DNA from: an uncultured Gammaproteobacteria bacterium | GTDB taxonomy: Bacteria; Patescibacteriota; Patescibacteriia; Magasanikbacterales; GWA2-37-8 | NCBI GenBank assembly: GCA_964511375.1 | Contig: CAZEEW010000003.1 | Coordinates: forward strand, 10,987 to 74,986 | DNA: 64,000 bases | Reading direction: 5' to 3' | Shown here: piece after piece, positions 1 through 64,000 of the stretch | Layout: each line of letters starts with the position of its first letter | Position numbering within the stretch: the first letter of the stretch is position 1 | The notes under the pieces: generated by a model | Databases searched by the model: none | Told to the model about the DNA's origin: nothing | Seen by the model: only the letters and a program-made list of their open reading frames with translations | Translations under genes and position numbers: made by a program

Positions 1-91
1 TGATAAAGCCGGAATCGAAATTGGTAGAACACTGGAAAATATTCCGACTCCACCAGTACCCATCCCAAGAGGCCTTGAATCAGTAAGTCAT

Positions 92-2281
92 ATGTTAAAG
101 GGTGTTGACCTTGGCGACATCAAAGGTGTGGATCGTGCCAATATAGTCGACATGAAAGTGTTTGGATCATCCGTTGAGGGGAAGCTTAAACCGAATGATG
201 TGGATATTTTTGTGAAAGTGAAAGATGGCTCAATGAAATTCAAAAACCGTGGCGGATTGCCATCGCCGATTGTGGTCAAGAAAGGAAAAATACAATATTT
301 CATAATGCCAGAAAGCCAGGGTGATGAATTGCTCGATGCGATGCTTTATACCGGACGAAAAGATCAAAGCCGATTATATTCCGGTGCAACCGTAAAAGTA
401 CCAAGGAATTATTGGAGCGGTGCTTTGAAAATTGCCGATGATTCGATGAGTCATCCCGGGAGCAGAAAAGCAGTCGATGACATTGCTGACTTCATTCGGG
501 GCGAACATAAAAAATTTGCCACTGCTGAAAAACAGCGTGGTCTTTTGGATTATGAATTGCCTGATTACTTAAGGCACTATCTAACACCTGAAGGGCGTGA
601 ATTTTTACAAAAGAGCGGAATGAACATCACTTCCGAAATAAACAAACCGCTCCGAGTAAAAAACCCATTTGCTAAGACAAGACAGATTGATGACACGGTC
701 GAGGGAATAAACAATTATTTCCGCAAAAGATACGGCGTAAGACTTTTTGAACAGGATGCGTTCAAAGCATTCGCGGCTCGAAAAGCCGAACACATCAAGG
801 CGGTTGGCACATACGACTTCTTGACCGAAATTGGAAAAGAATTCGGTAAGCAAGCTGAAGTGATAACTAAACAGATCAAGAATCCAGTAACCGGAAAGAT
901 GACTGCCAAAGAAATAATCAAACCAATATACGAAAATGGCATTAAATATATTGAAAGCTCTGTGCCTCAATTAAAAGGCACATTGTTGCCCGAACAAATC
1001 GTGAAGCATGTTGATGATACTTATAAGACTTTAACTAATGAGGAAGCAACAAAGAGATTTTTGAAGCTTTACGATAAGGTTCTCGGTTTTTGGAAAGGTT
1101 CGGTCACTGGATGGTTTCCAGCTTTCCACACAAGAAACTTCATGGGCGGTACTTTTAATAATTGGATCGCTGGTGTGACCAATCCTTCAAGATATTTGCA
1201 AGCCGATCAAATAGCCAGAGGATCGAAAGGAATGGTTACTACCAAGATTGGAACTAAGTACGGATACGACCAAATAAAAGAATTGGCAAGCAAATTGGGA
1301 GTGGTCGGTCAGCCGGGATACTTGGATGTTATGAAAGAGGTGGAAAAAGATGCCACTAAAGGGCCGGTGGCCAAACTTATGGGAACGCCTGCAAAAGCAA
1401 TGGAAGTCGTGGAAAACAGACTGCGACTGCCACTGTTTGTTGATCGTTTGATCAAGGGTGATGCACCTGAACAGGCGGCCAAAACAGTCTTCCAATTCCA
1501 CTTCGACTATGCACCGGAAGCTTTGGCACCATTTGAGCAAAATATCATGAAGCGGTTATTGCCGTTTTACAGATGGACTCGTGGAAACATTCCTCTGCAA
1601 CTTGAACAGATGGTAAAACAGCCAGGCAAATATTCGGCCATTGGAAAGGGATTGCAAAACCTCCAATCAGACAAAGAGAAAGCTCAAGAGGAATTTGCTT
1701 CATTGCCTCCTTATATGCGAGAGGGATTGCCGGTCCGACTTGGCGAGAAAGACGGCTTCTCGCAATACATCTACGGGTTCGGTTTGCCTGTTGAGGACAT
1801 AAACAGACTTTATAAAGGAAGCGCAAAAAGAACTGTGGCCAGTATGGTTGGCGAATTATCTCCGCTTCTAAAATACCCAATCGAAGTGGGTACTGGACAA
1901 AATCTATTTACTGGAGAGCCAATAGCCGAATCAAACCGTGTGTATCCGTTTATAAACAAAGTACCGGGGTTAAGAGAATGGCTGGAAGTTAGAGAAAAAG
2001 AAAATAAAAACGGTTCAGTAAGCTACACAGCCAATGCCTACAAGCTTCACTTTTTGAATACCGCATTGGGGAGGTTTTATACCACGGCCGGAAAATTAAC
2101 TGATGACAAAACATCCGGTGCGGTTAAGTTTTTGTATGGATTACTCGGCTCAAAGGCAAAATCAGTGGATATAGAAAAAGAAAAGTATTGGCGAGATCAA
2201 GAACTGCAAGACCGGCTTGAACAAGCATTGGAAAGTAGAGGTCTAATTAGACAATTTGAAAGAGCATATGTACCAAAATAA
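92..2281 (+). CDS. large hypothetical protein with N-terminal minimal nucleotidyltransferase-fold motif; reading frame is open back to the window edge, so the true start may lie upstream
   Basis: 729-aa ORF. VFGSSVEGKLKPNDVDIFV fits the GS-x(9-13)-DxD Pol-beta NTase signature. No in-frame stop between nt 2 and the ATG at 92. The rest is unrecognised. Confidence 0.4.
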   Translation: MLKGVDLGDIKGVDRANIVDMKVFGSSVEGKLKPNDVDIFVKVKDGSMKFKNRGGLPSPIVVKKGKIQYFIMPESQGDELLDAMLYTGRKDQSRLYSGATVKVPRNYWSGALKIADDSMSHPGSRKAVDDIADFIRGEHKKFATAEKQRGLLDYELPDYLRHYLTPEGREFLQKSGMNITSEINKPLRVKNPFAKTRQIDDTVEGINNYFRKRYGVRLFEQDAFKAFAARKAEHIKAVGTYDFLTEIGKEFGKQAEVITKQIKNPVTGKMTAKEIIKPIYENGIKYIESSVPQLKGTLLPEQIVKHVDDTYKTLTNEEATKRFLKLYDKVLGFWKGSVTGWFPAFHTRNFMGGTFNNWIAGVTNPSRYLQADQIARGSKGMVTTKIGTKYGYDQIKELASKLGVVGQPGYLDVMKEVEKDATKGPVAKLMGTPAKAMEVVENRLRLPLFVDRLIKGDAPEQAAKTVFQFHFDYAPEALAPFEQNIMKRLLPFYRWTRGNIPLQLEQMVKQPGKYSAIGKGLQNLQSDKEKAQEEFASLPPYMREGLPVRLGEKDGFSQYIYGFGLPVEDINRLYKGSAKRTVASMVGELSPLLKYPIEVGTGQNLFTGEPIAESNRVYPFINKVPGLREWLEVREKENKNGSVSYTANAYKLHFLNTALGRFYTTAGKLTDDKTSGAVKFLYGLLGSKAKSVDIEKEKYWRDQELQDRLEQALESRGLIRQFERAYVPK

Positions 2282-2501
2282 AAATATGAATGACGAATCT
2301 TATCAAAACAACATGCAGGACAAAAGGCTTGATAGCATCGAAAAGCATATTGTCATTATTAACGAGGAAATGGGGTCGGTTAAAAATGACATGGCTTGGA
2401 TCAAGAAGTTTTTCTGGCTAATTGCCACCGCATCAGTCGGCGGACTTATAACCGCATTAATTAATTTACTAATCTCATTAGCAAAACACTATGGAACTTA
2501 A
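2268..2501 (+). CDS. small tail-anchored membrane protein, holin-like (first gene of overlapping lysis-type cassette)
   Basis: Soluble N-terminus with a single C-terminal TM (WIKKFFWLIATASVGGLITALINLLISL). Its stop overlaps the amidase start (ATGgaacTTAA). Start is uncertain: TTG 2256, ATG 2268 or ATG 2286. Confidence 0.4.
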   Translation: MYQNKNMNDESYQNNMQDKRLDSIEKHIVIINEEMGSVKNDMAWIKKFFWLIATASVGGLITALINLLISLAKHYGT

Positions 2502-3003
2502 ACCTGACAAAATCAAATATTTGATTATCCATCATTCTGCGACCGCCAGAGATACCACAACATTCGATGCGGTAAAAAGATATCACATCTCAAAAGGCTG
2601 GGGTGACATCGGATATCACTTTTTTATAACAGCCAGCGGTAAAGTGATGGCTGGACGATCCGAAAATACGATCGGGGCACATTGCGTGGCTGATAGTATG
2701 AATTTCAAATCACTTGGAATTTGTCTGCCCGGAAACTTCATGACGGAAGTACCAACCGTTGAGCAATTATCTTCACTATTGGAATTACTCAAAAAGCTAA
2801 TGTCGAAGTATAGCATTCCAAAAGAGAATGTTCTCGGACATCGTGAGGTTGTCGGAGCTTCGACGGCTTGCCCGGGAGATAATCTCCAGAAATGGGTATC
2901 CAATTTTAGAGGACAAAAAGACGAAATTGACCGGTCCGCAATTGCCGAACAGGTCATGAATCATTTAGAACAAGCAATCGATAAATTAAAACAAATACTA
3001 TGA
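2491..3003 (+). CDS. N-acetylmuramoyl-L-alanine amidase (Amidase_2/PGRP, T7-lysozyme-like)
   Basis: Amidase_2 hallmarks are present: IIHHSAT, GYHFFI, GAHC and a C-terminal ACPG zinc/catalytic residue pattern. Overlaps both neighbouring genes. Confidence 0.75.
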   Translation: MELKPDKIKYLIIHHSATARDTTTFDAVKRYHISKGWGDIGYHFFITASGKVMAGRSENTIGAHCVADSMNFKSLGICLPGNFMTEVPTVEQLSSLLELLKKLMSKYSIPKENVLGHREVVGASTACPGDNLQKWVSNFRGQKDEIDRSAIAEQVMNHLEQAIDKLKQIL

Positions 3004-3218
3004 CACAAGCACATAAAGAAGCCCTAAAGCACCTTGCGGTCGTTTTTCTGTATTCCGGAGTCTCATCCATCCTGCCGATCCTTTTAGCTTATATACAGAA
3101 TGACCCTCGCTGGGCGTTACTTATACCGATTATAAACTCGGCGTGGTACGCCATAACCCGATACCTGAAAGAAAGGAAACTGATTGAGGAAGCCTTAACG
3201 AGAGGTGATGAATTTTAG
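3000..3218 (+). CDS. small two-TM membrane protein, class-II-holin-like
   Basis: 72 aa with two hydrophobic helices and a charged C-terminus. Its ATG overlaps the amidase stop (ATGA). Confidence 0.4.
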   Translation: MTQAHKEALKHLAVVFLYSGVSSILPILLAYIQNDPRWALLIPIINSAWYAITRYLKERKLIEEALTRGDEF

Positions 3219-3394
3219 CTAATTTAAGCAATTCTGATTAGTAAACTTTTTGAGCAAAAGCCGGAACCTCAAAATAACTAGGATTATCCTTGTAAATTCG
3301 GCGTAATTGGCGTATAATTTTATCAACACGATGAAAAGATAACACCCGAATTGGTTCTAACTTCGGGACATCGTCACCGCCAAGTTTTAGATTT

Positions 3395-3428
3395 AAAAAA
3401 CAAGGTTGTTCCTAGCCTTGTTTTTTGT
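3395..3428 (+). terminator. rho-independent terminator after the lysis-type cassette
   Basis: Hairpin aacaaggtt-N6-agccttgtt followed by a T-run. The arms are near-identical to the terminator at 29522. Confidence 0.5.
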
Positions 3429-3456
3429 TACAATAATACAATATTAATCGCTAATT

Positions 3457-4374
3457 GTGAATTGGTTTATTTTAGCCCTTTTACCTCCTGCTCTTTTGGC
3501 TGGGGTCAACTATATAGACAAGTACCTGGTTAGTAATTTTTTTAAAGAGAAAGCAACCGGGTCGCTTGCAATTTTTTCTGGTTTAGTAGCTATTTTCGTT
3601 GCAAGCATTACGGGGGTCATTAATCCAGAAATTATTTGGCAAAGCAGCTTTTTGACTGCCGGCGGTACAGTTTTAGCGGGATTGATATTATCTTTAGCTA
3701 CGCTTTTTTATTTATATGCCTTAAGGTACAACGATACTTCATTGGTTGTGCCTTACTTTCAGCTGGTAACAGTTTTTACTTATTTTTTAGGCTTGTTGTT
3801 TTTGAACGAAACATTAAATCATGGACAGTTAATAGGATCAATACTGGTGATTGGCGGAGGAATTGCTTTGGCTTTGGAAAGGGAAAATAGAAAAACTAGG
3901 TTTAAAATAAAAACTTTTCTTTTGATGCTATTGGCATCTTTTTTGATTGCTTTAAGCAATTTAATTTTTAAAAAAACCGCTTTGGAAATTGGTTATCTAG
4001 CTTCTGTATTTTGGGGTAGTATAGGAACATTCCTTTTGGGGGCAGTCTTATTCGTTTTGGTAAAAGATTTTCGTTTGCATTTTCGAAAAGTTTTAGCTTT
4101 AAAAAAGCGCTTTGTAATTGGTCTGAATTTACTCAATGAATCTTTGGTTGTATTGGCGGGATTAGTATCTAGATTAGCTGCCTTATTTATTCCCCTCGCT
4201 CTGGTTTCGGTAATAGGTAGTACACAGTCCTTTTTTTCCTTAATTTACGGCATGGGAATAACATTATTTATTCCCTATGTTGCTAACGAAAAAATTACCT
4301 TAACCCATGTAGTATATAAATTTTTGGTTGTAGCGGTAATGTTTTTAGGAGTCTACCTTTTATATTCATTTTAG
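3457..4374 (+). CDS. DMT/EamA-like polytopic membrane transporter
   Basis: 305 aa with about 10 predicted TM helices. GTG start. Confidence 0.45.
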   Translation: MNWFILALLPPALLAGVNYIDKYLVSNFFKEKATGSLAIFSGLVAIFVASITGVINPEIIWQSSFLTAGGTVLAGLILSLATLFYLYALRYNDTSLVVPYFQLVTVFTYFLGLLFLNETLNHGQLIGSILVIGGGIALALERENRKTRFKIKTFLLMLLASFLIALSNLIFKKTALEIGYLASVFWGSIGTFLLGAVLFVLVKDFRLHFRKVLALKKRFVIGLNLLNESLVVLAGLVSRLAALFIPLALVSVIGSTQSFFSLIYGMGITLFIPYVANEKITLTHVVYKFLVVAVMFLGVYLLYSF

Positions 4375-4424
4375 CTTTCTAAAGGCCTTTTTGGTCGAAT
4401 AACTATATGGTATAATGTACTTGT

Positions 4425-4850
4425 ATGAGTCACATATTCGAAGAATCAGAATTTTCAGATTATTCTCAATCAGATGTGTCTTTTTTGGGCTTTAAAAACG
4501 AGCAGTTGTCTTCAATTGAAGCTGAAGGTAAACTTAGTGTAGATGTTTGGCAAAATGATCAGGAAATCACCGTTATGGCTACTATGGCTGGGGCTAAGCC
4601 AGAAAATATTGAATTGCATTTACATAACGATCTTTTAACTATTCGAGGCTTTCGTGAGCGCCCAGACGCCTCAAATAGTGAACCGTATTTTACCGAGTGT
4701 TTTTGGGGTAGATTTTCACGTACAATTGTTCTACCTACTGATGTTAAGCCTGAATTAGCTAAAGCCGAATATCGTCGTGGGGTGCTAACCGTTAGCCTGC
4801 CCAAGATCAAACCGGATAGTTCCATACCAATTATGGTGGTAGAAGAATAA
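4425..4850 (+). CDS. small heat shock protein Hsp20/alpha-crystallin family
   Basis: Alpha-crystallin domain with the terminal motif GVLTVSLPK. An extended -10 (tggtataat) lies upstream. Confidence 0.8.
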   Translation: MSHIFEESEFSDYSQSDVSFLGFKNEQLSSIEAEGKLSVDVWQNDQEITVMATMAGAKPENIELHLHNDLLTIRGFRERPDASNSEPYFTECFWGRFSRTIVLPTDVKPELAKAEYRRGVLTVSLPKIKPDSSIPIMVVEE

Positions 4851-4901
4851 CTTTGTAATACTTATTATTACCCCGGCGGGTTTTTTAGATATCATAAAGA
4901 C

Positions 4902-5732
4902 ATGTTAAATACATTAGAACAATTAAATAGGTTTTTAGAAGAAGCGGCTATCTCGGCACGTATAAATTGGGGTGTTAAGTTTTATGAACTGCGCCCCTTT
5001 TTAGTTTCAAATCTTGAAGAATTAAAACAAAAAATCAGCTCTCGTGGTTACCCCATGGAAAAGCTGGAAATATTATTGAGTGTTTTAAGAGAAGAGGAAG
5101 TCTCTGACATGGAGATCCTTAATGGATTAGAATCTTTGGAAGAGATTTTTACTTTATCTGGGGTCCAGGAAGAAAAAATTGAAAATTTTAAAAATTTATT
5201 AGGAATTTTTCGAAACCGAGTAAACAATGAAGAAAAGTTTAGGAGCTTACGGGGTAAGCTCCTAAAAAATATGAGTCCAGAAAAAAGTGCTGAATATGAT
5301 GTAAAATTGTTTAAGAACGAAGGAATGAATTATTGTTTAGTATATTACGTTTCGGTCTATAAAGCTTTGAGTGAGTTAAATACCCCTGAAGAAAAAAGGA
5401 AGTTTATTGAGGCAGAAGAAGTAAGACTGGAGAACGGTGGCTTACCGGGAATAAAGCAAGATTTTAAAAATGATGAGTCGCTAAACAAGTTTATACTTTT
5501 GATTTTGAAAGACGATTTAAGAGATAACCTAATTGATGTGTTTTATAATTGTAAAGAAACAATTTTGGGGGATGATAATCCAGAGGTAATAGAGAGAAAG
5601 TTGAAAGAGTATATTTATGAATTAATATTGGCCTTTGAAAAACAGGGAATTAAACAATTATCAAGTAAGTTTTTTTCACCTTACGGAGTTAATCCGACTT
5701 TTCAGAATTTACATCCAATTTTTCATTATTAA
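4902..5732 (+). CDS. hypothetical helical protein
   Basis: 276-aa ORF with no recognisable motif. Tightly followed by the 1029-aa ORF. Confidence 0.4.
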   Translation: MLNTLEQLNRFLEEAAISARINWGVKFYELRPFLVSNLEELKQKISSRGYPMEKLEILLSVLREEEVSDMEILNGLESLEEIFTLSGVQEEKIENFKNLLGIFRNRVNNEEKFRSLRGKLLKNMSPEKSAEYDVKLFKNEGMNYCLVYYVSVYKALSELNTPEEKRKFIEAEEVRLENGGLPGIKQDFKNDESLNKFILLILKDDLRDNLIDVFYNCKETILGDDNPEVIERKLKEYIYELILAFEKQGIKQLSSKFFSPYGVNPTFQNLHPIFHY

Positions 5733-5737
5733 TTCCT

Positions 5738-8700
5738 GTGATAGAAATAGAATCAAATCATATTGAACGTCAGCGGAAGGAAGTGCCGACGCGGACGCCA
5801 AACGAGGCGACCAGAAGACGTCGGGAGGCTTTAGAATTGACTAGGCATATTTTGGCTGTGGAGACTAACGGGATGGACGCAGGCGAATCTAAAGAGGAGC
5901 TAAAAAAACGAGTTTACGAGAAAGTTGTCCACTCCCTTACGACTGCCTCTCAGGCCAGGTTAGAAGACGCCTTGGATGAAAATAAGGAAAAAATAGTTTA
6001 TTTTATTCGAGGCGGTCGAGCAGCTCTAAATCGAGAGATTAGATACATACAAGAGGGAGAAAATTTATCAGATAATGAAAAAGAAGAGAAAATTGCTGAA
6101 CTTTACAGGGACTATGCGCATGCTAAGTTAGTAGAAAAATTGACTATTGTAAGGGTTGTTGAATTCTTATTAAAGAATATCTTGAATCCCTATGCCTCTT
6201 CTGAGGAACTGGCCGCCGTTACTGGGTCGGTTAAAAACGGTGAACATTGGACAAGTAATTTTGACCCTGATACTAATCTGGAGATGGGAATGACCGAGTT
6301 CATCTCAGAACCAAAGTTAGAAGAGATCAGGGCCGGTATACAAGTTGCATTACAGATGAGAAGTAAGATAAGAGATTTGATAGAACAAAGCAAAAGTTAC
6401 GATGGACGACCGGATGGTCGTGTGATCGTTCAGACTGTTTTTGGTTTTCAGCCCAAAGGTAGAGTTAAGGTGGTTGAAAGCTCTTTGTCTATTACCCTTT
6501 TATTTTCCGATGACAGTGATTATAGCAAGGCATGGGGTGATGAGAAAATGGCAGATTTATCTGGCGGTTTTCATAGTACGTATTTGTCTAGGGGATCAAA
6601 AAGGAGATTTGGCGATCAGTTCGACCGTAAAGATGAGAACCCAAAAGGAATAGTTAACTGCTCTAAAGGATCCGAATTTAGAGCAAGTACAGTAGCGCAT
6701 GAAAATGAACACTCTTTATATGAGATAACAATGAATAATCGTGGAAAGATAAAATATACGCTTGAAAAAGTCCTTGAGCAGATGATGGGTGCTGGTTCCG
6801 AACAGCAGGAGGTCTACGCCAGAAGAATTTATAATGAGTTTTTCTTTGAAGCCTACAGAAGATTTGTGGCTTCGTTTGCAAACGAAGCTTTGGCATATGT
6901 ATTAAACAATGAAAATGATTATAGCAATGTAGAAAAAATAGTGCAGACCAATTATGATCAGTTAACACAGACTAAATTATATTCGCACCATCATATTACC
7001 GAAGAAGCTGTAAAAGGCATAAAAGATGATATTTTATATGAGGTGGCCCGAATGAGCAAGGAACATGTAGTTGGTTCAGCTGAGAAAGAATCTGCTTTTG
7101 ATTTTTTACTGCAGAGATTAAACGAAATGGGTGGTGGAATAACTAGACAAAGTATTGAAGAGACATGCCGTTCAATTATTAGAATTATTGCTACCTTAAA
7201 ACAAAAGGGTTTTGGTAATGATTACATTCGTGCACTTTTTGCTGGTGAAAGTCCTGCTCGATGGCCGGAGATTGCCGAAAAAGTTATTAATTTTAAAAGT
7301 AATGAAGAGCAGATTAAATCGAAGGAAGCTGAGGCTCTTCACCAAGAGAAGCTTTCCGCCTGGGCTTTGATCCAGTCGATCGATTACGGCGAAGAAGAAG
7401 CTCCCTCTGCGATTCAAAATAGAGAGGATGAACCTAGAGAGGGCAGGCTTGAAATAGTTAACAGTAACGATTATGAATGGATAAGTGTACAGAGCGTAGG
7501 AACAAAAATTAAAGAAAAGAAAAAGCTTTTGCCAGCGGTAGAAGAAAAGAAATACGTAAGAGCCTGTATAGCGGCAAGAAAGGAAGGAGAGGATAAGAAG
7601 AATTTTAGCGGCGATGGTGTAGAGGTTGATAGTAAAGCGGGAGGAGAATATATTACCTTTGAAGGCGGTAGAATATTTTATGATAATGGTGACAAGATTT
7701 TAGATGACCAAAACAAAGTTGTTTTTGATTTTAACAGAAAAAACCTCCTAGGTGATAATCCTAAAAGAAGAGAATTGTTATGCACAAATAAAGGAGCAAT
7801 TGTCACTGGTAAGTTTTATGCTCCCGACGGAATAAAGAGGGTTGTGCTCAGAGAAGATGGTGAGATATTAGGAATGGAATATAAGAATGTTAAGGATTGT
7901 TTTCTGGAACAAGGTGAGCTGTTGATGTTGGTGGATACTGGTTCGGGGTCAGCTCTCATAAAAGAATCTGGTGAAGTAGTGGCAAATTTCAAAATCGATG
8001 ATAAAGAAAAAATATTTAGTGATGGTAAAAAAACTTATTTCTTTGAAGCAGGCGGGGAAGACCTCTATTTCCTCAAAGATACAAATGGGAATATTTTGGG
8101 CAAAAATCAAGGTTATACCGCAGAAGAGATCATGGCAATTGAGCCTAGTCAGTTTGATGGCGGTACGGTCTTAGTTGATTATAGCCAGCCTGACGCAAGA
8201 TATTTCACACTTTATGGTGAAGAGATCCCAACCGATACTAATAGATTTTTTGTTTATCAAGGAGACATTTATTTTAAAGAAATTTCTGGTGTTAGATATC
8301 AAAACTTAGAAGGGAAAAAAATAGGAAGAGAAGATTTTTCTGTTTTTTATCCTTATCGTCGTTTTTCTGATGGGTCTTTGGTATTTCTAGCTCGAGAAAA
8401 AGATACTGCTAATGATTTTTACAGCGATGAGCAAGGGAATGTGCTCGGTTCTCTTTTGTTGGAGAAATATGGTAAACCTAAAGATATTTTTAAAACTCAC
8501 GATGGCCAATATGTTTATTTAGTTGAGAATTCTGACAAAACACAATCATTGCGAAATGAAGGTGGAAATGAAATTTTGAGAGGAAGGTTTGAACAGTTGG
8601 TTGAAACTGATAAAGGTTGGATTTTTGGTGTGTCTGACGACAATAAAGAATCCTTTGCCGTCTTCAACGAAAAAGGAGAAAAAATTAGTGACGATTATAC

Positions 8701-8827
8701 CCCAAGCTCCGAAAATTTAATTGAATACTACGAAACAAGAGGTGGAAATATGGTGTGTAATGTTATTGGAGGAAAACTTGACGATGATGTATTTAAGGTA
8801 ATAAGAGAAAAACTAAAAGTTGGCTAA
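5738..8827 (+). CDS. large hypothetical protein with central HExxH (zincin-like) motif and C-terminal tandem ~35-45 aa repeats
   Basis: VAHENEHSLYE with downstream Glu candidates. Repeated G/D-rich units (DGxxxY/F..E.G.xLG). No signal peptide. Confidence 0.45.
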   Translation: MIEIESNHIERQRKEVPTRTPNEATRRRREALELTRHILAVETNGMDAGESKEELKKRVYEKVVHSLTTASQARLEDALDENKEKIVYFIRGGRAALNREIRYIQEGENLSDNEKEEKIAELYRDYAHAKLVEKLTIVRVVEFLLKNILNPYASSEELAAVTGSVKNGEHWTSNFDPDTNLEMGMTEFISEPKLEEIRAGIQVALQMRSKIRDLIEQSKSYDGRPDGRVIVQTVFGFQPKGRVKVVESSLSITLLFSDDSDYSKAWGDEKMADLSGGFHSTYLSRGSKRRFGDQFDRKDENPKGIVNCSKGSEFRASTVAHENEHSLYEITMNNRGKIKYTLEKVLEQMMGAGSEQQEVYARRIYNEFFFEAYRRFVASFANEALAYVLNNENDYSNVEKIVQTNYDQLTQTKLYSHHHITEEAVKGIKDDILYEVARMSKEHVVGSAEKESAFDFLLQRLNEMGGGITRQSIEETCRSIIRIIATLKQKGFGNDYIRALFAGESPARWPEIAEKVINFKSNEEQIKSKEAEALHQEKLSAWALIQSIDYGEEEAPSAIQNREDEPREGRLEIVNSNDYEWISVQSVGTKIKEKKKLLPAVEEKKYVRACIAARKEGEDKKNFSGDGVEVDSKAGGEYITFEGGRIFYDNGDKILDDQNKVVFDFNRKNLLGDNPKRRELLCTNKGAIVTGKFYAPDGIKRVVLREDGEILGMEYKNVKDCFLEQGELLMLVDTGSGSALIKESGEVVANFKIDDKEKIFSDGKKTYFFEAGGEDLYFLKDTNGNILGKNQGYTAEEIMAIEPSQFDGGTVLVDYSQPDARYFTLYGEEIPTDTNRFFVYQGDIYFKEISGVRYQNLEGKKIGREDFSVFYPYRRFSDGSLVFLAREKDTANDFYSDEQGNVLGSLLLEKYGKPKDIFKTHDGQYVYLVENSDKTQSLRNEGGNEILRGRFEQLVETDKGWIFGVSDDNKESFAVFNEKGEKISDDYTPSSENLIEYYETRGGNMVCNVIGGKLDDDVFKVIREKLKVG

Positions 8828-8878
8828 ATTAATTTTTTCTTTATATATAATCGATTTATCAGATTCTAGACCAAGCTA

Positions 8879-8907
8879 TTGACAAACAGGATGATTCATA
8901 GTAATAT
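8879..8907 (+). promoter_or_regulatory. sigma70-like promoter of rplJ-rplL
   Basis: TTGACA-17-TAATAT. Confidence 0.5.
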
Positions 8908-9043
8908 CCATTCACCATAGACAGCAGGCGGTTTGAGAAATCAAGCCTTAATTACCTGCCGAGGTGCAAAAAAGCCTTTATTAAAGGCTTCGGAGGTCGA
9001 TTTGTACTAAAAATTAGGTCTGTGGCTAACACAGATTTTTTGT
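8908..9043 (+). promoter_or_regulatory. structured 5' leader of rplJ (possible L10 autoregulatory leader)
   Basis: 135-nt untranslated leader with paired segments: cagcaggcgg/cctgccgagg and aaagccttt/aaaggcttc. Confidence 0.3.
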
Positions 9044-9568
9044 ATGGCAAAATCCAAACAACAAAAAGTAGAAACCATAGATAGCTTAGGCCAAGGTTTA
9101 AAATCCGCCAAAGCAGTGGTTTTTGCCAACTTCCAAGGTTTAAAAGTTAGCGAGGCCGAGGAATTACGCAAACTCTGCCGCAAGAACGACATCCAGGTTT
9201 TAGCTGCTAAGAAAACCCTTTTAAAGCGTGCTTTAACTGATGCTGGTCTTGAAGGTGCTGATCCAAGCGTTTTCCAAGGTGGTGTTGCGACTTTTATGGG
9301 CACGGGTGATGAAGTAGCTCCTGCGAAAGTAGTAAGCGACTTTGCTAAAACCCACGAGATCGTCTCCGTATTCGGTGGCGTACTCGAAGGAAAATTCATT
9401 GATGCCGCCATGGTAAAAAGCCTGGCTAGTCTACCTTCTAAGACTGAACTCTTGGCTAAGGTAGTTGGCTCAATTAATGCCCCAGTTTCTGGCTTTGTTA
9501 ATGTCTTAGCTGGTAACCTACGTAACTTGGTGAGTGTTCTTAATAACATTAAAGAAGCGAAAGCTTAA
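9044..9568 (+). CDS. rplJ: 50S ribosomal protein L10
   Basis: The N-terminal region is clearly L10, and gene order with rplL supports it. Confidence 0.9.
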   Translation: MAKSKQQKVETIDSLGQGLKSAKAVVFANFQGLKVSEAEELRKLCRKNDIQVLAAKKTLLKRALTDAGLEGADPSVFQGGVATFMGTGDEVAPAKVVSDFAKTHEIVSVFGGVLEGKFIDAAMVKSLASLPSKTELLAKVVGSINAPVSGFVNVLAGNLRNLVSVLNNIKEAKA

Positions 9569-9589
9569 TAATTAGTTTAACTTAATACT

Positions 9590-9997
9590 ATGAGTGACGA
9601 ACAAAAAGTTGTTGAGGTCCCAGAGAAATTCAAGGCCCTCGTTGAACAAATTGAAAAGATGTCTGTTTTGGACTTAGCTGAACTTGTTAAAATTTTAGAA
9701 GACAAGTTTGGTGTTTCTGCTGCTGCTCCAGCTATGATGATGGCTGCTGCTCCAGCTGCTGGTGGTGCTGCCGCTGCCGAAGAGAAGACCGAATTCAACG
9801 TTGAATTAGCTGATGCTGGTGCTAACAAGATCAATGTGATCAAGGCTGTAAAAGAAATCACTGGTCTTGGTTTAGCTGATGCTAAGGCTTTGGTTGACGG
9901 AGCTCCAAAGATGGTCAAGGAAGGCGTTAAGAAAGAAGAGGCTGAAGAAATGAAGAAAAAGATCGAAGAAGCCGGTGGTAAAGTCAACTTAAAGTAA
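9590..9997 (+). CDS. rplL: 50S ribosomal protein L7/L12
   Basis: Ala-rich hinge and the C-terminal [28 protein letters not shown]...EAGGKV motif. Confidence 0.95.
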
Positions 9998-10011
9998 TTG
10001 CATTACTTAAT

Positions 10012-10042
10012 AAAAAATCCTCCCATTCGGAGGATTTTTTTG
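10012..10042. terminator. bidirectional rho-independent terminator between rplL and the convergent gene
   Basis: aatcctcc-cattc-ggaggatt flanked by an A-run and a T-run. Confidence 0.7.
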
Positions 10043-10046
10043 TAGG

Positions 10047-12362
10047 TTATTTCCAATTTAATTTTAGTAAGCGGTTCTTGTCCAGAGTATAAAGGGTTCG
10101 GTTGGCTTCGTCGACAACTAGCCCGGTAGGGAAGGTAAATTGTTTGCTGGTTAATTGTTGTTTAACGCGTCCATCTTTTTCTAAAATTACAATTCTTTTT
10201 TTAGATGGTTCAATAAGATATAAATAGCTAAGGTCGTTATATGACCATATTTTTTGTGGGGCGTGTAGAGCAGGCTCTAGACCTTCAATAGCAAAATTTT
10301 GTTTCTGACCTTTAGTGAACTTTTGGACCTCCCCGGTAGATTGTAAGACAAAAATGTCGCCATCAATTGTCAAATCAATCGCCTGGCTAAAATTCGCCGC
10401 TCCACTTGTTAGCCAGTTTGTTCCTTTCGCAAATCCATTTTTGATACTGTCATGCTTGTAAATTAAACCACTAGTTTTGTCTACGGTATATAACCGTCGG
10501 TTATATACTACCAATCCTCCGAGCTCAGCTGAAGTTTCGCCAAAACTAATTTCAATTTTTTCTAAGGTGTTATTCCCTGGAGTAAAACGTACCAATTCTT
10601 TATTACTGCTAACAAATAAGGCATAATCATTTTCTTTGGGTGAACCACCTAAGCAGAAACCAGAAGAAACTGGGGCAGTAACCACTTCTCCAGTTTTAGT
10701 TAATTCGTCATAAACAAACAGTTTGGGGCTGGAAGAGTTAAAACTAATTATTTTACTGCCAATTTTAACAATTTGTTCAAGGGGTTGGTCAAGAGTTTGG
10801 TTTGACCAATTGTACATTTCTTCGGTGTTTGCTACTACTAATTTTCTTAACTTAAAACTTAAATTTTCTAATTCAGCGTCTAGTTCGCGGCAGGTTTCTG
10901 AATTTTTTTCTTCGTCACAAGCCAGTGTTAAGAAGATTTCTCTAGCCCCTTGTAGCTCTTTTAGGGCGCCAGTTTGGTCGTTATATATTAAGGCGCTTTC
11001 CGCTGAGTCTTTTTTGTTTCTAATCAGTGTTGTTTTTTCTTGGAATACAGCAGCCTCTGCTTCTCGAGAGCTCTTTTTTTCGGTGTAAACAATATTGCCA
11101 GCAAATATTAGGATGGCTGCTATAGCTAAGGTAAATAGTATTTTAGTCAAAAGCGGAAGGTCTTTAACACTACGAACATAGTGGTCGAATTGTCTTTTAT
11201 AATTTTCTCCCACTTCACGGCGACGTCCTTTAATATTGGTGGTAAGATAAAAGAGGTTAATTAACTGGTGGCTAATACCTAGTAAAATGGCCCAAGTAAA
11301 CATCGCCAACCACAATAAGACTTTGCCGATAATTTTCACGCCTTTTATAAAATAATTAAGATATTTGGTCCATTCCGGCAAGGTAGCGATTTTACTTCCT
11401 GGCAGATTGCGGTGGTTTGTCGGAACTAGGGGACGACGATGTGTAGATTGTATATCAGCTGCTGGAGTAGTTTCCGGTCGCAAACGTTCTTCGATTATTT
11501 CGACCGTTTTTTCTTCGGTGGTCTCTCCATCATTCCAGACATTTTTTAGTTTTTCGTTTAGACGCGGTAAGAGAGAAGAAGAGAGGGTCTCGGAGGTGTC
11601 TTTCTCTGTTCTAAACAAGTGGTTTAGTGATTTAGCACCCGATCCTTTGGTAATTGGGGATTTCTTAGGTACCGGTGTTTGTTTATCTTCAATAGTTGGA
11701 ACATAGTTAATGATCAAACCGCCGAAAGAATTACCGTTTTTAATCTCGGTTAGTACTTTTTGTAGATGTTCAGCGCTTAACCTCGGTGGTCGAGAAGTGA
11801 GTAATTTACTTAAACGGTCAGCATCAAAAGTCTCAGTAATGTGCGGGGTCCCGACAAATAAAAAGTCGTTAGGGCTGATCTTTCCCTGCACTACTTGAGA
11901 AAATAATTGGTTATCCGAGGGTTCGTCATTGCTCTCCGGGTTAATGAGTTCCATGACTTTAAATAGGCTATCTTTAGTTTTATAGAACAAATTCAAGGTT
12001 GGTTGGCCATAATAGCTGAAAACAATTTCGGGTTGTCTAATCACCCCAGCTAAACAGTGAATTTCAAGGTTCTCCGCTGTTAAGGCAAAGCCCGAATGGT
12101 TGACTTTTTCCAACACAACTTCAAAAGCCGATTTGCCTAATTCGTCTTCAGTAACATAATAATCATTTTCTATCTGATCAATTATCCCTTGTAATTGGAT
12201 TATCTGTTCTTTGGAGGCGCCATTCAGTTCACAGACAGCAAAAAAATAGCCCTTTTCCCGCTCTTCCGGAGTGGACGGCTCAGTAATGTGTAAGAGTACG
12301 TGTGAACGCTCGGATTCGCCTCCTTCAACAAAAAATTCGTGGATCTGTAATTTGTGCTCCAT
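10047..12362 (-). CDS. membrane protein with two central TM helices and C-terminal beta-propeller-like (NHL/YVTN-type) repeats
   Basis: ORF trimmed to ATG 12362, which has a -10-like tatact upstream. The longer 12629 start overlaps the divergent gene. Repeated strand motifs LYTVD, LYLIE and LYTLD. Confidence 0.5.
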   Translation of the reverse strand: MEHKLQIHEFFVEGGESERSHVLLHITEPSTPEEREKGYFFAVCELNGASKEQIIQLQGIIDQIENDYYVTEDELGKSAFEVVLEKVNHSGFALTAENLEIHCLAGVIRQPEIVFSYYGQPTLNLFYKTKDSLFKVMELINPESNDEPSDNQLFSQVVQGKISPNDFLFVGTPHITETFDADRLSKLLTSRPPRLSAEHLQKVLTEIKNGNSFGGLIINYVPTIEDKQTPVPKKSPITKGSGAKSLNHLFRTEKDTSETLSSSLLPRLNEKLKNVWNDGETTEEKTVEIIEERLRPETTPAADIQSTHRRPLVPTNHRNLPGSKIATLPEWTKYLNYFIKGVKIIGKVLLWLAMFTWAILLGISHQLINLFYLTTNIKGRRREVGENYKRQFDHYVRSVKDLPLLTKILFTLAIAAILIFAGNIVYTEKKSSREAEAAVFQEKTTLIRNKKDSAESALIYNDQTGALKELQGAREIFLTLACDEEKNSETCRELDAELENLSFKLRKLVVANTEEMYNWSNQTLDQPLEQIVKIGSKIISFNSSSPKLFVYDELTKTGEVVTAPVSSGFCLGGSPKENDYALFVSSNKELVRFTPGNNTLEKIEISFGETSAELGGLVVYNRRLYTVDKTSGLIYKHDSIKNGFAKGTNWLTSGAANFSQAIDLTIDGDIFVLQSTGEVQKFTKGQKQNFAIEGLEPALHAPQKIWSYNDLSYLYLIEPSKKRIVILEKDGRVKQQLTSKQFTFPTGLVVDEANRTLYTLDKNRLLKLNWK

Positions 12363-12468
12363 AGTTTTGACTTTTGTGACTCTTAATAGTATACTACAAA
12401 GGCCAAAAAAAGTCCAAACCTTTGCCAAATTAACAAGTAATTTGGTAAGGAAAAAAAGGATAATAAAT

Positions 12469-13065
12469 ATGCTTGAACACCTTTTTGGTTCGAAAACCAG
12501 ACTTAAGCTTTTGCAGCTATTTTTTCGCCATCCCGATCGGGCTTTTTTTGTTCGCGAAATTTGTCGAATGGTGGGTTCGCATTTAAATGCTGTTCGTCGC
12601 GAACTTTCTAACTTAGAACATCTTGGCATTATTGCTGTTACCGATAAACAGGAAGTGCCAGATTATGACCAAGGCAGTGAACGGGCTAAGTACTATATTC
12701 TCCAAAAGGACTTTTTATTGTTCGGTGAATTAAAGTCCCTTTTGCTTAAAGCGCAGGTCATGGAAGAACAAGCCTTTGTCTCTGATTTAAAGTCTAAGGG
12801 TGGGTTGATCAAACTTTTTGTTCTTACGGGGATATTCACTGACGAACCACAAACCAACACGGATATTTTGTTGGTAGGAAAGGTTAAACCAGTTAGTACC
12901 TCTAAAATTATCCGCGACTACGAGAAGTCCATTGATCGGCCGATCCGTTACACAATTATGACCGAAGAGGAGTATAACGAGCGTAAAGAAATTGGTGATA
13001 AATTTTTATATAGCATCCTCGAATCCAAGCACATCGTCATTTATGACGAAGTCAACGTAATGTAG
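12469..13065 (+). CDS. winged-helix DNA-binding protein (ArsR-like HTH N-terminus)
   Basis: Start trimmed to ATG 12469, preceded by aaaggat. HTH-like segment REICRMVGSHLNAVRRELSNLEHLGII. Confidence 0.4.
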   Translation: MLEHLFGSKTRLKLLQLFFRHPDRAFFVREICRMVGSHLNAVRRELSNLEHLGIIAVTDKQEVPDYDQGSERAKYYILQKDFLLFGELKSLLLKAQVMEEQAFVSDLKSKGGLIKLFVLTGIFTDEPQTNTDILLVGKVKPVSTSKIIRDYEKSIDRPIRYTIMTEEEYNERKEIGDKFLYSILESKHIVIYDEVNVM

Positions 13066-13075
13066 GTCATGAATT

Positions 13076-13453
13076 ATGTATTTAGGAATCGATAACAGTG
13101 AAGAGGAAAAAATTATTTTTTTTAAATGGGAAAATAATGATTTTTTGATTGAAGAAAAGCCAATGCACGAGTCTCGCGACCTGCTTTTAAGTTTACGTTC
13201 GCTTCTAACAGAAAACAACCTCTCTTTTCAGGACCTGGAAGGCTTAGCTGTTCGGACGGGAGCGGGAAAATTTACTAGCACAAGAGTAGCGGTAACGGTT
13301 GTTAATACTCTGGGTTTTGCGCTTAAAATACCGGTCGTAGGAGTGGGTGTTATAACCAAAGATACGGTGGAAAAAATCAGAGAAGCCTCTCCTGGGATTT
13401 ATGTTAGCGCCACTTATAGTGGTGAACCAAATATTGGTAAAAAGAAAGAGTAA
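13076..13453 (+). CDS. tsaB: TsaB/YeaZ-like protein, N-terminal domain only
   Basis: LGIDNS...GAGKFTSTRVAVTVVNTLGFALKIPVVGV matches the TsaB/Kae1 N-lobe. Only 125 aa. Confidence 0.5.
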   Translation: MYLGIDNSEEEKIIFFKWENNDFLIEEKPMHESRDLLLSLRSLLTENNLSFQDLEGLAVRTGAGKFTSTRVAVTVVNTLGFALKIPVVGVGVITKDTVEKIREASPGIYVSATYSGEPNIGKKKE

Positions 13454-13456
13454 ATT

Positions 13457-14956
13457 ATGCTTTCGGATTATCAGCGGTATCGAATTTATGAAACATTGCC
13501 TGGTTTAAGCATCTGGCTCACGCTTATTGTTGGTGTAGTTCTGTCTTTTGTAAAACCGCTTTGGATGATTTACGCCGTTTTAGTTTTTGATGTCTATTGG
13601 GTGCTGCGGGTAATTTATTTTTCTTTTTATTTAGTAATGTCTTGGCGCCGTTTTCGCAAATCTATTGCTATAAACTGGTGGAAAAGGCTAACAAAAGAAT
13701 TTCCGAATTGGCGGCAAAAGAAGTGTGTGGTATTTCTTCCGCTATATAACGAAGAATGGAGTATTGTTAAAGCAACTTTGGACGGGTTATCTAACGCGAA
13801 CTATCCTACGCAAGAAATATATGTTGTTTTGTCTGGTGAAGAAAGAAAGTTAGCTCACTGGCTAGAATTACAAAGTAGGATTAAGGAAAATTATTCTGGT
13901 ATATTTGCCGATCTAATATTTTATACTCATCCATCGGGATTGGCTGGGGAAATTCCTGGCAAAGGATCCAATATACATAACGCTGAATGGGAATTTAAAA
14001 AGTACGCTGACGAACGCAATTGGGATTATGGAGATATAGTTATCTCTGTTTTTGACATCGACACTGTTGTCCATAAAGAGTACTTTGCTCATTTAATGTA
14101 CATGTATTTAAGTCATCCTAATCCAACCCGAAGCTCTTTCCAGCCTGTTACTTTATACAATAATAATCTATGGGATTCACCGGCGCCGCTAAGAATTATG
14201 GCCTTCGGTACTAGTTTTTGGATGTTATTTAGCTTGGCGAGATTAGACAACATGGTAACTTTTTCATCACACAGTATGAGTTTTAAGGCCGTGATGGATT
14301 GTGGTGGTCACGCTAAAGATATTGTGAGTGAAGATTCGCGTATTTTTTATCAATGCTGGCTCCGATATAATGGTGAATATGAAGTCTCGCCCTTGTACAT
14401 TCCAGTATCCATGGATACTGTAAATGATGTTAGTGTTTGGAAAAGTCTAAAAAATTTATATTTACAACAACGTCGCTGGGCTTGGGGAGCTGAGAATTTG
14501 TCCTACTTACTATGGGAACTACGCCGCCGCCCAGAAATCCCTTGGACGAAAAAATTAAAAGCGATTTTTATAGAATGGGAAGGTAAGTGGAGTTGGGGAG
14601 TTGTTGCTATCATGATTACCGTACTTGGGCGTTTGCCGCTCTGGTTTGCTGGCGAAGAGCTACGCCAAAGTGCTTTATTTTTTAACACTCCGCATGTTCT
14701 CGAGATTCTTATGACTTTGGCTATGATTGGTTTATTTACTTCAGCCATCATGAGTATGTTGATTTTGCCAACTAGACCGCAGGGTTATTCTTCTCACCGC
14801 TATCTTTATATGATATTGCAGTGGTTGCTTTTGCCGATCTCGTTGGTATTTTTTTCCGCCATTCCTTGTATTGATGCTGTCACCCATTTAATGTTTGGTA
14901 ACTACTTGGGTTTCAATGTTTCAACTAAAAAACGTTTACAACCTAATTATTCATAA
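13457..14956 (+). CDS. family 2 glycosyltransferase, membrane-embedded processive type (cellulose/chitin-synthase-like)
   Basis: QQRRWAWG (QxxRW) motif and D-rich catalytic motifs. Multiple TM helices on both sides. Confidence 0.7.
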   Translation: MLSDYQRYRIYETLPGLSIWLTLIVGVVLSFVKPLWMIYAVLVFDVYWVLRVIYFSFYLVMSWRRFRKSIAINWWKRLTKEFPNWRQKKCVVFLPLYNEEWSIVKATLDGLSNANYPTQEIYVVLSGEERKLAHWLELQSRIKENYSGIFADLIFYTHPSGLAGEIPGKGSNIHNAEWEFKKYADERNWDYGDIVISVFDIDTVVHKEYFAHLMYMYLSHPNPTRSSFQPVTLYNNNLWDSPAPLRIMAFGTSFWMLFSLARLDNMVTFSSHSMSFKAVMDCGGHAKDIVSEDSRIFYQCWLRYNGEYEVSPLYIPVSMDTVNDVSVWKSLKNLYLQQRRWAWGAENLSYLLWELRRRPEIPWTKKLKAIFIEWEGKWSWGVVAIMITVLGRLPLWFAGEELRQSALFFNTPHVLEILMTLAMIGLFTSAIMSMLILPTRPQGYSSHRYLYMILQWLLLPISLVFFSAIPCIDAVTHLMFGNYLGFNVSTKKRLQPNYS

Positions 14957-14962
14957 AAACAT

Positions 14963-16387
14963 ATGCGAACTTTAAAAATAGTTCTCATCATTATTGTGGG
15001 CATTATCCTTCTCGGTGCGGGAACTGGGTATTGGTGGTATAAAAATGGCGGCATGGCCAACTGGTTTGTTAACCGAGCGGGTGAAAAAATCCTCGGCAGC
15101 ACGACCGATGTCCCTTTGTTGCATGAAGCTTTAGGTTTCACTAAGCCTCAGACTTATCTTGTTCTTCTAATGAATAATACGGAAATGCGACCCGGCGGTG
15201 GTTTCCTTGGTTCTTACGCTGTACTCCGGGTTGATCACGGTCGCCCCCAAATACTAAAAGTAGAAGGAACAGAAATATTAGATAATTCTGCCCCTGCCGA
15301 TTTCCAAGTTGAGCCTCCGCGTGAAATGAAGGAGCTGATTAAAGTCAAAAGGTGGAATTTCCGAGATAGCAATTGGTATCCAGATTTTACATTGTCAGCG
15401 GCTAAAGGGTTAGAGCTTTACAAACTGGAAAAGGGTTTGGCAGCTAACGACATTGATGGAGTAATTGGTTTTACGCCGACCCTAATTGAGGATTTACTAC
15501 GTATTACCGGGCCAGTTAATGTGGATGGTGATGAATTTAATGCTAACAACTTTTTAGAAAAAATTGAATTCGAAGTCGAATATGGTTATGCGGAAAGAGG
15601 TATTGAGTTTCGTGACCGCAAACAAATGCTTTCTAAGTTGAGCTATGAAGTGTTAAGAAAAGCTGTACGGGAAATGTATCGCCAGTGGCCAGAGTATTTG
15701 AGCCTCATTGAGAAAATGATTAAAGAAAAACAGGTGGTTGCTTATTCTTTGAATCCAGAGTTACAAAAATTTATTATGGCCAAGGGTTTAGCTGGTGAGA
15801 TGAAAGATTCTGAAGGAGATTATTTACTTTGGGCTGACGCGAACCTTGGATCAATGAAAACTGATTTAGCACTAGCCCGCACTTTAAGTTATGAACTGAA
15901 ACCAGATAAAAATGGTTACCTGGCTAAGGTTACGATGCATTATGATCATAATGGTGTTTACGATTGGCGGACTACTCGTTATCAGACATTCGCACGATTG
16001 TATGTCCCAAAAGGGAGCAAGGTACTAGCAGTAAATGGTCAAAGTGTAGAAAAAGGCATCAAAGATCCTTTCTTCTCAACTGGTGAGGAAAAAGGTAGAA
16101 CTTGGTTTGGTGCTTTTCTAGTCATTGACCCTGGTAAAGAGAAGGATTTAACTTTTGAATACTTGTTGCCAGAGTCTCTGGTACAAAAAATAAAGTCTGG
16201 TGAATATCAGCTTTTGGCACAAAAACAAATCGGTACGCCAGCTAACCAATTAAAGTTGAATTTAGATTTTGGCCGCAGCGTCTATTTTGCTGAACCAGGT
16301 GAGAGTAAAGAATTTTTTGGAGATAAAAAATATTCTCTAACCACTGATCTTAGAGAAGATCGTGTGTTTACCGTAAAAACTAAATAA
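14963..16387 (+). CDS. membrane-anchored protein, DUF4012-like
   Basis: N-terminal TM, then MRPGGGFLGSYAVL, which is characteristic of a CPR-enriched uncharacterised family. Confidence 0.4.
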   Translation: MRTLKIVLIIIVGIILLGAGTGYWWYKNGGMANWFVNRAGEKILGSTTDVPLLHEALGFTKPQTYLVLLMNNTEMRPGGGFLGSYAVLRVDHGRPQILKVEGTEILDNSAPADFQVEPPREMKELIKVKRWNFRDSNWYPDFTLSAAKGLELYKLEKGLAANDIDGVIGFTPTLIEDLLRITGPVNVDGDEFNANNFLEKIEFEVEYGYAERGIEFRDRKQMLSKLSYEVLRKAVREMYRQWPEYLSLIEKMIKEKQVVAYSLNPELQKFIMAKGLAGEMKDSEGDYLLWADANLGSMKTDLALARTLSYELKPDKNGYLAKVTMHYDHNGVYDWRTTRYQTFARLYVPKGSKVLAVNGQSVEKGIKDPFFSTGEEKGRTWFGAFLVIDPGKEKDLTFEYLLPESLVQKIKSGEYQLLAQKQIGTPANQLKLNLDFGRSVYFAEPGESKEFFGDKKYSLTTDLREDRVFTVKTK

Positions 16388-16390
16388 TCG

Positions 16391-17410
16391 TTGATCTCTG
16401 TTATGTTTATTAAAAAAATTGGTATTGATCTAGGCACAACTAATGTCTTGGTGTATGTACCACGCAAAGGTATTGTTATTAATGAACCCAGTGTCGTAGC
16501 TGTTTCTAAGGTGGATGGTAAGGTATTAGCGGTCGGACTCGAGGCAAAAGATATGATTGGCCGTACCCCGGATAGTATTATTGCCGAGCGACCTCTAAAA
16601 GAAGGAGTTATCGCTAATTACCATACAACCGAAGCCATGATCCGCTATTTTATTAACAAGGCTTTAGGTGGTATGCGTTTATTCCGCCCGGAAGTCATGG
16701 TCGCTGTTCCGGCAGGAATCACATCGACGGAGCGTCGTGCGGTTATTGATGCCACAATCGCGGCTGGTGCTAAAGCGGCATATATTATTAAAGAGCCGTT
16801 AGTCGCGGCCATTGGCGCAGATATTCCAATTGGTTCAGCTTCTGGTCACATGATCATTGATATTGGTGGTGGCACAGCAGAAATCGCAGTTATTTCTTTA
16901 GGTGGAATTGTGTCCTGCGGCTCGGCGAGAATTGGTGGTAACAAATTTGACCGCTCAATTGCTGAATATGTTCGTCATAAATATAACTTGGCTGTCGGAG
17001 AAAGAACAGCCGAAGAAATTAAAATTGGTATTGGCTCGGCGATGTATATGGAAAAGCCTTTGACCATGGATATTAAAGGAAGAGACATGATTACTGGTTT
17101 ACCCCGTACGCTCAATGTCAGCTCAGATGACACAACAGAAGCCCTTCAACATGATTTGGAAATGTTGATTGAAGCGGTTAAAGAAGTACTACAGAAAACT
17201 CCACCCGAACTTTCGGCCGATGTCATTGACAAAGGCATTATCCTGTCTGGGGGATCGGCACAACTCAGAAATCTTGATGAATTAGTCGCCCAGGCAACTG
17301 GTGTTGCCACTTATGTTGCTGAAGAGCCTCTGCTTTGTGTCGCCAAAGGTACAGGTATTGCCCTCGAGAACCTCGAGAGTTACAAGCGGAGTATTTTGGC
17401 AACGAAGTAG
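16391..17410 (+). CDS. mreB: rod shape-determining protein MreB
   Basis: IGIDLGTTNVLVYV, actin-fold phosphate motifs and DIGGGTAEIAV. Confidence 0.9.
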   Translation: MISVMFIKKIGIDLGTTNVLVYVPRKGIVINEPSVVAVSKVDGKVLAVGLEAKDMIGRTPDSIIAERPLKEGVIANYHTTEAMIRYFINKALGGMRLFRPEVMVAVPAGITSTERRAVIDATIAAGAKAAYIIKEPLVAAIGADIPIGSASGHMIIDIGGGTAEIAVISLGGIVSCGSARIGGNKFDRSIAEYVRHKYNLAVGERTAEEIKIGIGSAMYMEKPLTMDIKGRDMITGLPRTLNVSSDDTTEALQHDLEMLIEAVKEVLQKTPPELSADVIDKGIILSGGSAQLRNLDELVAQATGVATYVAEEPLLCVAKGTGIALENLESYKRSILATK

Positions 17411-17434
17411 GAGTAAACAAATAGAAAAGAAACA

Positions 17435-17466
17435 AAAACCCAGCGCTAAGTGCACTGGGTTTTATT
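17435..17466. terminator. bidirectional terminator (mreB / islet-1 gene)
   Basis: aaaacccag-N11-ctgggtttt followed by a T-run. Confidence 0.6.
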
Positions 17467-17482
17467 GTGTTCCGTGACTTTA

Positions 17483-17554
17483 CGCTTCGCAGTTGATCTG
17501 AAATAGCAACTGTTACTATCTCAGACCGACACTGCGAAGCGCCGGCTATTTCAG
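17483..17554 (-). repeat. interleaved inverted repeats (pseudoknot-like or alternative hairpins) in the 3' region of the islet-1 gene
   Basis: cgcttcgcagt (17483-93) pairs with actgcgaagcg (17531-41). ctgaaatagc (17498-507) pairs with gctatttcag (17545-54). The order is A-B-A'-B'. B' overlaps the stop codon. Confidence 0.5.
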
Positions 17555-17769
17555 GATTTCTTCTTGAGACGGCGCTGGATGCGCCACAGGTAGGTGTATC
17601 CGATGGCGAGCAGGAGTCCCAGGACGATCTCGGTGAACGCCTCGACCGGCGTGTCTTTGATGAAGAGGCGGATGAGCCCCGTGACCACCATGATGTAGCC
17701 CAGGATCACGAACACCGGGACGAATGTATCGAAGAGATTCAGGATCATCATCTTGAACTGCTGAAACAT
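17551..17769 (-). CDS. 72-aa two-TM small membrane protein encoded in GC-rich islet 1
   Basis: GC3 near 90% against an AT-rich host. The RBS is gggaggc, 7 nt before the ATG. Promoter TTGACA-17-TATACT. Confidence 0.6.
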   Translation of the reverse strand: MFQQFKMMILNLFDTFVPVFVILGYIMVVTGLIRLFIKDTPVEAFTEIVLGLLLAIGYTYLWRIQRRLKKKS

Positions 17770-17819
17770 TTCTTTGCCTCCCTGCGCCGCGCAGGCGCTC
17801 CGTTGTCAGGGAACCAGTG

Positions 17820-17848
17820 AGTATAGCAAAGAGAGAGAGAGTTGTCAA
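17820..17848 (-). promoter_or_regulatory. sigma70-like promoter for the islet-1 gene, with a (CT)6 dinucleotide repeat in the spacer
   Basis: On the - strand: TTGACA-actctctctctctttgc-TATACT. The 13-mer tctttgctatact is shared with the helicase promoter at 28175. Confidence 0.5.
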
Positions 17849-17871
17849 GAACTGGGGTGTGCGGTAAAATG
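17843..17871 (+). promoter_or_regulatory. divergent promoter for the GT1 gene
   Basis: TTGTCA-17-TAAAAT, followed by the ggagggg RBS and ATG 17880. Confidence 0.4.
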
Positions 17872-17879
17872 GAGGGGTT

Positions 17880-18989
17880 ATGATTATCGGCATTGAAGTT
17901 GATCACGCCAACAAAGAACCACGAACTGGAGTTGAAGAAGTGTGTTGGCAAATAATTCAAAATTTAAAAAAAATTGTACCGAGCGAGGTGCAAGTCATTT
18001 TGTATTCCCGGAGTCCATTGAGAGGGGAACTGGGTATGTTGCCAACTAACTGGGAATCTAAAGTTCTTACCTGGTCACTTAGAAAGTTGTGGAGCCAAAC
18101 TCGTTTGGCGTATGAATTATGGAAAAACCCACCAGACATATATTTTGCTCCCGGACAGTTGCTGCCTTTTTTTTACACACCAAAGAATACCGTTACCTTT
18201 TTACACGACAGTGCTTTCCGGGTTTTTCCTGAGGCATATAACTTCTGGGGCAGGCAGTATCTAAAATTAATGGATCGACATATCTTTAAATCCAGTAAGT
18301 ATGTTGTAACTTCTTCAGAATTTAATCGTAAAGAAGTGAGAAGATTGTATGGTGAAAGTGCGGTTCAGAAGGTAAAAGTCATACCCCTCGGATTTTCTAG
18401 CGAATTTTCTGTTATCCCGAGAGATAACACTGTCTTAGATAAATATAATTTGAAGAAACCATACATATTATATGTCGGTCGGGTTGAAGAAAAGAAAAAC
18501 ATTGTGCGGCTTATTCAAGCTTTTAATGGTGTTAGGAAGACTATAGATGTTCAGTTGGTTTTAATCGGTAAACCAGGTGTGGGCTATGAAAAAATTAAAA
18601 AAGAAATTGAAGCCAGTCTTTTTAAAGAAGATATCCACGAATTAGGTTTTGTTAAAAAGGAAGATCTTTCAGCATTTTACTATGGCGCCTGGGTATTTGC
18701 CTTCCCATCGTTATATGAAGGTTTCGGTTTGCCGGTATTAGAAGCATTTGCATCTCAAATACCAGTCTTAACTTCTAAAGGTACAGGTGCTATCGAAGTT
18801 GCAGGCGATGCTGCGGTTATTGTTGACCCAATGAGTGTGGAAGAAATAACTAAGGGGATAGATAAGTTATTGAATGATGGCAATTTTAGAAAAGATTTAG
18901 TCTTAAAGGGCAAGGAACGTTTGTGTTATTACTCCTGGGAGAAGACTTCGGTTGGTATTTGGGAAATTTTACGCAATTGTCAGGAATAA
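17880..18989 (+). CDS. glycosyltransferase family 1 (GT4-type)
   Basis: EGFGLPVLEAFASQIPVLTS and the E-x7-E region. Confidence 0.75.
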   Translation: MIIGIEVDHANKEPRTGVEEVCWQIIQNLKKIVPSEVQVILYSRSPLRGELGMLPTNWESKVLTWSLRKLWSQTRLAYELWKNPPDIYFAPGQLLPFFYTPKNTVTFLHDSAFRVFPEAYNFWGRQYLKLMDRHIFKSSKYVVTSSEFNRKEVRRLYGESAVQKVKVIPLGFSSEFSVIPRDNTVLDKYNLKKPYILYVGRVEEKKNIVRLIQAFNGVRKTIDVQLVLIGKPGVGYEKIKKEIEASLFKEDIHELGFVKKEDLSAFYYGAWVFAFPSLYEGFGLPVLEAFASQIPVLTSKGTGAIEVAGDAAVIVDPMSVEEITKGIDKLLNDGNFRKDLVLKGKERLCYYSWEKTSVGIWEILRNCQE

Positions 18990-19023
18990 TCTTTTTTGTT
19001 ATTATATACCTGTTTTAAGGTAG

Positions 19024-19938
19024 ATGCTTGTGGTAATTGGCCATGAAAAAAATTGGGAGTTTTTTAACCGAGCTGCTACGGAAGGGGTTTTGTCACACTC
19101 ATATATTTTTTACGGTCCAGAAAAAGTTGGCAAAAAAACCTTGGCTTTGAACATCGCCTCTCGGTTACTAAATATCCCGGTTGAAAAACTTCCAACTAAT
19201 CCGGATTTTTATTTTCTAGAACGTATTGAAGACGAAAAAACTGGCAAGTTAAAACAAGACATCTCTATCTCTCAGACCAGGCAGCTACGTGAAAGGCTGG
19301 CTAATGGTTCGTGGCTACGTGGTTACCAGGTGGTAGTAATTAACGAGGCGGAGAAGTTAAACGAAGAATCTGGGAATTCACTTTTAAAATTATTGGAAGA
19401 ACCGGGATCAAACACAATTTTTTTCTTAATCACGACCGACGGTGAGGCTGTATTGCCAACCATTCGCTCTCGATCACAATTAGTCCATTTTGGTTTGGTT
19501 AAGGAGGACGATTTAAAACAGGGATTGAATAAGTTGGGGTATAATGAGAAAAATATTTCTGAAGTTCTACCTTTGGCTGAGGGTCGACCTGGAAAGGCGA
19601 TTGAACTTTTGGAAGATGGTACTAAACTTCTAGAACTGAAAACTCGGCGTGAAATGCTGAAAAGGATGTTGACGAGTAGTTTGCAGGAAAATTTTGGAAC
19701 AGTGGAGAAAATTTTTAAAGATAAAAAGGAAATGACTCGAGAGAAAGAAATGGTCAAAGATTTAGTCGAAGACTGGCAGATAATCCTTCGCGATATGTTA
19801 TTAGGCACTGAGGCTAGTGAGACCTGGGCGCCAAGGAGAATCATTAGGGTGTTAAAGGATTTATTTGAAACAAGGATGTTGTTAAAAACTAACACTCAGC
19901 CCCGCTTACTTTTAGAACAAATAATAATCAATTTTTAG
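19024..19938 (+). CDS. holB: DNA polymerase III delta-prime subunit
   Basis: AAA+ clamp-loader fold: YIFYGPEKVGKKT, VVVINEAEKLN and the SRS motif (LPTIRSRSQ). Confidence 0.7.
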   Translation: MLVVIGHEKNWEFFNRAATEGVLSHSYIFYGPEKVGKKTLALNIASRLLNIPVEKLPTNPDFYFLERIEDEKTGKLKQDISISQTRQLRERLANGSWLRGYQVVVINEAEKLNEESGNSLLKLLEEPGSNTIFFLITTDGEAVLPTIRSRSQLVHFGLVKEDDLKQGLNKLGYNEKNISEVLPLAEGRPGKAIELLEDGTKLLELKTRREMLKRMLTSSLQENFGTVEKIFKDKKEMTREKEMVKDLVEDWQIILRDMLLGTEASETWAPRRIIRVLKDLFETRMLLKTNTQPRLLLEQIIINF

Positions 19939-19947
19939 TTTAAAACT

Positions 19948-21027
19948 ATGCCCAGAAAATATTTCTTAGGCCTGACCGTTTTATTACTGGTTATTCTAAC
20001 TGGTCAGGGGTGTATAAGCCGGGGTAACAGTGCTAAGGGCCCAATGGGTATTTATACTACAACCAACAAAGGAGATAGTTGGCAGCAGAAAGCTACGGTA
20101 TTAACTCCCCAGGGCATTAAAAGCATGGCAAGCCTGAAGGTTTACCGTGTTTTTCCCGATCCTTCTGATCCTAACGCTATTTACGTTACCTCTCGTCAAC
20201 AGGGCGTCTACTACACCTACAATCGGGGGGAAAGCTGGCAACCAATAGAAGCATTGGCCGGTCGGTTTATCTACGGCTTTGCTATTGATCCGAAAGACAA
20301 ATGTAACCTTTATGCCAGCGATGGGCCGAACATTTTTAAGTCCACGGATTGTTCACGTACTTGGAAGACGGTATATTCCGAACAGCGCCCAGATCAGCGT
20401 CTCATTGGTGTAGAAGTTGACTATGGTAATTCCAACTTAATCTATGCTGCATTAAGCGGTGGGGATGTTATGGTTAGTAATGATGGCGGCACGAAATGGC
20501 GTGTCGTTCAGCGCCTCGGTGCATATTTAAGAGATATTACTGTCGATCCCACTAAACCAAAACGTCTTTATGTCGCTACCCATAATCAAGGTCTAGTTCG
20601 TACCGACGATGCTGGGGCCAGCTGGATTAACTTAAGCACTGGTTTTAGTGGTTTCAGCGGCAGTTTGGAATATAACCGCATGAAGATTAACCCGACTAAA
20701 AAAGACAGCTTGTTTTGGCTTTCAACCTATGGTATTCTGCAATCGGATGATGCGGGTAAGACTTGGCGAGCTATTCCGCTCTTGACCCCACCAGGTAGTG
20801 TTAAAATTTATGGTTTTGCAGTCAACCCAACGAACGAGAAAGAAATGTATTACACCGGTACTGTTTTGGGGCAGGAAAATGTCCATGTTCGTTCTACTTT
20901 TTACCGTACGACCGATGGTGGTCAAAACTGGGTAACTAAGAAATTGCCAAGTAATACAATTCCTGTAATATTAGAAATTCATAGGGATAACCCTTCCATT
21001 TTATACCTCGGTTTTACTGTAATCTAA
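19948..21027 (+). CDS. secreted/lipoprotein BNR(Asp-box)-repeat beta-propeller protein
   Basis: Signal peptide ending in GC. At least seven S/T-x-D-x-G-x-T/S-W repeats. Confidence 0.6.
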   Translation: MPRKYFLGLTVLLLVILTGQGCISRGNSAKGPMGIYTTTNKGDSWQQKATVLTPQGIKSMASLKVYRVFPDPSDPNAIYVTSRQQGVYYTYNRGESWQPIEALAGRFIYGFAIDPKDKCNLYASDGPNIFKSTDCSRTWKTVYSEQRPDQRLIGVEVDYGNSNLIYAALSGGDVMVSNDGGTKWRVVQRLGAYLRDITVDPTKPKRLYVATHNQGLVRTDDAGASWINLSTGFSGFSGSLEYNRMKINPTKKDSLFWLSTYGILQSDDAGKTWRAIPLLTPPGSVKIYGFAVNPTNEKEMYYTGTVLGQENVHVRSTFYRTTDGGQNWVTKKLPSNTIPVILEIHRDNPSILYLGFTVI

Positions 21028-21044
21028 ATTAATTTAATTACATT

Positions 21045-21593
21045 ATGAATGTAAAAGATTTCCAAGGAGATTTTGAAAAAATAGTCGAGTTCTTAAAACA
21101 AGATATCGCTGGTTTGCGTACCGGTCGAGCTACTACGGCGATGGTGGACAGTATTACGGTTGAAGCCTATGGTACTAGGCAGCCGTTAAAAGCTGTTGCG
21201 TCTATTACGGTAAGTGACGCCAAGTCTTTAGCGATTGACCCCTGGGATAAAAGTCAGATTGGCGCCATTGAAAAATCTATCCGTGACTCTGGTCTTGGCA
21301 TCAATCCTATCAACGATGGCCGTATGATTCGCTTGGTCTTGCCAGACCTTACTTCAGAACGCCGCCAAGAGTTATTAAAGATTTTAAACCAAAAGTTAGA
21401 ACAAGCTCGTATTTCCGTTCGCAAAGTTCGCGAAGAAGCCCGTGACTTAATTGAGGCAGAAGAAAAAGAAGGTGGCATGAGCGAGGACGACAAATTCCGC
21501 GCTTTCGAAGACTTAGAAAAAATGGTCAAAGATTTCAATGATAAGATTAAAGAAGTTGGAGATAATAAAGAAGGGGAGATTAATACAGTTTAA
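21045..21593 (+). CDS. frr: ribosome recycling factor
   Basis: Typical RRF sequence throughout. Confidence 0.9.
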   Translation: MNVKDFQGDFEKIVEFLKQDIAGLRTGRATTAMVDSITVEAYGTRQPLKAVASITVSDAKSLAIDPWDKSQIGAIEKSIRDSGLGINPINDGRMIRLVLPDLTSERRQELLKILNQKLEQARISVRKVREEARDLIEAEEKEGGMSEDDKFRAFEDLEKMVKDFNDKIKEVGDNKEGEINTV

Positions 21594-21604
21594 AACCGAC
21601 TTGA

Positions 21605-21803
21605 CAGTAGATAGTTGAAGTAGTACGCTACTATTAGCGTTGATGAGGGAAGGCACCCTCGGAGCTAAAATAACAATAAAATACTTAAAGTGCTCGGGAT
21701 GGACTGGCTAGGTTGTTATCCTGTCTCAGCCCATCTCGGGAACTTGGGTGGAACCTCCTCTGGAAAAAACAGGGGACCCAAGGCCAAATTTTTGGCCTTT
21801 TTT
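21605..21803 (+). promoter_or_regulatory. T-box-like leader (glycine specifier GGC) upstream of glyQS
   Basis: Elements present: GA/K-turn-like tgatgag, aaggcac containing a GGC-A specifier, the T-box-like gggtggaacc, then the terminator ggccaaa-ttttt-ggcc plus a T-run just before the glyQS start. Confidence 0.4.
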
Positions 21804-21816
21804 AATTACTTAATAA

Positions 21817-23226
21817 TTGGTATACTTAACTTATACACATATGCCTAATAATGATTCTTTAGAAAAAATTGTTGCCCTCTGCAAACGTCGGGGCTTTATT
21901 TTCCCCACCGCCGAAATATATGGTGGTCTGGCGGCGAGCTATGACTACGGCCCATTGGGTGTAGAACTGAAAAACAACCTAAAAAAATCCTGGTTGAAGT
22001 TTATGGTTCAGTCCCGAAACGATGTATTGGGTTTGGATTCTTCTATCCTCACTCCTCGGATCGTTTGGGAAGCCAGTGGTCACATGCAAAGCTTTCATGA
22101 TCCTTTAGTTGAGTGTAAAGTTTGTCACCATCGTTTTCGTGCGGATCATCTCCTGGAGGCTAAAGCAGCGGAACCGGGTTATCTAAAAGAAGAGCCGGTT
22201 GATCTCAAAGATATCCCTTGTCCAGATTGCGGTGGTGAATTATCTGAACCTCGTAATTTTAATTTGCTCATGAAAACCGAACTGGGGGCAGTGGAGGGTG
22301 CAAAGGATGAAGCATATTTACGTGGTGAGACTTGTCAGGGGATTTATTACAACTTTCTAAATGTTAAAGATTCAATGCGTAAAAAATTGCCATTTGGTAT
22401 TGCCCAAGTAGGCAAAGCATTCCGTAACGAAATCACGGTTAAGAATTATATCTTCCGCACTCGTGAATTTGAACAAATGGAAATGCAATACTTTGTAAAA
22501 CCAGACGAGGCAGAAAAACATTATGATTTTTGGAAAGCCGAAGCTTGGAAGTGGTATATTAGCCTGGGGATGAAAGAAGAAAATATGCGCTGGCGCCAAC
22601 ACGCCGAAGATGAACGGGCTCATTATGCCAAAGACGCTTGGGATATTGAATATAATACGCCGTGGGCGGGTTGGAAAGAAATGAGTGGCTTACATAATCG
22701 TGGTGATTGGGATTTAAGTCGTCATAGTGAGTTTTCGAAAACTGATCTTTCTTACCACAATTTAGAAACGAACGAGAAGTTTATTCCCTACATTATCGAG
22801 GCTTCCTTTGGGTGTGACCGTAGCTTACTACTTTTTCTTGCTAGTTCTTATGAAGAAGTAGATACCAGAAGCGGTGATGAGGACGGTAAACATGAAAAGG
22901 AAATTGTTTTACGTCTACCGAAAGAATTAGCACCAATCAAAATCGCTGTATTACCATTATCCAAAAAAGAACCTTTACAGCAGTTAGCTTCGGAGATCCA
23001 GGGGTCACTATGGGGTAGGTGGATGACGCAATATGACGAAACTGGTTCGATCGGTAAGCGTTATCGCCGTCAAGATGAGATTGGTACGCCCTATTGTGTG
23101 ACAATCGATTTTGATTCTTTGGAAGATAAAAAAGTAACTGTTCGCGACCGAGACACAATGGCGCAGGATCGGGTAGATATGTCGGAGTTAAAACAATATT
23201 TTCAAGATAAGCTTGGTAATTGTTAG
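21817..23226 (+). CDS. glyQS: glycyl-tRNA synthetase, alpha2 (single-chain) type
   Basis: Class II aaRS motifs. The N-terminal region FPTAEIYGG...YDYGPLG is typical of GlyRS. Confidence 0.9.
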   Translation: MVYLTYTHMPNNDSLEKIVALCKRRGFIFPTAEIYGGLAASYDYGPLGVELKNNLKKSWLKFMVQSRNDVLGLDSSILTPRIVWEASGHMQSFHDPLVECKVCHHRFRADHLLEAKAAEPGYLKEEPVDLKDIPCPDCGGELSEPRNFNLLMKTELGAVEGAKDEAYLRGETCQGIYYNFLNVKDSMRKKLPFGIAQVGKAFRNEITVKNYIFRTREFEQMEMQYFVKPDEAEKHYDFWKAEAWKWYISLGMKEENMRWRQHAEDERAHYAKDAWDIEYNTPWAGWKEMSGLHNRGDWDLSRHSEFSKTDLSYHNLETNEKFIPYIIEASFGCDRSLLLFLASSYEEVDTRSGDEDGKHEKEIVLRLPKELAPIKIAVLPLSKKEPLQQLASEIQGSLWGRWMTQYDETGSIGKRYRRQDEIGTPYCVTIDFDSLEDKKVTVRDRDTMAQDRVDMSELKQYFQDKLGNC

Positions 23227-24526
23227 TATGTATAAAGTAAGAAAGTTAAAAAACAATTTAACTTTGATTACCATTCCGGTTAAAGGCACGGAAGCGACTA
23301 CGGTCATGGTCTTAGTTCCGGTCGGGTCTCGCTATGAAACAGCGAAATTATCTGGTGTATCGCATTTTATTGAACACATGCTTTTTAAAGGTACAAAGAA
23401 GCGACCCAATGCCTTAAACATCTCCGCAGAGTTGGAAGCTGAAGGGGCAGATTACAATGCTTTTACTGGAAAGGACTATACTTCTTTCTATGTTAAGATC
23501 GCCGCCAAAGAACAGGAAAAAGCTTTCGATATTCTTTCGGATATGCTTTTCAATTCCGAGTTTAATCCCGAAGATTTAGATAAGGAACGGGGAGTAATCG
23601 CCGAAGAAATCCGTATGTATGAAGACAATCCAACAATGGCGATTGATGCTTTGTTTGATAGTCTAATCTTTGGTGGTCATCCTTTGGGTTGGGAAATTGC
23701 CGGCACCGTTGATTCAGTTAAGCAAATGACCAGGGGGGAAGTGCTCGCGTATTATGGATCTGCCTACCGACCAGACAACATGGTATTAGTAGTTGCTGGT
23801 AAAATTGATGAAAACAAACTTAAAAAATATTTGAAATATTTTACCGAAGTAGGGAATACTAATAGTAAAGGTAAAAATATTTTAACGGCAAAAAAGTTTT
23901 TACATCACAACTGGCCTAAACAGCTGGTAAGAATAGAGGACAGGGTAAAGGTGTCTACCCGTAAAGTGGACCAATCGCATTTAATAATTGGTTTCCCTGG
24001 TATTTCCGCTAATCATCCCGATCGTTACGCTCAGGCTTTACTACTTAAGATCTTGGGTGGAGGAATGAGCTCGCGTCTTTTCCAAGAAGTGCGTGTTAAA
24101 AGAGGCTTGGCGTACATGGTTGGTGCGGGTAGTTCATCGTTTCGAGAAACTGGCTATGTTTTGGTACAGGCTGGTTTAGATAGTCGCAGATTATCTGAAG
24201 CCTTGGTGGTTATAAAAAGTGAAATAGAAAAAATAACCAAGGAATTAGTAACAGAAAAAGAACTAAGGGACGCTAAAACAAATTTTACTGGTCGTTTTAG
24301 CTTATCTATGGAAGATTCCAGTAGCCAGGCAGAATGGTTTGCTCGACAGTTCTGGTTTGCACCAAAAATTGAAACATACCAGGATGTCCTTAAGAAAATT
24401 AATAAAGTAACTAGAGAAGATATTCATCGGGTGGCCAAAAAATTATTGGATTGGAACAAATTGCACGCGGCAATGATTGGGCCTTTAACTAAGGACGAGA
24501 TAATTAAAGCCTTACCAAAAGTTTAA
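23213..24526 (+). CDS. M16 family zinc peptidase (insulinase-like)
   Basis: HxxEH motif in SHFIEHMLFKGT. Confidence 0.8.
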   Translation: MVIVSMYKVRKLKNNLTLITIPVKGTEATTVMVLVPVGSRYETAKLSGVSHFIEHMLFKGTKKRPNALNISAELEAEGADYNAFTGKDYTSFYVKIAAKEQEKAFDILSDMLFNSEFNPEDLDKERGVIAEEIRMYEDNPTMAIDALFDSLIFGGHPLGWEIAGTVDSVKQMTRGEVLAYYGSAYRPDNMVLVVAGKIDENKLKKYLKYFTEVGNTNSKGKNILTAKKFLHHNWPKQLVRIEDRVKVSTRKVDQSHLIIGFPGISANHPDRYAQALLLKILGGGMSSRLFQEVRVKRGLAYMVGAGSSSFRETGYVLVQAGLDSRRLSEALVVIKSEIEKITKELVTEKELRDAKTNFTGRFSLSMEDSSSQAEWFARQFWFAPKIETYQDVLKKINKVTREDIHRVAKKLLDWNKLHAAMIGPLTKDEIIKALPKV

Positions 24527-24543
24527 CTCTTAACTTAATCCAT

Positions 24544-25308
24544 ATGAGCACAAAAAAATATTTATTTGCCAATTGGAAGATGTATTTGGATTATAGCGAG
24601 AGTCTGTCTCTAGCTAAGGAATATGTAAAGTTAAAAAAAAATTTTAATGGGGAAGCTGAAATGACAATATTTCCTAGCCCGCTGGCCTTTAAAGGTGTAC
24701 AGGAAATTTTGGATAAAAGCGACGTCAAAATCGGTGCACAAAATGTTTACTGGGTAGATAAGGGAGGTTACACTGGCGAAGTGTCGCCTGGAATGTATAA
24801 AGCCGCGGGGGCTAATTATGTATTAGTTGGTCACTCCGAGCGTCGCCATGTGTTTGGTGAAAGTAATCATGATACCCATGAGAAAATGGAAGCGGTTTTA
24901 CAGGCTGGTTTGACGCCTTTACTATGTGTGGGAGAAACTTTAGGAGAAAGAGAGAATAACCAGGCAGGAGAAGTCGTCGAAGCCCAACTGCGAGCAGCTC
25001 TGGATGGTATTAGCTATCCCACTAATACTGAGTTATTTATTGCCTATGAACCAGTTTGGGCGATTGGTACTGGTGAATCCTGCGACGCCGCTGAGGCGGA
25101 AAAGATGCATTCTTTTATTAGTAATGCGGTTCAAGGGTTAGTATCTGATCATCCGCCAGTTATCCTTTACGGCGGAAGCGTGCGGGAAACAAATGTTATG
25201 GATTATTTGAAGTATCCGCTTGTTCACGGGGTCTTGGTCGGTGGGGCGTCGACAAAAATTGAAAGCTGGACAGAAATTGTAAAAAACGCTACAATTATAC
25301 CTCGTTAG
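24544..25308 (+). CDS. tpiA: triosephosphate isomerase
   Basis: AYEPVWAIGTG and GGSV motifs. Confidence 0.9.
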   Translation: MSTKKYLFANWKMYLDYSESLSLAKEYVKLKKNFNGEAEMTIFPSPLAFKGVQEILDKSDVKIGAQNVYWVDKGGYTGEVSPGMYKAAGANYVLVGHSERRHVFGESNHDTHEKMEAVLQAGLTPLLCVGETLGERENNQAGEVVEAQLRAALDGISYPTNTELFIAYEPVWAIGTGESCDAAEAEKMHSFISNAVQGLVSDHPPVILYGGSVRETNVMDYLKYPLVHGVLVGGASTKIESWTEIVKNATIIPR

Positions 25309-25317
25309 TCAATCTTT

Positions 25318-26220
25318 ATGATTTTTTATATCGCTCTCGGAATTGTTGTGGTGTGTCTAATAGCAGTGGGATATATTGTTGTAAGTAAGTTTCCTCAACT
25401 GGCTAATTTAGATGTAAATAATTTACCTGAAGAGAAAGAATCTAAGAAAAAGAAAGAAATACTTAATCAGCGTATTGATGAACAAGGTCGACGTTTGCAA
25501 AAACGCTTGGCCATTTGGTTTAAGCCGGTTCGACGTGGTTGGGGTTTGTTGCAGCTTAAGTTTAGAGTCTATGTAGGAAAGATGGAGCGTCTTTGGCATC
25601 ACGAGCAGCGGTTAGAAGAAAAGAAAGTGCGAGCGGAAATGAGTAGTGAAGAAAAAGTTAACCGTTTGGAAGAGATTCTAAAAGAAGCAGAAATTTGTCG
25701 GAATTCCGGTGAGTTAGATAAGGCCGAGGAACTATACATTGGCGCGATTAAAATTAAGCCAAATTCTACCGTCGCTTATCATGGTTTGGGAGAAACATAT
25801 TTAGCCAAAGAATCATTAGAAGAAGCCCGACAGACTTTCAAGTATTTGTGCCAGTTAGACAAAGATGACGAGCAAGCTTTGGTAAAGCTCGGAGAAATAG
25901 CTGAAAAAGAAGGAAAAGTGGAAAAAGCCATCGACTATTATGAGCGGGCCATAATTTTAAACGATTCTTTGTCTCCACGTTTTTACCACTTGGCCGAGCT
26001 CTTAATGAAGGTAAATCAACCGCAAGTTGCCAAAGAGGCTATAGTCCAAGCAGTGGAATTAGAACCCAAGAATCCCAAGTACCTTGACTTACTCATAGAA
26101 ATTGCTATAATATCCGCCGACAAAGCGCTGGCGGTTAAGGGCTACGATGAGTTAAGGCTTGTTAACCCTGATAACCAGAAGCTGGTCGAATTTAAAGAAA
26201 GAATAGCGGAGATTGTATAA
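25318..26220 (+). CDS. TPR-repeat protein with N-terminal TM anchor
   Basis: N-terminal TM helix followed by several 34-aa TPR-like repeats. Confidence 0.55.
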   Translation: MIFYIALGIVVVCLIAVGYIVVSKFPQLANLDVNNLPEEKESKKKKEILNQRIDEQGRRLQKRLAIWFKPVRRGWGLLQLKFRVYVGKMERLWHHEQRLEEKKVRAEMSSEEKVNRLEEILKEAEICRNSGELDKAEELYIGAIKIKPNSTVAYHGLGETYLAKESLEEARQTFKYLCQLDKDDEQALVKLGEIAEKEGKVEKAIDYYERAIILNDSLSPRFYHLAELLMKVNQPQVAKEAIVQAVELEPKNPKYLDLLIEIAIISADKALAVKGYDELRLVNPDNQKLVEFKERIAEIV

Positions 26221-26229
26221 ATAATTCTT

Positions 26230-26314
26230 GGGCAGGTACCGAAGCGGTCAAACGGGGCAGACTGTAAATCTGCTGGCTCTGCCTTCCTAGGTTCGAATCC
26301 TAGCCTGCCCACCA
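26230..26314 (+). tRNA. tRNA-Tyr(GTA), class II with long variable arm, encoded CCA
   Basis: Cloverleaf checked by hand. Anticodon stem GCAGA/TCTGC, loop CTGTAAA, T-arm CTAGG-TTCGAAT-CCTAG. Confidence 0.9.
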
Positions 26315-26324
26315 AGATAAAAAT

Positions 26325-26397
26325 GCCGCCTTAGCTCAGTTGGTAGAGCAGCACTTTTGTAAAGTGACGGTCCTGGGTTCAAGTCCCTGAGGCGGCT
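26325..26397 (+). tRNA. tRNA-Thr(TGT)
   Basis: Acceptor GCCGCCT/AGGCGGC. Anticodon loop TTTGTAA. One mismatch each in the anticodon and T stems. Confidence 0.75.
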
Positions 26398-26419
26398 CTG
26401 TGCATTAATAAGGGGTAAT

Positions 26420-26815
26420 ATGCATACAAAATTAAAAGGAGATATAGGGGAATTAGCAGTTGCTGGTGAGTTGCTTCGACTTGGGTGGAACGTTTCTTTT
26501 CCTTATGGTGAAAATTTGAAATACGATTTGATTGTTGAGAAGCAGGGGAAGATGAAGCGTGTACAGGTTAAGACAGTCATACCTAAAAATGGAGCTTTGC
26601 GGATAAATTGTCGCTCTTCAAATAATTGGACCGTTGTTCATTACAATAAAAATGATTTTGAAGTACTAGCAGTTTACGATTTAATTGCGCAAGATATATA
26701 TTTCATTCCGGTCTCAAAAATAAATAAAAGTTTGATTAATCTAAGGTTAAAGCCGGCGAAGAATTTTCAGAAGTTGAATATTAATTTAGCAAAAAGTTTT
26801 AAGAGTTTTAATTAG
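26420..26815 (+). CDS. small PD-(D/E)xK-type nuclease-like protein (Hjc/NucS-like fold), inserted between tRNA genes
   Basis: GDIGELAVAGELLRLGW...YDLIVEK...RVQVKT fits a G-x-E...D...(E/Q)-x-K arrangement. It sits where tRNA-Gly lies in the canonical thrU-tyrU-glyT-thrT cluster. Confidence 0.35.
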   Translation: MHTKLKGDIGELAVAGELLRLGWNVSFPYGENLKYDLIVEKQGKMKRVQVKTVIPKNGALRINCRSSNNWTVVHYNKNDFEVLAVYDLIAQDIYFIPVSKINKSLINLRLKPAKNFQKLNINLAKSFKSFN

Positions 26816-26816
26816 C

Positions 26817-26892
26817 GCCGTTGTAGCTCAGATGGTAGAGCGTCTCCATGGTAAGGAGAAGGTCTCGGGTTCAATTCCCGACAACGGCTCCA
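26817..26892 (+). tRNA. tRNA-Thr(GGT), encoded CCA
   Basis: Acceptor GCCGTTG/CAACGGC. Anticodon stem TCTCC/GGAGA with loop ATGGTAA. Confidence 0.85.
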
Positions 26893-26919
26893 GGTCGTTT
26901 TAAAATAATTAGGAAATCT

Positions 26920-27084
26920 ATGCCATCAAAAGAAAGAGAAAATCTAATTAAATTCGAGTGTGGCGATTGCAAACACACCAACTACTTCAGTCGTAAGAAT
27001 AAAAAGACTTTGAAGACCAGATTGCTGTTAAGCAAATATTGCAAGCATTGCAAGAAACACACCGAACATAAAGAAACCAAGTAA
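26920..27084 (+). CDS. rpmG: 50S ribosomal protein L33
   Basis: ECGDCKHTNYFSRKNKK...YCKHCKKHTEHKETK. Start trimmed to ATG 26920, which has aggaaa upstream. The longer track ORF overlaps the tRNA. Confidence 0.85.
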   Translation: MPSKERENLIKFECGDCKHTNYFSRKNKKTLKTRLLLSKYCKHCKKHTEHKETK

Positions 27085-27091
27085 CGAATGG

Positions 27092-27117
27092 GGCAGAAAT
27101 CATTTTCTGCCTCGTTT
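27092..27117 (+). terminator. rpmG terminator
   Basis: ggcagaaa-tcat-tttctgcc followed by a T-rich tail. Confidence 0.6.
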
Positions 27118-27122
27118 AATAC

Positions 27123-27193
27123 GGGGGGTTCGTATAGTGGAAGTACAGGGGTCTCCAAAACCTCTAGCGCGGGTCCGATTCCTGCACCCCCTG
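27123..27193 (+). tRNA. tRNA-Trp(CCA)
   Basis: Acceptor GGGGGGT/ACCCCCT (G1-U72). Anticodon stem GGGGT/ACCTC with loop CTCCAAA. Confidence 0.8.
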
Positions 27194-27230
27194 CAACGAA
27201 GTAAATGAATACAGATACAAAAAAACCGAG

Positions 27231-27259
27231 TTGAATACCAGCTTGGTTTTTGTTATAAT
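27231..27259 (+). promoter_or_regulatory. consensus-like sigma70 promoter
   Basis: TTGAAT-17-TATAAT, upstream of the 27283 gene. Confidence 0.55.
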
Positions 27260-27282
27260 TTCATTATCTTAATTTTTATATT

Positions 27283-27933
27283 ATGGGTCGTGAGAACAAA
27301 TTATCTAGTGGAGAATGGGTAGACCGAAATATAAACATGAGGTTTGTTGAAAAGAATAGAATTACCAGGAGACTTGCACGTATTCGATATAACCAAAAAA
27401 TTAATAATTTTTTGCGCAGGGAATTCGATGAGGAAGTTGAAAAGGCGCTGAACGCAAACGAGCTTGCTGAGAAAATATTAAACTATGTAAATACCAATAT
27501 TGGCGATAGTCATAAGTATGGTTTTTTTGGTAAGGAGATTTTAGAAAATTTGGTACATGATATATTGGAACACGGCAACTTTCCTATTAGGGTTATTGGC
27601 ACTGGTTTAAACAGAATAGTTTTTGTTTGTAAGTATGAAGGGAAATTTTATGCTTTAAAAATAGCAATTCGAAATAATGGTGTACACGATAATTCTGGCG
27701 AGGCAATACTTTGTCAGCATTCTGGTGAGCAAGATAGAAAATACTTCGCAAAGATATATGAAACTGGAGGGTGGAGGGTCGGATGGGTAATGCAGGAATT
27801 GTGCCAACCTGCCCCAGTAAATTCTATTGATGATCCGGGTTTATTTGAAGTGATTGAAAAGTATAATATTTCGGATCCACAAGGTGGTTATAATAAAGAC
27901 GGAGATTATAAGCTTTTTGATTTTGCTCACTAG
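27283..27933 (+). CDS. hypothetical protein with protein-kinase-like motifs (Gly-rich loop, YALKI, DFA at extreme C-terminus)
   Basis: GTGLNRIVFVCKYEGKFYALKIAIRN...HDN...KLFDFAH. The ORF ends right after the DFG-like motif, so it is either a very minimal kinase-like fold or a truncation. Confidence 0.3.
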   Translation: MGRENKLSSGEWVDRNINMRFVEKNRITRRLARIRYNQKINNFLRREFDEEVEKALNANELAEKILNYVNTNIGDSHKYGFFGKEILENLVHDILEHGNFPIRVIGTGLNRIVFVCKYEGKFYALKIAIRNNGVHDNSGEAILCQHSGEQDRKYFAKIYETGGWRVGWVMQELCQPAPVNSIDDPGLFEVIEKYNISDPQGGYNKDGDYKLFDFAH

Positions 27934-27950
27934 ACATTTAATATACATTT

Positions 27951-27980
27951 AAAAATCCCCGAGTTCATCGGGGATTTTGT
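27951..27980. terminator. bidirectional terminator
   Basis: aatccccga-gttca-tcggggatt. Confidence 0.6.
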
Positions 27981-28094
27981 TTAGTACTTCTTTACCGTTC
28001 GATTTCTTAAAACCTTAGTTTTCTTGGCCAAGGCTTTTCCAATCTTGGTATTCTTTTTGGAGTGCTTAATGCGGCTCTTTAAAGCAGAATTCAT
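27981..28094 (-). CDS. 37-aa highly basic protein (ribosomal-protein-like composition, weak resemblance to bS20 N-terminus)
   Basis: MNSALKSRIKHSKKNTKIGKALAKKTKVLRNRTVKKY. Not in the ORF track (<60 aa). A terminator lies immediately 3'. No SD. Confidence 0.3.
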   Translation of the reverse strand: MNSALKSRIKHSKKNTKIGKALAKKTKVLRNRTVKKY

Positions 28095-28158
28095 AGAAAT
28101 TTGGCTTAAATTTAATTAACAATAGCAGTATACACCTTTTAGCAAAAAAGATCAACCC

Positions 28159-28187
28159 TTGACAGTGCCCTAATTCTTTGCTATACT
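28159..28187 (+). promoter_or_regulatory. sigma70-like promoter of DEAD-box helicase gene
   Basis: TTGACA-17-TATACT. Confidence 0.55.
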
Positions 28188-28205
28188 GCCAAGTCTTTTA
28201 TTTAT

Positions 28206-28225
28206 GTTACAGTAATTACTGTAAC
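28206..28225 (+). promoter_or_regulatory. perfect 20-bp palindrome in helicase 5' UTR
   Basis: gttacagtaa|ttactgtaac, within a roughly 100-nt leader. Confidence 0.4.
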
Positions 28226-28291
28226 GACTCGAATCTCATAGTGTCATACGTTTTGTGGCCTTGAAGAAAATCGGGTCACAATTTTATTAAT

Positions 28292-29536
28292 ATGACACAT
28301 ATAGTAGCTACTACTGGTAGCTTTAGCGATTTACCAATCGCCACAACTCTTCTTAGTATATTGGAAAGCTTGCATTATAACAAGCCTACACCAATACAGT
28401 ACCAATGTATCGCCCCGGCTAATGAGGGAAAAGATATTGTTGGTATTGCCCAAACTGGCACTGGTAAGACCTTGGCTTTTACCATTCCTCTTATCCAGAG
28501 ATTGGCTGAAACCAAAGGCCAAGGTTTAATATTATTACCAACTCGCGAATTAGCTTTACAGGTGAATGAGGTATTAGAAAAAGTTGGAAAAAAAATTGGT
28601 CTTAAAACGGCCGTGATCATCGGGGGAGCTTCCTCTCATGAACAAATTCGAGCTTTACGTCGTGAACCTCATGTTATTGTTTCTACACCCGGACGCCTTA
28701 TTGACCACTTACAACAAAAGAATTTGAACTTAAATCGTATTTCCGTTGTAATTTTAGATGAAGCCGATCGAATGTTAGACATTGGTTTCATGCCGGCGAT
28801 TAAGCAGATTCTTTCTCTCTGTCCAACTAATCGTCAGACCATGATGTTTTCTGCTACCATGCCTAATGAAATTGCAGAAATTGCTTCACGGTTCATGAAG
28901 TTGCCGCTACGTATTGAAGTCGCTCCGGCTGGAACCTCTTCACAAAATGTGAATCAGGAATTATTCATCATCTCTAAGGAGGCGAAGATGCAGTTATTGG
29001 AAAAAGTGTTGGAGGACAACCCCGGAACAGTTTTAGTTTTTTCTAGAACTAAATTTGGCGCTAAGAAGATAACAAATAATATCCGCGCCATGGGCCATAC
29101 TGCCGCGGAGATCCATTCGAATAAGTCTCTTGCCCAAAGGCGGGCAGCATTGGAAGGTTTTAAATCAGGAAGGTTTCGCGTTTTAGTTGCTACCGACATC
29201 GCATCCCGTGGTATTGATGTAAAAAATATTTCATTGGTTGTGAATTATGATCTCCCGGACAATTCTGAAGACTATGTTCACCGGATCGGTCGGACTGGTC
29301 GAGCTAATGAATCTGGTAAGGCAGTTTCTTTTGCTACACCGGAAGAACGGGGAGATATTCGACAAATTGAACGACTAATTAAAAAAACTATTCCTGTTTT
29401 ATCTCTTCCTATCTTGCCGCCACGTCGAGGTAAGGTAGAAGTATCACGAGGTGAGAGTCGGCCCATTGGCAAACGTAATTTTTCTAGAATGAAGAAAGAA
29501 CTTCACTACCCCCGACGTTCTAAAAAACAAGGTTGA
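28292..29536 (+). CDS. DEAD-box ATP-dependent RNA helicase
   Basis: Q-motif, AQTGTGKT, DEAD, SAT and HRIGRTGR motifs. Basic C-terminal tail. Confidence 0.9.
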   Translation: MTHIVATTGSFSDLPIATTLLSILESLHYNKPTPIQYQCIAPANEGKDIVGIAQTGTGKTLAFTIPLIQRLAETKGQGLILLPTRELALQVNEVLEKVGKKIGLKTAVIIGGASSHEQIRALRREPHVIVSTPGRLIDHLQQKNLNLNRISVVILDEADRMLDIGFMPAIKQILSLCPTNRQTMMFSATMPNEIAEIASRFMKLPLRIEVAPAGTSSQNVNQELFIISKEAKMQLLEKVLEDNPGTVLVFSRTKFGAKKITNNIRAMGHTAAEIHSNKSLAQRRAALEGFKSGRFRVLVATDIASRGIDVKNISLVVNYDLPDNSEDYVHRIGRTGRANESGKAVSFATPEERGDIRQIERLIKKTIPVLSLPILPPRRGKVEVSRGESRPIGKRNFSRMKKELHYPRRSKKQG

Positions 29537-29554
29537 AACAAACCTTGTTTTTTG
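29522..29554 (+). terminator. helicase terminator overlapping stop codon
   Basis: aacaaggtt-gaaaca-aaccttgtt plus a T-run. The arms are near-identical to 3395-3428. Confidence 0.6.
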
Positions 29555-29598
29555 TTAAAATTGCTGAAGAGGGTTTTAAAAATTTTAAATTCATTAGT

Positions 29599-30351
29599 AT
29601 GCAACCTTGGGAAATTGCTTTGAATACTTTTTTAGCTGAATGGGAGAAAGAAGAACATTTTGTTGGTGCTTTACTTTGTGGTAGTCATGCTGTCGGTACT
29701 GCTAATAGCTTGTCTGATGTTGATGTACACATTATCTTGTCAGATAAGGCTAGTTGGCGTGAAAGAGGTAATAAAACAGTGAATGGAATTCAAATTGAAT
29801 ATTTCGTTAATCCAAAACATAAAATACATGAGTATTTAATAGAACAGTATGCATGGAATAGTTATATTACTGTTCGGATGTTTGCGACTGGCAAGACAGT
29901 CCGTGATCCTTATGGGGAAATGAAAAAGTTGCAAAACTGGGCCAAACAGGAGGTGAATAGGAAGTTTAAGAAGATGACTAAAGCGCGAATTGAACTGGAG
30001 AAATATCATCTATGGTATATTTTGGATAATCTTAAAGATTTACACATGCACAATTCTTTGGGTTTTATTTTCCTTTACCACAATGCCCTAGACAAGGCTT
30101 TTCATGTTTACGCTGAATATTTGCAGATGGAGATTCACTCCGAAGCTAAATTATACAAATACTTTAGTAGTAACGAATATCGCCATAAGTATAAAATGCC
30201 AGCTTTTCCCGACCAACAATTTACGCGGTTGTTTATAACAGCCTTAAAAAAGCAGAGTTATTCAAATATTGTAAAATTAATCAATCATGTAATAATTAAA
30301 ATGGGTGGCCTGAAACTCGAAAATTGGCACCTGCGTACTTCTGCTAATTAG
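29599..30351 (+). CDS. nucleotidyltransferase-domain protein (Pol-beta superfamily, KNTase/Lnu-like)
   Basis: CGSHAVGTANSLSDVDVHII. Start trimmed to ATG 29599; the upstream TTG would sit inside the terminator. Confidence 0.55.
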   Translation: MQPWEIALNTFLAEWEKEEHFVGALLCGSHAVGTANSLSDVDVHIILSDKASWRERGNKTVNGIQIEYFVNPKHKIHEYLIEQYAWNSYITVRMFATGKTVRDPYGEMKKLQNWAKQEVNRKFKKMTKARIELEKYHLWYILDNLKDLHMHNSLGFIFLYHNALDKAFHVYAEYLQMEIHSEAKLYKYFSSNEYRHKYKMPAFPDQQFTRLFITALKKQSYSNIVKLINHVIIKMGGLKLENWHLRTSAN

Positions 30352-30378
30352 TTTTTATTAGAATTAACAAAAAACAGC

Positions 30379-30407
30379 TTGACAATAAGCAGGAGGGTGT
30401 TATCATT
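30379..30407 (+). promoter_or_regulatory. promoter of ABC transporter operon
   Basis: TTGACA-16-TATCAT. Confidence 0.4.
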
Positions 30408-30409
30408 GG

Positions 30410-30432
30410 ATACATACTATTATAGTATGTAT
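30410..30432 (+). promoter_or_regulatory. perfect 11-1-11 palindrome (operator candidate) between promoter and ABC transporter start
   Basis: atacatactat-t-atagtatgtat. Confidence 0.5.
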
Positions 30433-30446
30433 TATGTTATTTACAT

Positions 30447-31346
30447 ATGCCGGCCTTACAAATTACCAAAGCATCCAAAATATTTACGGCTAAAAACAAT
30501 CAAACCGTTCGCGCTCTAGATGAAGTAAGTATGAATGTAGAGGCGGGGGAAATCCACGGCCTGCTTGGCCCGAACGGAGCAGGCAAGTCCACACTTATTA
30601 ATTTGATTAGCGGCGTTCTGCGTCCGACGGCCGGAGATATTGTAGTACACGGCGCTAGCGTGATAACACATACCGAAGATGTAAAAAAGATGCTTGGGGT
30701 CGTGCCACAAGAAATTGTTATTGAAATGGCCTTCACTGTGGAAGAGGTATTATATTATTTTAGTGGTATGTATGGCGTACCCCGAGAAGGACGGAAAGAA
30801 AAGATCGACAAAGTTTTGGTCGATCTGCAGCTGTTGGACAAGAAAAAAGAGCGGGCGCGTAGTCTTTCCGGTGGTATGAAGCGTCGGTTGATGATTGCTA
30901 AGGCGATTTTACATGAACCAAAGATCTTAATTCTAGACGAACCGACAGCTGGTGTGGACGTGGCCTTGCGGCAAAAAATTTGGGGGCTAGTTCGAGAATT
31001 GAATCAAAAAGGCACGACAATATTGTTCACTACCCATTATCTAGAAGAAGCTGAACAACTCTGTGACAATATTACCCTTATTAATCACGGCAAGATAATT
31101 AAAGAAGGGAAATTAAAAAATATTCTCCAGGAATATTCAACCAATGCTATACATTTCGAGCTGCACGATCGTAATGTAGAGCATTTGCCAGGGGTAAGAA
31201 GTCTCGGAACTATTTGGGAAATGGAGTCAGAAAATTTAGACGAGGACTTAAGCCGTCTGCTTAAACATTATGATGGAAATATTAAATCCATTCGTAATGA
31301 ATCTGCCTCCTTGGAGCAGGTCTTCTTAAAATTAACTAATAGCTAA
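30447..31346 (+). CDS. ABC transporter ATP-binding protein
   Basis: Walker [10 protein letters not shown], signature LSGGMKRRL and Walker B ILILDEP. Confidence 0.9.
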
Positions 31347-31348
31347 TT

Positions 31349-32107
31349 ATGGGTACATACACCTGGGCTTTGTATGCCCGTGAAGTGAAACGTTTCCAAA
31401 AGTTATGGATGGATACTATTTTTAGTCCAATTGTGTCCATGGCTTTGTACCTAACAATTTTTGGTATTGTCGTTGGCAATCGTTCCATTGAGGGGGTAAA
31501 TTTTTTAGCTTTTGTTTATTCTGGATTGTTGGCTATGATTATGGTTAACAGCAGCTTCTCCAATCCGGCTTTCTCTTTGATCATCGCTAAAAATGTTGGT
31601 AATATTATCGATTTACAAATTGTGCCTCTAAAACCCTGGCAGATTGGTTTGGCATATTCTACGGCAGCTTTTACGCGTGGCTTGGTAACTCTCATTGCCG
31701 CCATGCTGTTTACCGTTTGGTTTATACCGGGTTTAGGTTTGCATAATATTTTTTACCTTATCGTCGGACTGCTTGTTACTGGCCTAGAATTTGGACTGCT
31801 CGGAGTAATTTTTGGCATGTTGGCTAAGAGTTTTGAATCGTTAACTTTTATGACGACTTTTATCATGCAACCCATGATATTTTTAGCTGGGGTTTTTTAT
31901 CCAGTCGCTGTTCTTCCGGGTATCTGGTCTAAAGTAAGCTTGTTTAATCCGATCTTCCATAATGTTGAACTACTACGCTATTCACTTACGGGGTATAGTG
32001 ATATTGCCCCGTATTTTTCCTTGTTAATAACTATTGCTGTTGTAATCATCCTTTTTACTGGCATGTTTTTTGTGGTAAGAAGAGGAATAAGCAATGTTAG
32101 TGTTTAA
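31349..32107 (+). CDS. ABC-2 type transporter permease
   Basis: Six TM helices, adjacent to the ATPase. Confidence 0.75.
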   Translation: MGTYTWALYAREVKRFQKLWMDTIFSPIVSMALYLTIFGIVVGNRSIEGVNFLAFVYSGLLAMIMVNSSFSNPAFSLIIAKNVGNIIDLQIVPLKPWQIGLAYSTAAFTRGLVTLIAAMLFTVWFIPGLGLHNIFYLIVGLLVTGLEFGLLGVIFGMLAKSFESLTFMTTFIMQPMIFLAGVFYPVAVLPGIWSKVSLFNPIFHNVELLRYSLTGYSDIAPYFSLLITIAVVIILFTGMFFVVRRGISNVSV

Positions 32108-32205
32108 TTGAATTGGAGGGTAGACAATGTGGAATGGACCATATTGCTTTTTTATTTACATTATGTTTAAATTTTTCTATCTTCAACCACTAGAAGGGGG
32201 TGGTT

Positions 32206-32421
32206 GTGAAAGATGAAGCCCGGCTTCCGAACCTCGGAAGCGAAGCGGCTCGGTTTTTCCTAGCCTTGGGGAAGGTTGCTGATATCCCAGTCAGCACAGC
32301 GGTCTCCACGGCCGGGGAAGAGAGCGCCTACTCTTTCGGGCATTGGAAGTGCCCGATTTGTGGGCGCAAGAACTTCTCGGTAGGCACGTGCCCGCAGTGC
32401 GGCACGCGACGGCCCCTCTGA
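32206..32421 (+). CDS. 71-aa zinc-ribbon protein encoded in GC-rich islet 2
   Basis: CPICG-x11-CPQCG. GC-rich codons. GTG start after aaggggg. Flanked by the 11-bp direct repeat gaagggggtgg. Confidence 0.5.
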   Translation: MKDEARLPNLGSEAARFFLALGKVADIPVSTAVSTAGEESAYSFGHWKCPICGRKNFSVGTCPQCGTRRPL

Positions 32422-32586
32422 AGGGGGTGGGGAGAGATCATGAAGCTGCCTTACTAGGGTGGGCGAGCACTCAGCAGGACTCCGCTCAACCACCTGTTGG
32501 GTTTCTGTGTATTAGGAACCCAGCAGGGGGAGATGGGCGGAGTTTTGTGTTGACTAAAAATATATTTTAGTATTTAATGGTCTGGT

Positions 32587-33789
32587 ATGAAAAAAGTAAA
32601 AAAACCAGAACTCATGTGTCCTATACGTAATTTTGCTAGCCTTGAGGCTTGCAAGGATTATGCTGATGCAGTATATTTTGGTGTTTCTGACTTTAGTCTA
32701 CGGGCAAACGCTAATGCAGTCCGTCAAGAAAATATGGGAGATTTTGTTGCTAAATGTCATGAGTATAAAATAAAGGCCTACCTTACAGTTAATGCGGTTG
32801 TTTACGAGACTGGCTTAAAAGAACTGGACAAGTTAATGAAAAAGGCAAAGTCCGCCAAAGTCGATGCCGTTATTGTTTGGGATCCAGCAGTAATACAATT
32901 AGCCAAAAAACACGGTTTAACAATATTTATTTCTACGCAAGCCAATGTTTCTAATTCAGAAACAGTTGAATTTTATCATAAACAAGGAGCGAAACGAGTT
33001 GTCTTGGCGCGGGAGATGAGTTTAGAACAAATTAAAACTGTCCGTAAGAAAACAAAAATTGAAATCGAAACCTTTGTTCATGGGGCCATGTGTATGGCCA
33101 TCTCCGGTCGTTGTGTTTTATCTAGTTATTTGTATGGCACTTCCGCAAACTGTGGCTTTTGCGCCCAACCTTGTCGTAAAGAGTGGGTTTTGAGTGACGG
33201 GGAAGGTAATCAGCTGGTAACGGAGGGAAAATATTTTTTGAGTGCCAAGGATTTGTGTATGATTGAATTTGTCCCTGAGCTAATAAAAGCTGGGATAAAT
33301 TCTTTTAAGATTGAAGGTCGTCGTCGCGACCCACGATATATCGCGGTAACGGCCAAATGTTATCGCGAAGCGATTGATAGCTATTTTACTGGTAATTATA
33401 CTCGGGAAAAAGTGGCCGTCTGGCGGAAAGAGCTAGAGACTGTGTATAATCGAGGCTATTCCACTGGTTTTTACTTCAGCGTTCCCGGTAAAGAGGGAAT
33501 TAGTTATGAAAAGGCTGATAACGCTTCGGAACACAAAAAGAATTTGGTTGGATATGTCATTAAGTATTATCCAAAAATTGGCGTGGCCGAAGTTAAATTA
33601 AACCATGGTGTTATTAAAATCGGCGATCGACTTGTCGTTGAGGGTCAGGAAACATTTATCGAACAAGAAGTTACTTCTTTGGAAGTGGAATCTAAATCTA
33701 TTAAAAAAGGCAACAAAGGCATGACTGTGGCGGTAAAATTAGTTAAGCCAGCTAAACCGAAAGACCACCTCTTTGTTCTTAATGTATAA
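32587..33789 (+). CDS. peptidase U32 family protein
   Basis: N-terminal region typical of U32 (PrtC/YhbU-like). Conserved Cys cluster. Confidence 0.75.
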   Translation: MKKVKKPELMCPIRNFASLEACKDYADAVYFGVSDFSLRANANAVRQENMGDFVAKCHEYKIKAYLTVNAVVYETGLKELDKLMKKAKSAKVDAVIVWDPAVIQLAKKHGLTIFISTQANVSNSETVEFYHKQGAKRVVLAREMSLEQIKTVRKKTKIEIETFVHGAMCMAISGRCVLSSYLYGTSANCGFCAQPCRKEWVLSDGEGNQLVTEGKYFLSAKDLCMIEFVPELIKAGINSFKIEGRRRDPRYIAVTAKCYREAIDSYFTGNYTREKVAVWRKELETVYNRGYSTGFYFSVPGKEGISYEKADNASEHKKNLVGYVIKYYPKIGVAEVKLNHGVIKIGDRLVVEGQETFIEQEVTSLEVESKSIKKGNKGMTVAVKLVKPAKPKDHLFVLNV

Positions 33790-33801
33790 AGCATCTCTAA
33801 T

Positions 33802-33824
33802 AAAGCGCACAAAGCGCTTTTTTG
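33802..33824 (+). terminator. U32 gene terminator
   Basis: aaagcgc-acaaa-gcgcttt plus a T-run. Confidence 0.55.
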
Positions 33825-33854
33825 TTGACAGCAAAAATTTTCTCTCATTATAAT
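33825..33854 (+). promoter_or_regulatory. sigma70-like promoter
   Basis: TTGACA-18-TATAAT. Confidence 0.5.
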
Positions 33855-33899
33855 AAAAAGAGAGCAGTTAATTTTAATTCAAGTAACCTTACTAAATAT

Positions 33900-34349
33900 A
33901 TGAATAACAAAGGAATAGTTGCCTGGGTTGCCTTAGGATTGGGCGTCGTGGCTTTAATTTTAGGTTGGGTAGCTTTTAACCGTTCTGGTTCTAACCTCGG
34001 AGATGAGATTGTGCAAAATTCCAGAGAGAACACTGTCGAGTTGCGCCAAGAGTGGCGACGTGACCTGGCATCTTTAGAAGCACGAGCCCGTTTGTTAGTT
34101 CTTCAGGCCCAGTTGTCTGCAAATAGGAATTATTCTGCGGCTAGTGATGAAATCCAAGATATACGTAACAACTTGCGCTCAGCTTACGCCAATGCTTCAG
34201 CTAACGCAAAAAATGGTTGGCAACAAGTTGACCAGTCTTTAGAATCTACTGAAAATAAACTGAGAGAAGGTAGCGCTGACGCCCTGGATTCTTTGGAACA
34301 GGCCATAGATAGATTGCAGGCGGAAGTACGCGTTGACGAATCTAGTTAA
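33900..34349 (+). CDS. membrane-anchored coiled-coil protein
   Basis: Trimmed to ATG 33900. N-terminal TM followed by a Q/A/L-rich helical region. Confidence 0.5.
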   Translation: MNNKGIVAWVALGLGVVALILGWVAFNRSGSNLGDEIVQNSRENTVELRQEWRRDLASLEARARLLVLQAQLSANRNYSAASDEIQDIRNNLRSAYANASANAKNGWQQVDQSLESTENKLREGSADALDSLEQAIDRLQAEVRVDESS

Positions 34350-34370
34350 ATATTTTATCATGGCTAGACT

Positions 34371-36347
34371 ATGCAAGAAGAGTTAACAAAACAAACCTCG
34401 CGATTCATTGATCTTCCTGCGCGCAATCTTAAGATCAGCCCAGGCGACGATTTTTTTGAACATGCTTTTGGAACCTGGCTTCAAAATACACTAATCCCGG
34501 ATGAATATAGTCGTTGGGGCTCTTTTGATATACTCCATCATGAAAATTATGACCGACTGAAAGTGTTGCTTGAAGATGAAGAGTATTTTTTAAACCACCC
34601 AAAGTCGTCTTTAGCAATTCGTTTGAAAAAATTTTTTGTCAGCGGTTTGGATGAGGAAGCAATCGAGCGTGTTGGTGTAACGCCCTTGCAGACGGATTTA
34701 GATTTAATAGAGTCACTGGACAATTTAGGGAATTTAGCCAAAGTAGTTTCTCATTTGCACAGTTATTCTTCAACACCGCTGTTTAATATTTTTCCCGAAC
34801 CTGATTACAAAAATAGTAGCTTTATGCTTGCATTTTTAATGCAGGGTGGTTTAGGTTTGCCTGATCGAGATTACTATCTGAAAAATGATGAAAAATTTCT
34901 GGCTACTAAAGAGAAATATTTAGCCCACATCCAAAGAATGTTCGAATTAGCTCACTGGGAGCGACAGGAGAAGGTTAGCGAAAGGATATGGAAGATTGAA
35001 ACGGCTCTGGCAGAATATTCCAGCCCGCGTGAGGATCTAAGGGACTCGGAAAAGAATTACCATAAGATGACCATAAATGAATTATCAACCCTCGCTCCCA
35101 ACTTGAACTGGCAGGAGTACTTTCAAAACATGGGTTTGACCGATTTGAAAGAGCTTAACATTGGACAGCCAGAATTCTTCAACAAACTTAGTTTGGCCTT
35201 AGAACAGTTTGCGTTAGATGATTGGAAGCTATATCTAAAGTGGCACTTGCTTTTAGATAATGCTAAATACCTGAGCAAGCCTCTCGTCGAAGAAAATTTT
35301 TCTTTTTATGGCCAACATTTAAATGGTCTTAAGGTTTTAAAATCAAGATATAAAAGAGTTATTGATCATCTGGACGGATTAGTAGGAGAAGCGGTTGGCG
35401 AATTATATGTGGCGCGGTATTTTCCAATGGAATACCGATTGGAAATGGATGCGTTAGTTAAAAATCTGCGTTTAGCCATAGAAAAACGATTGGATAATTT
35501 AACTTGGATGTCACGAGAAACTAAAGAAGCGGCACAGAAAAAACTAAAGACTTTAAGAGTTAAAATAGGTTACCCAGATGTATTTCCTGATTTTTCGGCC
35601 TGGCAAGTAACTTCGGACGTTTATTATGAAAACCTACGATCAGCTCGTTATTTTGAATGGCAGAGACAATTAAATAAAATTAATAAGCCAGTTGATCTTA
35701 ATGAATGGTTGATGCACGCTCATGAAGTGAACGCCTACTTTAGTCGAGAGCGAAACGAAATTGTTTTTCCCGCCGGTATATTACAACCTCCTTTCTTCCA
35801 TCCGGAAGCTGATCGTGCTGTAAATTACGGTGCTATTGGTTCAGTAATTGGGCACGAGATTATTCATGCCTTTGACGATCAGGGACGTAAATTTGATGAG
35901 CATGGTCACTTACGTGATTGGTGGGCTAAAGAAGACGAAGAAAAATTTAATGTATTAGCTAAACGATTAGTCGAACAGTACGATAATTATTATCCCTTTC
36001 CGGATGCCCATATTAATGGTGAATTTACCCTCGGCGAAAATATTGCGGACCTGGGTGGTGTGGTGGTAAGTTTTGAGGCGCTGAAGCTTGCTTTACAAGA
36101 GAAGCCAGAAGGTAGAATAGATAATTTGACGCCCGAGCAACGGTTTTTTTATTCTTTTGCTGCTTCAGAGAAGGGAAAGACGCGTGAAGAAAAAGGTCGC
36201 TTAGCCTTAATTATTGATCCTCACTCACCAAGTAAATACCGTGTAAATGGAGTAGTCACTAATTTGACGGAATTTTACGATGCCTTTAATGTAAAAGAAG
36301 GGGAGGGATTATATCAGCCGGCAGAAAAAAGGATACAAATTTGGTAA
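34371..36347 (+). CDS. pepO: M13 family metalloendopeptidase (PepO/neprilysin-like)
   Basis: VIGHEIIHAFDDQG (HExxH) and GENIADLGG. Confidence 0.85.
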   Translation: MQEELTKQTSRFIDLPARNLKISPGDDFFEHAFGTWLQNTLIPDEYSRWGSFDILHHENYDRLKVLLEDEEYFLNHPKSSLAIRLKKFFVSGLDEEAIERVGVTPLQTDLDLIESLDNLGNLAKVVSHLHSYSSTPLFNIFPEPDYKNSSFMLAFLMQGGLGLPDRDYYLKNDEKFLATKEKYLAHIQRMFELAHWERQEKVSERIWKIETALAEYSSPREDLRDSEKNYHKMTINELSTLAPNLNWQEYFQNMGLTDLKELNIGQPEFFNKLSLALEQFALDDWKLYLKWHLLLDNAKYLSKPLVEENFSFYGQHLNGLKVLKSRYKRVIDHLDGLVGEAVGELYVARYFPMEYRLEMDALVKNLRLAIEKRLDNLTWMSRETKEAAQKKLKTLRVKIGYPDVFPDFSAWQVTSDVYYENLRSARYFEWQRQLNKINKPVDLNEWLMHAHEVNAYFSRERNEIVFPAGILQPPFFHPEADRAVNYGAIGSVIGHEIIHAFDDQGRKFDEHGHLRDWWAKEDEEKFNVLAKRLVEQYDNYYPFPDAHINGEFTLGENIADLGGVVVSFEALKLALQEKPEGRIDNLTPEQRFFYSFAASEKGKTREEKGRLALIIDPHSPSKYRVNGVVTNLTEFYDAFNVKEGEGLYQPAEKRIQIW

Positions 36348-36760
36348 GCTATATGGAAGAAAAAGATAAAATACATAAAACTGACGAAGAATGGAAACAG
36401 TTATTGACACCCGAGGAATATCGCGTGCTACGAGAACGGGAGACAGAGCAATCATTTACGGGTGAGCTTTTAGATACAAATGAAACCGGCACTTATGTTT
36501 GCCGAGCCTGTGGCAACGAGCTTTTTTCTTCTCATACCAAATACCACTCTGGTAGTGGTTGGCCAAGTTTTTGGGAAGTAATTGAGGAGGGAAAAGTAGA
36601 AGCAAGAGTAGATAACACTTTGGGGCATACGCGCTATGAAGTTGTCTGTGCTCGATGTGATAGCCATTTGGGTCATGTTTTTGATGACGGACCAGAGCCT
36701 TCTGGGAAGAGGTATTGTGTTAATTCTCTTAGCCTAAAGCTCAAACCAAAAAGTAACTAA
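36341..36760 (+). CDS. msrB: peptide-methionine (R)-S-oxide reductase MsrB
   Basis: SelR domain with two CxxC pairs and a GHVFDDGP-type motif. Confidence 0.85.
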   Translation: MVSYMEEKDKIHKTDEEWKQLLTPEEYRVLRERETEQSFTGELLDTNETGTYVCRACGNELFSSHTKYHSGSGWPSFWEVIEEGKVEARVDNTLGHTRYEVVCARCDSHLGHVFDDGPEPSGKRYCVNSLSLKLKPKSN

Positions 36761-36777
36761 TTAAAGACGCGAAACGT

Positions 36778-36806
36778 ATACTTCCCTTAGGGAAGTATTT
36801 TTTTTC
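36778..36806 (+). terminator. msrB terminator
   Basis: Stem tacttccc/gggaagta followed by a T8 run. Confidence 0.6.
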
Positions 36807-36895
36807 ATACTAATTTAGTTTGACATTGATAATTCAGCATGTTACGTTAAATTTAGTTAATCTTTAAAGACAAATTAAGGCCTGTGCCCTAACAT

Positions 36896-37357
36896 TTGTC
36901 AAAGGACTTTGCCTCTATGAATAACTTTCATTTCACTGCGGGGTTAATCGGTGGTCTGACCGGAGGCTTGCTATTTGGTGTTGTCTTTTCAATAATCGGA
37001 GTTTTGCCATTGATCGCCTCTGTTGTTAACAGTTCATCGGCTTTCGTGGGTTGGATCATTCACCTTATCGTGAGTATGTTAATCGGTGTCTTCTTTGCTT
37101 TTTTCTTTGGCCGCCGAATAAATTCATATGGCAGTGCCACATTATACGGTTTGCTTTACGGGATTGCTCTTTGGATATTGGGAGCAATTATTTTGCTCCC
37201 CTTACTCGGACTAGCTGTGACTGTTGCCAATCTTTTAAGCACTCTTAGTTTAGTAAGTTTAGTCGGCTATCTGGTCTATGGCTTAGTTTTAGGTCTAGTC
37301 TTTGGTGCTGTAGATAGACCGCATTTGGTTGAACATCGAGGAGCTCTGCGTCATTGA
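36896..37357 (+). CDS. hydrophobic four-TM membrane protein
   Basis: Gly-rich TM helices. No recognisable family. Confidence 0.45.
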   Translation: MSKDFASMNNFHFTAGLIGGLTGGLLFGVVFSIIGVLPLIASVVNSSSAFVGWIIHLIVSMLIGVFFAFFFGRRINSYGSATLYGLLYGIALWILGAIILLPLLGLAVTVANLLSTLSLVSLVGYLVYGLVLGLVFGAVDRPHLVEHRGALRH

Positions 37358-37372
37358 AGTAAGCTTACGACT

Positions 37373-37903
37373 ATGCTTTTCTTAAAAATTCTTGTATTTT
37401 TAAGTTTTTTATTAATGGGGATTGCCTTACCTCCCATTTCTTTTGCTCAAGTTATCGTAGAACCTCCTTTACAGCCCAATGAAGAACCAGTAACTACAAC
37501 TACCTTGCCGCCAGTGGAAGGGAATGATCCTGTGCCCCAAAGAGTTACCCCAGGGGAATCAACTTTACCTTCTACTACTACACCACCCTCTGTGGGCGGA
37601 TCAATTTTCGACAACCTGAGTTTGTTTGGTCGCTCGTTGGGTCTGCCGGAAACTGACCCTCGTTTTATTTTTACTAACCTCTTGCGACAAATCTTAGGCC
37701 TGCTCGGAATCATCCTCTTGGTTATCATTCTTTATGCTGGCTTCTTATGGATGCTTTCCGGTGATAATGATGACCAAAGAACTAAAGCCAAGCGAACGCT
37801 TATTGGTGCTGTTATTGGTCTAATAATAATTTTAAGTGCTAATAGCATTGTCTTGTTTATATTTCGCACTTTATCCGGTGCAACTACAACACCGCCAATA
37901 TAA
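37373..37903 (+). CDS. secreted Pro/Thr-rich protein with two C-terminal TM helices (VirB2/TrbC pilin-like topology)
   Basis: Signal peptide, then a P/T-rich linker, then two hydrophobic helices separated by DNDDQRTKAKR. The VirB2 call rests on topology only. Confidence 0.3.
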   Translation: MLFLKILVFLSFLLMGIALPPISFAQVIVEPPLQPNEEPVTTTTLPPVEGNDPVPQRVTPGESTLPSTTTPPSVGGSIFDNLSLFGRSLGLPETDPRFIFTNLLRQILGLLGIILLVIILYAGFLWMLSGDNDDQRTKAKRTLIGAVIGLIIILSANSIVLFIFRTLSGATTTPPI

Positions 37904-37941
37904 TCGTTGTCTCTACCCGGTTTTAATTGTATATTAGGATT

Positions 37942-38457
37942 ATGCCCAGATCATATTCTGACAATATTATTTTCTACGATGCTGAATTTACTTCTCTTCG
38001 TCCACGCGAAGCAGAACTTTTATCATTGGCACTCGTTAAAATTACTGGTGAAGAATTGTATCTGGAATTAGAATCAGCTGCTCCGCTAGACCTTTGGGTA
38101 GAAAAAAATGTTATACCTTCCCTCAAAGAGGAGAAAGTGTCTCGACAAGAGGCGCGGGAAAGTATTACCCGTTTTGTGGGGAATACATGCCCCTACATAG
38201 TTGCCTATGTAAACCAATTTGACTCCGTTTATTGGTACGATCTTTTCGAATCGCCTAAAGATCACCCGGTTTTCTGGATTCCAATCGATTTTGCCTCAAT
38301 TCTTTTTGCTAACGGTTATGATCCAGTCAGTTTGAATAAACAGCGCTTTTATGAAGAATTAGGCTTAAGAAGAGAGGATTATGGCAAACACCATGCCCTG
38401 GAAGATGCTCGCTTGTTAAAGGACGTCTACCTGCGTTTTATGGAAAAAATGGCTTAA
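37942..38457 (+). CDS. DEDDh 3'-5' exonuclease (DnaQ-like)
   Basis: Exo I FYDAEFTSL and Exo III HHALEDARL. Trimmed to ATG 37942. Confidence 0.65.
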   Translation: MPRSYSDNIIFYDAEFTSLRPREAELLSLALVKITGEELYLELESAAPLDLWVEKNVIPSLKEEKVSRQEARESITRFVGNTCPYIVAYVNQFDSVYWYDLFESPKDHPVFWIPIDFASILFANGYDPVSLNKQRFYEELGLRREDYGKHHALEDARLLKDVYLRFMEKMA

Positions 38458-38547
38458 ATAAGCGATTTTTTACTTTATTTCATCTCTTGTTTTATTTTAA
38501 AAGCTATGATAAAATAATTGGGCTAAATAAGCCTATTTTTTGTTATT

Positions 38548-41340
38548 ATGTCTTTATTAACCAAAATATTTGGTGATCCGAATAAAAAAGTGATCGAGAG
38601 TCTTCAGCCTATCGTAGAAAAAATTAATTCCTTGGAGTCAGCCATGGTTAATTTGTCTATGAATGACTTAAAGGGAAAAACAGAAGAATTTAAAAATCGC
38701 CTAAGTAAAGGCGAGACATTGGAAGATCTTCTGCCAGAGGCGTTTGCAGTCGTTCGTGAAGTTTCAAAGCGCCTAACGGGCATGCGACATTTCGATGTCC
38801 AGCTTATGGGCGGTATCGTTTTGCATCGCGGACAGATTTCGGAAATGCGAACTGGTGAAGGTAAGACTTTGGTGGCAACTTTACCAATCTATTTAAATGC
38901 CTTAACTGGTCGGGGTGTTCATTTGGTTACCGTCAATGATTATCTGGCGAAACGTGACGCAGTTTGGATGAGCCAAATCTATGACGCACTTGGTTTAACT
39001 ATTGGTATTATCCAACAACAGAATGTTTCATATAAATATAATGCTACTGCCAGAGCAGCTGGCGAAAATCTAGCTGAGGGCAGTGAAAGTGACGAGCAGC
39101 GAGATAAAACTGGAATGTTTAAAGTTGAGAACGAATATCTAGATCGTTGTACTCGTAAAGAAGCTTACGCTTGTGATATTACCTATGGTACCAATAATGA
39201 ATTTGGTTTTGACTATCTCCGCGACAATATGGTGCAAGACTTGTCGCAAATGGTACAACGACCTTTTTATTTTGCTATCGTTGACGAAGTTGACTCTATT
39301 TTAATTGATGAAGCACGCACCCCACTTGTTATCTCTGCTCCAGCTGAAGATGCGACCGAAAAGTATTATCGCTTTGCTGACCTAGTAGCACGGTTGAAAG
39401 TTAACGAAGACTATAACGTCGATGAAAAGATGCGCTCGTCTACCTTGACAGAGGCTGGTATTAAAAAAATGGAAGAATGGTTAGGTATAGATAATATTTA
39501 CGCTGAAGGTGGTTTGGGTACAGTGCATCATGTCGAACAAGCTTTACGTGCCCATGCTTTGTTTAAACGCGATCGAGACTATGTTGTTGAAAACGGTGAA
39601 GTTATAATTGTCGATGAATTTACTGGTCGCAAAATGCCAGGTCGCAGGTATAGCGAAGGCTTGCATCAAGCCATTGAGGCGCAAGAGCGAGTTAAGATCC
39701 AACGCGAAAGCCAAACTCTTGCTACCATTACTTTCCAGAACTACTTCCGCATGTACGAAAAGTTAGCTGGTATGACTGGTACGGCGGTTACGGAAGCTGA
39801 AGAATTTGGCAAAATATATAAGCTAGAAGTTGTGGTCATTCCAACCAACAAAATTGCTCAACGTCTTGACCGCCCGGATCGTATTTACCGTACGGAAGAA
39901 GCTAAATATAAAGCCATCGCGCGGGAAGTAAAAGAACTGCAACAAAAAGGTCAGCCGGTCTTGATCGGTACTATCTCAGTGGATAAAAACGAAGCCCTAA
40001 GTCTGTTTTTAGAACGCGAAGGGATTAAACATGAAATTTTAAATGCTAAGAACCATGAGCGAGAAGGTGAAATTATTGCTCAAGCTGGCCGACCGGGTGC
40101 TGTGACTTTGGCCACAAACATGGCTGGTCGTGGTGTTGATATTATTTTAGGCGGTAATCCACCAGACAAAGAAATGGGGGACAAGGTCCGTGCTAACGGT
40201 GGTTTGTTTGTGATTGGTACAGAACGACATGAGTCACGCCGTATAGATAACCAGCTTCGTGGTCGCGCTGGTCGCCAGGGGGACCCGGGTGCTACCCAGT
40301 TTTATCTTTCTACTGAAGACGATCTTATGCGTATTTTCGCGGGTGATCGGATCCGAGCGGTTATGAAGACCCTGCGTGTACCAGATGACATGCCGATTGA
40401 GCAGAAAAGCATTACCAGTATTATTGAATCAGCCCAAAAGAAAGTTGAGGGTTTCCATTTTGATACCCGTAAGCATTTACTCGAGTTTGATGATGTCTTA
40501 AATCGTCATCGCGAAGTAATTTATGGCAAACGTAAGGTTATTTTAGAAGAGTTTACTCGCCAAAGAGAAATGATTCGGGCTAGTGAAGCAGGAAATCCAA
40601 CGGTTGAAACTCCAGAAGAAGTAGGCAAACAAAAACTGCAAGACATGATTTTAGAAATGATTGAGCAAGAACTGGAACAAATCATTTCTTTTCACACTGC
40701 TTCCGAAGAACGTAGCGAGTGGAACATGCAGGAAATTGCCGAGTCTGTCCAAACTATTTACCCTTTGACCGAAGAAGAAAAAGCTAAGCTTTTGGCTTTT
40801 AAAAATCCAAGTGCAGAAAAATTAGAATCAATCGAGGAAAGAACCAAGGCAATTGAATACTTGAATGAGCTGGCTAAGTCTAAATACGAAGAGTTGTTGA
40901 TTAAAAAAGTTCCGCATCCGGAAATGATGCTTGAGATTGAAAAGCAAGTTTTGCTTCGCGCTATTGACAATCTGTGGTTAGAACACTTAGTGGCTGTTGA
41001 TCACCTTAGAACAGGTATCGGTTTACGCGGTTATGGCCAGCGCGATCCGTTAGTTGAATACAAAAAAGAAACATACCAGATGTTTAATGAACTTCTGAGT
41101 TTAATACAAAAAGAAGTTGTCTATACTATTTATAAAGTTAGTATAGGTATTGAATTTGCACCTAGTGTCATGGCAAAAGAAAACGTGACTTTAAGTGGTG
41201 CGGCTAAAACTAGTGATGGTAATACAGCAACGCAAACCTCTAAACCAAAAATGATTGATCAAACTGGTAACGAACCAGGGCGCAATGATCCATGTCCGTG
41301 TGGAAGTGGATTGAAGTATAAAAAGTGTCATGGAAAGTAA
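38548..41340 (+). CDS. secA: preprotein translocase SecA
   Basis: Full-length SecA with a C-terminal CPCGSGLKYKKCHG zinc finger. Confidence 0.95.
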   Translation: MSLLTKIFGDPNKKVIESLQPIVEKINSLESAMVNLSMNDLKGKTEEFKNRLSKGETLEDLLPEAFAVVREVSKRLTGMRHFDVQLMGGIVLHRGQISEMRTGEGKTLVATLPIYLNALTGRGVHLVTVNDYLAKRDAVWMSQIYDALGLTIGIIQQQNVSYKYNATARAAGENLAEGSESDEQRDKTGMFKVENEYLDRCTRKEAYACDITYGTNNEFGFDYLRDNMVQDLSQMVQRPFYFAIVDEVDSILIDEARTPLVISAPAEDATEKYYRFADLVARLKVNEDYNVDEKMRSSTLTEAGIKKMEEWLGIDNIYAEGGLGTVHHVEQALRAHALFKRDRDYVVENGEVIIVDEFTGRKMPGRRYSEGLHQAIEAQERVKIQRESQTLATITFQNYFRMYEKLAGMTGTAVTEAEEFGKIYKLEVVVIPTNKIAQRLDRPDRIYRTEEAKYKAIAREVKELQQKGQPVLIGTISVDKNEALSLFLEREGIKHEILNAKNHEREGEIIAQAGRPGAVTLATNMAGRGVDIILGGNPPDKEMGDKVRANGGLFVIGTERHESRRIDNQLRGRAGRQGDPGATQFYLSTEDDLMRIFAGDRIRAVMKTLRVPDDMPIEQKSITSIIESAQKKVEGFHFDTRKHLLEFDDVLNRHREVIYGKRKVILEEFTRQREMIRASEAGNPTVETPEEVGKQKLQDMILEMIEQELEQIISFHTASEERSEWNMQEIAESVQTIYPLTEEEKAKLLAFKNPSAEKLESIEERTKAIEYLNELAKSKYEELLIKKVPHPEMMLEIEKQVLLRAIDNLWLEHLVAVDHLRTGIGLRGYGQRDPLVEYKKETYQMFNELLSLIQKEVVYTIYKVSIGIEFAPSVMAKENVTLSGAAKTSDGNTATQTSKPKMIDQTGNEPGRNDPCPCGSGLKYKKCHGK

Positions 41341-41343
41341 AAT

Positions 41344-41766
41344 ATGTTAGATAAACAAATTAAAGTAGGCGCCGGTGTTGTAATAATTAAAGACGGAAAA
41401 ACACTCTTAACCAAACGCCGTGGAGCGCATGCTGAAGGAACTTATGGTTCAGTTGGCGGACATGTTGAATATGGTGAGAGTCCTGTAGAGGCAGTAAAAA
41501 GAGAAGCAAGAGAAGAATTGGGTGTCGAAATTGGCAATATCCGATTTGCTACATGTCTGAATATGATTAAGTACGGTACTCATTATCTTGACGTTTCTTT
41601 TACCGCAGAAATAGTTTCTGGTGAACCAAAAATAATGGAGCCGGATAAAATAGAAAATATTGGCTGGTATCCTCTAAACAATTTGCCCAAGCCTTTATTT
41701 GAACCTGTACGGATTGTTTTGGAGCAAATTACTTCGGGCGTAGTTTATCGAGAAATAAAGGATTAA
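41344..41766 (+). CDS. NUDIX hydrolase
   Basis: Nudix box GGHVEYGESPVEAVKREAREELG. Confidence 0.8.
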   Translation: MLDKQIKVGAGVVIIKDGKTLLTKRRGAHAEGTYGSVGGHVEYGESPVEAVKREAREELGVEIGNIRFATCLNMIKYGTHYLDVSFTAEIVSGEPKIMEPDKIENIGWYPLNNLPKPLFEPVRIVLEQITSGVVYREIKD

Positions 41767-41769
41767 CCC

Positions 41770-41798
41770 TTGCCAAAACCAAAAAAATGAGCTAATAT
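41770..41798 (+). promoter_or_regulatory. sigma70-like promoter for secD
   Basis: TTGCCA-17-TAATAT. Confidence 0.45.
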
Positions 41799-41831
41799 TT
41801 ACCCACTTACAGGTTTAAAAAACATTAATTT

Positions 41832-43922
41832 ATGCAGAAAAACAAATACGCTAAGCCAGCTGCAAAGGGGATTACCCGTTCGCAGCTACGTTGGAGGACT
41901 CTCGGAGTGCTTTTTTTGTTAGTAGTTTCGCTTTTAGTTGTCATGCCTACGTATGCCAATCGCGGTATTAATTGGGTGAACAATAAGACCAATTTAGGTA
42001 TTCCAACTTTACCAGACAAGGGTTTTAACCTGGGTTTGGATTTACAAGGTGGTGCTCACTTGGTTTACAAAGCGGATACCACTCAAGTCCAGGGCGGAGA
42101 TGTCGATTCAGCAGTCGAGGGTGTACGAGATGTTATTGAACGACGTGTCCGTGGTGGTTTGGGTGTTTCTGAGCCATTAGTACAAACCAACGAAGTTGGT
42201 GATGAACAGCGTATAATTATTGAATTACCAGGTATTACTGATGTCAAACAAGCAATCGCGATGATCGGCGAAACACCAGTATTAGAATTCAAAGAGGTAA
42301 ATGATACTCCTGCTCGGGATCTGACTAAAGAAGAAAAGAAACAAATGGACGATTTTAACAAAGCTGCTGAGAAAAAAGCACGTGAAGCTTTAGTAGCTGC
42401 CAGAAAAGGTACAGATTTTGCTGAGCTAGTTAATAAATATAGTGATGACCCAGCGGAGGTTAAACAAAAAGGTGGTAATGTTGGTTTTGTGACCTCAGAT
42501 ATTTCTCCAGAATTGTACAAATGGGCAACTGGTAAAAAAATAAATGAAGTCAGTCGTGATTTAGTTAAGGATAATGACGGACTAAATATTTTGAAAAAGA
42601 TTTCCGAGCGTGATGGTGAGAAAAAAGTTACTGCTTCACACTTGCTCTTGTGTTATAACGGTGCAACTGGCTGTACTGATCCAAAGTACACCAAAGAAGA
42701 AGCAAAAGCAAAGATCGAGGAAATAAAAAAGCAAGCCACCATTCAGAATTTTCGTGATCTAGTCAAACAATATACCACTGAACCAGGTGGAGCCGATCGT
42801 AATGGCGAACTGGGCACTTTCAGTAAAGGCCAAATGGTTCCTGCTTTTGAGGATGTGGCCTTTAGTATGCCAAATAATTCTATCTCTGATCCGGTTGAGA
42901 CCGAATTCGGTTATCACTTGATTTACAAATATGGTGAAGAAATTCCCAAGGAATATGAGTTGGCACGCGTATTTGTAAATACTAAAACCGCGACAGACAT
43001 ACTGCCCCCAGCTGATCAATGGAAGAAAACTGGTCTTTCCGGTAAACAGTTAAAGCGTGCTGAGGTGGTTGAAGACCAGCAGACTAGCCAGATTCAAGTT
43101 AGTTTAAACTTCAATGATGAAGGTACTAAACTATTCGGTGAAATTACTGAACGAAATATTGGCAAACAAGTCGCTATTTTCTTAGACGGCGAACCTTTGA
43201 GCACTCCAGTAGTTAATGAAGCCATTACTAGTGGCAGCGCAGTTATTTCTGGTGGGTTTACTTTTCAGGAAGCAAAATTATTGGCTCAACGGCTAAACTC
43301 TGGTGCTTTGCCGGTGCCAGTAGAATTAATTAGCCAACAAAGTGTTGACGCTTCTTTGGGCAGCGACTCTTTGCAAAAGAGTTTTAAGGCCGGTATCGCT
43401 GGTTTGATTGCTGTTATGCTGTTCATGATTTTGTATTACCGTTTACCCGGTATTATTTCTGTTGCAACTTTAGTCATATATGCTGCTCTAACCTTGGCCT
43501 TATCCAAAATTTTGGGGGTTACGTTAACACTTTCCGGTATTGCTGGTTTCATTCTTTCTATCGGTATGGCTGTAGATGCTAACGTTTTGGTGTTTGAACG
43601 CCTAAAAGAGGAACTGCGCACGGGTAAATCCTTAAAAGTCGCAGGAGAAGAAGCTTTTGTACGCGCTTGGTCTTCTATTCGTGATGGAAATATTACCACG
43701 TTAATTTCCTGTGTTTTACTGGTATGGTTTGGTTCCGGATTTATCCAAGGCTTTGCGGTTACTCTTGGTCTTGGTATCTTGGTGAGTATGTTAACGGCCT
43801 TTGTCTTTAGTAGGACAATTATACGCTTAGTTTTTTCTTGGTTACCAGAGAGAGGAAACTGGTTTTTTCTAGGTCACCAGTCTAAAACTCTTGAGAGTGT
43901 AGAATCTACTGTAAATAAATAA
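41832..43922 (+). CDS. secD: SecD with inserted tandem parvulin-type PPIase (PpiC/SurA-like) domains
   Basis: SecD N-terminal TM, P1 region and C-terminal six-TM core. The central inserts carry FAELVNKYSDD...GGNVGFV and ASHLLL...GELGTFSKGQMVPAFEDVAF...GYHLIY, which are parvulin signatures. Confidence 0.7.
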   Translation: MQKNKYAKPAAKGITRSQLRWRTLGVLFLLVVSLLVVMPTYANRGINWVNNKTNLGIPTLPDKGFNLGLDLQGGAHLVYKADTTQVQGGDVDSAVEGVRDVIERRVRGGLGVSEPLVQTNEVGDEQRIIIELPGITDVKQAIAMIGETPVLEFKEVNDTPARDLTKEEKKQMDDFNKAAEKKAREALVAARKGTDFAELVNKYSDDPAEVKQKGGNVGFVTSDISPELYKWATGKKINEVSRDLVKDNDGLNILKKISERDGEKKVTASHLLLCYNGATGCTDPKYTKEEAKAKIEEIKKQATIQNFRDLVKQYTTEPGGADRNGELGTFSKGQMVPAFEDVAFSMPNNSISDPVETEFGYHLIYKYGEEIPKEYELARVFVNTKTATDILPPADQWKKTGLSGKQLKRAEVVEDQQTSQIQVSLNFNDEGTKLFGEITERNIGKQVAIFLDGEPLSTPVVNEAITSGSAVISGGFTFQEAKLLAQRLNSGALPVPVELISQQSVDASLGSDSLQKSFKAGIAGLIAVMLFMILYYRLPGIISVATLVIYAALTLALSKILGVTLTLSGIAGFILSIGMAVDANVLVFERLKEELRTGKSLKVAGEEAFVRAWSSIRDGNITTLISCVLLVWFGSGFIQGFAVTLGLGILVSMLTAFVFSRTIIRLVFSWLPERGNWFFLGHQSKTLESVESTVNK

Positions 43923-43933
43923 TTTTCGACATT

Positions 43934-44857
43934 ATGAGTAACATTCCTTTTATCAAATATTCAAAGCTTTGGCTTAGTATTACAACAGCCGTCATGCTCT
44001 TTAGCATTGCTTTTCTGGTAATCTGGGGTTTAAAACCAGGCATAGATTTTACTGGAGGCTCTTTGTTGGAAGCAGAATTTAGTCAAGTTCGTCCCGATGC
44101 TAATCTAGTACGTACTTCGTTGCAGGATTGGGATCATAAAAATGCTGTTGTGCAAACTACTGGAGAAAAGGGTTTGATTATCCGGACTTCTTTTTTGAAC
44201 GAAGAAGAGCATCAAAAATTGGTACAGAATTTAGGAGATAAATTCGGCACTGAAGAGAACAAAATTAACGAGCAACGTTTCGAAACAATTGGTTCTTCAG
44301 TAAGTAAGACTTTGCGTGAACGCGCTGTCTGGGCGATAATTTTAGTTAACTTAGGTATTATCGCCTATATCGCATACGCTTTTCGTAAGGTTTCTCGTCC
44401 AGTCGCAAGCTGGAAATATGGCGCTATTGCTATCTTTGCCCTTGTTCATGATGTTTTGCTCGTTATGGGTGTGTTTGCCATATTAGGTCGTTTTTCGGGC
44501 ACTGAAGTCGATATCGCTTTTGTGGTCGCTCTTCTCACTGTTCTTGGTTACTCTGTTAACGATACGATCGTTGTGTTTGACCGCGTCCGTGAAAATTTGT
44601 TACACCGCTATTCCGATGACTTCTCTGAAACCGTTAACTATGGTTTGAACCAAACTCTAATGCGCTCCATTAACACTACCTTGACCACCTTACTACCGTT
44701 GTTCGCCCTCTATTTCATCGGTGGAGAGACAATTAAAAATTTCTCTCTAGCACTTTTGATCGGTATCGCGAGCGGGGCCTATTCCTCGATATTTATTGCC
44801 AGTCCGCTTTTGGCAATGGTAGAAAAGTGGCAAACCAGACGTTTCGCCAAAGCCTAG
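43934..44857 (+). CDS. secF: protein translocase subunit SecF
   Basis: SecF topology and motifs. Adjacent to secD. Confidence 0.85.
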   Translation: MSNIPFIKYSKLWLSITTAVMLFSIAFLVIWGLKPGIDFTGGSLLEAEFSQVRPDANLVRTSLQDWDHKNAVVQTTGEKGLIIRTSFLNEEEHQKLVQNLGDKFGTEENKINEQRFETIGSSVSKTLRERAVWAIILVNLGIIAYIAYAFRKVSRPVASWKYGAIAIFALVHDVLLVMGVFAILGRFSGTEVDIAFVVALLTVLGYSVNDTIVVFDRVRENLLHRYSDDFSETVNYGLNQTLMRSINTTLTTLLPLFALYFIGGETIKNFSLALLIGIASGAYSSIFIASPLLAMVEKWQTRRFAKA

Positions 44858-44872
44858 AGTGTCAAATAAGAT

Positions 44873-44906
44873 AAAACCCCTTCCAAAATTTGGAAGGGGT
44901 TTTTGT
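44873..44906 (+). terminator. secF terminator
   Basis: aaccccttcc-aaaattt-ggaaggggtt plus a T-run. Confidence 0.65.
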
Positions 44907-44961
44907 TATCTTGCCTTTGTGGTATAATATTTGTGAACAATTTAGTAAATTTTTTCAAATT

Positions 44962-45123
44962 ATGAACGATACTACCGCCCGGCATTTAGTTTGTATTTTG
45001 GCAACACTAATTACTGGTTTTGCCTATTATGCCGGGTATGTTTCTGGGACACGTGGTTGGTGGTGGACAATTTTTGGTTGTCTTATCATCTACGGCGGGG
45101 TATATAGGATAATAAGTAAGTAA
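44962..45123 (+). CDS. 53-aa two-TM membrane protein (VirB3-like position)
   Basis: Trimmed from the 77-aa track ORF to the ATG after the extended -10 tggtataat. Two hydrophobic helices with a WWW motif. Immediately upstream of the VirB4-N-domain paralog. Confidence 0.4.
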   Translation: MNDTTARHLVCILATLITGFAYYAGYVSGTRGWWWTIFGCLIIYGGVYRIISK

Positions 45124-45125
45124 AT

Positions 45126-46541
45126 ATGGGTCTTTGGGTTATTGATACACCCTTTGGTTTTAGCCTTGATCTCACCCTTTGGCAGAGTATTTTAATGTTA
45201 CGCGAGTGGGAATTGGTCAAAGTCTTGTTTGCCATTGGTGGTTGGACCGCCGCTTGGTTGTTGTTCTTTTTTATTGGAAAAGAATGCTGGTTAGCGTTTC
45301 GTCAGGCGAAATATACCAAGGGTTGGGAGTGGGTATTATTGGCAGTTGACATTCCACCCATGTTTATCCAGACTCCTAAGGCAGTTGAACAGATCTTTGC
45401 TCATTTAAGCGGTATTCAATCCACGCCGAATTTTGGTGAAAAATATTGGCAGGGGGAAAAGCAAAGATATTTTAGTTTAGAAATTGTTAGTATAGAAGGG
45501 TATATCCAGTTTTTAATTCGCACTGAAAAATCTCTGCGCGACTTAGTCGAAGCAGCCATATATGCTCAGTATCCAGAAGCCGAGATTACTGAAGTAGAGG
45601 ATTACGTGGATGTCTTGCCTAAGACTTATCCAAATCCTGAATACGACATTGCCGCGGGAGAGTTTAAACTTATTAATGACGAGCCGTTTCCAATTCGCAC
45701 TTATCCAAGCTTTGAATACAGTTTGAGTAAGGATGTCGTGTTCAGTGACCCGATGGCCGCCCTGCTCGAAAACTTTAGTCGGATCGGTCATGGTGAAAAT
45801 TTCTGGATGCAGATAATTATTGAGCCAACAGATAACGCTTGGAAGCAAAAAGGGATAGATCTTGTAAAAAAGATTGTCGCGAACAAAAAAGAAGTTAAAC
45901 CGGTTCCTTTGGTTGCTAAAGCCACCGAAGGTTTGGTCGGTGAAGCAGTTAATATAATAAAATGGTCTTTTGACGGTGGAGACGAACCTAAAAAAGAAGA
46001 ACCAGCTGGCAAAGTTCAGGACTTAACTCCTGGCGCTAAAAATACCGTTGAGTCTATTGAAGACAAAATATCTAAGATTGGTTTTAAAACAAAGTTAAGG
46101 GTCTTGTACATTGCCAAGAAAGAGACCTTTAACCCCACGAAATGCATGAAAGGTTTTGTGGGTGCTCTCTACCAATTTAATATTAACGTGCGTAATGGTT
46201 TTAAGGGGCATAAATCTACAAGTGGTACTTACTGGTTCAAGGAATATAAGATTAGAGAATTAAAAAGAAAGTTTGCGGAAGCCGTAAGAAAGAGAAAAAT
46301 TAAAACCTTTGGTAACCCTTACATTTTGAATATTGAAGAACTGGCGACCATCTGGCACTTCCCATTGCCGTTTGTTAAAACGCCTCTTATGCAAAAGCAA
46401 ATTAGTAAAACCGCTGAACCCCCACTTGGTTTGCCAATTGAAACTATGGACGGCCCGCTTAAAAAGAAAGTTACTCCACCTCCCGAGGGGCCAACTAAAC
46501 CACTTGAACCAAGTACTCCTGAAGATTTACCTTACGGTTAA
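45126..46541 (+). CDS. paralog of the N-terminal domain of the VirB4/HerA-like ATPase (60575-63133), lacking the P-loop ATPase domain; Pro/Lys-rich C-terminus
   Basis: Collinear similarity to 60575-63133. LVEAAIYAQYPEAEITEVEDY aligns with FLEQQIHAQYPHAEISEEPDY, and FPIRTYPSFEY...DPMAALLENF aligns with FPFKSYKKMDTDPLVALLNPL. An N-terminal TM is present. No Walker A. Confidence 0.55.
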   Translation: MGLWVIDTPFGFSLDLTLWQSILMLREWELVKVLFAIGGWTAAWLLFFFIGKECWLAFRQAKYTKGWEWVLLAVDIPPMFIQTPKAVEQIFAHLSGIQSTPNFGEKYWQGEKQRYFSLEIVSIEGYIQFLIRTEKSLRDLVEAAIYAQYPEAEITEVEDYVDVLPKTYPNPEYDIAAGEFKLINDEPFPIRTYPSFEYSLSKDVVFSDPMAALLENFSRIGHGENFWMQIIIEPTDNAWKQKGIDLVKKIVANKKEVKPVPLVAKATEGLVGEAVNIIKWSFDGGDEPKKEEPAGKVQDLTPGAKNTVESIEDKISKIGFKTKLRVLYIAKKETFNPTKCMKGFVGALYQFNINVRNGFKGHKSTSGTYWFKEYKIRELKRKFAEAVRKRKIKTFGNPYILNIEELATIWHFPLPFVKTPLMQKQISKTAEPPLGLPIETMDGPLKKKVTPPPEGPTKPLEPSTPEDLPYG

Positions 46542-46555
46542 ACACATAAACAAAA

Positions 46556-46581
46556 ATATCCACCAAAGTGGATATTTTTAG
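46556..46581 (+). terminator. terminator after 45126-46541 gene
   Basis: atatccac-caaa-gtggatat plus a T-run. Confidence 0.6.
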
Positions 46582-46589
46582 TAAACACA

Positions 46590-46646
46590 CTTCTCGGTAC
46601 TCTAGAAAATACATAGACATATATTCTCTAGGGCACGACCGAGAAG
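46590..46646. repeat. GC-clamped long hairpin with AT-rich interior at 3' end of islet-3 gene
   Basis: Outer stem cttctcggt/accgagaag (9 bp) enclosing about 39 nt. The internal ctctag direct repeat is AT-rich. Confidence 0.45.
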
Positions 46647-46693
46647 CGGATGCACCCCTGGCGTGGGGCGCCATGGCAGGGTGTTCGGGGGGG

Positions 46694-46843
46694 CTAGCGG
46701 ACGATCCAGCAGATGAAACGCTGGTCGTCCGGGTTGGAGTAACAGGGCTTCAGGTCCGCCTTGAGGGCGAACCAGGAGATGACGAGAAATGTCAGGACAG
46801 CGAACGCGAGGCCCGCCGCCCTCTTCCAAGTGAACGCCGCCAC
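46694..46843 (-). CDS. 49-aa single-TM small protein encoded in GC-rich islet 3 (GTG start)
   Basis: Not in the ORF track. RBS aggagg, 5 nt before the GTG. GC3 about 87%. Sequence MAAFTWKRAAGLAFAVLTFLVISWFALKADLKPCYSNPDDQRFICWIVR. Confidence 0.45.
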   Translation of the reverse strand: MAAFTWKRAAGLAFAVLTFLVISWFALKADLKPCYSNPDDQRFICWIVR

Positions 46844-47102
46844 CGGAACCTCCTACTGATTTTTCTCAACTGCAACGGGAAGAGCGAGCCCTTCGTCTCT
46901 TCCGGCAGATGCAGTCGTTCCTGTATCTTCTCCGGCCGCTTCGGTAGAAGCCGCCAGATGATTCCCATGAGAACCGCGATCCCGATACCCAACCCCATTC
47001 TTACCTCCTGAGTTGGGTTGGTGCGCCTAGACGTGAACTTCACGCCAGACAACGACTAAACATACTCTTTTTGTCTGGTTTTGTCAATGTGATTAATGTG
47101 CA

Positions 47103-47129
47103 CAAAAAACTCGGGTGTTAACCCGAGTT
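47103..47129 (-). terminator. terminator of - strand membrane-protein gene
   Basis: aactcgggt-gtta-acccgagtt with a T-run on the - strand. Confidence 0.6.
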
Positions 47130-47145
47130 GTATCTATTCTTTTGT

Positions 47146-47664
47146 TTAAGCCAATATTTCTTGTGCTGTCCGTTTGTTTTGCCAGTATTTTATCGCCTCA
47201 TATCCACCGACCAAGAGAGTTACATATGTGAGGTCGCCAAGGAGGGTATTACGGAAGAAGGGAATAGCAGCGACATAGCTCGTCGCTAACCCAGAGAGGT
47301 TGTGGGTGTACATAGTACCAAAGGCCCAAACTGCGAAGTTGGTTAGTACAAAGAAAAGCAAACTATTAAAAATTGTGCTGCCAAAAATATTTCGGAAGTT
47401 TTTTTGTTTTTTTACTACTTGCCCTACTAGAAAAGCAATGGCAAAGCACCCGTATACCGTCGCCATAATCGGCCAAGAATAAAAACCAATAACTAAATCA
47501 CTTAAAAACATGGCGGCTAAGGGGATGAAGAACATTTTACGTGGTAGATATAATCCACCGAATAAGGCGATCGCGGCAATCGGTGCAAAGTTTGGTGCGT
47601 GCGGCAATAACCTTGCCAAGGCTCCAAGAGCAATTAAGAGATAAATTGGTAAGTATTTTTTCAT
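47146..47664 (-). CDS. polytopic membrane protein (ECF-S-component/DUF-like, 5-6 TM)
   Basis: Trimmed to ATG 47664 (MKKYLPIYLL). Hydrophobic throughout. Confidence 0.45.
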   Translation of the reverse strand: MKKYLPIYLLIALGALARLLPHAPNFAPIAAIALFGGLYLPRKMFFIPLAAMFLSDLVIGFYSWPIMATVYGCFAIAFLVGQVVKKQKNFRNIFGSTIFNSLLFFVLTNFAVWAFGTMYTHNLSGLATSYVAAIPFFRNTLLGDLTYVTLLVGGYEAIKYWQNKRTAQEILA

Positions 47665-47717
47665 ATTATCCGAATTATTTAGATGGTTAATTATATCACC
47701 ATTAGAGCAGTTTGTCA

Positions 47718-49499
47718 TTATTTAGACTTATCTCTAAATTTAATTGTTATATAAAGGCCGAGGATAATCAAGGTGGCAATCGATGCGAAGAAAATACGTT
47801 TGATCCAAATATGATAAACCCTATTTTCTTCTTCGGGCTTCGAACTAGTTGTGTTGTTTATTTCTTCCACTGTCTGTTGAGTATCTGTCGCAATCTTTTC
47901 CCCGAGAATATTTTTAGTATCAACGGTTTCTTTTGTCGGTTGTTTATTAATATTCCTTGATTGGGGGATATATTTAATTGGCTGCGAAATAACAGGTGGT
48001 GTTGTAGTAGTCTCCCTTGATTCAGTTGAAGTAGACGTATCCATTTCCACTGTGGTAGTCGGTGTACTAGTAACCATATCCAAAGTAGTGGTCGGTGTAG
48101 AAGTTGGAATAATTATTTCAACCGTAGAAGTAGGAGTGGTGGTGGTTGTTTCAATCACAGGATTATATAGAAAATTACCGCCTCCAACGTTTGGTACTGG
48201 TACTGTTTCAGTAAGCGAACTATCTGTTAAAATTATTGGCCAGCTTTTCCCCAGTAAGGCTGGCACAGCGTGTTTAGTGCCGAACCAGTCGATACCATCA
48301 GCTGAAAAAGAACTAGTATAGTAGCCATCGCTATTCGTCCCTTCGACCAATGACCCAGTCATAACATGCCAAGGATTTTTGCCGACGCTGTTAAACCAAT
48401 CGTTTTGGTTTTCACCCAAAGCATTGATACCCATCATGGCCCACGAGGTAGTAAGAGCATCAGAGGAGCCAAAACCCCATCCACCATCGTTTAATTGGGT
48501 ATTTTTAAGGTAATTCTTAGCATTGGTATAGATATTGGCTTCCACAGCCTTCCCGTGGTTCTCCGCGTATTTTAGAGCGTTTATAGCTGCTCCAGTAATG
48601 TCAGCACCGCTCCAGCCGTCCCAGGTAAAGGATCCATCTGCCTGTTGGTCAGCTATTACTGTCCTTATAATAACGTCCACTGAGTCAGAGTTAGTTTCGC
48701 CTCCTGTCACCAAGCTAAAGAGGCCAAAAATATCATCATTAATACCACGGAGACCGAATTGTTCATCTTTAACGCAGCGAGTCTTAATTTCGTTATTGAG
48801 GTCAGTAATACTTTTTTGGTTTGGGTTGAATCCACCCGCCATTAAACCCAGAGCATGGCGTGGATAGCTTGCGCAATAGTTTAATTCGCTAGAGCCAGAC
48901 AAGTCGTAGCTCTTTAAATAGTCTAAGAGCGAGTCATTTCCTTTTTTTACATTTTTGGAATAAATATTATTGGCTCCCAATGACATAGCTACCCATTCCG
49001 AAGTCGGGCCATCAATAATCATGCCGTCGTCACTCTGTTGGTTTTTGAAGAAGTTCAAAATCTTATTAACTGCACTTTGAATTAAATTTTGATCTACGGG
49101 CGAAGGGGAGGTGGTAGTATTAATGCCTCCACTACCTGAAGTGTTGCTGTCTGTTGAGGTGGGGGTAGTAGTTGCTATTTCAATGGCTGTAGTTGCGTCC
49201 ACAACCTCGGTAGTGGTGGTAGCGGTGGTGGTTGTTGTTGTCGTAACTACATCCAAGGTAGAAGTAGGAAGTGTAGATGTATTTTCTGCTGTGCTACTCA
49301 CAGTATCTGTTGTGGAGCTAGTGACAGTTATCTCGGCTGTTTGCGGTGTAGAAGAAGGAAATGAGTCGTCGTTGAGTAAGTTTTCTTCAGTTGGGGGAGG
49401 TGAGACAGTTTCGTCAGCCAGAACTTGGTGAGTTAATACAAAACTTAATACCAATATAGTCGCTATTCCTCCCAAAAACTTCTTACTTGCTCGTTTCAT
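47718..49499 (-). CDS. secreted Thr-rich surface protein with alpha/alpha-toroid (prenyltransferase/terpene-cyclase-like) central domain and C-terminal TM anchor
   Basis: Signal peptide. Poly-Thr linkers. W/G/D-rich repeats of the kind seen in terpenoid cyclase/PFTB-repeat folds. C-terminal TM IATLIILGLYITI. Confidence 0.4.
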   Translation of the reverse strand: MKRASKKFLGGIATILVLSFVLTHQVLADETVSPPPTEENLLNDDSFPSSTPQTAEITVTSSTTDTVSSTAENTSTLPTSTLDVVTTTTTTTATTTTEVVDATTAIEIATTTPTSTDSNTSGSGGINTTTSPSPVDQNLIQSAVNKILNFFKNQQSDDGMIIDGPTSEWVAMSLGANNIYSKNVKKGNDSLLDYLKSYDLSGSSELNYCASYPRHALGLMAGGFNPNQKSITDLNNEIKTRCVKDEQFGLRGINDDIFGLFSLVTGGETNSDSVDVIIRTVIADQQADGSFTWDGWSGADITGAAINALKYAENHGKAVEANIYTNAKNYLKNTQLNDGGWGFGSSDALTTSWAMMGINALGENQNDWFNSVGKNPWHVMTGSLVEGTNSDGYYTSSFSADGIDWFGTKHAVPALLGKSWPIILTDSSLTETVPVPNVGGGNFLYNPVIETTTTTPTSTVEIIIPTSTPTTTLDMVTSTPTTTVEMDTSTSTESRETTTTPPVISQPIKYIPQSRNINKQPTKETVDTKNILGEKIATDTQQTVEEINNTTSSKPEEENRVYHIWIKRIFFASIATLIILGLYITIKFRDKSK

Positions 49500-50064
49500 A
49501 TTTCCAGGTAATAGAATCGTTATTTTTTAAAATATAGTTAGAGATACCTACTTGGGATGCTTCGCCGTTTACATAAAAGAACCAGTATTTGCCAGTTAAA
49601 CGATCGCTTTTTACTCCATTGATGCTATCCACAAACTTTCCTAGGCTGCCAAATTCTTTTGTTACCCATGCCAACTTACCTTGGGCTTCAAGTTCTGCCA
49701 TGGCAGTGTACAAACTGGTATTTTCGTCATGTGAAATCGCATGGGGCGTACCATTAATTTCAATCGTTATTTTAACTGGTTTGGCCTTCTCACTGATTTC
49801 CGGAATTGTTACGCGCGGTTCGTTGTTTTTGGTATTACTATTGTTCTCGGGAGGTGTCTGGTTTTTTAGAATTTCTCGACGTTCTATCGCTGGAGCAGGT
49901 GGCGGAACAACATCTTCGGTAGTAGTGCTAACAGGTTCCTTATTTTTGTTTTCGCTGTATTTATCTCCAAACTGGGAGAAAAGTAAATACGCACCACTAA
50001 AACCGGCGATGAAAATTAAGACAGCGATTAAACGAACTAGGGCAGGGGATAAAGGTTTAGACAT
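49483..50064 (-). CDS. membrane-anchored protein with C-terminal DUF4430-like domain
   Basis: N-terminal TM, then a Pro-rich linker. The C-terminal block is ITIEINGT...GKYWFFYVNG. Confidence 0.4.
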   Translation of the reverse strand: MSKPLSPALVRLIAVLIFIAGFSGAYLLFSQFGDKYSENKNKEPVSTTTEDVVPPPAPAIERREILKNQTPPENNSNTKNNEPRVTIPEISEKAKPVKITIEINGTPHAISHDENTSLYTAMAELEAQGKLAWVTKEFGSLGKFVDSINGVKSDRLTGKYWFFYVNGEASQVGISNYILKNNDSITWKYETSK

Positions 50065-50288
50065 AATAAAAAATCTCTGTCCAAGCAGAGAAAAAAGATC
50101 TAAAAACAGAGTTCCTGCTCGGGATTTAAAGATATTTGAAGACCGGACTTGTCCCGAATTTGCTCGGGCCTTACCGTTGCGGCACAGTGGAGGAATTACA
50201 CCTCACTTCCACAAATATCTTTTTAAATTGTTAGTATAGAGAGATTAACATTTAGGAAACGGACTGTCAAACAGGAGTTATCAACAGG

Positions 50289-51134
50289 TTAGGCTCCTAT
50301 TATTTCCCTGGTTATTTGGTTAACCCAATCGTACGTTTCGTTTTCAATTAAAACATCAAATAAATCTTGGCAAAACATCTTTTCTTCTTCCTTGTGATGG
50401 TGTATAAAGGCAATTTTTAAAATATTTTCACTTTTGAATCCGTTAGCCATTTGCGCATCACCAGTGCTATCACCCAACAAAATAACGTTAGTGCGGTTTG
50501 TTATGGTTTCCCATAGAGGATAATGGCGAATTGAGGTCTCATCTTTGTTTAAAACATGAATAATCGGCTCCTTAACGCCGATGGCTTTCCCATCCCCATC
50601 CCATACAAAGGAATTAGTAACCACATGCACATTTTTTCGCAGTAAGCCTTCTTTTTCCAGAAACATTCTAATCGTATCACCAATGCCGCTCGAAGAAAGG
50701 ATAAGCAGGGGGATATTGTTAGCGTCTAGTAGATCTAGAAATTCTTTTGTTCCAGATTTTAGTTGAAAGTGTGCGTGGTTTACAACATCTTGTAAATCTG
50801 CGTGACGTAAGCCAGTTTTGATTAATAAATCAAAATGGCGAGTCCACCATTCCCGCATCAGTCTTTTACGTTCTTCGAGTGGTGTTTGTGGGTCATTTTC
50901 GAATGGATGGTAGTGATCAAATAGTTTGTGTGCTTCTTCACGGTATTCTGGAGTTAGATAATCGCCATCACGAAGGATAGAAATTGTCGAAGGTACTGGT
51001 TGGCCATTTATAGTAGTGGTAGTCAATGTGCCGTCAAAATCTGCTACCACATGAATTTCTTCTAAGCCACTTGTTTTCATGGCTTGCAAAGTAGAAGTAA
51101 ATTTTTCTTGGTCACAAATATATTGATCAGCCAT
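50289..51134 (-). CDS. HAD-superfamily hydrolase, pyrimidine 5'-nucleotidase (UMPH-1)-like
   Basis: DFDGTLT (motif I), S/T motif II and GDSTGD (motif IV). Confidence 0.6.
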   Translation of the reverse strand: MADQYICDQEKFTSTLQAMKTSGLEEIHVVADFDGTLTTTTINGQPVPSTISILRDGDYLTPEYREEAHKLFDHYHPFENDPQTPLEERKRLMREWWTRHFDLLIKTGLRHADLQDVVNHAHFQLKSGTKEFLDLLDANNIPLLILSSSGIGDTIRMFLEKEGLLRKNVHVVTNSFVWDGDGKAIGVKEPIIHVLNKDETSIRHYPLWETITNRTNVILLGDSTGDAQMANGFKSENILKIAFIHHHKEEEKMFCQDLFDVLIENETYDWVNQITREIIGA

Positions 51135-51137
51135 ATT

Positions 51138-51551
51138 TTAATTTTTAAAAGCTAACTGTATTTCTTGTTCCATGCCTGGTATATGATCATAACTTTCAAA
51201 TTCTTCTGGTTTTACCCAAGCATATTCAGAAAAATCTTGAGACATGTTTACAGCATCGGAATCGGCCTTAACCAAAAAAGTTAAACCAACCACATTATGT
51301 CCGTCCGGTCGGACGAAGGTGTAGTCTTTCAAGTATTCTTTGTAATCCTGAATTTCCAACCCGGCTTCTTCTTTTACTTCTCGTCGGAGTGTCTCCGTAA
51401 CTGTTTGTCCTTTTTCTACTTTGCCGCCCGGGAAAGCCCACTTACCAGGAAAAGCGATTTCTTTGTCACTGCGTTTTAAGATCAAAAATTTATCTCCCAC
51501 TTGGTTTTTAATAACCGCTGTGATAGCCACAATGTGTTTTTTATCGTCCAT
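51138..51551 (-). CDS. NUDIX hydrolase
   Basis: Nudix box FPGGKVEKGQTVTETLRREVKEEAGL. Trimmed to ATG 51551. Confidence 0.75.
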   Translation of the reverse strand: MDDKKHIVAITAVIKNQVGDKFLILKRSDKEIAFPGKWAFPGGKVEKGQTVTETLRREVKEEAGLEIQDYKEYLKDYTFVRPDGHNVVGLTFLVKADSDAVNMSQDFSEYAWVKPEEFESYDHIPGMEQEIQLAFKN

Positions 51552-51632
51552 ACTTGTTTTTTTTGCTAAATTAAGGTATAATTTGCTGAACTTAGGTATT
51601 CTACAGTATCTAGAATTAAGATTCAAACTTTA

Positions 51633-52571
51633 ATGACCTGGTTAGACAAACAACCGATTATCGCCCTTGCCCCCTTGGCTGACTATACAGATAGTCCTTT
51701 TTGCTGTACTTGTCGTGAGGTTGCTGGTCAAGACTTTGTTATATTCCGTGAGATGGTGAGTAGCGAAGCTTTAGTTAGGAAAAATGAAAAAACTCTAAAA
51801 ATGTGCCAGTTCGAAAATTCTGAGCAGCCAATCGTTATCCAGATTTTTGGTTCTGATCCTAGTACGATTCGCCAGGCAGCACGAATAGTGGTGGATAAAT
51901 ATGCTCCCGATGGGATAGATATTAACATGGGTTGCCCAGTACCAAAAATTACTGGAAAGAACGAAGCTGGGGCGTCTTTGATGAAAGACCCGGAGCGAGC
52001 GGTTAAAATAGTTAGAGAATTAAAGGCAGAAAATCTTGGCGTACCAATTTCGGTTAAAACCCGATTGGGTTGGAAAGACGAAAAAGATATATTAGATTTC
52101 GCTTCGCGCCTGGAAGTGGCCGGTGTTGATGCTTTAACTATCCACGGGCGCACAAAAGTACAAGGATATACCGGGCAAGCCAATTGGGAGATGATTGGCC
52201 AAGTTAAGCAAATATTAAACATCCCGGTAATAGCCAACGGAGACGTACAGTCTAAAAAAGATATGGATAAATGTCTTGAACTAACTCAAGCTAATGGTGT
52301 CATGATTGGTCGTGGCGCTCTTGGTAATCCTTGGATTTTCACCAATAAATTTCCAACTGTTGATGAAATTAAAGCTACTGTTTTGCGCCATGCAGAATTA
52401 CATTTAGACCATTACGGAGAGGGGAGTATGACAACTTTTCGCAAGCACTTAGTTTGGTATTTCAAAGGCGAGCGATGGGTAAATCAAAAGATCTCCTTAA
52501 AGGAGATCCGAATGAAGTTGGTAGCGGTGAGTTCTCTTCATGACCTAGTTATTGCTTTGGAAAAGATTTAA
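51633..52571 (+). CDS. dus: tRNA-dihydrouridine synthase
   Basis: TIM-barrel Dus motifs LAPLADYTD, INMGCP and HGRT. Confidence 0.85.
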   Translation: MTWLDKQPIIALAPLADYTDSPFCCTCREVAGQDFVIFREMVSSEALVRKNEKTLKMCQFENSEQPIVIQIFGSDPSTIRQAARIVVDKYAPDGIDINMGCPVPKITGKNEAGASLMKDPERAVKIVRELKAENLGVPISVKTRLGWKDEKDILDFASRLEVAGVDALTIHGRTKVQGYTGQANWEMIGQVKQILNIPVIANGDVQSKKDMDKCLELTQANGVMIGRGALGNPWIFTNKFPTVDEIKATVLRHAELHLDHYGEGSMTTFRKHLVWYFKGERWVNQKISLKEIRMKLVAVSSLHDLVIALEKI

Positions 52572-53085
52572 AAATATCTAAGGGTATTGGTGGGTTGCCT
52601 TCTAACACATGAAAAAAACATTGCTCACCTCTACGAACTTTACCTATTGCAGTAACTCTCCTGCCGTCAGGAAGATTGATTGACAAAATTTTCCACAGGA
52701 AAAATTCAGGAATATCTGTTTCGGTTATTACATCGTTGTAGTTAAAGTATGTCTTAGTCGGATCTGTTTTTATTTTTCGCGTTATTCGGTCTTCTATCGT
52801 ACGAACTCCTAGGTCGATAAGACGTTCTCTATCTTCTGCTGTTAGAGTTGTCCAGTGGCTATAAATAATCTCACCAGTAAATTTAAAGCCTCTTTTCTTT
52901 AGTAAATCTACTGGATTTTCTCCGCTTAGTATTTCTCTTAAGTCATCAAATCCTTCCTTGGCTCGTGGCGTTAGGCGAGAGCCTGTTTTTGATTCTTGTG
53001 CAGAAGACCTTTTCCCGCCAGCGCCCGATCTATTGTCGGTTGCAAAAAGTTCATACTGTCCATCCGGTCGTCCTCTTGTTTTCAT
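52549..53085 (-). CDS. hypothetical protein, translationally coupled downstream of folD
   Basis: 178-aa ORF whose start overlaps the folD stop (ATGA). No recognisable motifs. Confidence 0.4.
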   Translation of the reverse strand: MKTRGRPDGQYELFATDNRSGAGGKRSSAQESKTGSRLTPRAKEGFDDLREILSGENPVDLLKKRGFKFTGEIIYSHWTTLTAEDRERLIDLGVRTIEDRITRKIKTDPTKTYFNYNDVITETDIPEFFLWKILSINLPDGRRVTAIGKVRRGEQCFFHVLEGNPPIPLDIFKSFPKQ

Positions 53086-53933
53086 ACTTTTTTAATTTTT
53101 CTTTCCGCACAAGTTACAGTGTTTTGTAACAATAAGGCCACCGTAATTGGTCCGATCCCTCCGGGAGTAGGGGTAAAGTAGCTAGCTTTCTTTTTTATTT
53201 CTTTTGCGTTTGCATCACCATACATCTTCTCTCCCACATAGCTAATGCCGGTATCGATAACAATTGTTCCTTTTTTAACCATATCACCACGTAAAAGATT
53301 CTTTTTCCCCACTGCCGTAACCACAATGTCGGCTGTGCGGGTTTTTTCTTTAACATTTTTTGTACGTTTATTGCAGGTTGTAACTGACGCACCTTCGTTC
53401 ATGAGCATAATAGATAGAGGTCGGCCCACTAACGCTCCGGTGCCAACAATAGTAATGTTCTTTCCTTGCAAAGTAGTTTTAGTTTCTTTTAAAGCAGCCA
53501 GTACTGCCTCGGGGGTGGGAGGATAAAGAAAATTAGTGCCCATAACTAATTTTCCCACATTGGTATCTGTTAAGCAATCCACATCAATTGACGGATTAAT
53601 AGCATTAATAACGTCGGGTGTGTACAATCTTTCTGGCAAGGGAAGTTGAACGATTAGACCACACAGATCTCGGTCTTCTTGAATTTTTTTAATTTCGTTA
53701 ACTAATCTATCTCTGTCAATGTTTTCTTTAAAGGAATATAGCGAAAAAGAAATACCTACTCTTTCTGCTGCCTCTTGTTTTTTTCGAATGTATGTTTCTG
53801 ATGGCTTATGGTCGCCAACAAAAATCACAGCCAACCCAGGGCTTAATCCTTTTATTTTGAGCTTTTTCACTCGGTTGACTAACCGCTCTTCAATTTTTTC
53901 AGCAATAATTTTGCCTTTAATTAGCTTGGCCAT
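53082..53933 (-). CDS. folD: bifunctional methylenetetrahydrofolate dehydrogenase/cyclohydrolase
   Basis: FolD motifs: the YxxxK region, GRPLSIMLMN and PGGIGPITVA. Confidence 0.9.
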   Translation of the reverse strand: MAKLIKGKIIAEKIEERLVNRVKKLKIKGLSPGLAVIFVGDHKPSETYIRKKQEAAERVGISFSLYSFKENIDRDRLVNEIKKIQEDRDLCGLIVQLPLPERLYTPDVINAINPSIDVDCLTDTNVGKLVMGTNFLYPPTPEAVLAALKETKTTLQGKNITIVGTGALVGRPLSIMLMNEGASVTTCNKRTKNVKEKTRTADIVVTAVGKKNLLRGDMVKKGTIVIDTGISYVGEKMYGDANAKEIKKKASYFTPTPGGIGPITVALLLQNTVTCAERKIKKV

Positions 53934-53984
53934 ACGATAAGTATGGCCTTATTCTAGCAGATTTTAAGGAAAAAAACAATGTCT

Positions 53985-54530
53985 CTAAGATAAGCGCTGG
54001 CGAAGATACGTGCCGATGTTTTTAAACTTGTCTAAAATGTGCTTAGCTTCAGGATTGTAGTTTTTTAGTACTTTAGGGCCCATCTCTAATTTATGGATTT
54101 TTTCCAATAACTTAAGAGGGTGTAAACGTTTGAAATTGCCGGTTTCTACAAGGGTAATTTTGTTTCTCACATTACTCGGAAAATTTTTTGTAATCTCTTC
54201 ATTAATGGGCTGAGGACAAAAAAGATAAATGTTATTAAAGTCGTGCTTACCAGTATAGCTTTTTAACTTTGGTTGAAGTAGCTTATAGTATTCTTGTTTA
54301 ACAATGTGTACTTTGTCTTCATATACCGCTCCCGATCGAATTGTTTTACCAGATGTCCTGACTTTGAAATGGCCTTCTTTATCTGAATAGTCCGGTTTGT
54401 TGGCTTTAATATATTCCACTTCGTTTATTTCTCCGTCCTTAGCGATTAGCAGCCGAGCGTCATTTGTTCCTGAAACAACAATCAGAGACGTTTCTTTTTG
54501 GAATTTTGGCAACCCTTTTTTGATCATCAT
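53985..54530 (-). CDS. hypothetical protein
   Basis: 181-aa ORF with no recognisable motif. Confidence 0.4.
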   Translation of the reverse strand: MMIKKGLPKFQKETSLIVVSGTNDARLLIAKDGEINEVEYIKANKPDYSDKEGHFKVRTSGKTIRSGAVYEDKVHIVKQEYYKLLQPKLKSYTGKHDFNNIYLFCPQPINEEITKNFPSNVRNKITLVETGNFKRLHPLKLLEKIHKLEMGPKVLKNYNPEAKHILDKFKNIGTYLRQRLS

Positions 54531-54614
54531 ACTTTTGTTAGTTTAAAAGTTATATCTTTATCTTCTCGGATCGTGCATATACTTGTCAAAGGGACAAAAC
54601 TTTTTAATACAAAA

Positions 54615-54677
54615 ACCACCCCGAAAACCCTCCTCCCTCTGAACCTAAACTTTAGGTCAAGAGGGAGAAGCGGGGTG
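54615..54677. repeat. long nested imperfect hairpin (three stacked stems) in islet 4
   Basis: Three stacked stems: ccaccccg/cggggtgg, ctccctct/agagggag and acctaa/ttaggt. Confidence 0.5.
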
Positions 54678-54756
54678 GCTTCTGCGAAAGGAGCGATGAG
54701 GCCGCCCGGCACGGTGCCGGGGGCGGGGATAGGGGACAGTGCGGCTTAGACGCCGG

Positions 54757-54939
54757 CTAGCGGATCAGGAGCGCCGAGCGGCGCCGGGCGGGTTCCTGGT
54801 GGCGGCCGTTGGCGGCCGGGGGCGGGACCTCGGGAACGTCGGTGCGCGGCTCCGAGGCCGCGCGCCGGATCTGCTCGGAGAGCTGCTGCAGGTGGGGGGA
54901 TCCGATCCCCCGGGTCTTCTTGTAGACGCGCTGCTTCAT
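54757..54939 (-). CDS. 60-aa basic, Pro/Arg-rich hydrophilic protein encoded in GC-rich islet 4
   Basis: GC3 about 95%. RBS ggtggag, 7 nt before the ATG. The hairpin ccctgc-N6-gcaggg lies immediately upstream. Other frames here are also open because of composition. Confidence 0.4.
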   Translation of the reverse strand: MKQRVYKKTRGIGSPHLQQLSEQIRRAASEPRTDVPEVPPPAANGRHQEPARRRSALLIR

Positions 54940-55038
54940 GATCTATCTCCACCCTGCGGGCTTGCAGGGCCCGAATATTAAAGCACACTGGAGGGAAAAA
55001 ATCAAGATTGGGCATATTCGGTTGTTAATAAGTTAGAT

Positions 55039-55066
55039 TTGACAAGTTTGGTGGACAGTATATAAT
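55039..55066 (+). promoter_or_regulatory. sigma70-like promoter of cupredoxin gene
   Basis: TTGACA-16-TATAAT. Confidence 0.5.
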
Positions 55067-55111
55067 TGTAAATAACATACATCTTTAGTATGATATATAT
55101 ATTGAATACTT

Positions 55112-55525
55112 ATGTCTAAAATATTAGGATTGTTCGTGGGAGCGCTAGTTGCTCTCGCCTTGTTAGGCGCTGGTTGTAACGGAAACACAAGTCCCGAAAC
55201 CAGCAATACTCCACCCGGAGATAATGGACAAATGGGTAATGTGGATGTAGTAAAAATAGAAGTAACTGGAAAAAATTTTTCTTTTACACCAAGCCGAATC
55301 GAAGTTAAGAAAGGTCAAACTGTTGAAATAACGTTTGTAAATGAAAGCGGTTTTCATGACTGGGTCTTAGATGAGTTCAATGTTCGTACTAAACAAATGC
55401 AAGGCCCATCCACTGAGATCGTTACTTTTGTCGCAGATAAAACCGGAGAATTTGAATACTATTGCAGTGTCGGAAAACATCGTGAAATGGGCATGAAGGG
55501 AACTTTGGTGGTTACAGATAACTAG
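55112..55525 (+). CDS. cupredoxin-domain (plastocyanin/azurin-like blue copper) lipoprotein
   Basis: Lipobox LLGAGC. Type-1 Cu ligand pattern H...C-x2-H-x4-M (YYCSVGKHREMGM). Confidence 0.7.
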   Translation: MSKILGLFVGALVALALLGAGCNGNTSPETSNTPPGDNGQMGNVDVVKIEVTGKNFSFTPSRIEVKKGQTVEITFVNESGFHDWVLDEFNVRTKQMQGPSTEIVTFVADKTGEFEYYCSVGKHREMGMKGTLVVTDN

Positions 55526-55582
55526 GGTAAAGTTTAGTTAAGAAATTTTCTACTTGAACAATAACAATTTAAAGTAGAGTTT

Positions 55583-55610
55583 AAAAAATGCTCGTTAAGG
55601 GCATTTTAAA
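55583..55610. terminator. bidirectional terminator
   Basis: aaaatgc-N9-gcatttt. Confidence 0.5.
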
Positions 55611-56754
55611 TTTTTATAACTTTCTCAATCGTCTTAATTATCTTGTCGTGCACAAGATGCGGAGATACCAGCTTGGCTAACTTTCTAATCTCTTCTTTGG
55701 TCATTTTTACTTTTACAACTTTTTTTACGGCTGCAGAAACTTTTTCCGGATCAGCAAAAGAATCAATAACCATCCTCTTTAACCCGGCTTTAATAAGTAC
55801 TTCAGAGAAGCCAACGTTTTTAGAGACTAGAACTGGGGTGCCGTTAATTGCTGCTTCTGCTGCGACATTTGAAAAGGTTTCGAAATCTGAGGTGACAAGA
55901 AGCAAATCAATAGAGCGATAGAATTGTAGCAAATGATCGTGACTCATCGAATTAACCTTTTGAACAGTTTCTGGTATATCTACTGCGCTATCCCATCGCG
56001 AACTAACGATTATAGCATGATGAGGCCAGTCTTCTTCCAGTAGTTGATTATGTAGATTAATAAATGCCGTAAAATTTTTGATTGGTGTCCAACGTCCAAC
56101 TGCTGCTAAAATAACGCGGCCTTTTTTAGTTTCTATTACTGGTTTTGAATGGCAAACAGTGGCCGGGTTGGGAACGACGAGTGATTTTATTTTGGTATCC
56201 TGGAGTATCTCTTTTTCAACAATTCTCTTACAAACTGCTGACGGGTAGATAATAACTGAAGCAACCGAGGCTAACCACTTTTCGTACTTGAGAAGTTTTT
56301 TTCTAACGAAATATCCTTTGTGACTTACTTCTTTTTTCATAACTCCAGCGTACCGTAATACAATTGGGATACCTAATTCGCGGGCAGCTTGACCTATTAT
56401 CCAGGGCACAAAATATGTTCCGGTTATTAGCACAGCGTCGATAGATTCTTGGCGAAGAATTTTTTTGGTCTCTTCGATTAAAATATCCCACTTTTTTCTT
56501 AAATTACTAGCTCTTTCCCAGGAATATCTACTCATAACATCCATACCGTTAATAATGTGGTGACTAAAAAAAGTGGGCAGATATTTACGAAAAACTACTG
56601 CACCTAAAATATGCCGAGCGGTAATAACTTCGATACCTACTATTGATACATCCTTTTCTTGTAACCAATCAAACAAGGCTAGGTTAGAGATGGTAATACC
56701 ACCGAAAGCATCTCGGCTAACATTAGTAGCAATTTTCATTCTTTTAAACTCCAA
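55606..56754 (-). CDS. glycosyltransferase family 1 (GT4-type)
   Basis: GT-B fold with a C-terminal E-x7-E-like region (FETFSNVAAEAAINGTPVLVS). Confidence 0.7.
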   Translation of the reverse strand: MEFKRMKIATNVSRDAFGGITISNLALFDWLQEKDVSIVGIEVITARHILGAVVFRKYLPTFFSHHIINGMDVMSRYSWERASNLRKKWDILIEETKKILRQESIDAVLITGTYFVPWIIGQAARELGIPIVLRYAGVMKKEVSHKGYFVRKKLLKYEKWLASVASVIIYPSAVCKRIVEKEILQDTKIKSLVVPNPATVCHSKPVIETKKGRVILAAVGRWTPIKNFTAFINLHNQLLEEDWPHHAIIVSSRWDSAVDIPETVQKVNSMSHDHLLQFYRSIDLLLVTSDFETFSNVAAEAAINGTPVLVSKNVGFSEVLIKAGLKRMVIDSFADPEKVSAAVKKVVKVKMTKEEIRKLAKLVSPHLVHDKIIKTIEKVIKI

Positions 56755-57473
56755 TGAATTAAAGTGTTGCCAATATCTAGTACTATTTTGTTTTTATGCT
56801 TGGCAATTTCTGGCCCGATAATTTTCCCACCAGGTCCAGCACTAAAAAGAATAAGTTGACAAGAAGAGGCAATAGCAGCTGCGATGGCCTGTTTGTTATC
56901 ACTCCAGTTATTCTTTGGAAAACCTGAAAACTTTACTTTATTTTTACCGGTAAGTTCATAATTCTGTTTAAAGTTACTGATAATTTTTTTGTATTCTCGA
57001 TGCAGAATAAATACCCCTTCGCTATTAGTTAAAAGCCTTCTGATCATTTCCTTGTTCCAATCATTAACAAAGAAGTTGTCTATATAATGGGAACGGGGTT
57101 TAAAAAATTTATACAAATGATAATCGGTTCGCGAAATACCTGAAACCGACGGGGCAAAGTAAGTGGCTTTGTTACCAGCAGTAGTTATCAGTTGTTGCAG
57201 TTTTAAAGTATCAATGTCTTTTACTCCAAGCCGCTTATTCCAGTCTTCTTGTCCGTTAAATTTAGTAAATGGTTGGTGTTTATCGGCCGTTAAAATAGCA
57301 AGTTCGCCATCGCCCATTCTGACAATAGACAAACTCTTTTTTCTGGTTAGAGCATCGCCCACGATGGCGTAAACGGCTCGAGGACTAATGGTTTTAAGGC
57401 AAACTTGTTTTTCTGTAGTACTTAGACTTTTGACAGACCAAAACATAGAGCACGAAATAAATTTCAAAAACAA
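56736..57473 (-). CDS. GT-D type glycosyltransferase (DUF1792-like)
   Basis: VRMGDGE and FSAGPGGK / LDIGN motifs. Start may be the internal ATG at 57446. Confidence 0.5.
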   Translation of the reverse strand: MFLKFISCSMFWSVKSLSTTEKQVCLKTISPRAVYAIVGDALTRKKSLSIVRMGDGELAILTADKHQPFTKFNGQEDWNKRLGVKDIDTLKLQQLITTAGNKATYFAPSVSGISRTDYHLYKFFKPRSHYIDNFFVNDWNKEMIRRLLTNSEGVFILHREYKKIISNFKQNYELTGKNKVKFSGFPKNNWSDNKQAIAAAIASSCQLILFSAGPGGKIIGPEIAKHKNKIVLDIGNTLIHWSLKE

Positions 57474-57604
57474 AATATCATTCCATTCGAAGAAATTATA
57501 TCATAAAAAATTAATTTTGTAACCAGTTTTGTTTGACCAAACCAGAATAGTATGTTATCTGTTTAATATGAGTATGCAATTGTTTACTTTGAACGCCTGG
57601 TGGA

Positions 57605-57631
57605 CTGCCTAAGAGATAGGCAGATTTTTTG
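57605..57631 (+). terminator. orphan + strand intrinsic terminator hairpin
   Basis: ctgcct-aagagat-aggcag plus T6. No annotated + strand gene upstream. Confidence 0.4.
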
Positions 57632-57833
57632 TTGTGAAAGCAGTTTACCACAATTATTCTCGTTTTAGCTGGCGTAGGTTCGCTTGTTTACTTTTATATT
57701 TTTAAAATTATTAATAACATATGGCAAATCAAATTAATAACAACATCCAACCTCAAAAATTAAATGGCTATTTCGGGGAATATGGGGCCAGCTAGTGCCA
57801 GATTTTAAAAAAGTTAAGGATCTAGACCAAAAC

Positions 57834-57858
57834 AAAATACCACCAAACGGTGGTATTT
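57834..57858. terminator. terminator 3' of tRNA-Gln
   Basis: aaaataccacc-aaac-ggtggtatttt. Confidence 0.55.
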
Positions 57859-57862
57859 TGTT

Positions 57863-57936
57863 TGGCTCGGAGACTTGGATTCGAACCAAGATAAACGGAT
57901 TCAGAGTCCGTTGTCCTACCATTAGACGATCTCCGA
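57863..57936 (-). tRNA. tRNA-Gln(CTG), encoded CCA
   Basis: Acceptor TCGGAGA/TCTCCGA (U1-A72). Anticodon stem ACGGA/TCCGT with loop CTCTGAA. T-arm CTTGG-TTCGAAT-CCAAG. Confidence 0.85.
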
Positions 57937-57949
57937 ATTGGAGTTTCAA

Positions 57950-58888
57950 CTAGCTTCGAATGTCTTCTCCTTTGGGTAAGGCATTAAGCCAATCACGCTC
58001 AACTTCTTTTACACTCGACCAGCTCCAGCCGTGTTGTTTTACGAACTTAGGATGAGAAATGTAATGGGATTTTCCGTCTTTGACGAGGAAAAGCCCGTTT
58101 GTGCCTTTTACTTTAACCAATTGTTCTTTGGTTTTAGTGAAAAGTGCGCGTGGCGGGTCGGTAACTCGGCGTGTTTGGTGGTTGAAATCACCCAAAGATT
58201 TTCGGATTATATCATAACTATACCGGTAGTCAAGGCCGGTATCGTGGTCGCCAGTGTCGTTAACAATGAACTCTTCTTTGTCGTCATCATAGCCAACAAT
58301 CACAAACATATGGTAATAAGTACCACCGACCCGGAAGTTAATATTAGGATTATTTAAGTAATATCCATATATTGGCAAAATTACCGGCCGACCGGCTCTT
58401 AATTCTTCTTTAATTTGTTCAAAAGTTGGTTCATCTACAACTCGTGAGCTAAAAGACATGTAATCGTTAATTAGCCGGTTGGTGCGTGCTGCACTAGTGT
58501 CGGCGTTGCTGCCGTAGATCTTATTTTCGATGTCAAAAAGACGTTGCATCTCTTTTGCAGCCTTGGCCTTAGTTAGATCTTTACTTCCTAAATAATATTC
58601 ATTAACCATCACAACCGAGGCTTCCTCACAGGCATTTTTCCATGGCCCAACCCAAGCACCGTTGGGAATCTCCGAGGTAAACGGTACGTCCAGGTTAACA
58701 TATTTGGCTGGTGTCTGTGTCTCGGCGTCGTTTTTGTTTTTCTCCAGCAAGACCACCTCAGACTCCTTAACCGTGCTGGTAGAGGAACTTTGTGTCATTT
58801 CTTTTGTTTCGGTATTTTTTTGCTTGGCCCAAACAACGAGTACAGGTAGTAGGACAAGGATCAAGACAAAGATAAATATTTTTTTCAT
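57950..58888 (-). CDS. secreted papain-like cysteine peptidase, C39-like (Peptidase_C39_2-type)
   Basis: Signal peptide. Cys motif WKNACEEASVVMV and His motif YHMFVIVGYDD. Trimmed to ATG 58888. Confidence 0.5.
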   Translation of the reverse strand: MKKIFIFVLILVLLPVLVVWAKQKNTETKEMTQSSSTSTVKESEVVLLEKNKNDAETQTPAKYVNLDVPFTSEIPNGAWVGPWKNACEEASVVMVNEYYLGSKDLTKAKAAKEMQRLFDIENKIYGSNADTSAARTNRLINDYMSFSSRVVDEPTFEQIKEELRAGRPVILPIYGYYLNNPNINFRVGGTYYHMFVIVGYDDDKEEFIVNDTGDHDTGLDYRYSYDIIRKSLGDFNHQTRRVTDPPRALFTKTKEQLVKVKGTNGLFLVKDGKSHYISHPKFVKQHGWSWSSVKEVERDWLNALPKGEDIRS

Positions 58889-58936
58889 ATGCTTTAATTT
58901 AAAAGGATAGATTGCTCTATCCCTTTCCACCTGGCT

Positions 58937-60562
58937 TTACTTTACTACTTCGCCACCAAAGTCAGCTGCCAGGTTATGTATATCTTCTGGTTTAGTTTCG
59001 GATTGAGATTGCTCTTCTCGGAGCTCACAAACCAGAATGACATTTTCATTTAAAATTTGGGATAAAGCCTCTTCAACAATTTTTTTATTTTTCTTCTCTT
59101 CTATTTTTTCTTTATGGAAAGAATAGGGGAAAGAGATGTGCAAACCATACTCTGAGGTTTTTTCCAAAGTCGACATTTTTAGTACGAAGGTTAGGGAGTG
59201 ATTAGTTTCGGAGATTTTATCAATCGCTTTTGGCCACACACCTCGTATTTGTTCAATACCGCTTTGGAGAGGATGTTTGTGCGTAATGGAAGAAATAGCA
59301 GTTTTTAAAGTATTTTTTAAACCGCTTTTTTCCTTATTTTCCTCGGCTAACTCGGTTATAGGAATGGCTGACAAGTCATCTTTCGTTGAATTAAACTTTG
59401 TTGCAGGTATTGTAGCATCTTCGTTTGATCCGCCAAGCGGAGGGGGTTGTGGCGGCTCAGGCTTATTATTTATTTTTTCCAAATTAAAATCAATAGCAAG
59501 AATTTCCAAAGGCAGCGAAGGAATTGGTGAAGACTTGATCTGTTGTCGGGCTTCAATCATAGCGTTAGTAAGGCGGCTGTAAAATTCGCTAGATTTGGCC
59601 TGTGATAAAGCGGTTAATTCCTTTAGGGTTTCATTGCTGTAGGTGGCTCGGTCAACAAGTTTGACATCTACTTGTAACAACAATAAATGACGTAAGACCT
59701 CCAGACAGTCTAATGCCAATTGTTCAAAGTTAGCTCCGTTATCGTTTAGGGATTGTAAGGTTTGTAAAGATTTGTTTGGTTTGCTTTCAATGATACCGGA
59801 TAAATACTTAATGACAGCATCAATATTTGATGGCGGCAGTATGGCACTGGCGTTTTCGGCGGTAATTTTTTTCTCGTTAATGGAAAATACTTGGCCGAGT
59901 AAACTCTCGGCGTCCCTTAAACAGCCCTCGCTTTTGCCGACGATCCTTTCTAATACTTCTTTTGCTATTTTAATATCTTCCGCCTTGGCAATTTCTTCTA
60001 GCCGTTTAAACATTTCTTCGTAGCCAACTTTTTTAAAGTTAAATCTTTGGCAACGAGATAAAATTGTCGCCGGAAGTTTGTGCATCTCGGTTGTGGCGAG
60101 AATAAATACAACGTGCGCTGGAGGCTCTTCGATCGTTTTAAGTAGTGCGTTAAAAGCGCTGGTAGATAGCATGTGCACCTCGTCAATAATAAAGACCTTA
60201 AAAGGGGAGCGAGTTGGTTTAAATTGAGCGTTTTCAATAATATTCTCGCGGACATTATCTACACCAGTGTGCGAGGCGGCATCAATTTCAATTACATCAA
60301 TACTACGCCCAGCGCTAGTTTCTATACAGCTTTGGCATTTATCACACGGTTCAAATTCTCCAGGCTTCCGATTTTCGCAATTAACCGCTTTAGCTAAAAG
60401 ACGGGCGATCGTAGTTTTACCGACGCCGCGTGGACCAGAAAATAAATAAGCATGCGCGACTTTTTTAGTCGCGATTTGGTTTTGGATGGTGGTAGTAATA
60501 GCCTCCTGACCGGTCACTTCCGCGAAGGTCTGCGGCCGGTATTTTCGGTAAAGAGTTGTCAT
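58937..60562 (-). CDS. dnaX: DNA polymerase III subunit gamma/tau
   Basis: GPRGVGKTT Walker A, the DEVHML region and SRC-type zinc module residues. Confidence 0.9.
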   Translation of the reverse strand: MTTLYRKYRPQTFAEVTGQEAITTTIQNQIATKKVAHAYLFSGPRGVGKTTIARLLAKAVNCENRKPGEFEPCDKCQSCIETSAGRSIDVIEIDAASHTGVDNVRENIIENAQFKPTRSPFKVFIIDEVHMLSTSAFNALLKTIEEPPAHVVFILATTEMHKLPATILSRCQRFNFKKVGYEEMFKRLEEIAKAEDIKIAKEVLERIVGKSEGCLRDAESLLGQVFSINEKKITAENASAILPPSNIDAVIKYLSGIIESKPNKSLQTLQSLNDNGANFEQLALDCLEVLRHLLLLQVDVKLVDRATYSNETLKELTALSQAKSSEFYSRLTNAMIEARQQIKSSPIPSLPLEILAIDFNLEKINNKPEPPQPPPLGGSNEDATIPATKFNSTKDDLSAIPITELAEENKEKSGLKNTLKTAISSITHKHPLQSGIEQIRGVWPKAIDKISETNHSLTFVLKMSTLEKTSEYGLHISFPYSFHKEKIEEKKNKKIVEEALSQILNENVILVCELREEQSQSETKPEDIHNLAADFGGEVVK

Positions 60563-60574
60563 AGTCTAATCATT

Positions 60575-63133
60575 TTACATTGAGGCTTCGGTTAAATCAA
60601 GAGTCTCAGTTTTCGAGTCGCCAAGCTTGGCTCGTTCCATAATTTCTGCTTCCACAATCTCACGTGGACGACCATATTTTAAACGAGAGAGTTCTTTAAT
60701 GGCGGCGGCTAATTCTTTATTGCCGGGCTTTGGCGGGTAGGTCATCATGTTAAAAGGTTTAGCTGCCGTATTGTCGATTAGAAGTTTAGTATAAGCGGTA
60801 TATTGCTCAACGTTCATAAGGTCGTAAGCTGAGAAAACTGGAGCATATTCTTTGGCCAGTATTTCAGCATCTTCGACACCAATGCGGAAAGTAACTAAAG
60901 TACCAGCGTTACCAAGCACAGCATCGCGTACGGTATTCTTGCCTTTATTGTCTACTAACTGATTCAAATACTGATGAGCGATAATTAACTCTAAACGGTA
61001 TTTACGAGCTTCAGACAAAATGGTTGCAATCGAGTCAGTAATGAAGTTCTGGAACTCGTCAATGTACAAGAAAAAGTCATGACGCTGGTCTTCGGGTAGA
61101 GAAGCGCGTTCAAGAGCAGTCATTTGCAATTTGGATACGATAATCAAACCTAAAAGGTTAGAGTTAATCTCACCAACCAAACCTTTGGCCAGGTTTACTA
61201 GGAGAATTTTTTTCTTATCCATTATTTCCCGGAAGTTGAAGCCAGAGCGAGACTGACCAATGATATTTCTAATCATTTGGTTTTCCACAAAACGTCCCAC
61301 TTTGGAAATTAAATAACCTAACATTTCGGATTTATGGAAATCAGAAGTTTTGGCCATTTCTTTGTTCCAGAAGGCTAAGACCATTGGATCGTTTAACTTT
61401 GCTTTCCATTCTTCAACATATTCTTCATCCGTAAACATGCGAGGAATTTCCGCAATAGTACCAGGGTTTTCCATGTCGGCCATGAGTGTCAACATGACGT
61501 TTCTCATTTGATGCTCAAACATTGGACCAATCATGGAAGGGTCAGTAACTAATTTGTAGAATATGGAAACCATTTCCTGACAAACAAAGTCTTTTTGTTC
61601 CTCGGTTTTCGCTTCTAACATGTTTAAACCAATCGGTCGTTCAATGTCCGCAGGACTGAAGTAAATTACGTCATCCGCACGCTCTTTGGGCACGTGTTGT
61701 AAAACATATTCTACAAAATCTCCATGTGGATCAATAACACAAACACCTTCACCGTTAATAACATCCTGGACAGCTAGATTTTGGATAAAAACAGATTTAC
61801 CACTACCAGATTTACCGATGGTATATAAGTGACGTCGACGGTCGGCTCGCTTCATGCGGACGATAGACTCTTCACCGCGATAAACCGATCTACCAAGTAT
61901 GATACCTTCTTTCGGCATATTAATCGGTGGGGGAGCCTTGCGTGCACCCAGCCAGTTAATATGTGGAGTTTCCGTGGTGGGGATTGGCATGTGCCAGAAA
62001 CTCGACATTTCTTCTGTATTTGCGACCATTTCGTATTTTTCATGGAAGGATCGATAAATTGAATCCTGTATAATCTTTTTTTGGTTGCGTGGGAGTGCGG
62101 CACCAAAAGAATTACCGTAACGGTAAATATTATATTGACTGAACGAATTGATCATGTTTTCGAGGTTCAGCTGAGCTTTCTCTTTGGATGGTCCAGAACT
62201 AATCAAACGAATGGTCATTTCTAAACCACCATGACTAATTTTTTCTTCCATTCCTTTAACCATCTCTTCTTCCATTTGAGTTAGGTGGTATTGTTGTGAT
62301 ACTGAATCTTGACGGGTCGGGTCAGCCTTTTTGGGGAATACTACCTTTTTCCATTTTAAAAGGCTCCGCATGAATGAACTACGTTTAGCCACGTATTCAA
62401 ATTTTTGTCCTTCTTTTATATCTCTGATCATTTGTACGCCCTGACGTCGCCACTTTGGACCAGCTGGGCGAACAACGTATTGGATTAATGCCCCCTCACT
62501 ATCTAAGATCTTACTTAAGGGGTTGAGCAGCGCGACGAGCGGATCCGTGTCCATCTTTTTATAACTCTTAAATGGAAAGGCGGAGCGGAATTTAAACCAT
62601 AAATAAGCCCCAACAATGTGGCACTCTGGTTGAAAGATGTTATAATCCGGTTCTTCGCTTATCTCAGCATGGGGGTATTGGGCGTGGATTTGTTGCTCCA
62701 GGAAATCGCGGTATTTGTCTGGTACGGCGAGGTAAAAAGAAATCTTACTATCCTTTACAACAATCTCAAAAGAGAAATTATCTCTTCGTCCAGTAAACCA
62801 TTTCACCAGGCCCTTTTCGCGTTTTAAACCAGAAATCGAAGAAAAAATTGTATCCGCAATCGCAATGCGTTCGCGGATTTGGTTAATATTTTCCTCTTGG
62901 TTGGAGTTTTGTTGTCCTTCGTTTTTTCTTTCTTTTGGAACACGTATTAAAAGAATTGTTTTATGAAATGCCTTACCCTCCTTACCCAAAAGATGAAAGA
63001 AGGAACGGAGAATATAGAGGAGGGAAATGAAGGCAAAGAAACCGATTATCCCCATTAATAGATAAAACAACTCCGGTGTTTGGAGGATATAGTCGACCGC
63101 ACTCTTTAGATAAAAGAGATATTCGTTTTCCAT
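60575..63133 (-). CDS. VirB4/TraC/HerA-like P-loop ATPase (DUF87-type) with N-terminal TM segment
   Basis: Walker A GKSGSGKS and Walker B FFLYIDEFQNF. 852 aa. The N-terminal TM plus domain is paralogous to 45126-46541. Confidence 0.55.
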   Translation of the reverse strand: MENEYLFYLKSAVDYILQTPELFYLLMGIIGFFAFISLLYILRSFFHLLGKEGKAFHKTILLIRVPKERKNEGQQNSNQEENINQIRERIAIADTIFSSISGLKREKGLVKWFTGRRDNFSFEIVVKDSKISFYLAVPDKYRDFLEQQIHAQYPHAEISEEPDYNIFQPECHIVGAYLWFKFRSAFPFKSYKKMDTDPLVALLNPLSKILDSEGALIQYVVRPAGPKWRRQGVQMIRDIKEGQKFEYVAKRSSFMRSLLKWKKVVFPKKADPTRQDSVSQQYHLTQMEEEMVKGMEEKISHGGLEMTIRLISSGPSKEKAQLNLENMINSFSQYNIYRYGNSFGAALPRNQKKIIQDSIYRSFHEKYEMVANTEEMSSFWHMPIPTTETPHINWLGARKAPPPINMPKEGIILGRSVYRGEESIVRMKRADRRRHLYTIGKSGSGKSVFIQNLAVQDVINGEGVCVIDPHGDFVEYVLQHVPKERADDVIYFSPADIERPIGLNMLEAKTEEQKDFVCQEMVSIFYKLVTDPSMIGPMFEHQMRNVMLTLMADMENPGTIAEIPRMFTDEEYVEEWKAKLNDPMVLAFWNKEMAKTSDFHKSEMLGYLISKVGRFVENQMIRNIIGQSRSGFNFREIMDKKKILLVNLAKGLVGEINSNLLGLIIVSKLQMTALERASLPEDQRHDFFLYIDEFQNFITDSIATILSEARKYRLELIIAHQYLNQLVDNKGKNTVRDAVLGNAGTLVTFRIGVEDAEILAKEYAPVFSAYDLMNVEQYTAYTKLLIDNTAAKPFNMMTYPPKPGNKELAAAIKELSRLKYGRPREIVEAEIMERAKLGDSKTETLDLTEASM

Positions 63134-63634
63134 TTAAAGTTTAATAATACCTTCCTCAGTTTTTTTGAGATTTAATATGCGATCCGTTTTAATCTTTGCT
63201 TCTTGTTCTAAGAAAAAACGATTAACCCCAGGTAAGAGTTTGAGCCATTGCAAAATCAAGGCAAAAACCTTTTTCGCTTTCACTTTTGTCCCCTTCATTA
63301 AGGCTCGTATCTTCTTAGCTGTTTCTTCCCCCTTAATTTTAAATTCTTGTTTGGCAACTGGAGACAAACGTGAAAAAGCATCGCCCAATCCTTCTTCCAT
63401 TATCTTTTCAATTTTAACAGTTACCTCATCCCGAACTTGAGGAATAGTAGTGGGTTTTCGACGTAAAGTCGGGCCAAATTTTGACACCTCAGGGGTACGA
63501 TTGGCAGTTTCAGTTTTTTGGCCTTCCGGTTTATTCGGAGCTGCTTCACGAGGGGCAACTTTTTCAACCTGAGATTCTGGTGCCCGGGGTAATTCAGCAG
63601 AGATTTTCTTTTCGGTAATATTATTAGTTGACAT
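63134..63634 (-). CDS. hypothetical basic/Pro-rich protein immediately upstream of the ATPase (stop abuts ATPase start)
   Basis: 166 aa. P/E/K-rich N-terminus and a helical C-terminus. Confidence 0.4.
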   Translation of the reverse strand: MSTNNITEKKISAELPRAPESQVEKVAPREAAPNKPEGQKTETANRTPEVSKFGPTLRRKPTTIPQVRDEVTVKIEKIMEEGLGDAFSRLSPVAKQEFKIKGEETAKKIRALMKGTKVKAKKVFALILQWLKLLPGVNRFFLEQEAKIKTDRILNLKKTEEGIIKL

Positions 63635-63682
63635 AACAACTAAATTATATCACAAGAGAGTGATATTAACAATTTTTATTAC

Positions 63683-64000
63683 TTACGAAAGCTTCTTTTT
63701 AACTTCAGTGCCCTTAGGCCCGTCTTGAACGATGTAGCCCTGGGCTTCTATTTTTTTTCGCAGGTCGTCGCTCCTGTCCCAATCTTTATTAGCCCTTGCT
63801 TTATCGCGCTCCTCAATGAGTAAAGCGATTGTTGTTGGTAAGACAATTTCCTCCTCTTCCTTTTCGAGTGCTTCTTTAATTCTTAAACCAAAAATTTTAT
63901 CAAAGTCAAGTAATAGTTTTAAGCGATCTAGCTTGCTTAATGATTTATCCTCAAGCATGTCCCAAGTAAGGGCAATAGCATTCGGGGTGTCTAAATCGTC
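63683..64000 (-). CDS. cysS: cysteinyl-tRNA synthetase, C-terminal fragment (gene continues beyond window end)
   Basis: The C-terminal DALR/anticodon-binding tail ...RDKARANKDWDRSDDLRKKIEAQGYIVQDGPKGTEVK matches CysRS. The frame is open to nt 64000. Confidence 0.6.
   Translation of the reverse strand, partial: DDLDTPNAIALTWDMLEDKSLSKLDRLKLLLDFDKIFGLRIKEALEKEEEEIVLPTTIALLIEERDKARANKDWDRSDDLRKKIEAQGYIVQDGPKGTEVKKKLS

Follow-up and report, generated by a model that had tools for sequence, protein, structure and literature searches.

The first 3,380 nucleotides of the 64,000-nucleotide stretch of DNA analysed here (hereafter the window) very probably belong to a temperate, podovirus-like tailed phage whose right end lies here, inserted into a small bacterial chromosome, and whose relatives carry SU10-type capsid and adaptor genes. 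The phage stretch within the window amounts to 3.4 kb, the window opening inside a big gene, and contains four visible genes, namely an ORF that is open to the window start and three overlapping small genes, all of which are intact. A preliminary description of this DNA had proposed that a prophage reaching the window edge ends in a lysis cassette, and this proposal is borne out by the contexts of the related copies, all of which are phage late operons. As an element the locus is nothing unusual, although its phage group is poorly known, and in itself it is a normal prophage end.

The two gene overlaps in the cassette can be read directly from the DNA, as previously described. The amidase gene starts ahead of the stop of the ORF before it, with an overlap of 11 nt (positions 2491-2501, ATGGAACTTAA), and the ATGA at positions 3000-3003 forms the start/stop overlap between the amidase gene and the gene for a 72-aa protein. 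Because the same order of genes was found in more than 25 independent metagenome contigs, it is conserved beyond chance; it is seen in 17-20 related loci and in lysogens on contigs of up to 1.5 Mb. The amidase gene (2491-3003, plus strand) encodes an endolysin of 170 aa, an N-acetylmuramoyl-L-alanine amidase with the Amidase_2/PGRP/T7-lysozyme fold as judged from Pfam, PHROG and PDB matches. Its match to Pfam Amidase_2 (PF01510) has an E-value of 5.7e-24 (85.4 bits versus a cut-off of 26) and covers profile positions 3-131 of 131, while the match to the amidases of phrog_822 has an E-value of 3.2e-34. Among PDB sequences it matched 6SRT (5.5e-20) and T7 lysozyme 1LBA (6.7e-16, over residues 11-136), in agreement with its earlier designation as a T7-lysozyme-type amidase. 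Residues H14/H15 (IIHHS), H117 (GHRE) and C127 (ACPG) align with VYHH, RHKD and ECPG of 6SRT, and the predicted Zn-binding His/His/Cys positions of the T7-lysozyme/PGRP fold are conserved. The protein belongs by Pfam and PDB to the same family as T7 lysozyme (gp3.5) and the PGRP-type endolysins (1LBA, 6SRT), with these His/His/Cys positions kept; unlike T7 lysozyme, it has a helical C-terminal tail of 35 aa. T7 lysozyme also binds T7 RNA polymerase, a regulatory role that would be hypothetical for the window amidase. The maximum 17-residue hydropathy of the amidase is 0.85, and it has neither a hydrophobic N-terminus nor a signal or SAR sequence. In relatives, the same slot is occupied by divergent Amidase_2 proteins of 188-189 aa.

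The first small gene (2268-2501, with an alternative start at 2286; plus strand) encodes a tail-anchored protein of 71-77 aa, which we term XhlA-like on the basis of its transmembrane layout and its match to phrog_1193. Candidate start codons are TTG 2256, ATG 2268 and ATG 2286, and gene callers have elsewhere assigned lengths of 77 or 71 aa. The protein has a helical N-terminal part and, as noted before, a single C-terminal hydrophobic stretch (residues ~42-67 of the 71-aa form). The PHROG match, annotated as 'hemolysin', has an E-value of 1.2e-5; scores against Pfam XhlA (PF10779) reached 10.6-11.9 bits versus a gathering threshold of 34.7, though the match was near full length in three of four orthologs. 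The protein is about 50% identical across 18 related loci, where its position is always the same. We consider it a putative lysis accessory or holin-like protein that resembles XhlA in architecture only; the earlier reading of it as the holin of a canonical cassette goes beyond this likeness. A better holin candidate, and the best one of the locus, is the 72-aa membrane protein encoded at 3000-3218 (plus strand), a gene that was recognised by hydropathy and by its overlap with the amidase stop. This protein had been described as having two transmembrane segments, the first of which (residues 11-32) is strong and clear-cut, while the second, a weaker amphipathic helix (residues ~38-56), is plausible only. 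It ends in a charged C-terminal tail, KERKLIEEALTRGDEF. Thus, it has the features of a holin in being small, in having at least one transmembrane segment and a charged C-terminal tail, and in adjoining an endolysin without a secretion signal. It is about 70% identical in 20 related loci, and the exact sequence is present in 45 blocks of the collection. Neither the 72-aa protein nor its orthologs matched a Pfam or PHROG family, and no match was obtained in tblastn searches of both small proteins against 50,697 GenBank phage records.

In the mechanism that we propose, the three genes would be translationally coupled and would form a lysis cassette behind the gene of the big virion protein at the end of the late operon. 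The Amidase_2 endolysin would build up in the cytoplasm until the 72-aa protein, aided or regulated by the XhlA-like protein, makes the membrane permeable at a defined moment, whereupon the amidase would strip the glycan strands of their peptide stems, resulting in lysis of the cell. A spanin would be unnecessary in a cell without an outer membrane. The arrangement is reminiscent of the PBSX/SPbeta-type cassettes of Bacillus prophages (xhlA-xhlB-xlyA), which likewise combine a tail-anchored XhlA-type protein and a small multi-TM holin-type protein with an Amidase_2 endolysin lacking a signal peptide, tightly linked at the late-operon end, without a spanin and in a phage host without an outer membrane. 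In contrast to these cassettes, the order here is XhlA-like protein, amidase, membrane protein; furthermore, the likeness to XhlA is weak (phrog_1193 1.2e-5, Pfam 11 bits), the 72-aa protein falls outside all holin families matched, and the amidase has no cell-wall-binding domain.

The gene that precedes the cassette (2-2281, plus strand) contributes the C-terminal 759 codons of a phage virion protein of about 1,062 aa and probably of the polyvalent type, as judged from the open frame, the orthologs and the predicted fold. From base 2 onwards, frame 2 has no stop before the one at 2279-2281, so that the ATG at position 92 is not the true start. The previous description of a 729-aa protein was right about a frame open to the window start, but not about the length, since 759 of 1,062 residues are visible. 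Full-length orthologs have 1,058-1,062 aa and are 99% and 76-81% identical. The gene is the last large one of the late operon and lies in relatives directly 3' of a gene for a LysM-domain protein. More than 190 homologs were found, none of which has a Pfam domain. The AF2 model built for the C-terminal 609 aa (pLDDT 76.9) matched, in a Foldseek search, BFVD proteins annotated with a 'Large polyvalent protein associated domain' (E-values from 7.7e-14 to 1e-10, TM 0.45-0.52); a PDB structure search with the same model gave no match. Further homologs of the big protein are the C-terminal parts of proteins of 1,312-1,783 aa that adjoin lysis genes in podoviruses. It is presumably a polyvalent-type virion protein that is packaged and injected together with the DNA. 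With the phage polyvalent proteins (Iyer et al. 2017, PMC5512222) it shares a very large size, a place in the late operon adjoining virion genes and, according to the homolog alignment, a conserved scaffold with swappable inserts, and its structural neighbours are annotated as LPD-containing, Zeta-toxin, ART or lysozyme fusions. Unlike these proteins it has no significant Pfam LPD or effector domain. One strain-variable insert with a G-S...D-x-D (NTase-like) pattern spans positions 59-451 (plus strand); at this point of the alignment, homologs have no insert or carry unrelated inserts of 60-210 aa. The NTase signature pointed out before (FGSS...DVD, nt ~164-205) is present as a pattern, but family membership falls below the Pfam cut-offs (Polbeta, 14.5 bits versus 26.9; NTP_transf_2, 13.6 versus 21). 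A profile of the insert matched PDB entries only at E-values of 0.18-0.41, these being aminoglycoside adenylyltransferases, and an AF2 model of the insert had a pLDDT of 52, too low for a fold search. The motif is no more than NTase-like, and instead of an NTase enzyme with an unrecognisable rest we find what is probably a polyvalent-type virion protein with this motif in a swappable insert.

Head, packaging and tail genes were observed in identical or related contigs, and for the window copy this region lies beyond the window edge. Upstream of near-identical and related copies, there are genes for a beta-helix tailspike, BppU_N, SU10_adaptor, a LysM protein and SU10_MCP, as in a podovirus-type late operon. 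The tail module is present in contigs L070-L073 and SU10_MCP in L090, while contigs of 21-25 kb that carry the identical 72-aa gene contain a full tail module, and the related IMG/VR contig L085 encodes TerS, TerL, portal and major head protein (MCP). A look upstream for capsid, tail and terminase genes, which the preliminary description had suggested along with a search for an integrase or att site, thus revealed capsid, portal, terminase and tail genes in relatives, in which both an integrase and att sites were seen as well. The Pfam matches to SU10_MCP and SU10_adaptor and the beta-helix tailspike point to podovirus-type morphogenesis genes like those of coliphage SU10 (Kuravirus). However, the kinship with SU10 is only distant, the window phage type is temperate, and the hosts of its relatives are, by source names, Patescibacteria-type MAGs.

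It seems unlikely that the locus is a defective prophage remnant, or a tailocin or lysis module that was domesticated and kept by the host and no longer belongs to a functional phage. Only the last 3.4 kb are in view, with the window beginning inside the big gene and the head genes and integrase of this copy outside it, and in other places, for instance in L012 and L029, there are small islands reduced to the terminal module with one or two genes of cargo. Yet, all four visible genes are intact, and the contigs of several samples share 99.5-100% identity over 0.9-2.6 kb while occupying many different sites, a pattern that points to recent phage activity rather than to the remnant suggested earlier. 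The full tail module in the 21-25 kb contigs, the relatives with SU10_MCP and the IMG/VR relative with TerS, TerL, portal and MCP speak against both possibilities, and the term tailocin is not compatible with relatives that encode MCP, portal and terminase in connection with the same late operon. Moreover, phages with a short-tailed architecture are not known to give rise to tailocins. An even more remote explanation, which we regard as hardly credible, holds that the amidase and its two membrane partners form an AmpD-like host cell-wall turnover unit that merely adjoins phage DNA. The Amidase_2 family also covers housekeeping enzymes, and the JGI label for members of the cluster is 'N-acetyl-anhydromuramyl-L-alanine amidase AmpD', but the top profile matches are phage endolysin PHROGs (3e-34), the genes are on the phage side of the junction with the chromosome, and all contexts of exact or related genes lie between a phage virion protein and a phage end. 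Synteny of amidase orthologs with cell-wall recycling genes was not encountered in any of the ortholog contexts seen, all of which are phage late operons.

The integrated phage ends in a sharp junction with the chromosome between positions 3380 and 3381. Homology to L002, L003, L020 and L067-L076 (99.5-100%) and to L007 (76%) ends exactly after 3380, and the GC content falls at this joint from 0.42-0.43 to 0.36-0.37. This one phage end is followed by no fewer than 11 different flanks, several of them clearly chromosomal (RecG/RadA, MsrAB and, in the window, EamA-L10), and the total of distinct flanks came to 56. Host contig L011, which stems from another sample, begins at window position 3376 and is colinear from EamA through L10/L12. 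Judged from these comparisons, the EamA, Hsp20 and orphan genes are host DNA; the transporter, Hsp20 and two orphans mentioned in the preliminary description are indeed present, but they lie beyond the joint and are no part of the phage unit. The host arm (B') of attR (3381-3427, plus strand), defined by L011, folding and the various flanks, consists of CA and a bidirectional terminator-like hairpin (3394-3427; -15.8 kcal/mol, z = -3.5). CA is also the beginning of 31 of the 56 distinct right flanks (55% versus 6% expected), the first 70 nt of which fold with a mean z of -2.2. The host arm would thus be sequence that originally followed a tRNA-Ser gene, with CA as the end of CCA. A search for an empty site or phage-free relative with the exact host-flank pattern gave 0 matches in the metagenome and genome collections, and the neighbouring 1,029-aa protein had no relative in GTDB genomes. 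The possibility that a known RNA (tmRNA, group I/II intron or another Rfam family) lies at the junction was rejected, as Rfam gave no match at E<=1 in window positions 1-6000 or in 26 related loci and ARAGORN found nothing at the breaks.

The phage arm (P) of attR, GGTTCTAACTTCGGGACATCGTCACCGC, covers positions 3353-3380 (plus strand), as delimited by the end of homology after 3380 and by motif spacing, and its last four bases, CCGC, are common to the tRNA-Ser 3' end. In the attP form, represented by L007, the sequence ...CACCGC/AATTTCGC... (the slash marking the joint) leads into a gene with Resolvase, Recombinase and Zn_ribbon_recom domains, a combination for which there are more than 7,765 homologs. 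Integrases that are 81-92% identical to the one of L007 end inside the 3' end of an opposite-strand tRNA-Ser at three independent loci, where the attL sequence reads ...CTCTCCGC/AATTTCGC... It should be noted here that these attL-junction integrases flank defence islands, the connection with the phage being made through L007, whose big protein is 76% identical at the aa level, through L100 and through the P arm, which is conserved. Altogether, the junction occurs as P+P' (L007, L100), B+P' (L094, L095, L098), P+B' (the window, L090) and B+B' (L012). The GGTTCNAA motif and the joint are 28 nt apart in the P arm versus 23 nt in the B arm (tRNA-Ser), which fits the arrangement in serine-integrase att sites, where the distal (ZD) motif of attB is 5 bp closer to the centre than that of attP (PMC3783163). 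With a recombinase gene adjoining attP and with hybrid att sites, the relatives have the hallmarks of a large serine integrase system. A degenerate P-arm pattern retrieved only unrelated high-GC sequences from IMG/VR. We infer from the relatives that the phage entered by means of a large serine recombinase acting on attP, at the extreme 3' end of its own integrase gene, and the 3' end of a tRNA-Ser gene. Crossover within CCGC, at about tRNA positions 71-74, would have produced attR at the joint after 3380, and the integrase, attL and tRNA of this particular copy would lie upstream of the window. The large serine integrases of A118/LI, phiC31 and Bxb1 are similar in their Resolvase, Recombinase and Zn-ribbon domains, the very short shared core, the distal motif that lies outward by 5 bp in attP relative to attB, and the integrase gene adjoining attP (here seen in relatives). 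The present system differs from them in its target, the extreme 3' end of tRNA-Ser genes, tRNA targets being typical of tyrosine integrases, and in that attP overlaps the last int codons and the C-terminal tail of Int changes with the junction state.

Between the 72-aa gene and the joint lies a conserved module (3238-3380, minus strand) with a 46-codon ORF (3241-3378) that has a stop codon (3238-3240) and no start codon; no in-frame start was found in about 60 contexts. The ORF begins at the att core and has the same orientation as the integrase gene in the attP form, and in L007 it is found directly 3' of int in the +1 frame. Changes at third codon positions are in excess, and the peptide appears in the protein database only in gene calls of 48-80 aa. 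A conserved ORF without a start codon at the phage end is left unexplained by the prophage reading. It might represent a C-terminal extension of the serine integrase that is made only from the excised (attP) genome via a +1 shift at the UGA of int, an idea that we consider doubtful. The shift would take place at the UGA inside the att core, in the context UUG-CGG-UGA-C for the window type and CUU-UGA-A or GUU-UGA-A for relatives. If this were true, integration would cut the extension off, and the tail of the enzyme, perhaps also its directionality, would differ between the free and the integrated phage. The idea that integration splits the integrase and that the module supplies its in-frame C-terminus was rejected, as there is no long protein with the peptide and the frames in L007 differ. 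The QFLLEVRTFFAENP tail of other integrases is the int frame read through another P arm (L100), and its likeness to the module peptide was dismissed as a positional coincidence. No ORF was found across the reconstructed circle junction of small islands.

Two further interpretations concern the exact nature of the phage end. Instead of an att joint, the break at 3380 could mark where a transposable (Mu-like) element or one of low specificity ends, or it could be an artefact of assembly over a repeat. Such a view would accommodate the one end with its at least 11 flanks (56 overall), the contigs L070, L071 and L075 that stop 4-32 nt past the break, and the failure to recover an empty site. We nevertheless judge it quite improbable, considering that CA is so frequent at the start of the flanks and is followed by a strong hairpin, that the CCGC core joins the integrase gene both to tRNA-Ser 3' ends (three loci) and to the phage end (L007), and that the motif offset of 5 bp is as in serine-integrase att sites. 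In addition, no DDE transposase was seen adjoining the end, and independent assemblers produced identical junctions, L067 (ENA) and L068 (JGI). Mu-like random insertion and integron cassettes were rejected on account of the CA/hairpin bias and the tRNA-Ser junctions. There is a still smaller chance that the phage ends at ~3219-3237 and landed beside the 143-bp module (3238-3380), which would then be a host or independent element. The module does adjoin non-phage cargo as well (RM systems, SMR, NUDIX and HAD genes) and is found twice in tandem in L029. However, every identical or related phage contig has it next to the lysis cassette, with varying sequence beyond; in the attP-form L007 it separates the lysis genes from the integrase, and its first 28 nt show P-arm geometry.

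Prophages of CPR/Patescibacteria-type bacteria have already been reported (PMC12455944), and the lysis genes, virion proteins and integration sites of the phages of these ultra-small bacteria are almost entirely uncharacterised. The present locus shows where the right end of a widespread phage family lies, and it offers a compact and conserved three-gene lysis cassette that can be tested on a poorly understood cell envelope. It also provides candidate attP/attB pairs for a very large family of serine recombinases that target tRNA-Ser 3' ends, and these pairs could become integration tools for organisms that are still without genetics.

Reading frame 2 contains no stop codon from base 2 until 2279-2281, and three genes follow it on the plus strand. 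The first encodes an XhlA-like protein of 71-77 amino acids, which by its open reading frame starts at 2268 or 2286 (a TTG is also present at 2256). The second gene (2491-3003) encodes 170 amino acids, and its ATG overlaps the preceding stop codon within ATGGAACTTAA, while the third (3000-3218, 72 amino acids) starts inside an ATGA overlap. Both overlaps had been noted in the preliminary description and can be read directly in the sequence. The product of the middle gene is clearly an Amidase_2 protein (Pfam E-value 5.7e-24; phrog_822, 3.2e-34). It matches the amidase 6SRT (5.5e-20) and T7 lysozyme (6.7e-16) in the PDB, has His, His and Cys at the expected motif sites and lacks a hydrophobic stretch at its N-terminus, in agreement with its earlier designation as a T7-lysozyme-type amidase. 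The first small protein was said to be tail-anchored, and its sole transmembrane segment is indeed C-terminal; it matches phrog_1193 ("hemolysin") at 1.2e-5, with a Pfam XhlA score of just 11 bits. The 72-aa protein had been described as having two transmembrane segments. The first of these is strong, but the second is a weaker helix, followed by a charged tail, and no known family was matched in Pfam and PHROG profile searches. Judging from their position and architecture, both small proteins are putative lysis proteins.

The frame upstream of the cassette (2-2281) had been reported as a 729-aa protein with an NTase signature. The frame is open to the window start as described, but it represents the C-terminal 759 residues of a protein of ~1,062 amino acids. 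The NTase-like G-S...D-x-D pattern is present as well, but its assignment stays below threshold in Pfam, PDB profile and AF2 analyses, and it lies in a strain-variable insert of ~125 amino acids. Comparison of this insert (window 59-451) with the aligned homologs P0019-P0138 showed a hot spot ~300 amino acids from the N-terminus, where the inserts of other strains are either absent or unrelated and 60-210 amino acids long. The large protein has more than 190 homologs, none of them annotated, from Parcubacteria- and Giovannonibacteria-type MAGs, and podovirus proteins of 1,312-1,783 amino acids that adjoin lysis genes are homologous to it in their C-terminal parts. An AlphaFold model of its conserved 609 residues (pLDDT 76.9) had no neighbour in the PDB by Foldseek; it matched viral "large polyvalent protein associated domain" proteins with E-values of 7.7e-14 to 1e-10. 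Genes for polyvalent proteins usually stand among the late virion genes, and the proteins are predicted to enter with the injected DNA (PMC5512222).

Where contigs align to the window at 99.5-100% identity, all similarity is lost exactly past base 3380 (after ...GGGACATCGTCACCGC), and the related IMG/VR contig L007 ceases to match at the same base. Identical copies of this phage end are followed by at least 11 differing flanks, some of which are plainly chromosomal (e.g. RecG/RadA, MsrAB), and a host contig from a different sample starts at window position 3376. Samples that contain the phage include JGI 3300007985/6 and 3300025142 as well as SRR29616066. The GC content is 0.42-0.43 in the first 3 kb and 0.36-0.37 directly thereafter, and the remainder of the window is cellular chromosome, with L10, L7/L12, MreB, a class II aminoacyl-tRNA synthetase, five tRNAs and other housekeeping genes. 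The host proteins encoded there are all unnamed singletons from a single NCBI contig. The attachment site of the phage end is resolved to a single base, between 3380 and 3381. On the host side lie two orphan proteins of 276 (4902-5732) and 1,029 (5738-8827) amino acids without Pfam or PHROG matches; the larger has no relative among 185,579 GTDB species genomes.

Past the break, L007 continues with AATTTCGC... and then with a large serine recombinase gene that is directed towards the break and has its stop codon 24 nt into the phage end. This arrangement represents attP, at about 14,015-14,075 of L007. In three independent contigs, recombinase homologs (81-92% identity) terminate within the 3' end of an opposite-strand tRNA-Ser, where the attL form reads tRNA...CTCTCCGC followed by AATTTCGC.... 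The integrase and att site, named in the preliminary description as features to look for, are therefore present in relatives. Given these attP and attL forms, the junction in the window is attR, consisting of the phage arm and the sequence that presumably once followed the tRNA. The junctions have the core CCGC in common, which falls at around positions 71-74 of the tRNA and would contain the central dinucleotide. The distance between the joint and the motif GGTTCNAA is 28 nt in the phage arm, and likewise in L100, another attP-type contig; in the tRNA the motif forms the T-loop and the distance is 23 nt. It is a published hallmark of serine-integrase sites that the zinc-ribbon-domain motif is located 5 bp further inward in attB (PMC3783163).

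The many flanks could in principle reflect random insertion. Of the 56 distinct flanks, however, 31 start with CA, their first 70 nt show an unusually strong tendency to fold (mean z = -2.2), and the window itself has a hairpin at 3394-3427 (z = -3.5). Together with the tRNA-Ser junctions, these features disfavour random insertion, and the many flanks therefore correspond to many tRNA-Ser loci and hosts. For the copy in the window, attL is predicted to be ...CTCCGC followed by AATTTCGC..., and attB to be a tRNA-Ser followed by CAAGTTTTAG.... This copy's own integrase, attL and tRNA would lie outside the window, the mechanism being read from the relatives. A search of metagenome and genome collections for the empty site gave no match to the exact host-flank pattern.

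Structured elements of 125-270 nt were observed just right of the break in L003, L020/L067/L068, L021, L026, L028, L030, L033, L047, L050, L057 and L059, and L025 has three tandem copies of 177 nt. Their 3' end equals the last 17-19 nt of tRNA-Ser (AATCCCTCCCTCTCCGC, then CA), to which their 5' part is complementary. They are not called by ARAGORN and have no Rfam match; two possible identities are pseudo-attB sites derived from tRNA-Ser and an RNA not described before. With more than 7,765 members at E<1e-20, whose sources bear Patescibacteria names, the recombinase family mostly adjoins defence cargo, such as type I R-M, Z1/N6_N4 methylase and SLFN/AlbA_2 (L094, L095-L097, L098, L052, L100). 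The C-terminal tails of these proteins disclose the junction state, since ...LRR.DSNP is the tRNA T-arm read antisense. ARAGORN assigns the anticodon ACT (A at position 34) to the attL tRNA-Ser genes at L094 11551-11638 and L098 11557-11644, which is unusual for bacteria.

The stretch from the 72-aa gene to the joint carries, on the minus strand, a 46-codon open reading frame (3241-3378) that starts exactly at the att core. Related frames of 46-75 codons are found in L007 (13898-14044) and at ~60 further loci, including the termini of non-phage islands. No start codon was found in ~60 contexts, and no longer protein carrying the peptide was found in the protein database or in reconstructed island circles. 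The frame is nonetheless kept at the protein level, as third-codon-position changes are in excess, and this pattern is retained in the second of two divergent sequence classes. In attP-type sequence, int is immediately followed by this frame in the +1 register; the frame might be a frameshift-dependent extension of the integrase. One small island (L029, 10332-11245) has two tandem terminal modules next to tRNA-Ser, each with one convergent cargo gene (a NUDIX hydrolase and a polysaccharide deacetylase), which looks like an array of minimal cassettes at a single integration hot spot.

The preliminary description regarded the cassette as phage-derived, with a tailocin as an option, and a host recycling amidase has to be considered as well. 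The exact 72-aa protein was found in 45 blocks of a public collection, and the upstream gene order was invariant across these contexts: a NosD/beta-helix tailspike, a 433-aa protein, BppU_N, SU10_adaptor, a 563-aa protein, two small proteins, a LysM protein, the 1,062-aa protein, the XhlA-like gene, the amidase and then the 72-aa gene. Late virion genes thus precede it in every context, as expected of a phage-derived cassette. A related copy on a 1.5-Mb contig (GCA_021796435.1) additionally has SU10_MCP, and L007 (also L085), with a large protein that is 76% identical, adds TerS, TerL, a portal and a major head protein, so that capsid, tail and terminase genes are all present in relatives. The terminal 22-mer is common to 54 metagenome contigs, 17-20 of which have orthologs of three cassette-region proteins (identities of 70-81% for the large protein, ~50% for the XhlA-like protein and ~70% for the 72-aa protein); in most such relatives the endolysin slot holds a divergent Amidase_2 protein of 188-189 amino acids. 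The head and packaging genes of relatives, together with the late operon, exclude a tailocin, and the constancy of this operon in identical and related contigs likewise excludes a host recycling amidase. The window starts with an ordinary prophage end that carries a lysis cassette and belongs to a phage family that has been little studied.

Follow-up and report, generated by a model that had tools for sequence, protein, structure and literature searches.

Four GC-rich patches in the window (the whole stretch of 64,000 nt that was analysed) are old mini-genes and not recent foreign insertions, the evidence of orthology coming from islets 3 and 4. Judging from sequence, they are probably autonomous transcription units that are native to a Magasanikbacteria-like CPR lineage and passed on vertically; their GC-richness would be actively maintained. 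The codon usage and ribosome-binding sites of these islets differ sharply from those of all other genes of the genome, and there is no known mechanism or family that accounts for the deviation. The best reading is that, throughout the lineage, the islets form a class of mRNAs that are stable, structured, and SD-dependent and code for small proteins.

Composition and layout of the islets

The window has a GC content of 40.2%. A sliding scan (120 or 200 nt) returned four long GC-rich stretches and no others, just those that the sequence-only reading had picked out in DNA of about 40% GC; their 200-nt GC peaks are 0.58-0.67. The same detector found 4 stretches in the 64 kb window vs. 7 in ~1.26 Mb of unrelated loci. 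GC3 of the islet ORFs ranges from 0.69 to 0.95 vs. 0.357 +/- 0.048 in ordinary ORFs (n = 57), i.e., more than 10 standard deviations over the genome value, and the highest GC3 among real ordinary genes is 0.43. The GC3 of 85-95% initially ascribed to the islet ORFs holds for I1, I3b, and I4, but not for the zinc-ribbon ORF of islet 2 (0.69 overall and ~0.8 in the C-terminal, ribbon half). Likewise, a single ORF per islet had been proposed, whereas islet 3 carries two overlapping SD-led ORFs, I3a and I3b.

The genome really is nearly SD-less. The SD:anti-SD duplex energy averages -1.1 kcal/mol in ordinary genes (n = 52), with values of -6 kcal/mol or lower in only 2 of the 52, whereas the islet ORFs reach -6.5 to -12.6 kcal/mol, which bears out the earlier contrast between an SD-poor genome and strong islet SDs. 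Every islet is predicted to be a whole transcription unit composed of a sigma-70 promoter, a 5' hairpin with an SD, one or two short ORFs, and a structured 3' UTR. The promoters are near-consensus and lie in AT-rich DNA. The proposed hairpins at the SD and elaborate 3' structures proved to be present. Whole islets have folding z-scores of -4 to -7.6, their 3' UTRs of -5.8 to -8.4, and the SD is mostly paired in the predicted transcripts. The features are as follows.

Islet 1, 17472-17829
17820..17848, minus: promoter TTGACA-17-TATACT with TG extension (11/12 match)
17777..17795, minus: 5' GC hairpin CCUGCGC..GCGCAGG (predicted fold), running into SD GGGAGG
17551..17769, minus: ORF I1, 72 aa (GC1/GC2/GC3.51/.27/.86)
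17480..17545, minus: two-tier long 3' hairpin GCGCUUCGCAG...CUGCGAAGCG
17435..17463, minus: bidirectional intrinsic terminator, common to islet 1 and mreB
Islet 2, 32168-32576
32155..32183, plus: promoter-like site TTTACA-17-TATCTT (9/12 match)
32184..32206, plus: 5' hairpin CAACCAC..GUGGUUG with SD AAGGGGG inside (anti-SD duplex -12.6 kcal/mol)
32200..32421, plus: ORF of 71-73 aa with C-terminal CxxC..CxxC zinc ribbon
32213-32263, plus: 16-codon ATG ORF overlapping the start of the zinc-ribbon ORF
32422..32549, plus: structured 3' UTR (z -5.8)
Islet 3, 46568-47070
47059..47087, minus: promoter TTGACA-17-TATGTT
46792..46998, minus: ORF a (I3a), 68 aa, SD AGGAGG
46694..46843, minus: ORF b (I3b), 49 aa (GC1/GC2/GC3.52/.46/.88)
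46655..46681, minus: short 3' UTR hairpin H1
46585..46652, minus: two-tier long 3' hairpin H2 CCGCUUCUCGG...CCGAGAAGUG
46551-46580: separate terminator after H2
Islet 4, 54558-55047
54977..55005, minus: promoter TTGATT-17-(TGc)TTTAAT
54947..54969, minus: 5'-terminal hairpin CCCUGC..GCAGGG, adjoining SD GGUGGAG
54757..54939, minus: ORF I4, 60 aa, hydrophilic, pI 11.6 (GC1/GC2/GC3.74/.53/.95)
54702..54726, minus: 3' UTR hairpin H1, 9 bp
54610..54685, minus: long hairpin H2, doubling as terminator

In islet 1, the promoter overlaps the divergent promoter of a glycosyltransferase gene, the SD is mostly paired (anti-SD duplex of -10.9 kcal/mol), and the long 3' hairpin is distinct from the terminator downstream. 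The I1 product is hydrophobic with a basic C-terminus and looks, by inspection, like a two-helix membrane protein. The islet 2 ORF matches Zn_ribbon_RanBP with an E of 2e-4, below the Pfam cut-off. A motif, GAAGGGGGTGG-N9-ATGAAGC, is repeated in islet 2 together with two mini-ORFs, the second copy, with a 5-codon ORF, lying in the 3' UTR, which also contains a long hairpin (32477-32543) and, just after it, a U-run. In islet 3, the predicted I3a product has a hydrophobic N-terminal helix and a basic tail, and that of I3b has one hydrophobic helix; the SD of I3b, also AGGAGG, lies within ORF a. The islet 4 promoter stands back to back with a cupredoxin promoter.

Orthologous islets and conserved RNA structure

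The orthology evidence covers islets 3 and 4. Six further assemblies, produced by different projects, contain orthologous islets. Syntenic loci of relatives (L082-L087) bear GC-rich islets at both sites, next to the same neighbour genes, with flanking proteins 48-73% identical. The promoter, the 5' hairpin, H1, and H2 are homologous between the window and the relatives. The islet 3 promoter is kept in L082, L085, and L102 as TTGACAAA..TATACT, and that of islet 4 in L082 and L085. In all lineages GC3 of the orthologous ORFs stays at 0.64-0.95, and three-base periodicity is strong in the SD-proximal frame in the window and both orthologues. The claim of recurrent insertion of foreign cassettes consequently fails for these two islets.

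Conservation of the encoded peptides varies. I3a is 47% identical to its L085 orthologue (E 1e-13), the differences including synonymous ones; the similarity of I3b to its counterpart is weak. The islet 3 ORF region has a nucleotide identity of 55-68%, about that of the flanking genes (67-72%), and H2 is 93-95% identical between the window and L085. At islet 4, conservation extends up to the SD and resumes ~20 nt past the stop codon, while the ORFs of three species are unalignable: position, periodicity, and composition are kept (pI 11.3-11.6, GRAVY -1.1 to -1.3), sequence is not. Islet 4 is present in L085 and cleanly missing from its sister lineage L090. Since L090 nests inside the islet-bearing group, as judged from cupredoxin similarities, its empty site is most simply explained by loss.

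The same architecture is found elsewhere (L098, L102, and in part L080). More distant Magasanikbacteria have similar units with larger ORFs (132-154 aa in L098 and L102); in the islet 3 slot of L102, the same promoter is followed by an unrelated ORF of 135 aa. Tandem units occur in L098 and in L085, where two share the islet 3 slot. The L082 and L085 peptides, among them the 28-aa MTAFIAVVIVIVLACFVGWVMTHPTKRR, are short hydrophobic helices with basic tails.

The structures covary. Compensatory changes were seen in 9 of 42 pairs (three sequences). In islet 4, they affect 4 of the 9 bp of H1 across three species, the 5' hairpin covaries with CUCGC/GCGAG in L082, and H2 combines an invariant base (GCAGAAGCCACCCCGCUUCUCCC / GGGAGGAGGGUUUnCGGGGUGG) with a covarying apical stem. 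In the hairpin family of islets 1 and 3, 8 of 21 pairs are compensatory, only 2 of 500 shuffles doing as well or better, and the signal collapses once the partners are slid. On the sense strand, the hairpin model reaches 64-77 bits, vs. 19-31 bits on the antisense strand, and the stems are rich in G-U pairs; therefore, the structure is in the RNA. The only sequence shared by the islets is a 7-9 nt motif at the hairpin base (GCUUCUC.../...GAGAAG(Y)). For the I1 and I4 coding regions, folding does not surpass that of shuffled sequences (z of +0.2 and -0.7), hence specific structure does not explain their GC-richness, and the AT-rich apical stems of H2 indicate that structure by itself does not demand GC. 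No specific or significant 5'-3' UTR pairing was found in the islets.

Similarity searches returned little. For I1, the one protein searched exhaustively, there was no homologue among 5.8 billion clusters and 1.84 billion representatives (word-based search and exhaustive phmmer). Islet 4 DNA found nothing in phage records, nor did the 132-aa ORF of L098 in phage or plasmid records, and PHROG has no family for any ORF. All the ORFs appear to be orphans. None of the islets matches the Rfam 15 covariance models at the gathering score; at E up to 5, islets 1, 3, and 4 gave chance-level matches only, islet 2 having been compared at the gathering threshold alone.

Alternative explanations

It is next to inconceivable that the islets are due to chimeric assembly or contamination. 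The composition jump is abrupt, but both flanks of each islet belong to one syntenic genome, an independent Logan assembly has islet 2 at 99.99% identity, and orthologous islets recur in assemblies made from other samples (SPAdes, MEGAHIT, JGI), which excludes an artefact. That a GC-rich donor recently contributed the islets as small, horizontally inserted cassettes, the composition being a foreign leftover, is very improbable and, for islets 3 and 4, largely refuted. The base composition of I4 does look like the output of a ~70% GC genome, SD use is alien to this genome, and presence or absence of the islet is clean between L085 and L090. Against this stand the orthologous sites and homologous UTRs beside diverged neighbour proteins, a GC3 that has not drifted to the genome value despite divergence, and the probable loss in L090. 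Comparison of the filled (L085) and empty (L090) junctions revealed neither target-site duplications nor terminal inverted repeats; scanning of 20 window ORFs with Pfam revealed no recombinase, reverse transcriptase, or transposase; and no donor homologues emerged from the searches with the I1 protein, islet 4 DNA, and the L098 ORF. An IS or MITE element was rejected on the same junction and because near-identical copies are missing, just the 7-9 nt motif being common.

Equally improbable is that the islets are structured non-coding RNAs with accidental ORFs, GC-rich sequence having few stop codons. It is true that the UTR hairpins outdo the ORFs in conservation, that GC-rich intergenic regions of AT-rich genomes often house structured RNAs, and that gene callers give false long ORFs over the islets. 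Yet the periodicity falls in exactly the SD-proximal frame, an SD is correctly spaced before each ORF, I3a shows conservation of its amino-acid sequence, with synonymous differences, the I4 product keeps its composition, and Rfam offers no family at the thresholds given above. Dual-function and 3' UTR-derived small RNAs (RNAIII/hld, SgrS/SgrT, SR1) are similar in combining, on a short transcript, a small ORF with conserved structured modules; in the islets, however, the conserved parts are stems and not single-stranded seeds, and no target-pairing region was identified.

It is unlikely, though less so, that the islets are type I toxin-antitoxin-like loci, i.e., folded mRNAs for membrane-damaging peptides with an SD that is sequestered and freed by processing. 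Like the toxin mRNAs hok, tisB, aapA1, and fst, they are small, unannotated intergenic units in multiple, at times tandem (L085, L098), copies; their mRNA is highly folded and presumably stable, sequesters its SD in part, and has strong 3' stem-loops. The peptides evolve rapidly and are poorly conserved, and those of I1, I3a, I3b, and L082/L085 consist of short hydrophobic helices and basic tails. On the other hand, a consensus scan detected no antisense or overlapping promoter for an antitoxin RNA in any islet, there is no significant 5'/3' fold-back pairing, and the hydrophilic I4, the zinc ribbon of islet 2, and the 132-154 aa ORFs of L098 and L102 are unlike membrane toxins. To our knowledge, neither GC-richness, nor extreme GC3, nor contrast with an SD-less genome is a feature of type I systems.

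A further explanation sees each islet as a fixed expression slot whose payload can be exchanged: promoter and 3' hairpin would stay put while recombination swaps the ORF between them, as in a one-cassette counterpart of integrons or of phage moron hotspots. This seems improbable, if slightly less so than foreign insertion. The I4 ORFs are unalignable between conserved flanks; the islet 3 slot holds membrane peptides in the window, L082, and L085 (there as two tandem units). In L102, the same TTGACAAAACCA..TATACT promoter precedes an ORF for a soluble protein of 135 aa, a situation more in keeping with payload turnover than with plain vertical descent. As in integron cassettes, a small orphan ORF of composition unlike the host genome is followed by a long imperfect hairpin whose outer part, the hairpin base, is conserved in a genome-specific manner and encloses a variable centre, as in attC sites. 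However, the extreme pI and hydropathy shared by the I4 orthologues and the recognisable homology of I3a and I3b argue for divergence in place, and over 1.6 Mb no payload turns up a second time, be it in a different slot or a different genome. In contrast to integron cassettes, the islets are solitary or paired, sit at conserved chromosomal sites, and have their own promoter and SD, and their hairpin is strand-specific with G-U pairs, an RNA feature. Assignment as integron cassettes was rejected: the hairpin bases lack GTTRRRY, no R''/R' cores (RYYYAAC/GTTRRRY) or integrase were found, and neither the 20 ORFs nor the precomputed Pfam marks on genes at 26.3-40.5 kb include a recombinase. Phage morons are also autonomous promoter-gene-terminator modules of deviant composition between two unrelated genes, but the islets lie in a cellular chromosome at positions conserved across species. 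Their neighbours are housekeeping genes (mreB, RRF, class II aminoacyl-tRNA synthetase, TIM, SecDF, and similar) and not a prophage, and together with the PHROG result this led to rejection of the moron assignment.

A possible class of SD-dependent mini-genes

The native-unit explanation agrees with the suggestion, made in the sequence-only reading, of a novel class of structured small-protein loci, which gains support from the promoter-to-terminator modules, the covarying RNA, the ORF periodicity, and the recurrence in Magasanikbacteria-like genomes. Each unit would give rise to a short (~330-470 nt), GC-rich, heavily folded RNA with a hairpin at or close to the 5' end and a strong SD immediately after this hairpin. 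It would encode one or two small, mostly basic proteins, predicted to form short membrane helices, a zinc ribbon, or a disordered peptide rich in arginine and proline, and end with a conserved UTR module made up of the short H1, the long two-tier H2, and a terminator. The 5' hairpin, GC-rich body, and 3' hairpins may together render the mRNA unusually stable and restrict its translation. A trans-acting factor, for instance an RNA-binding protein or RNase III, probably recognises H2, given that the basal H2 sequence is common to the islets of one genome and invariant between species. GC-richness would be kept either through selection acting on the RNA or through a biased process specific to the locus; per-site selection that holds GC3 at 0.95 in an AT-biased genome is hard to justify and counts against the native-unit reading, as do the ordinary folding of the I1 and I4 coding regions, the AT-rich apical stems of H2, the L102 payload, and the lack of specific 5'-3' UTR pairing.

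SD-led rpsU (bS21) is known in Flavobacteriia/Bacteroidota that are otherwise SD-less. On the mRNA side, the likeness is that of a rare SD-bearing message in an SD-less genome, implying a separately regulated translation class; the islets differ in their unrelated products, many loci, GC-rich coding sequence, and elaborate UTRs. We assume that translation of the islets depends on SD pairing, while the other genes start without an SD. If this is true, the islets would constitute a separately controlled expression class.

Composition and anatomy of the islets

A sliding-window GC scan bore out the four GC-rich islets claimed by the sequence-only reading, which turned out to be the sole long GC-rich stretches in the window of 40.2% GC. 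Their peaks reach 0.58-0.67 in 200-nt windows, and the same detector found 7 GC-rich stretches in ~1.26 Mb of unrelated loci vs. 4 in the 64-kb window. All four have sigma-70-type promoters in AT-rich DNA immediately upstream.

GC-rich stretches of the islets (GC scan) and their promoters
~17472-17829: islet 1 (I1), between mreB and a divergent glycosyltransferase gene; TTGACA-17-TATACT
~32168-32576: islet 2 (I2), between ABC2 and U32 peptidase genes; TTTACA-17-TATCTT
~46568-47070: islet 3 (I3); TTGACA-17-TATGTT
~54558-55047: islet 4 (I4), adjoining a cupredoxin gene; TTGATT-17-TGcTTTAAT

The small ORFs described earlier are present in the sequence. The claim of a single ORF per islet fails for islet 3, where two overlapping ORFs (68 and 49 aa; I3a and I3b) are each led by a Shine-Dalgarno (SD) site. 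GC at third codon positions (GC3), claimed to be 85-95%, is indeed that high in I1, I3b, and I4 (GC1/2/3 of.51/.27/.86,.52/.46/.88, and.74/.53/.95, respectively), but not in the zinc-ribbon ORF of islet 2 (0.69 as a whole, ~0.8 in the C-terminal half only). In ordinary ORFs, GC3 is 0.357 ± 0.048 (n = 57). Strong SD sites in a nearly SD-less genome were also corroborated: the predicted SD:anti-SD duplexes have −6.5 to −12.6 kcal/mol, as compared to a mean of −1.1 kcal/mol for 52 ordinary genes, only two of which reach −6 or lower. The islet genes are essentially the sole SD-led genes of an otherwise SD-less genome. One of the two exceptions is the glycosyltransferase gene diverging from islet 1, with SD-like GGAGGGG ahead of its start codon (window 17865-17879, +). 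The genome retains tRNAs for G/C-ending codons despite the rarity of such codons outside the islets; the window carries a tRNA cluster at 26230-27194 (+; Tyr-GTA, Thr-TGT, Thr-GGT, Trp-CCA) and tRNA-Gln(CTG) at 57863-57936 (−).

By prediction, all islets are complete transcription units, in which the transcribed part roughly coincides with the GC-rich part. On folding, the RNA begins with a GC hairpin that continues into the SD, and the latter is mostly paired in the predicted full-length transcripts (unpaired probability 0.05-0.35), except in I3, where the SD and the start codon lie within a hairpin loop. Downstream of the ORF is a 3′ UTR rich in structure. That of I3 and I4 consists of a short hairpin (H1) followed by a long two-tier one (H2), whose base is GC-rich and whose apical stem, beyond an internal loop, is AT-rich; I1 likewise has a two-tier hairpin, and I2 closes with its own long hairpin. 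At their base, the H2 hairpins of I1, I3, and I4 have the common motif GCUUC(U/G)C...G(A/C)GAAG, and the I4 H2 stem in the window is GGGAGGAGGG paired with CUUCUCCC. Since a distinct ordinary terminator, common to the convergent neighbour gene, comes after H2 in I1 and I3, H2 is more than a terminator. Relative to shuffled sequence, folding z is −5.8 to −8.4 for the 3′ UTRs; no folding excess is seen in the I1 and I4 coding regions (z +0.2 and −0.7), and fold-back pairing between the 5′ and 3′ UTRs is no better than in shuffled sequence.

Islet 2 also contains a direct repeat, GAAGGGGGTGG-N9-ATGAAGC, at window 32193-32219 and 32420-32446 (both +). Copy 1 lies ahead of a 16-codon ORF, MKPGFRTSEAKRLGFS, overlapping the start of the zinc-ribbon ORF, and copy 2 overlaps the stop codon of that ORF and precedes a 5-codon ORF, MKLPY. 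The repeat and its mini-ORFs may provide translational coupling or a regulatory mini-ORF.

As a check against assembly artefact, the Logan assembly of run SRR5011273 reproduces window 26280-40539 at 99.99% identity, islet 2 included; for the genes adjoining islets 1 and 4, no independent Logan contigs are on record. The neighbours in the window are CPR housekeeping genes (mreB, RRF, class II aminoacyl-tRNA synthetase, TIM, SecDF), along with type IV secretion pilin genes, and a Pfam scan revealed no recombinase, reverse transcriptase, or transposase among 20 window ORFs. A ribosomal protein L10 leader is located at 8897-9051 (+). An AdoCbl riboswitch at 50078-50234 (−; Rfam 64.7 bits) lies upstream of a three-gene operon for a DUF4430 protein, a 593-aa prenyltransferase/SQHop-cyclase-like protein, and a DUF6580 protein. 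The adjacency of this trio is kept in all relatives, and the operon probably serves in the uptake or binding of cobalamin. The U32 peptidase beside islet 2 (32587-33789, +) has its closest non-CPR relatives in Methanosarcinales, at 50% identity. Most bacteria show less, a hint that genes may have been exchanged between methanogens and this CPR lineage.

The islets in related genomes

By protein similarity, the window organism is nearest to Magasanikbacteria-like Patescibacteria, with identities of only 48-73%. Two of these relatives have the same order of genes near islets 3 and 4 (loci L082/L083/L084 and L085/L086/L087, drawn from several independent assemblies), and both have GC-rich islets at the exact same two intergenic sites. 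In a three-way alignment of islet 4, the promoter, 5′ hairpin, H1, and H2 are conserved and the ORF is unalignable. Compensatory changes were seen in 4/9 pairs of H1 and in five pairs of the H2 apical stem, the 23 basal pairs of H2 being invariant; the 5′ hairpin CCCUGC/GCAGGG becomes CUCGC/GCGAG in an orthologue. In the I1/I3-type H2, 8/21 pairs have changed on both sides, a figure reached in only 2/500 shuffles, and pairing collapses once the partners are slid. The covariance model of this hairpin scores 64-77 bits on the sense strand vs. 19-31 on the antisense one. Together with the many G-U pairs in the stems, this strand specificity marks the hairpin as RNA structure of the ORF-bearing strand rather than a palindrome in the DNA.

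The three orthologous I4 ORFs (60, 63, and 74 aa) have no detectable sequence similarity. They start at the same position after the SD, reveal the same periodicity (GC3 0.95, 0.95, and 0.82), and encode products with pI 11.3-11.6 and GRAVY −1.1 to −1.3. I3a is 47% identical between the window organism (W) and L085 and has synonymous differences; I3b shows weak similarity. Nucleotide identity in the I3 ORF region is 55-68%, comparable to the 67-72% of the flanking genes, and that of the islet 3 H2 is 93-95%.

In L090, a fourth lineage, the cupredoxin and 181-aa genes are 164 bp apart with both promoters intact, and islet 4 is missing. Pairwise cupredoxin identities imply the branching order (W,(L082,(L085,L090))), so that a loss is the simplest account of the empty site; neither target-site duplications nor terminal inverted repeats were found at the filled/empty junction. 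In another pair of loci, L097 (10710-20328) and L096, the sequences part just downstream of the common cupredoxin gene, past which L097 carries a serine recombinase, DNA methylases, an HTH protein, and a Peptidase_M78 protein; this region looks like a strain-specific integrated element. The islet 3 slot holds two tandem units in L085 (12468-13487) vs. one in L082 (12362-12964). The promoter and 5′ UTR of the latter resemble the first L085 unit and its H2 the second, a mixed likeness that suggests deletion or recombination between tandem units. As far as sequence comparison goes, the units are shown to be autonomous, conserved, and coding, with UTR structures evidently under selection.

The same kind of unit occurs in the more distant Magasanikbacteria loci L098 and L102, with L080 as a weaker example; other examined loci have no such units. 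The two L098 units (395-965 and 1056-1475, −) are in tandem, with TTGACA promoters and AGGAGG SD sites, in a background GC3 of.28-.41. Their 3′ domains are closed by the same stem, GUCGAAGGAGGG/CCCUCCUUCGAC. The first arm of this stem is perfectly SD-like and the second perfectly anti-SD-like, a make-up that resembles the I4 H2 stem of the window. The L102 unit at the islet 3 slot has the islet 3 promoter, as TTGACAAAACCA..TATACT, and both L102 units possess H1 and a two-tier H2.

ORFs of the distant units
L098: 132 aa, GC3.82
L098: 70 aa, Cys-rich, GC3.87
L102, islet 3 slot: unrelated 135-aa soluble protein, GC3.69
L102, second unit, elsewhere: 154-aa hydrophobic multi-helix membrane protein, GC3.76

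The hairpin base is common within one genome and different between distant genomes, and lineages can differ in the ORF ('payload') that occupies a given slot.

Products and their database record

The islet products are all orphans. When all islet ORFs were scanned against Pfam, PHROG, and PADLOC, no family scored above threshold, the sub-threshold matches being to zinc ribbons and, once, to EF-Tu domain 2. The I1 protein had zero matches among 5.8 billion clusters (word-index search) and among 1.84 billion representatives (exhaustive phmmer), and none of five small ORFs was present in a 15-billion-protein collection on exact look-up. Rfam yielded no islet match at the gathering threshold, nor more than chance-level matches at permissive thresholds (islets 1, 3, and 4). 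BLAST gave no matches for islet 4 DNA in phage records or for the L098 132-aa ORF in phage and plasmid records, and the I1/I3 hairpin covariance model no additional copies in 236 kb. A viral scan with the I3 hairpin pattern returned chance matches only, in GC-rich phage contigs, and a metagenome scan with the invariant I4 hairpin 22-mer recovered the L085 organism again and nothing else. No payload common to different slots or genomes was found. Most products are basic (pI 9-12), and one hydrophobic helix plus a basic tail makes up many of them; the I4 product is hydrophilic, arginine- and proline-rich, and the I2 product ends in a C-terminal CxxC..CxxC zinc ribbon.

Since GC-rich sequence has few stop codons, gene callers have placed false ORFs of 89-187 aa over the islets, which are deposited in protein databases, and have left the real SD-led small ORFs uncalled. 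The islets of the L082 and L085 groups are covered by false ORFs of 173 and 187 aa.

False ORFs over islets
window 17546-17893, −
window 46568-47011, +
window 54746-55015, −
L082 4699-5220
L085 4000-4563
L102 13747-14229 and 19722-20240

Origin, maintenance, and possible role

Compositional outliers in bacterial genomes are usually attributed to recent horizontal transfer, and the sequence-only reading had proposed, as one of two options, recurrent insertion of foreign-composition cassettes. For islets 3 and 4 a recent foreign origin is refuted by the same sites, conserved UTRs, and GC3 kept in diverged relatives. High GC3 persists at orthologous loci across lineages at 50-73% protein identity, and the peptides change freely. 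Synonymous-site GC is 82-95% at the islet 4 locus and 64-88% at islet 3, as compared to a genome equilibrium of ~36%. Given how far the flanking genes have diverged, a drift of these sites toward that value would be expected; as it has not occurred, something keeps them GC-rich, and a foreign source cannot account for their present composition. The codon periodicity, with position 2 the least GC-rich, means that protein-level constraint acts too, and the AT-rich yet covarying apical stems of H2 indicate that neither structure alone nor regional mutational bias explains GC3 of 0.8-0.95. The cross-species comparison covers islets 3 and 4; islets 1 and 2 have the same architecture. DGR-like adenine mutagenesis was dropped because third positions are poor in T as well as A and no template copy was noticed, and thermophile-style GC-rich RNA because the ORFs show codon periodicity. 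To our knowledge, no force maintaining such GC3 has been described so far, and we know of no precedent for the compositional and translational signature of the islets.

Two known kinds of loci fit in part. A type I toxin-like role would suit the hydrophobic peptides, but it is ill-suited to I2, I4, and the larger ORFs, and a consensus scan of the islets revealed no antisense promoter. The unalignable I4 ORFs and the unrelated L102 payload at the islet 3 slot would agree with an integron-like slot for payload exchange; however, its defining features, namely attC cores, an integrase, and promoterless arrays, have no counterpart in the islet units, and the conserved composition of the I4 products argues for divergence in place. 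The islet units are real and form a class of loci not described before; the label that suits them best is that of an unusual variant among structured small-protein mRNAs.

By prediction, the islet RNAs combine a hairpin at the 5′ terminus with a strong SD site, a GC-rich body, and large hairpins in the 3′ part, all typical of long-lived, translation-restricted mRNAs, and would be of this type. H2, a duplex of 25-33 bp with an invariant base, is a plausible site for RNase III or an RNA-binding protein. In a genome whose translation starts are otherwise SD-free, the SD-led RNAs may form a separately controlled class. It is conceivable, though we regard it as rather doubtful, that Magasanikbacteria-like CPR bacteria possess a second gene 'dialect' with SD-dependent start, GC-rich codons, and a genome-specific 3′ hairpin tag, written into conserved expression slots with fast payload turnover and locus-specific GC upkeep. 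Strong RNA-level selection, biased conversion, or templated renewal could serve for the upkeep in such a dialect. Its genes might constitute a separately translated regulon, e.g., for a ribosome subpopulation with free anti-SD or for particular conditions; more speculatively, the hairpins could mark these RNAs for processing or export.

Islets 3 and 4 break the usual inference from compositional outlier to recent transfer and call for a maintaining force. Owing to calling errors, a class of CPR small proteins is missing from, or misrecorded in, public protein databases. In general, the islet genes provide a handle on the partition of translation start in CPR bacteria.

Follow-up and report, generated by a model that had tools for sequence, protein, structure and literature searches.

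Chromosomal integration hot spots are the described loci that come closest to the one analysed here: conserved core flanks enclose variable content of deviant composition, for which no homologues are found. Small two-helix membrane proteins are also known from class II holins, which carry a basic C-terminal tail. Type I toxins have a single transmembrane (TM) helix, usually fewer than 60 residues and a known family. At the RNA level, long 3' stem-loops such as the REP-type stabilisers and the lambda sib retroregulation element act as mRNA stabilisers or as RNase III sites. In AT-rich genomes, a GC-rich island is often the sign of a structural RNA. Integron cassettes consist of a short ORF followed by an imperfect palindrome, and they are exchanged while the promoter region ahead of them stays fixed. 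Imm17 proteins have two TM helices, belong to heterogeneous polyimmunity loci and possibly block toxin uptake at the membrane (PMC3482391); orphan immunity genes are known for fast evolution and horizontal movement (PMC12247911).

Islet 1, the gap between two cell-envelope genes, mreB and the gene of a family-4 glycosyltransferase (GT4), in a 64-kb stretch of DNA (hereafter the window), resembles the integration hot spots in all of the features listed. It differs from them in size, being a tiny unit of about 360–600 nt with a single small ORF, in having no integrase, tRNA or direct repeats, and in that the promoter and the terminator at its edges are conserved while the middle is exchanged. 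Its closest known kind is an accessory gene without homologues at a chromosomal hot spot, and its 72-aa product has no more than its format in common with two-TM immunity proteins, class II holins and type I toxins. We consider it probable, with some reserve, that islet 1 represents an accessory mini-gene specific to this lineage, placed at an insertion hot spot between mreB and GT4.

Setting and transcription signals of the islet

The window has a GC content of 40%. Only four of its intergenic gaps are GC-rich, and the one between mreB (16391–17410, plus strand) and GT4 (17880–18989, plus strand) is among them. A DUF4012 protein and the delta' subunit of DNA polymerase III (holB) are also among the neighbours according to Pfam. 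The nearest MreB genes in a one-genome-per-species collection are at most 89% identical and belong to Candidatus Magasanikbacteria and related Patescibacteria. The source of the window is an uncultured groundwater-type bacterium of Candidatus Magasanikbacteria (Patescibacteria, candidate phyla radiation, CPR). The features of the islet are collected in Table 1.

Islet 1 is native DNA. By exact-sequence look-up, a contig of the Logan assembly of SRR5011273 was identified whose identity to window positions 6403–18495, all 469 nt of the islet included, is 100%, and this independent assembly rules out a planted or chimeric sequence and an assembly artefact. A sister species (species B, described below) also has an islet of its own at the same place. 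Searches of plasmids and phages returned nothing for the islet DNA, a result that speaks against vector contamination.

Table 1. Features of islet 1 and their positions in the window
Feature	Position	Strand	Description
Islet 1	17411–17879		469-nt gap from the end of mreB (17410) to the start of GT4 (17880)
−35 hexamer TTGACA	17843–17848	−	back to back with the −35 element TTGTCA of the GT4 promoter (17842–17847, +)
Promoter spacer	17826–17842	−	17 nt with a (CT)n tract (17831–17841); TG extension (17828–17827) within the last three bases
−10 hexamer TATACT	17820–17825	−	same type as in the host's strong promoters
Predicted 5' leader	17770–17813	−	hairpin arms and Shine–Dalgarno (SD) sequence GGGAGG (17782–17777); transcription start placed from the −10 position
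ORF of 72 aa with TGA stop	17551–17769	−	two helices (probably two-TM), basic tail RIQRRLKKKS
Y1, CTGAAATAGC	17545–17554	−	spare copy of the 5' arm of the inner stem, over the stop codon; unpaired in the predicted fold
Y2, CTGAGATAGT	17524–17515	−	third copy, 8/10 direct repeat of Y1; pairs with Y'
Y', GCTATTTCAG	17507–17498	−	partner common to Y1 and Y2; directly downstream of Y2
Bipartite 3' stem-loop	17482–17542	−	outer stem 17542–17531/17493–17482 (12 bp)
Inner stem of the bipartite 3' stem-loop	17527–17513/17509–17495	−	15 bp, three G·U pairs
Intrinsic terminator	17425–17463	both	12-bp stem 17463–17435, A-run before, T-run after; common to convergent mreB
GT4 promoter-like site and leader	17842–17879	+	TTGTCA-17-TAAAAT (17842–17870), then GGAGGGG just before the ATG at 17880; conserved in species A, B and C

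A reading made earlier from the sequence alone (the sequence-only reading) had described a perfect TTGACA-17-TATACT promoter on the minus strand. All of the elements that it named are in the sequence. A promoter of this form is present there, with a TG extension in addition, but it matches the consensus at 11 of 12 positions and so is not perfect. A consensus scan against the sigma-70 form with an extended −10 (TTGACA-17 nt-TGnTATAAT) returned a predicted promoter of 11/12 matches plus TG. Sites with at least 11/12 promoter matches number eight in the window, compared with 2.4 ± 1.4 in shuffled sequences, and six of the eight carry TG, indicating that the promoter of the islet is of the host's own strong-promoter type.

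The hairpin said to be fused to the ribosome-binding site is present as well. The inverted repeat CCTGCGC/GCGCAGG (arms 17795–17789 and 17787–17781, minus strand) does overlap the SD sequence by 2 nt, but its centre base is g on the minus strand, and since a 1-nt loop is impossible the actual leader stem is only 5–6 bp long. The leader folds no better than shuffled sequences (z = −0.76). The SD sequence ends 7 nt before the ATG. When transcription is started at 17813–17815 it is predicted to be mostly paired (P(unpaired) ≤ 0.05 for the core G residues), its predicted partner being either the leader stem or the 5'-terminal UUCCCU, which is able to pair with it. Opening the SD sequence is calculated to cost about 7.5 kcal/mol for the islet ORF, compared with 2.4–6.2 kcal/mol for four host genes and 10.6 kcal/mol for secA.

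In the mechanism that we propose, the host-type sigma-70 promoter with its extended −10 would drive a leftward mRNA of about 390 nt, and the mostly base-paired SD sequence would damp translation. The 3' stem-loop and the terminator would define the 3' end of the transcript, protect it and keep convergent transcription from mreB away, and the coding segment would have come from a GC-rich donor or have been swapped in. By separating GT4 from mreB, the terminator of the islet would leave GT4 to its own promoter at the islet edge.

The 3' repeats and the terminator

Two perfect inverted repeats, 17483–17493/17531–17541 (11 nt) and 17498–17507/17545–17554 (10 nt), are interleaved in the 3' region as had been described, and the element at 17545–17554 does cover the stop codon (17551–17553). 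Among 5000 dinucleotide shuffles of the islet, two or more perfect repeats of at least 10 nt occurred in five and an interleaved pair in none, indicating that the repeats are not due to chance; about 3% of the shuffles contain one perfect 10-mer inverted repeat by chance.

The conclusion drawn from this order, namely that a pseudoknot or mutually exclusive hairpins are the only structures open to the repeats, fails. The third copy, Y2, pairs with Y', so that the repeats resolve into one nested bipartite hairpin. This 27-bp structure is the minimum-energy fold of the 3' region (−40.3 kcal/mol, compared with −21.0 kcal/mol when Y1:Y' is enforced), and the equilibrium pairing probability of Y1:Y' is about 1e-13. 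For the pseudoknot itself we obtained a rough estimate of about −26 kcal/mol by summing both duplex energies, subtracting the initiation terms and adding a penalty of about 9.6 kcal/mol, the textbook value for pseudoknot initiation. With the terminator included, the 3' region folds far better than its shuffles (z = −9.2). According to the folding model, what had been taken for a pseudoknot is one long ordinary RNA hairpin ahead of a terminator.

These values bear directly on the suggestion that an H-type pseudoknot or exclusive hairpins over the stop codon control a toxic peptide in the manner of a type I toxin. The repeats are real and non-random, one of them covers the stop codon, the SD sequence is predicted to be sequestered, and the product is small and hydrophobic, as in hok/sok systems with their structured mRNA. 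In addition, the minimum-energy fold of the full-length transcript joins the 5' end, UUCCCUGAC, to GUCACGGAA, which lies between hairpin and terminator, a pairing that loosely recalls the fold-back of hok. However, the nested hairpin is ahead by about 19 kcal/mol, and Y', which adjoins Y2, should pair with it first during transcription. According to the coordinates, the linkers of the pseudoknot are only 3 and 4 nt long (the middle loop has 23 nt) and would need to bridge stems of 11 and 10 bp. The stop-codon copy Y1 is absent from the two sister species described below, which have the bipartite hairpin, and neither of them shows the 5'–3' fold-back. A consensus scan found no promoter-like site with at least 9/12 matches on the plus strand within 17411–17800, and hence no candidate promoter for an antisense RNA, the defining partner of a type I toxin; the product has no match among the toxin families of Pfam, NCBIfam or PADLOC, and its 72 residues and two helices fall outside the usual type I format. 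We regard this explanation as very unlikely, and with the nested fold winning and no stop-codon copy in the relatives, translational or stability control by a pseudoknot or switch is not upheld. A long-range fold that closes off the coding sequence was also considered and rejected, as the complementarities between the start and stop regions, which match at 10 of 12 positions, are unused in the minimum-energy fold.

The accessory mini-gene that we favour accommodates the hairpin as a 3' element of the small gene's transcript. On the plus strand it is calculated at −27.2 kcal/mol, about 13 kcal/mol weaker than on the minus strand, and this difference together with the three G·U pairs suggests that the hairpin works in the minus-strand transcript; it is also more stable on the minus strand in all three species of the clade. 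In this it is similar to the REP and lambda sib elements: an imperfect double-stranded hairpin of 27 bp lies between stop codon and terminator, is strand-specific through its G·U pairs and is kept in relatives. It differs from these elements in being a single copy and not a dispersed repeat and in having no apparent read-through-dependent logic, because downstream on the minus strand there is only the convergent mreB.

The shared bidirectional terminator of the sequence-only reading was found as described, with the stem at 17463–17435, the tail TGTTTCTTTT, and an A-run before the stem that allows use on the plus strand. Its tail is homologous in both sister species (the observed score is reached by 0/500 and 3/500 shuffles). 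The whole transcript also folds far better than shuffled sequences (z = −5.6).

The 72-aa ORF and its predicted product

The codon usage of the 72-aa ORF is foreign to its surroundings, in agreement with the earlier claim. The GC contents of its three codon positions (GC1/2/3) are 0.51/0.27/0.86, and its codon adaptation index (CAI), calculated on host codon usage, is 0.39, compared with a GC3 of 0.34–0.39 and a CAI of 0.64–0.71 in the host genes used for comparison; GC3 lies between 0.25 and 0.49 in all long host ORFs of the window. The gene is probably foreign; no donor was found, and horizontal transfer is deduced from composition alone. TGA is a stop codon in this host, since 6 of 53 long host ORFs end in it, and UGA recoding was accordingly discarded.

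The same composition bears on a non-coding alternative, in which islet 1 would be a structured RNA and its 72-codon ORF an accident of GC-rich sequence. The stability of the whole transcript would fit such an RNA, as would the insert of one sister species, an array of very strong hairpins (z = −8.2). In the islet itself, however, it is the 3' hairpin and the terminator that contribute the extra structure, and the coding part is not unusual as RNA (z = +0.15). A 3-base GC periodicity is unexpected for an RNA gene, a strong SD sequence lies 7 nt before the ATG, and Rfam gave no match to islet 1 either at the gathering level or at E values up to 10. This explanation appears highly improbable to us. 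Judged from its sequence, the ORF is a real gene, an orphan predicted to encode a membrane protein.

AlphaFold2, run on the single sequence, predicts a helical hairpin (pLDDT 88.7) with helices at residues 2–37 and 41–71 and the loop KDTPVE between them. The Kyte–Doolittle peaks over 19 residues are 2.44 and 1.55, so the second helix is borderline hydrophobic.

No homologue of the 72-aa protein was found in a word-indexed search of 5.8 billion proteins, in a full HMMER search of 1.84 billion representatives, by tblastn against plasmids and phages, or in six-frame pattern scans of JGI metagenomes and IMG/VR, which reach close relatives only. Pfam, PHROGs, NCBIfam and PADLOC hold no family for it, the best PHROG match being to a family of unknown function (E = 0.01), and Foldseek found no fold homologue in PDB or BFVD (best BFVD match E = 0.2, an unnamed protein).

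The two protein-database negatives are weakened by the annotation of the islet. In the Logan contig the gene caller took another frame, a 100-aa ORF at 17546–17848 whose GC1/2/3 of about 0.88/0.51/0.28 is a wrong-frame signature; its product is a singleton in the 5.8-billion-protein collection and has an 87-kb NCBI contig as a further source. As callers annotate the wrong frame, the 72-aa protein is missing from protein databases by construction. Wrong-frame calls in such GC-rich islets leave real small proteins of the CPR out of the databases, and homology searches there are blind to them.

That the protein is a relic of a mobile element, a holin or some other lysis or membrane protein of phage origin, seems very improbable to us. 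The protein has the size, the two helices and the basic tail of class II holins, and its N-terminus (M1...K6-M7-M8) loosely resembles a dual-start motif, but no second SD sequence was found ahead of M7/M8. There is no endolysin, the companion that defines a holin in a phage lysis cassette, and no integrase or other phage gene within several kilobases, and the protein searches described above gave no PHROG holin, no tblastn match in phages, no six-frame match in IMG/VR and no named fold match in BFVD.

The junction in sister species and wider relatives

In the collections searched, only two closer relatives were found, so the clade comprises three genomes, that of the window (species A) and species B and C. 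Species B, represented by 13 contigs in ENA, JGI and Logan, is 71% identical to the window in the GT4 protein and 96% in MreB; the GT4 protein of species C is 69% identical. Both have genomes of about 44% GC and a GC-rich islet between mreB and GT4, 615 nt long in B and 547 nt in C.

The genes around the islet are 76–86% identical between B and C. Within their islets, the 5' 113 nt with the promoter and leader hairpins are 82% identical and the 3' 130 nt with the bipartite hairpin and the terminator 86% identical, and the middles cannot be aligned in any frame, with scores equal to those of shuffles. Islet A has in common with B and C only the 56 promoter-proximal nucleotides next to GT4 (93% identical to B; 89% to C over 38 nt) and the T-rich tail of the terminator. 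Homology of the coding parts of A, B and C in another frame was examined by tblastx and shuffle-tested local alignments, and none was found. At the level of sequence, therefore, the comparison shows that the GC-rich inserts at this junction differ in the two sister species, whereas the predicted divergent promoter and the terminator that enclose them are common.

Islet A nevertheless has the same layout as B and C: a hairpin just before the SD sequence, a small ORF, a bipartite hairpin and a terminator. In the bipartite hairpin all 25 of 25 pairs are kept between B and C, with one compensatory (double) change, two one-sided changes and none broken. The minus-strand promoter spacer is 17 nt long in A, 15 nt in B and 13 nt in C, the differences being whole CT units; given the spacers of 15 and 13 nt and a poor −10 element, the unit may be silent in B and C. 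Neither a family match nor a relative in IMG/VR was obtained for the best ORF of B (108 aa, GC3 0.76) or that of C (85 aa, GC3 0.79). The insert of C is so structured that it may be non-coding, and the contents of the slot are therefore firm only as different GC-rich inserts.

A conserved promoter and terminator around exchanged GC-rich content is uncommon, and there is no recombinase to explain the swap. The exchange of a short ORF with an imperfect palindrome behind a fixed promoter region resembles that of integron cassettes, from which the islet differs in having its own promoter. An integron attC site was rejected, because the ends of the palindrome, CGCTTCGCAGT...ACTGCGAAGCG, have no RYYYAAC/GTTRRRY cores and no integrase or recombinase is among the neighbours.

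Among 80 related loci, many have GT4 downstream of mreB in the same orientation, and the AT-rich spacer of 1–92 nt between the two often contains a palindrome. Where the gap is widened the occupants are unrelated: a 71-aa two-TM protein of the Pfam family Imm17 (43.5 bits, cut-off 25) in L034, a 23S_rRNA_IVP gene inside a split palindrome in L025, a methyltransferase in L024, and reverse-strand GC3-rich genes without a family match in L014, L015 and L066. This indicates that accessory genes land at the mreB–GT4 junction time and again. Because this recurs across the class, the junction may serve as a handy marker locus for accessory-gene turnover.

The Imm17 occupant bears on what the 72-aa protein might do. 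It could be an orphan immunity-like or exclusion factor, a two-TM protein acquired from a GC-rich host or neighbour and able to block a phage or a membrane-acting toxin. Such an identity would also explain the turnover of the slot between species. The likeness to Imm17/CdiI-type and orphan immunity proteins lies in a small two-helix membrane protein that stands alone, is variable and looks horizontally acquired; the foreign composition and the different islet content of the sister species are in line with it, and a protein of nearly the same length fills the same gap in L034. Set against this, the islet protein has no similarity to Imm17 (PF15562, E values up to 1) or to the L034 protein (no BLASTP alignment), its loop does not contain the WxW/R motif, it is a single gene between mreB and GT4 with no toxin gene or polyimmunity array nearby, and the argument draws on one analogous occupant of the slot. 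We consider this identity rather doubtful.

For the accessory mini-gene itself, our best guess, to which composition and turnover point, is that the product is a dispensable, niche-specific and horizontally acquired membrane factor. By analogy, an immunity-like or exclusion-like role would be the most plausible specific function as a best guess, suggested only because of the Imm17 occupant in a relative.

A broader reading concerns all four GC-rich gaps of the window. The other three also contain GC3-rich small ORFs and long 3' hairpins. No similarity between them and islet 1 was found. It is conceivable, if on balance unlikely, that the clade possesses a fixed expression slot, bounded by a divergent promoter on one side and a 3' stem-loop with a terminator on the other, into which unrelated GC3-rich orphans are repeatedly swapped without a recognisable recombinase. 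The four modules in 64 kb, each with a promoter, a long 3' hairpin and a terminator, would then represent an undescribed class of CPR cassettes, possibly derived from GC-rich hosts or neighbours. A general literature search found nothing relevant on GC-rich small-ORF islets in Patescibacteria or Magasanikbacteria.

On its own, islet 1 is just another variable locus with a small orphan membrane protein. As a group, the islets place several mini-genes of 52–79% GC, whose GC3 reaches 0.95, in an episymbiont-type genome of 40% GC; should they stem from hosts or neighbours, they would directly record a flow of DNA into CPR cells. The sole long ORF of the window with a GC3 above 0.49 (0.59) is a spurious frame inside another of the GC-rich islets.

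Reading frames and occupants of the mreB|GT4 junction

The public gene call at islet 1, the GC-rich gap between mreB and the glycosyltransferase gene GT4, is a 100-aa ORF (17546–17848, − strand), which comes from a Logan contig and from a protein-database entry, the latter also traced to an 87-kb NCBI contig. The frame of this call is wrong; its start codon, TTG, belongs to the −35 box. The GC-rich islets of two sister species, B and C, at the same junction are likewise miscalled, as 75- and 76-aa ORFs with starts inside the leader. Therefore, the small proteins of these islets, in their probable true frames, are absent from protein databases.

The stop codon of the 72-aa ORF of islet 1 is covered by a spare, perfect copy (10 nt, 17545–17554) of one arm of the inner hairpin; this copy is unpaired in the predicted fold, and neither B nor C has an equivalent. 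The middle of the species C islet (L096 3619–3876, −) consists of a series of almost perfect hairpins rich in GC (z −8.2). This segment can also be read as a candidate 85-aa two-TM ORF with a GC3 of 0.79, and it may encode a protein, function as a structured RNA, or do both.

The same gap has other occupants in more distant relatives. In related Magasanikbacteria, the occupant is an Imm17 (PF15562) two-TM immunity protein (L034 5053–5268, +), and in another relative a 23S_rRNA_IVP four-helix-bundle gene (L025 5009–5433). The latter is flanked on each side by one half of a single long palindrome, an arrangement that resembles insertion of the gene into the loop of a hairpin.

Predicted promoters of islet 1 and of GT4

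The spacer of the − strand promoter measures 17 nt in the window, 15 nt in B, and 13 nt in C, and its (CT)n tract differs by whole CT units. This difference could represent a phase-variable or species-specific on/off setting of the promoter; the contigs available showed no length variation of the tract.

On the opposite strand (17842–17882, +), the promoter-like −10 element TAAAAT of GT4 ends just 9 nt 5′ of the ATG, so that the predicted GT4 mRNA is nearly leaderless despite the GGAGGGG located in between. This layout is kept in both B and C. In two samples, Logan contigs are interrupted within GT4, at 18079 and 18466–18495, which suggests that GT4 varies at the strain level.

Further islets and RNA features of the window

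Besides islet 1, the window contains three GC-rich intergenic islets with 52–54% GC overall and a local maximum of 79%, whereas the window as a whole has 40%. They show no sequence similarity to islet 1, and family searches with their small ORFs, all of very high GC3, gave no matches. Long bipartite hairpins are located at the 3′ ends of islets 3 and 4, as in islet 1. The riboswitch, the ribosomal leader, and five tRNAs detected with Rfam are ordinary features.

Positions of features in the window and, where indicated, in sister-species loci
Feature	Position	Strand	Remarks
GC-rich intergenic islet 2	32108–32586		
Small ORF, islet 2	32200–32421	+	GC3 0.69; zinc-ribbon motif
GC-rich intergenic islet 3	46542–47145		
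Small ORF, islet 3	46694–46843	−	GC3 0.88
GC-rich intergenic islet 4	54531–55111		
Small ORF, islet 4	54757–54939	−	GC3 0.95
Promoter spacer containing the (CT)n tract	17826–17842	−	
Counterpart of the spacer, species B	L090 about 3950–3965		
Counterpart of the spacer, species C	L096 about 3952–3965		
AdoCbl riboswitch	50078–50234	−	Rfam, 64.7 bits
Ribosomal L10 leader	8897–9051	+	Rfam, 51 bits
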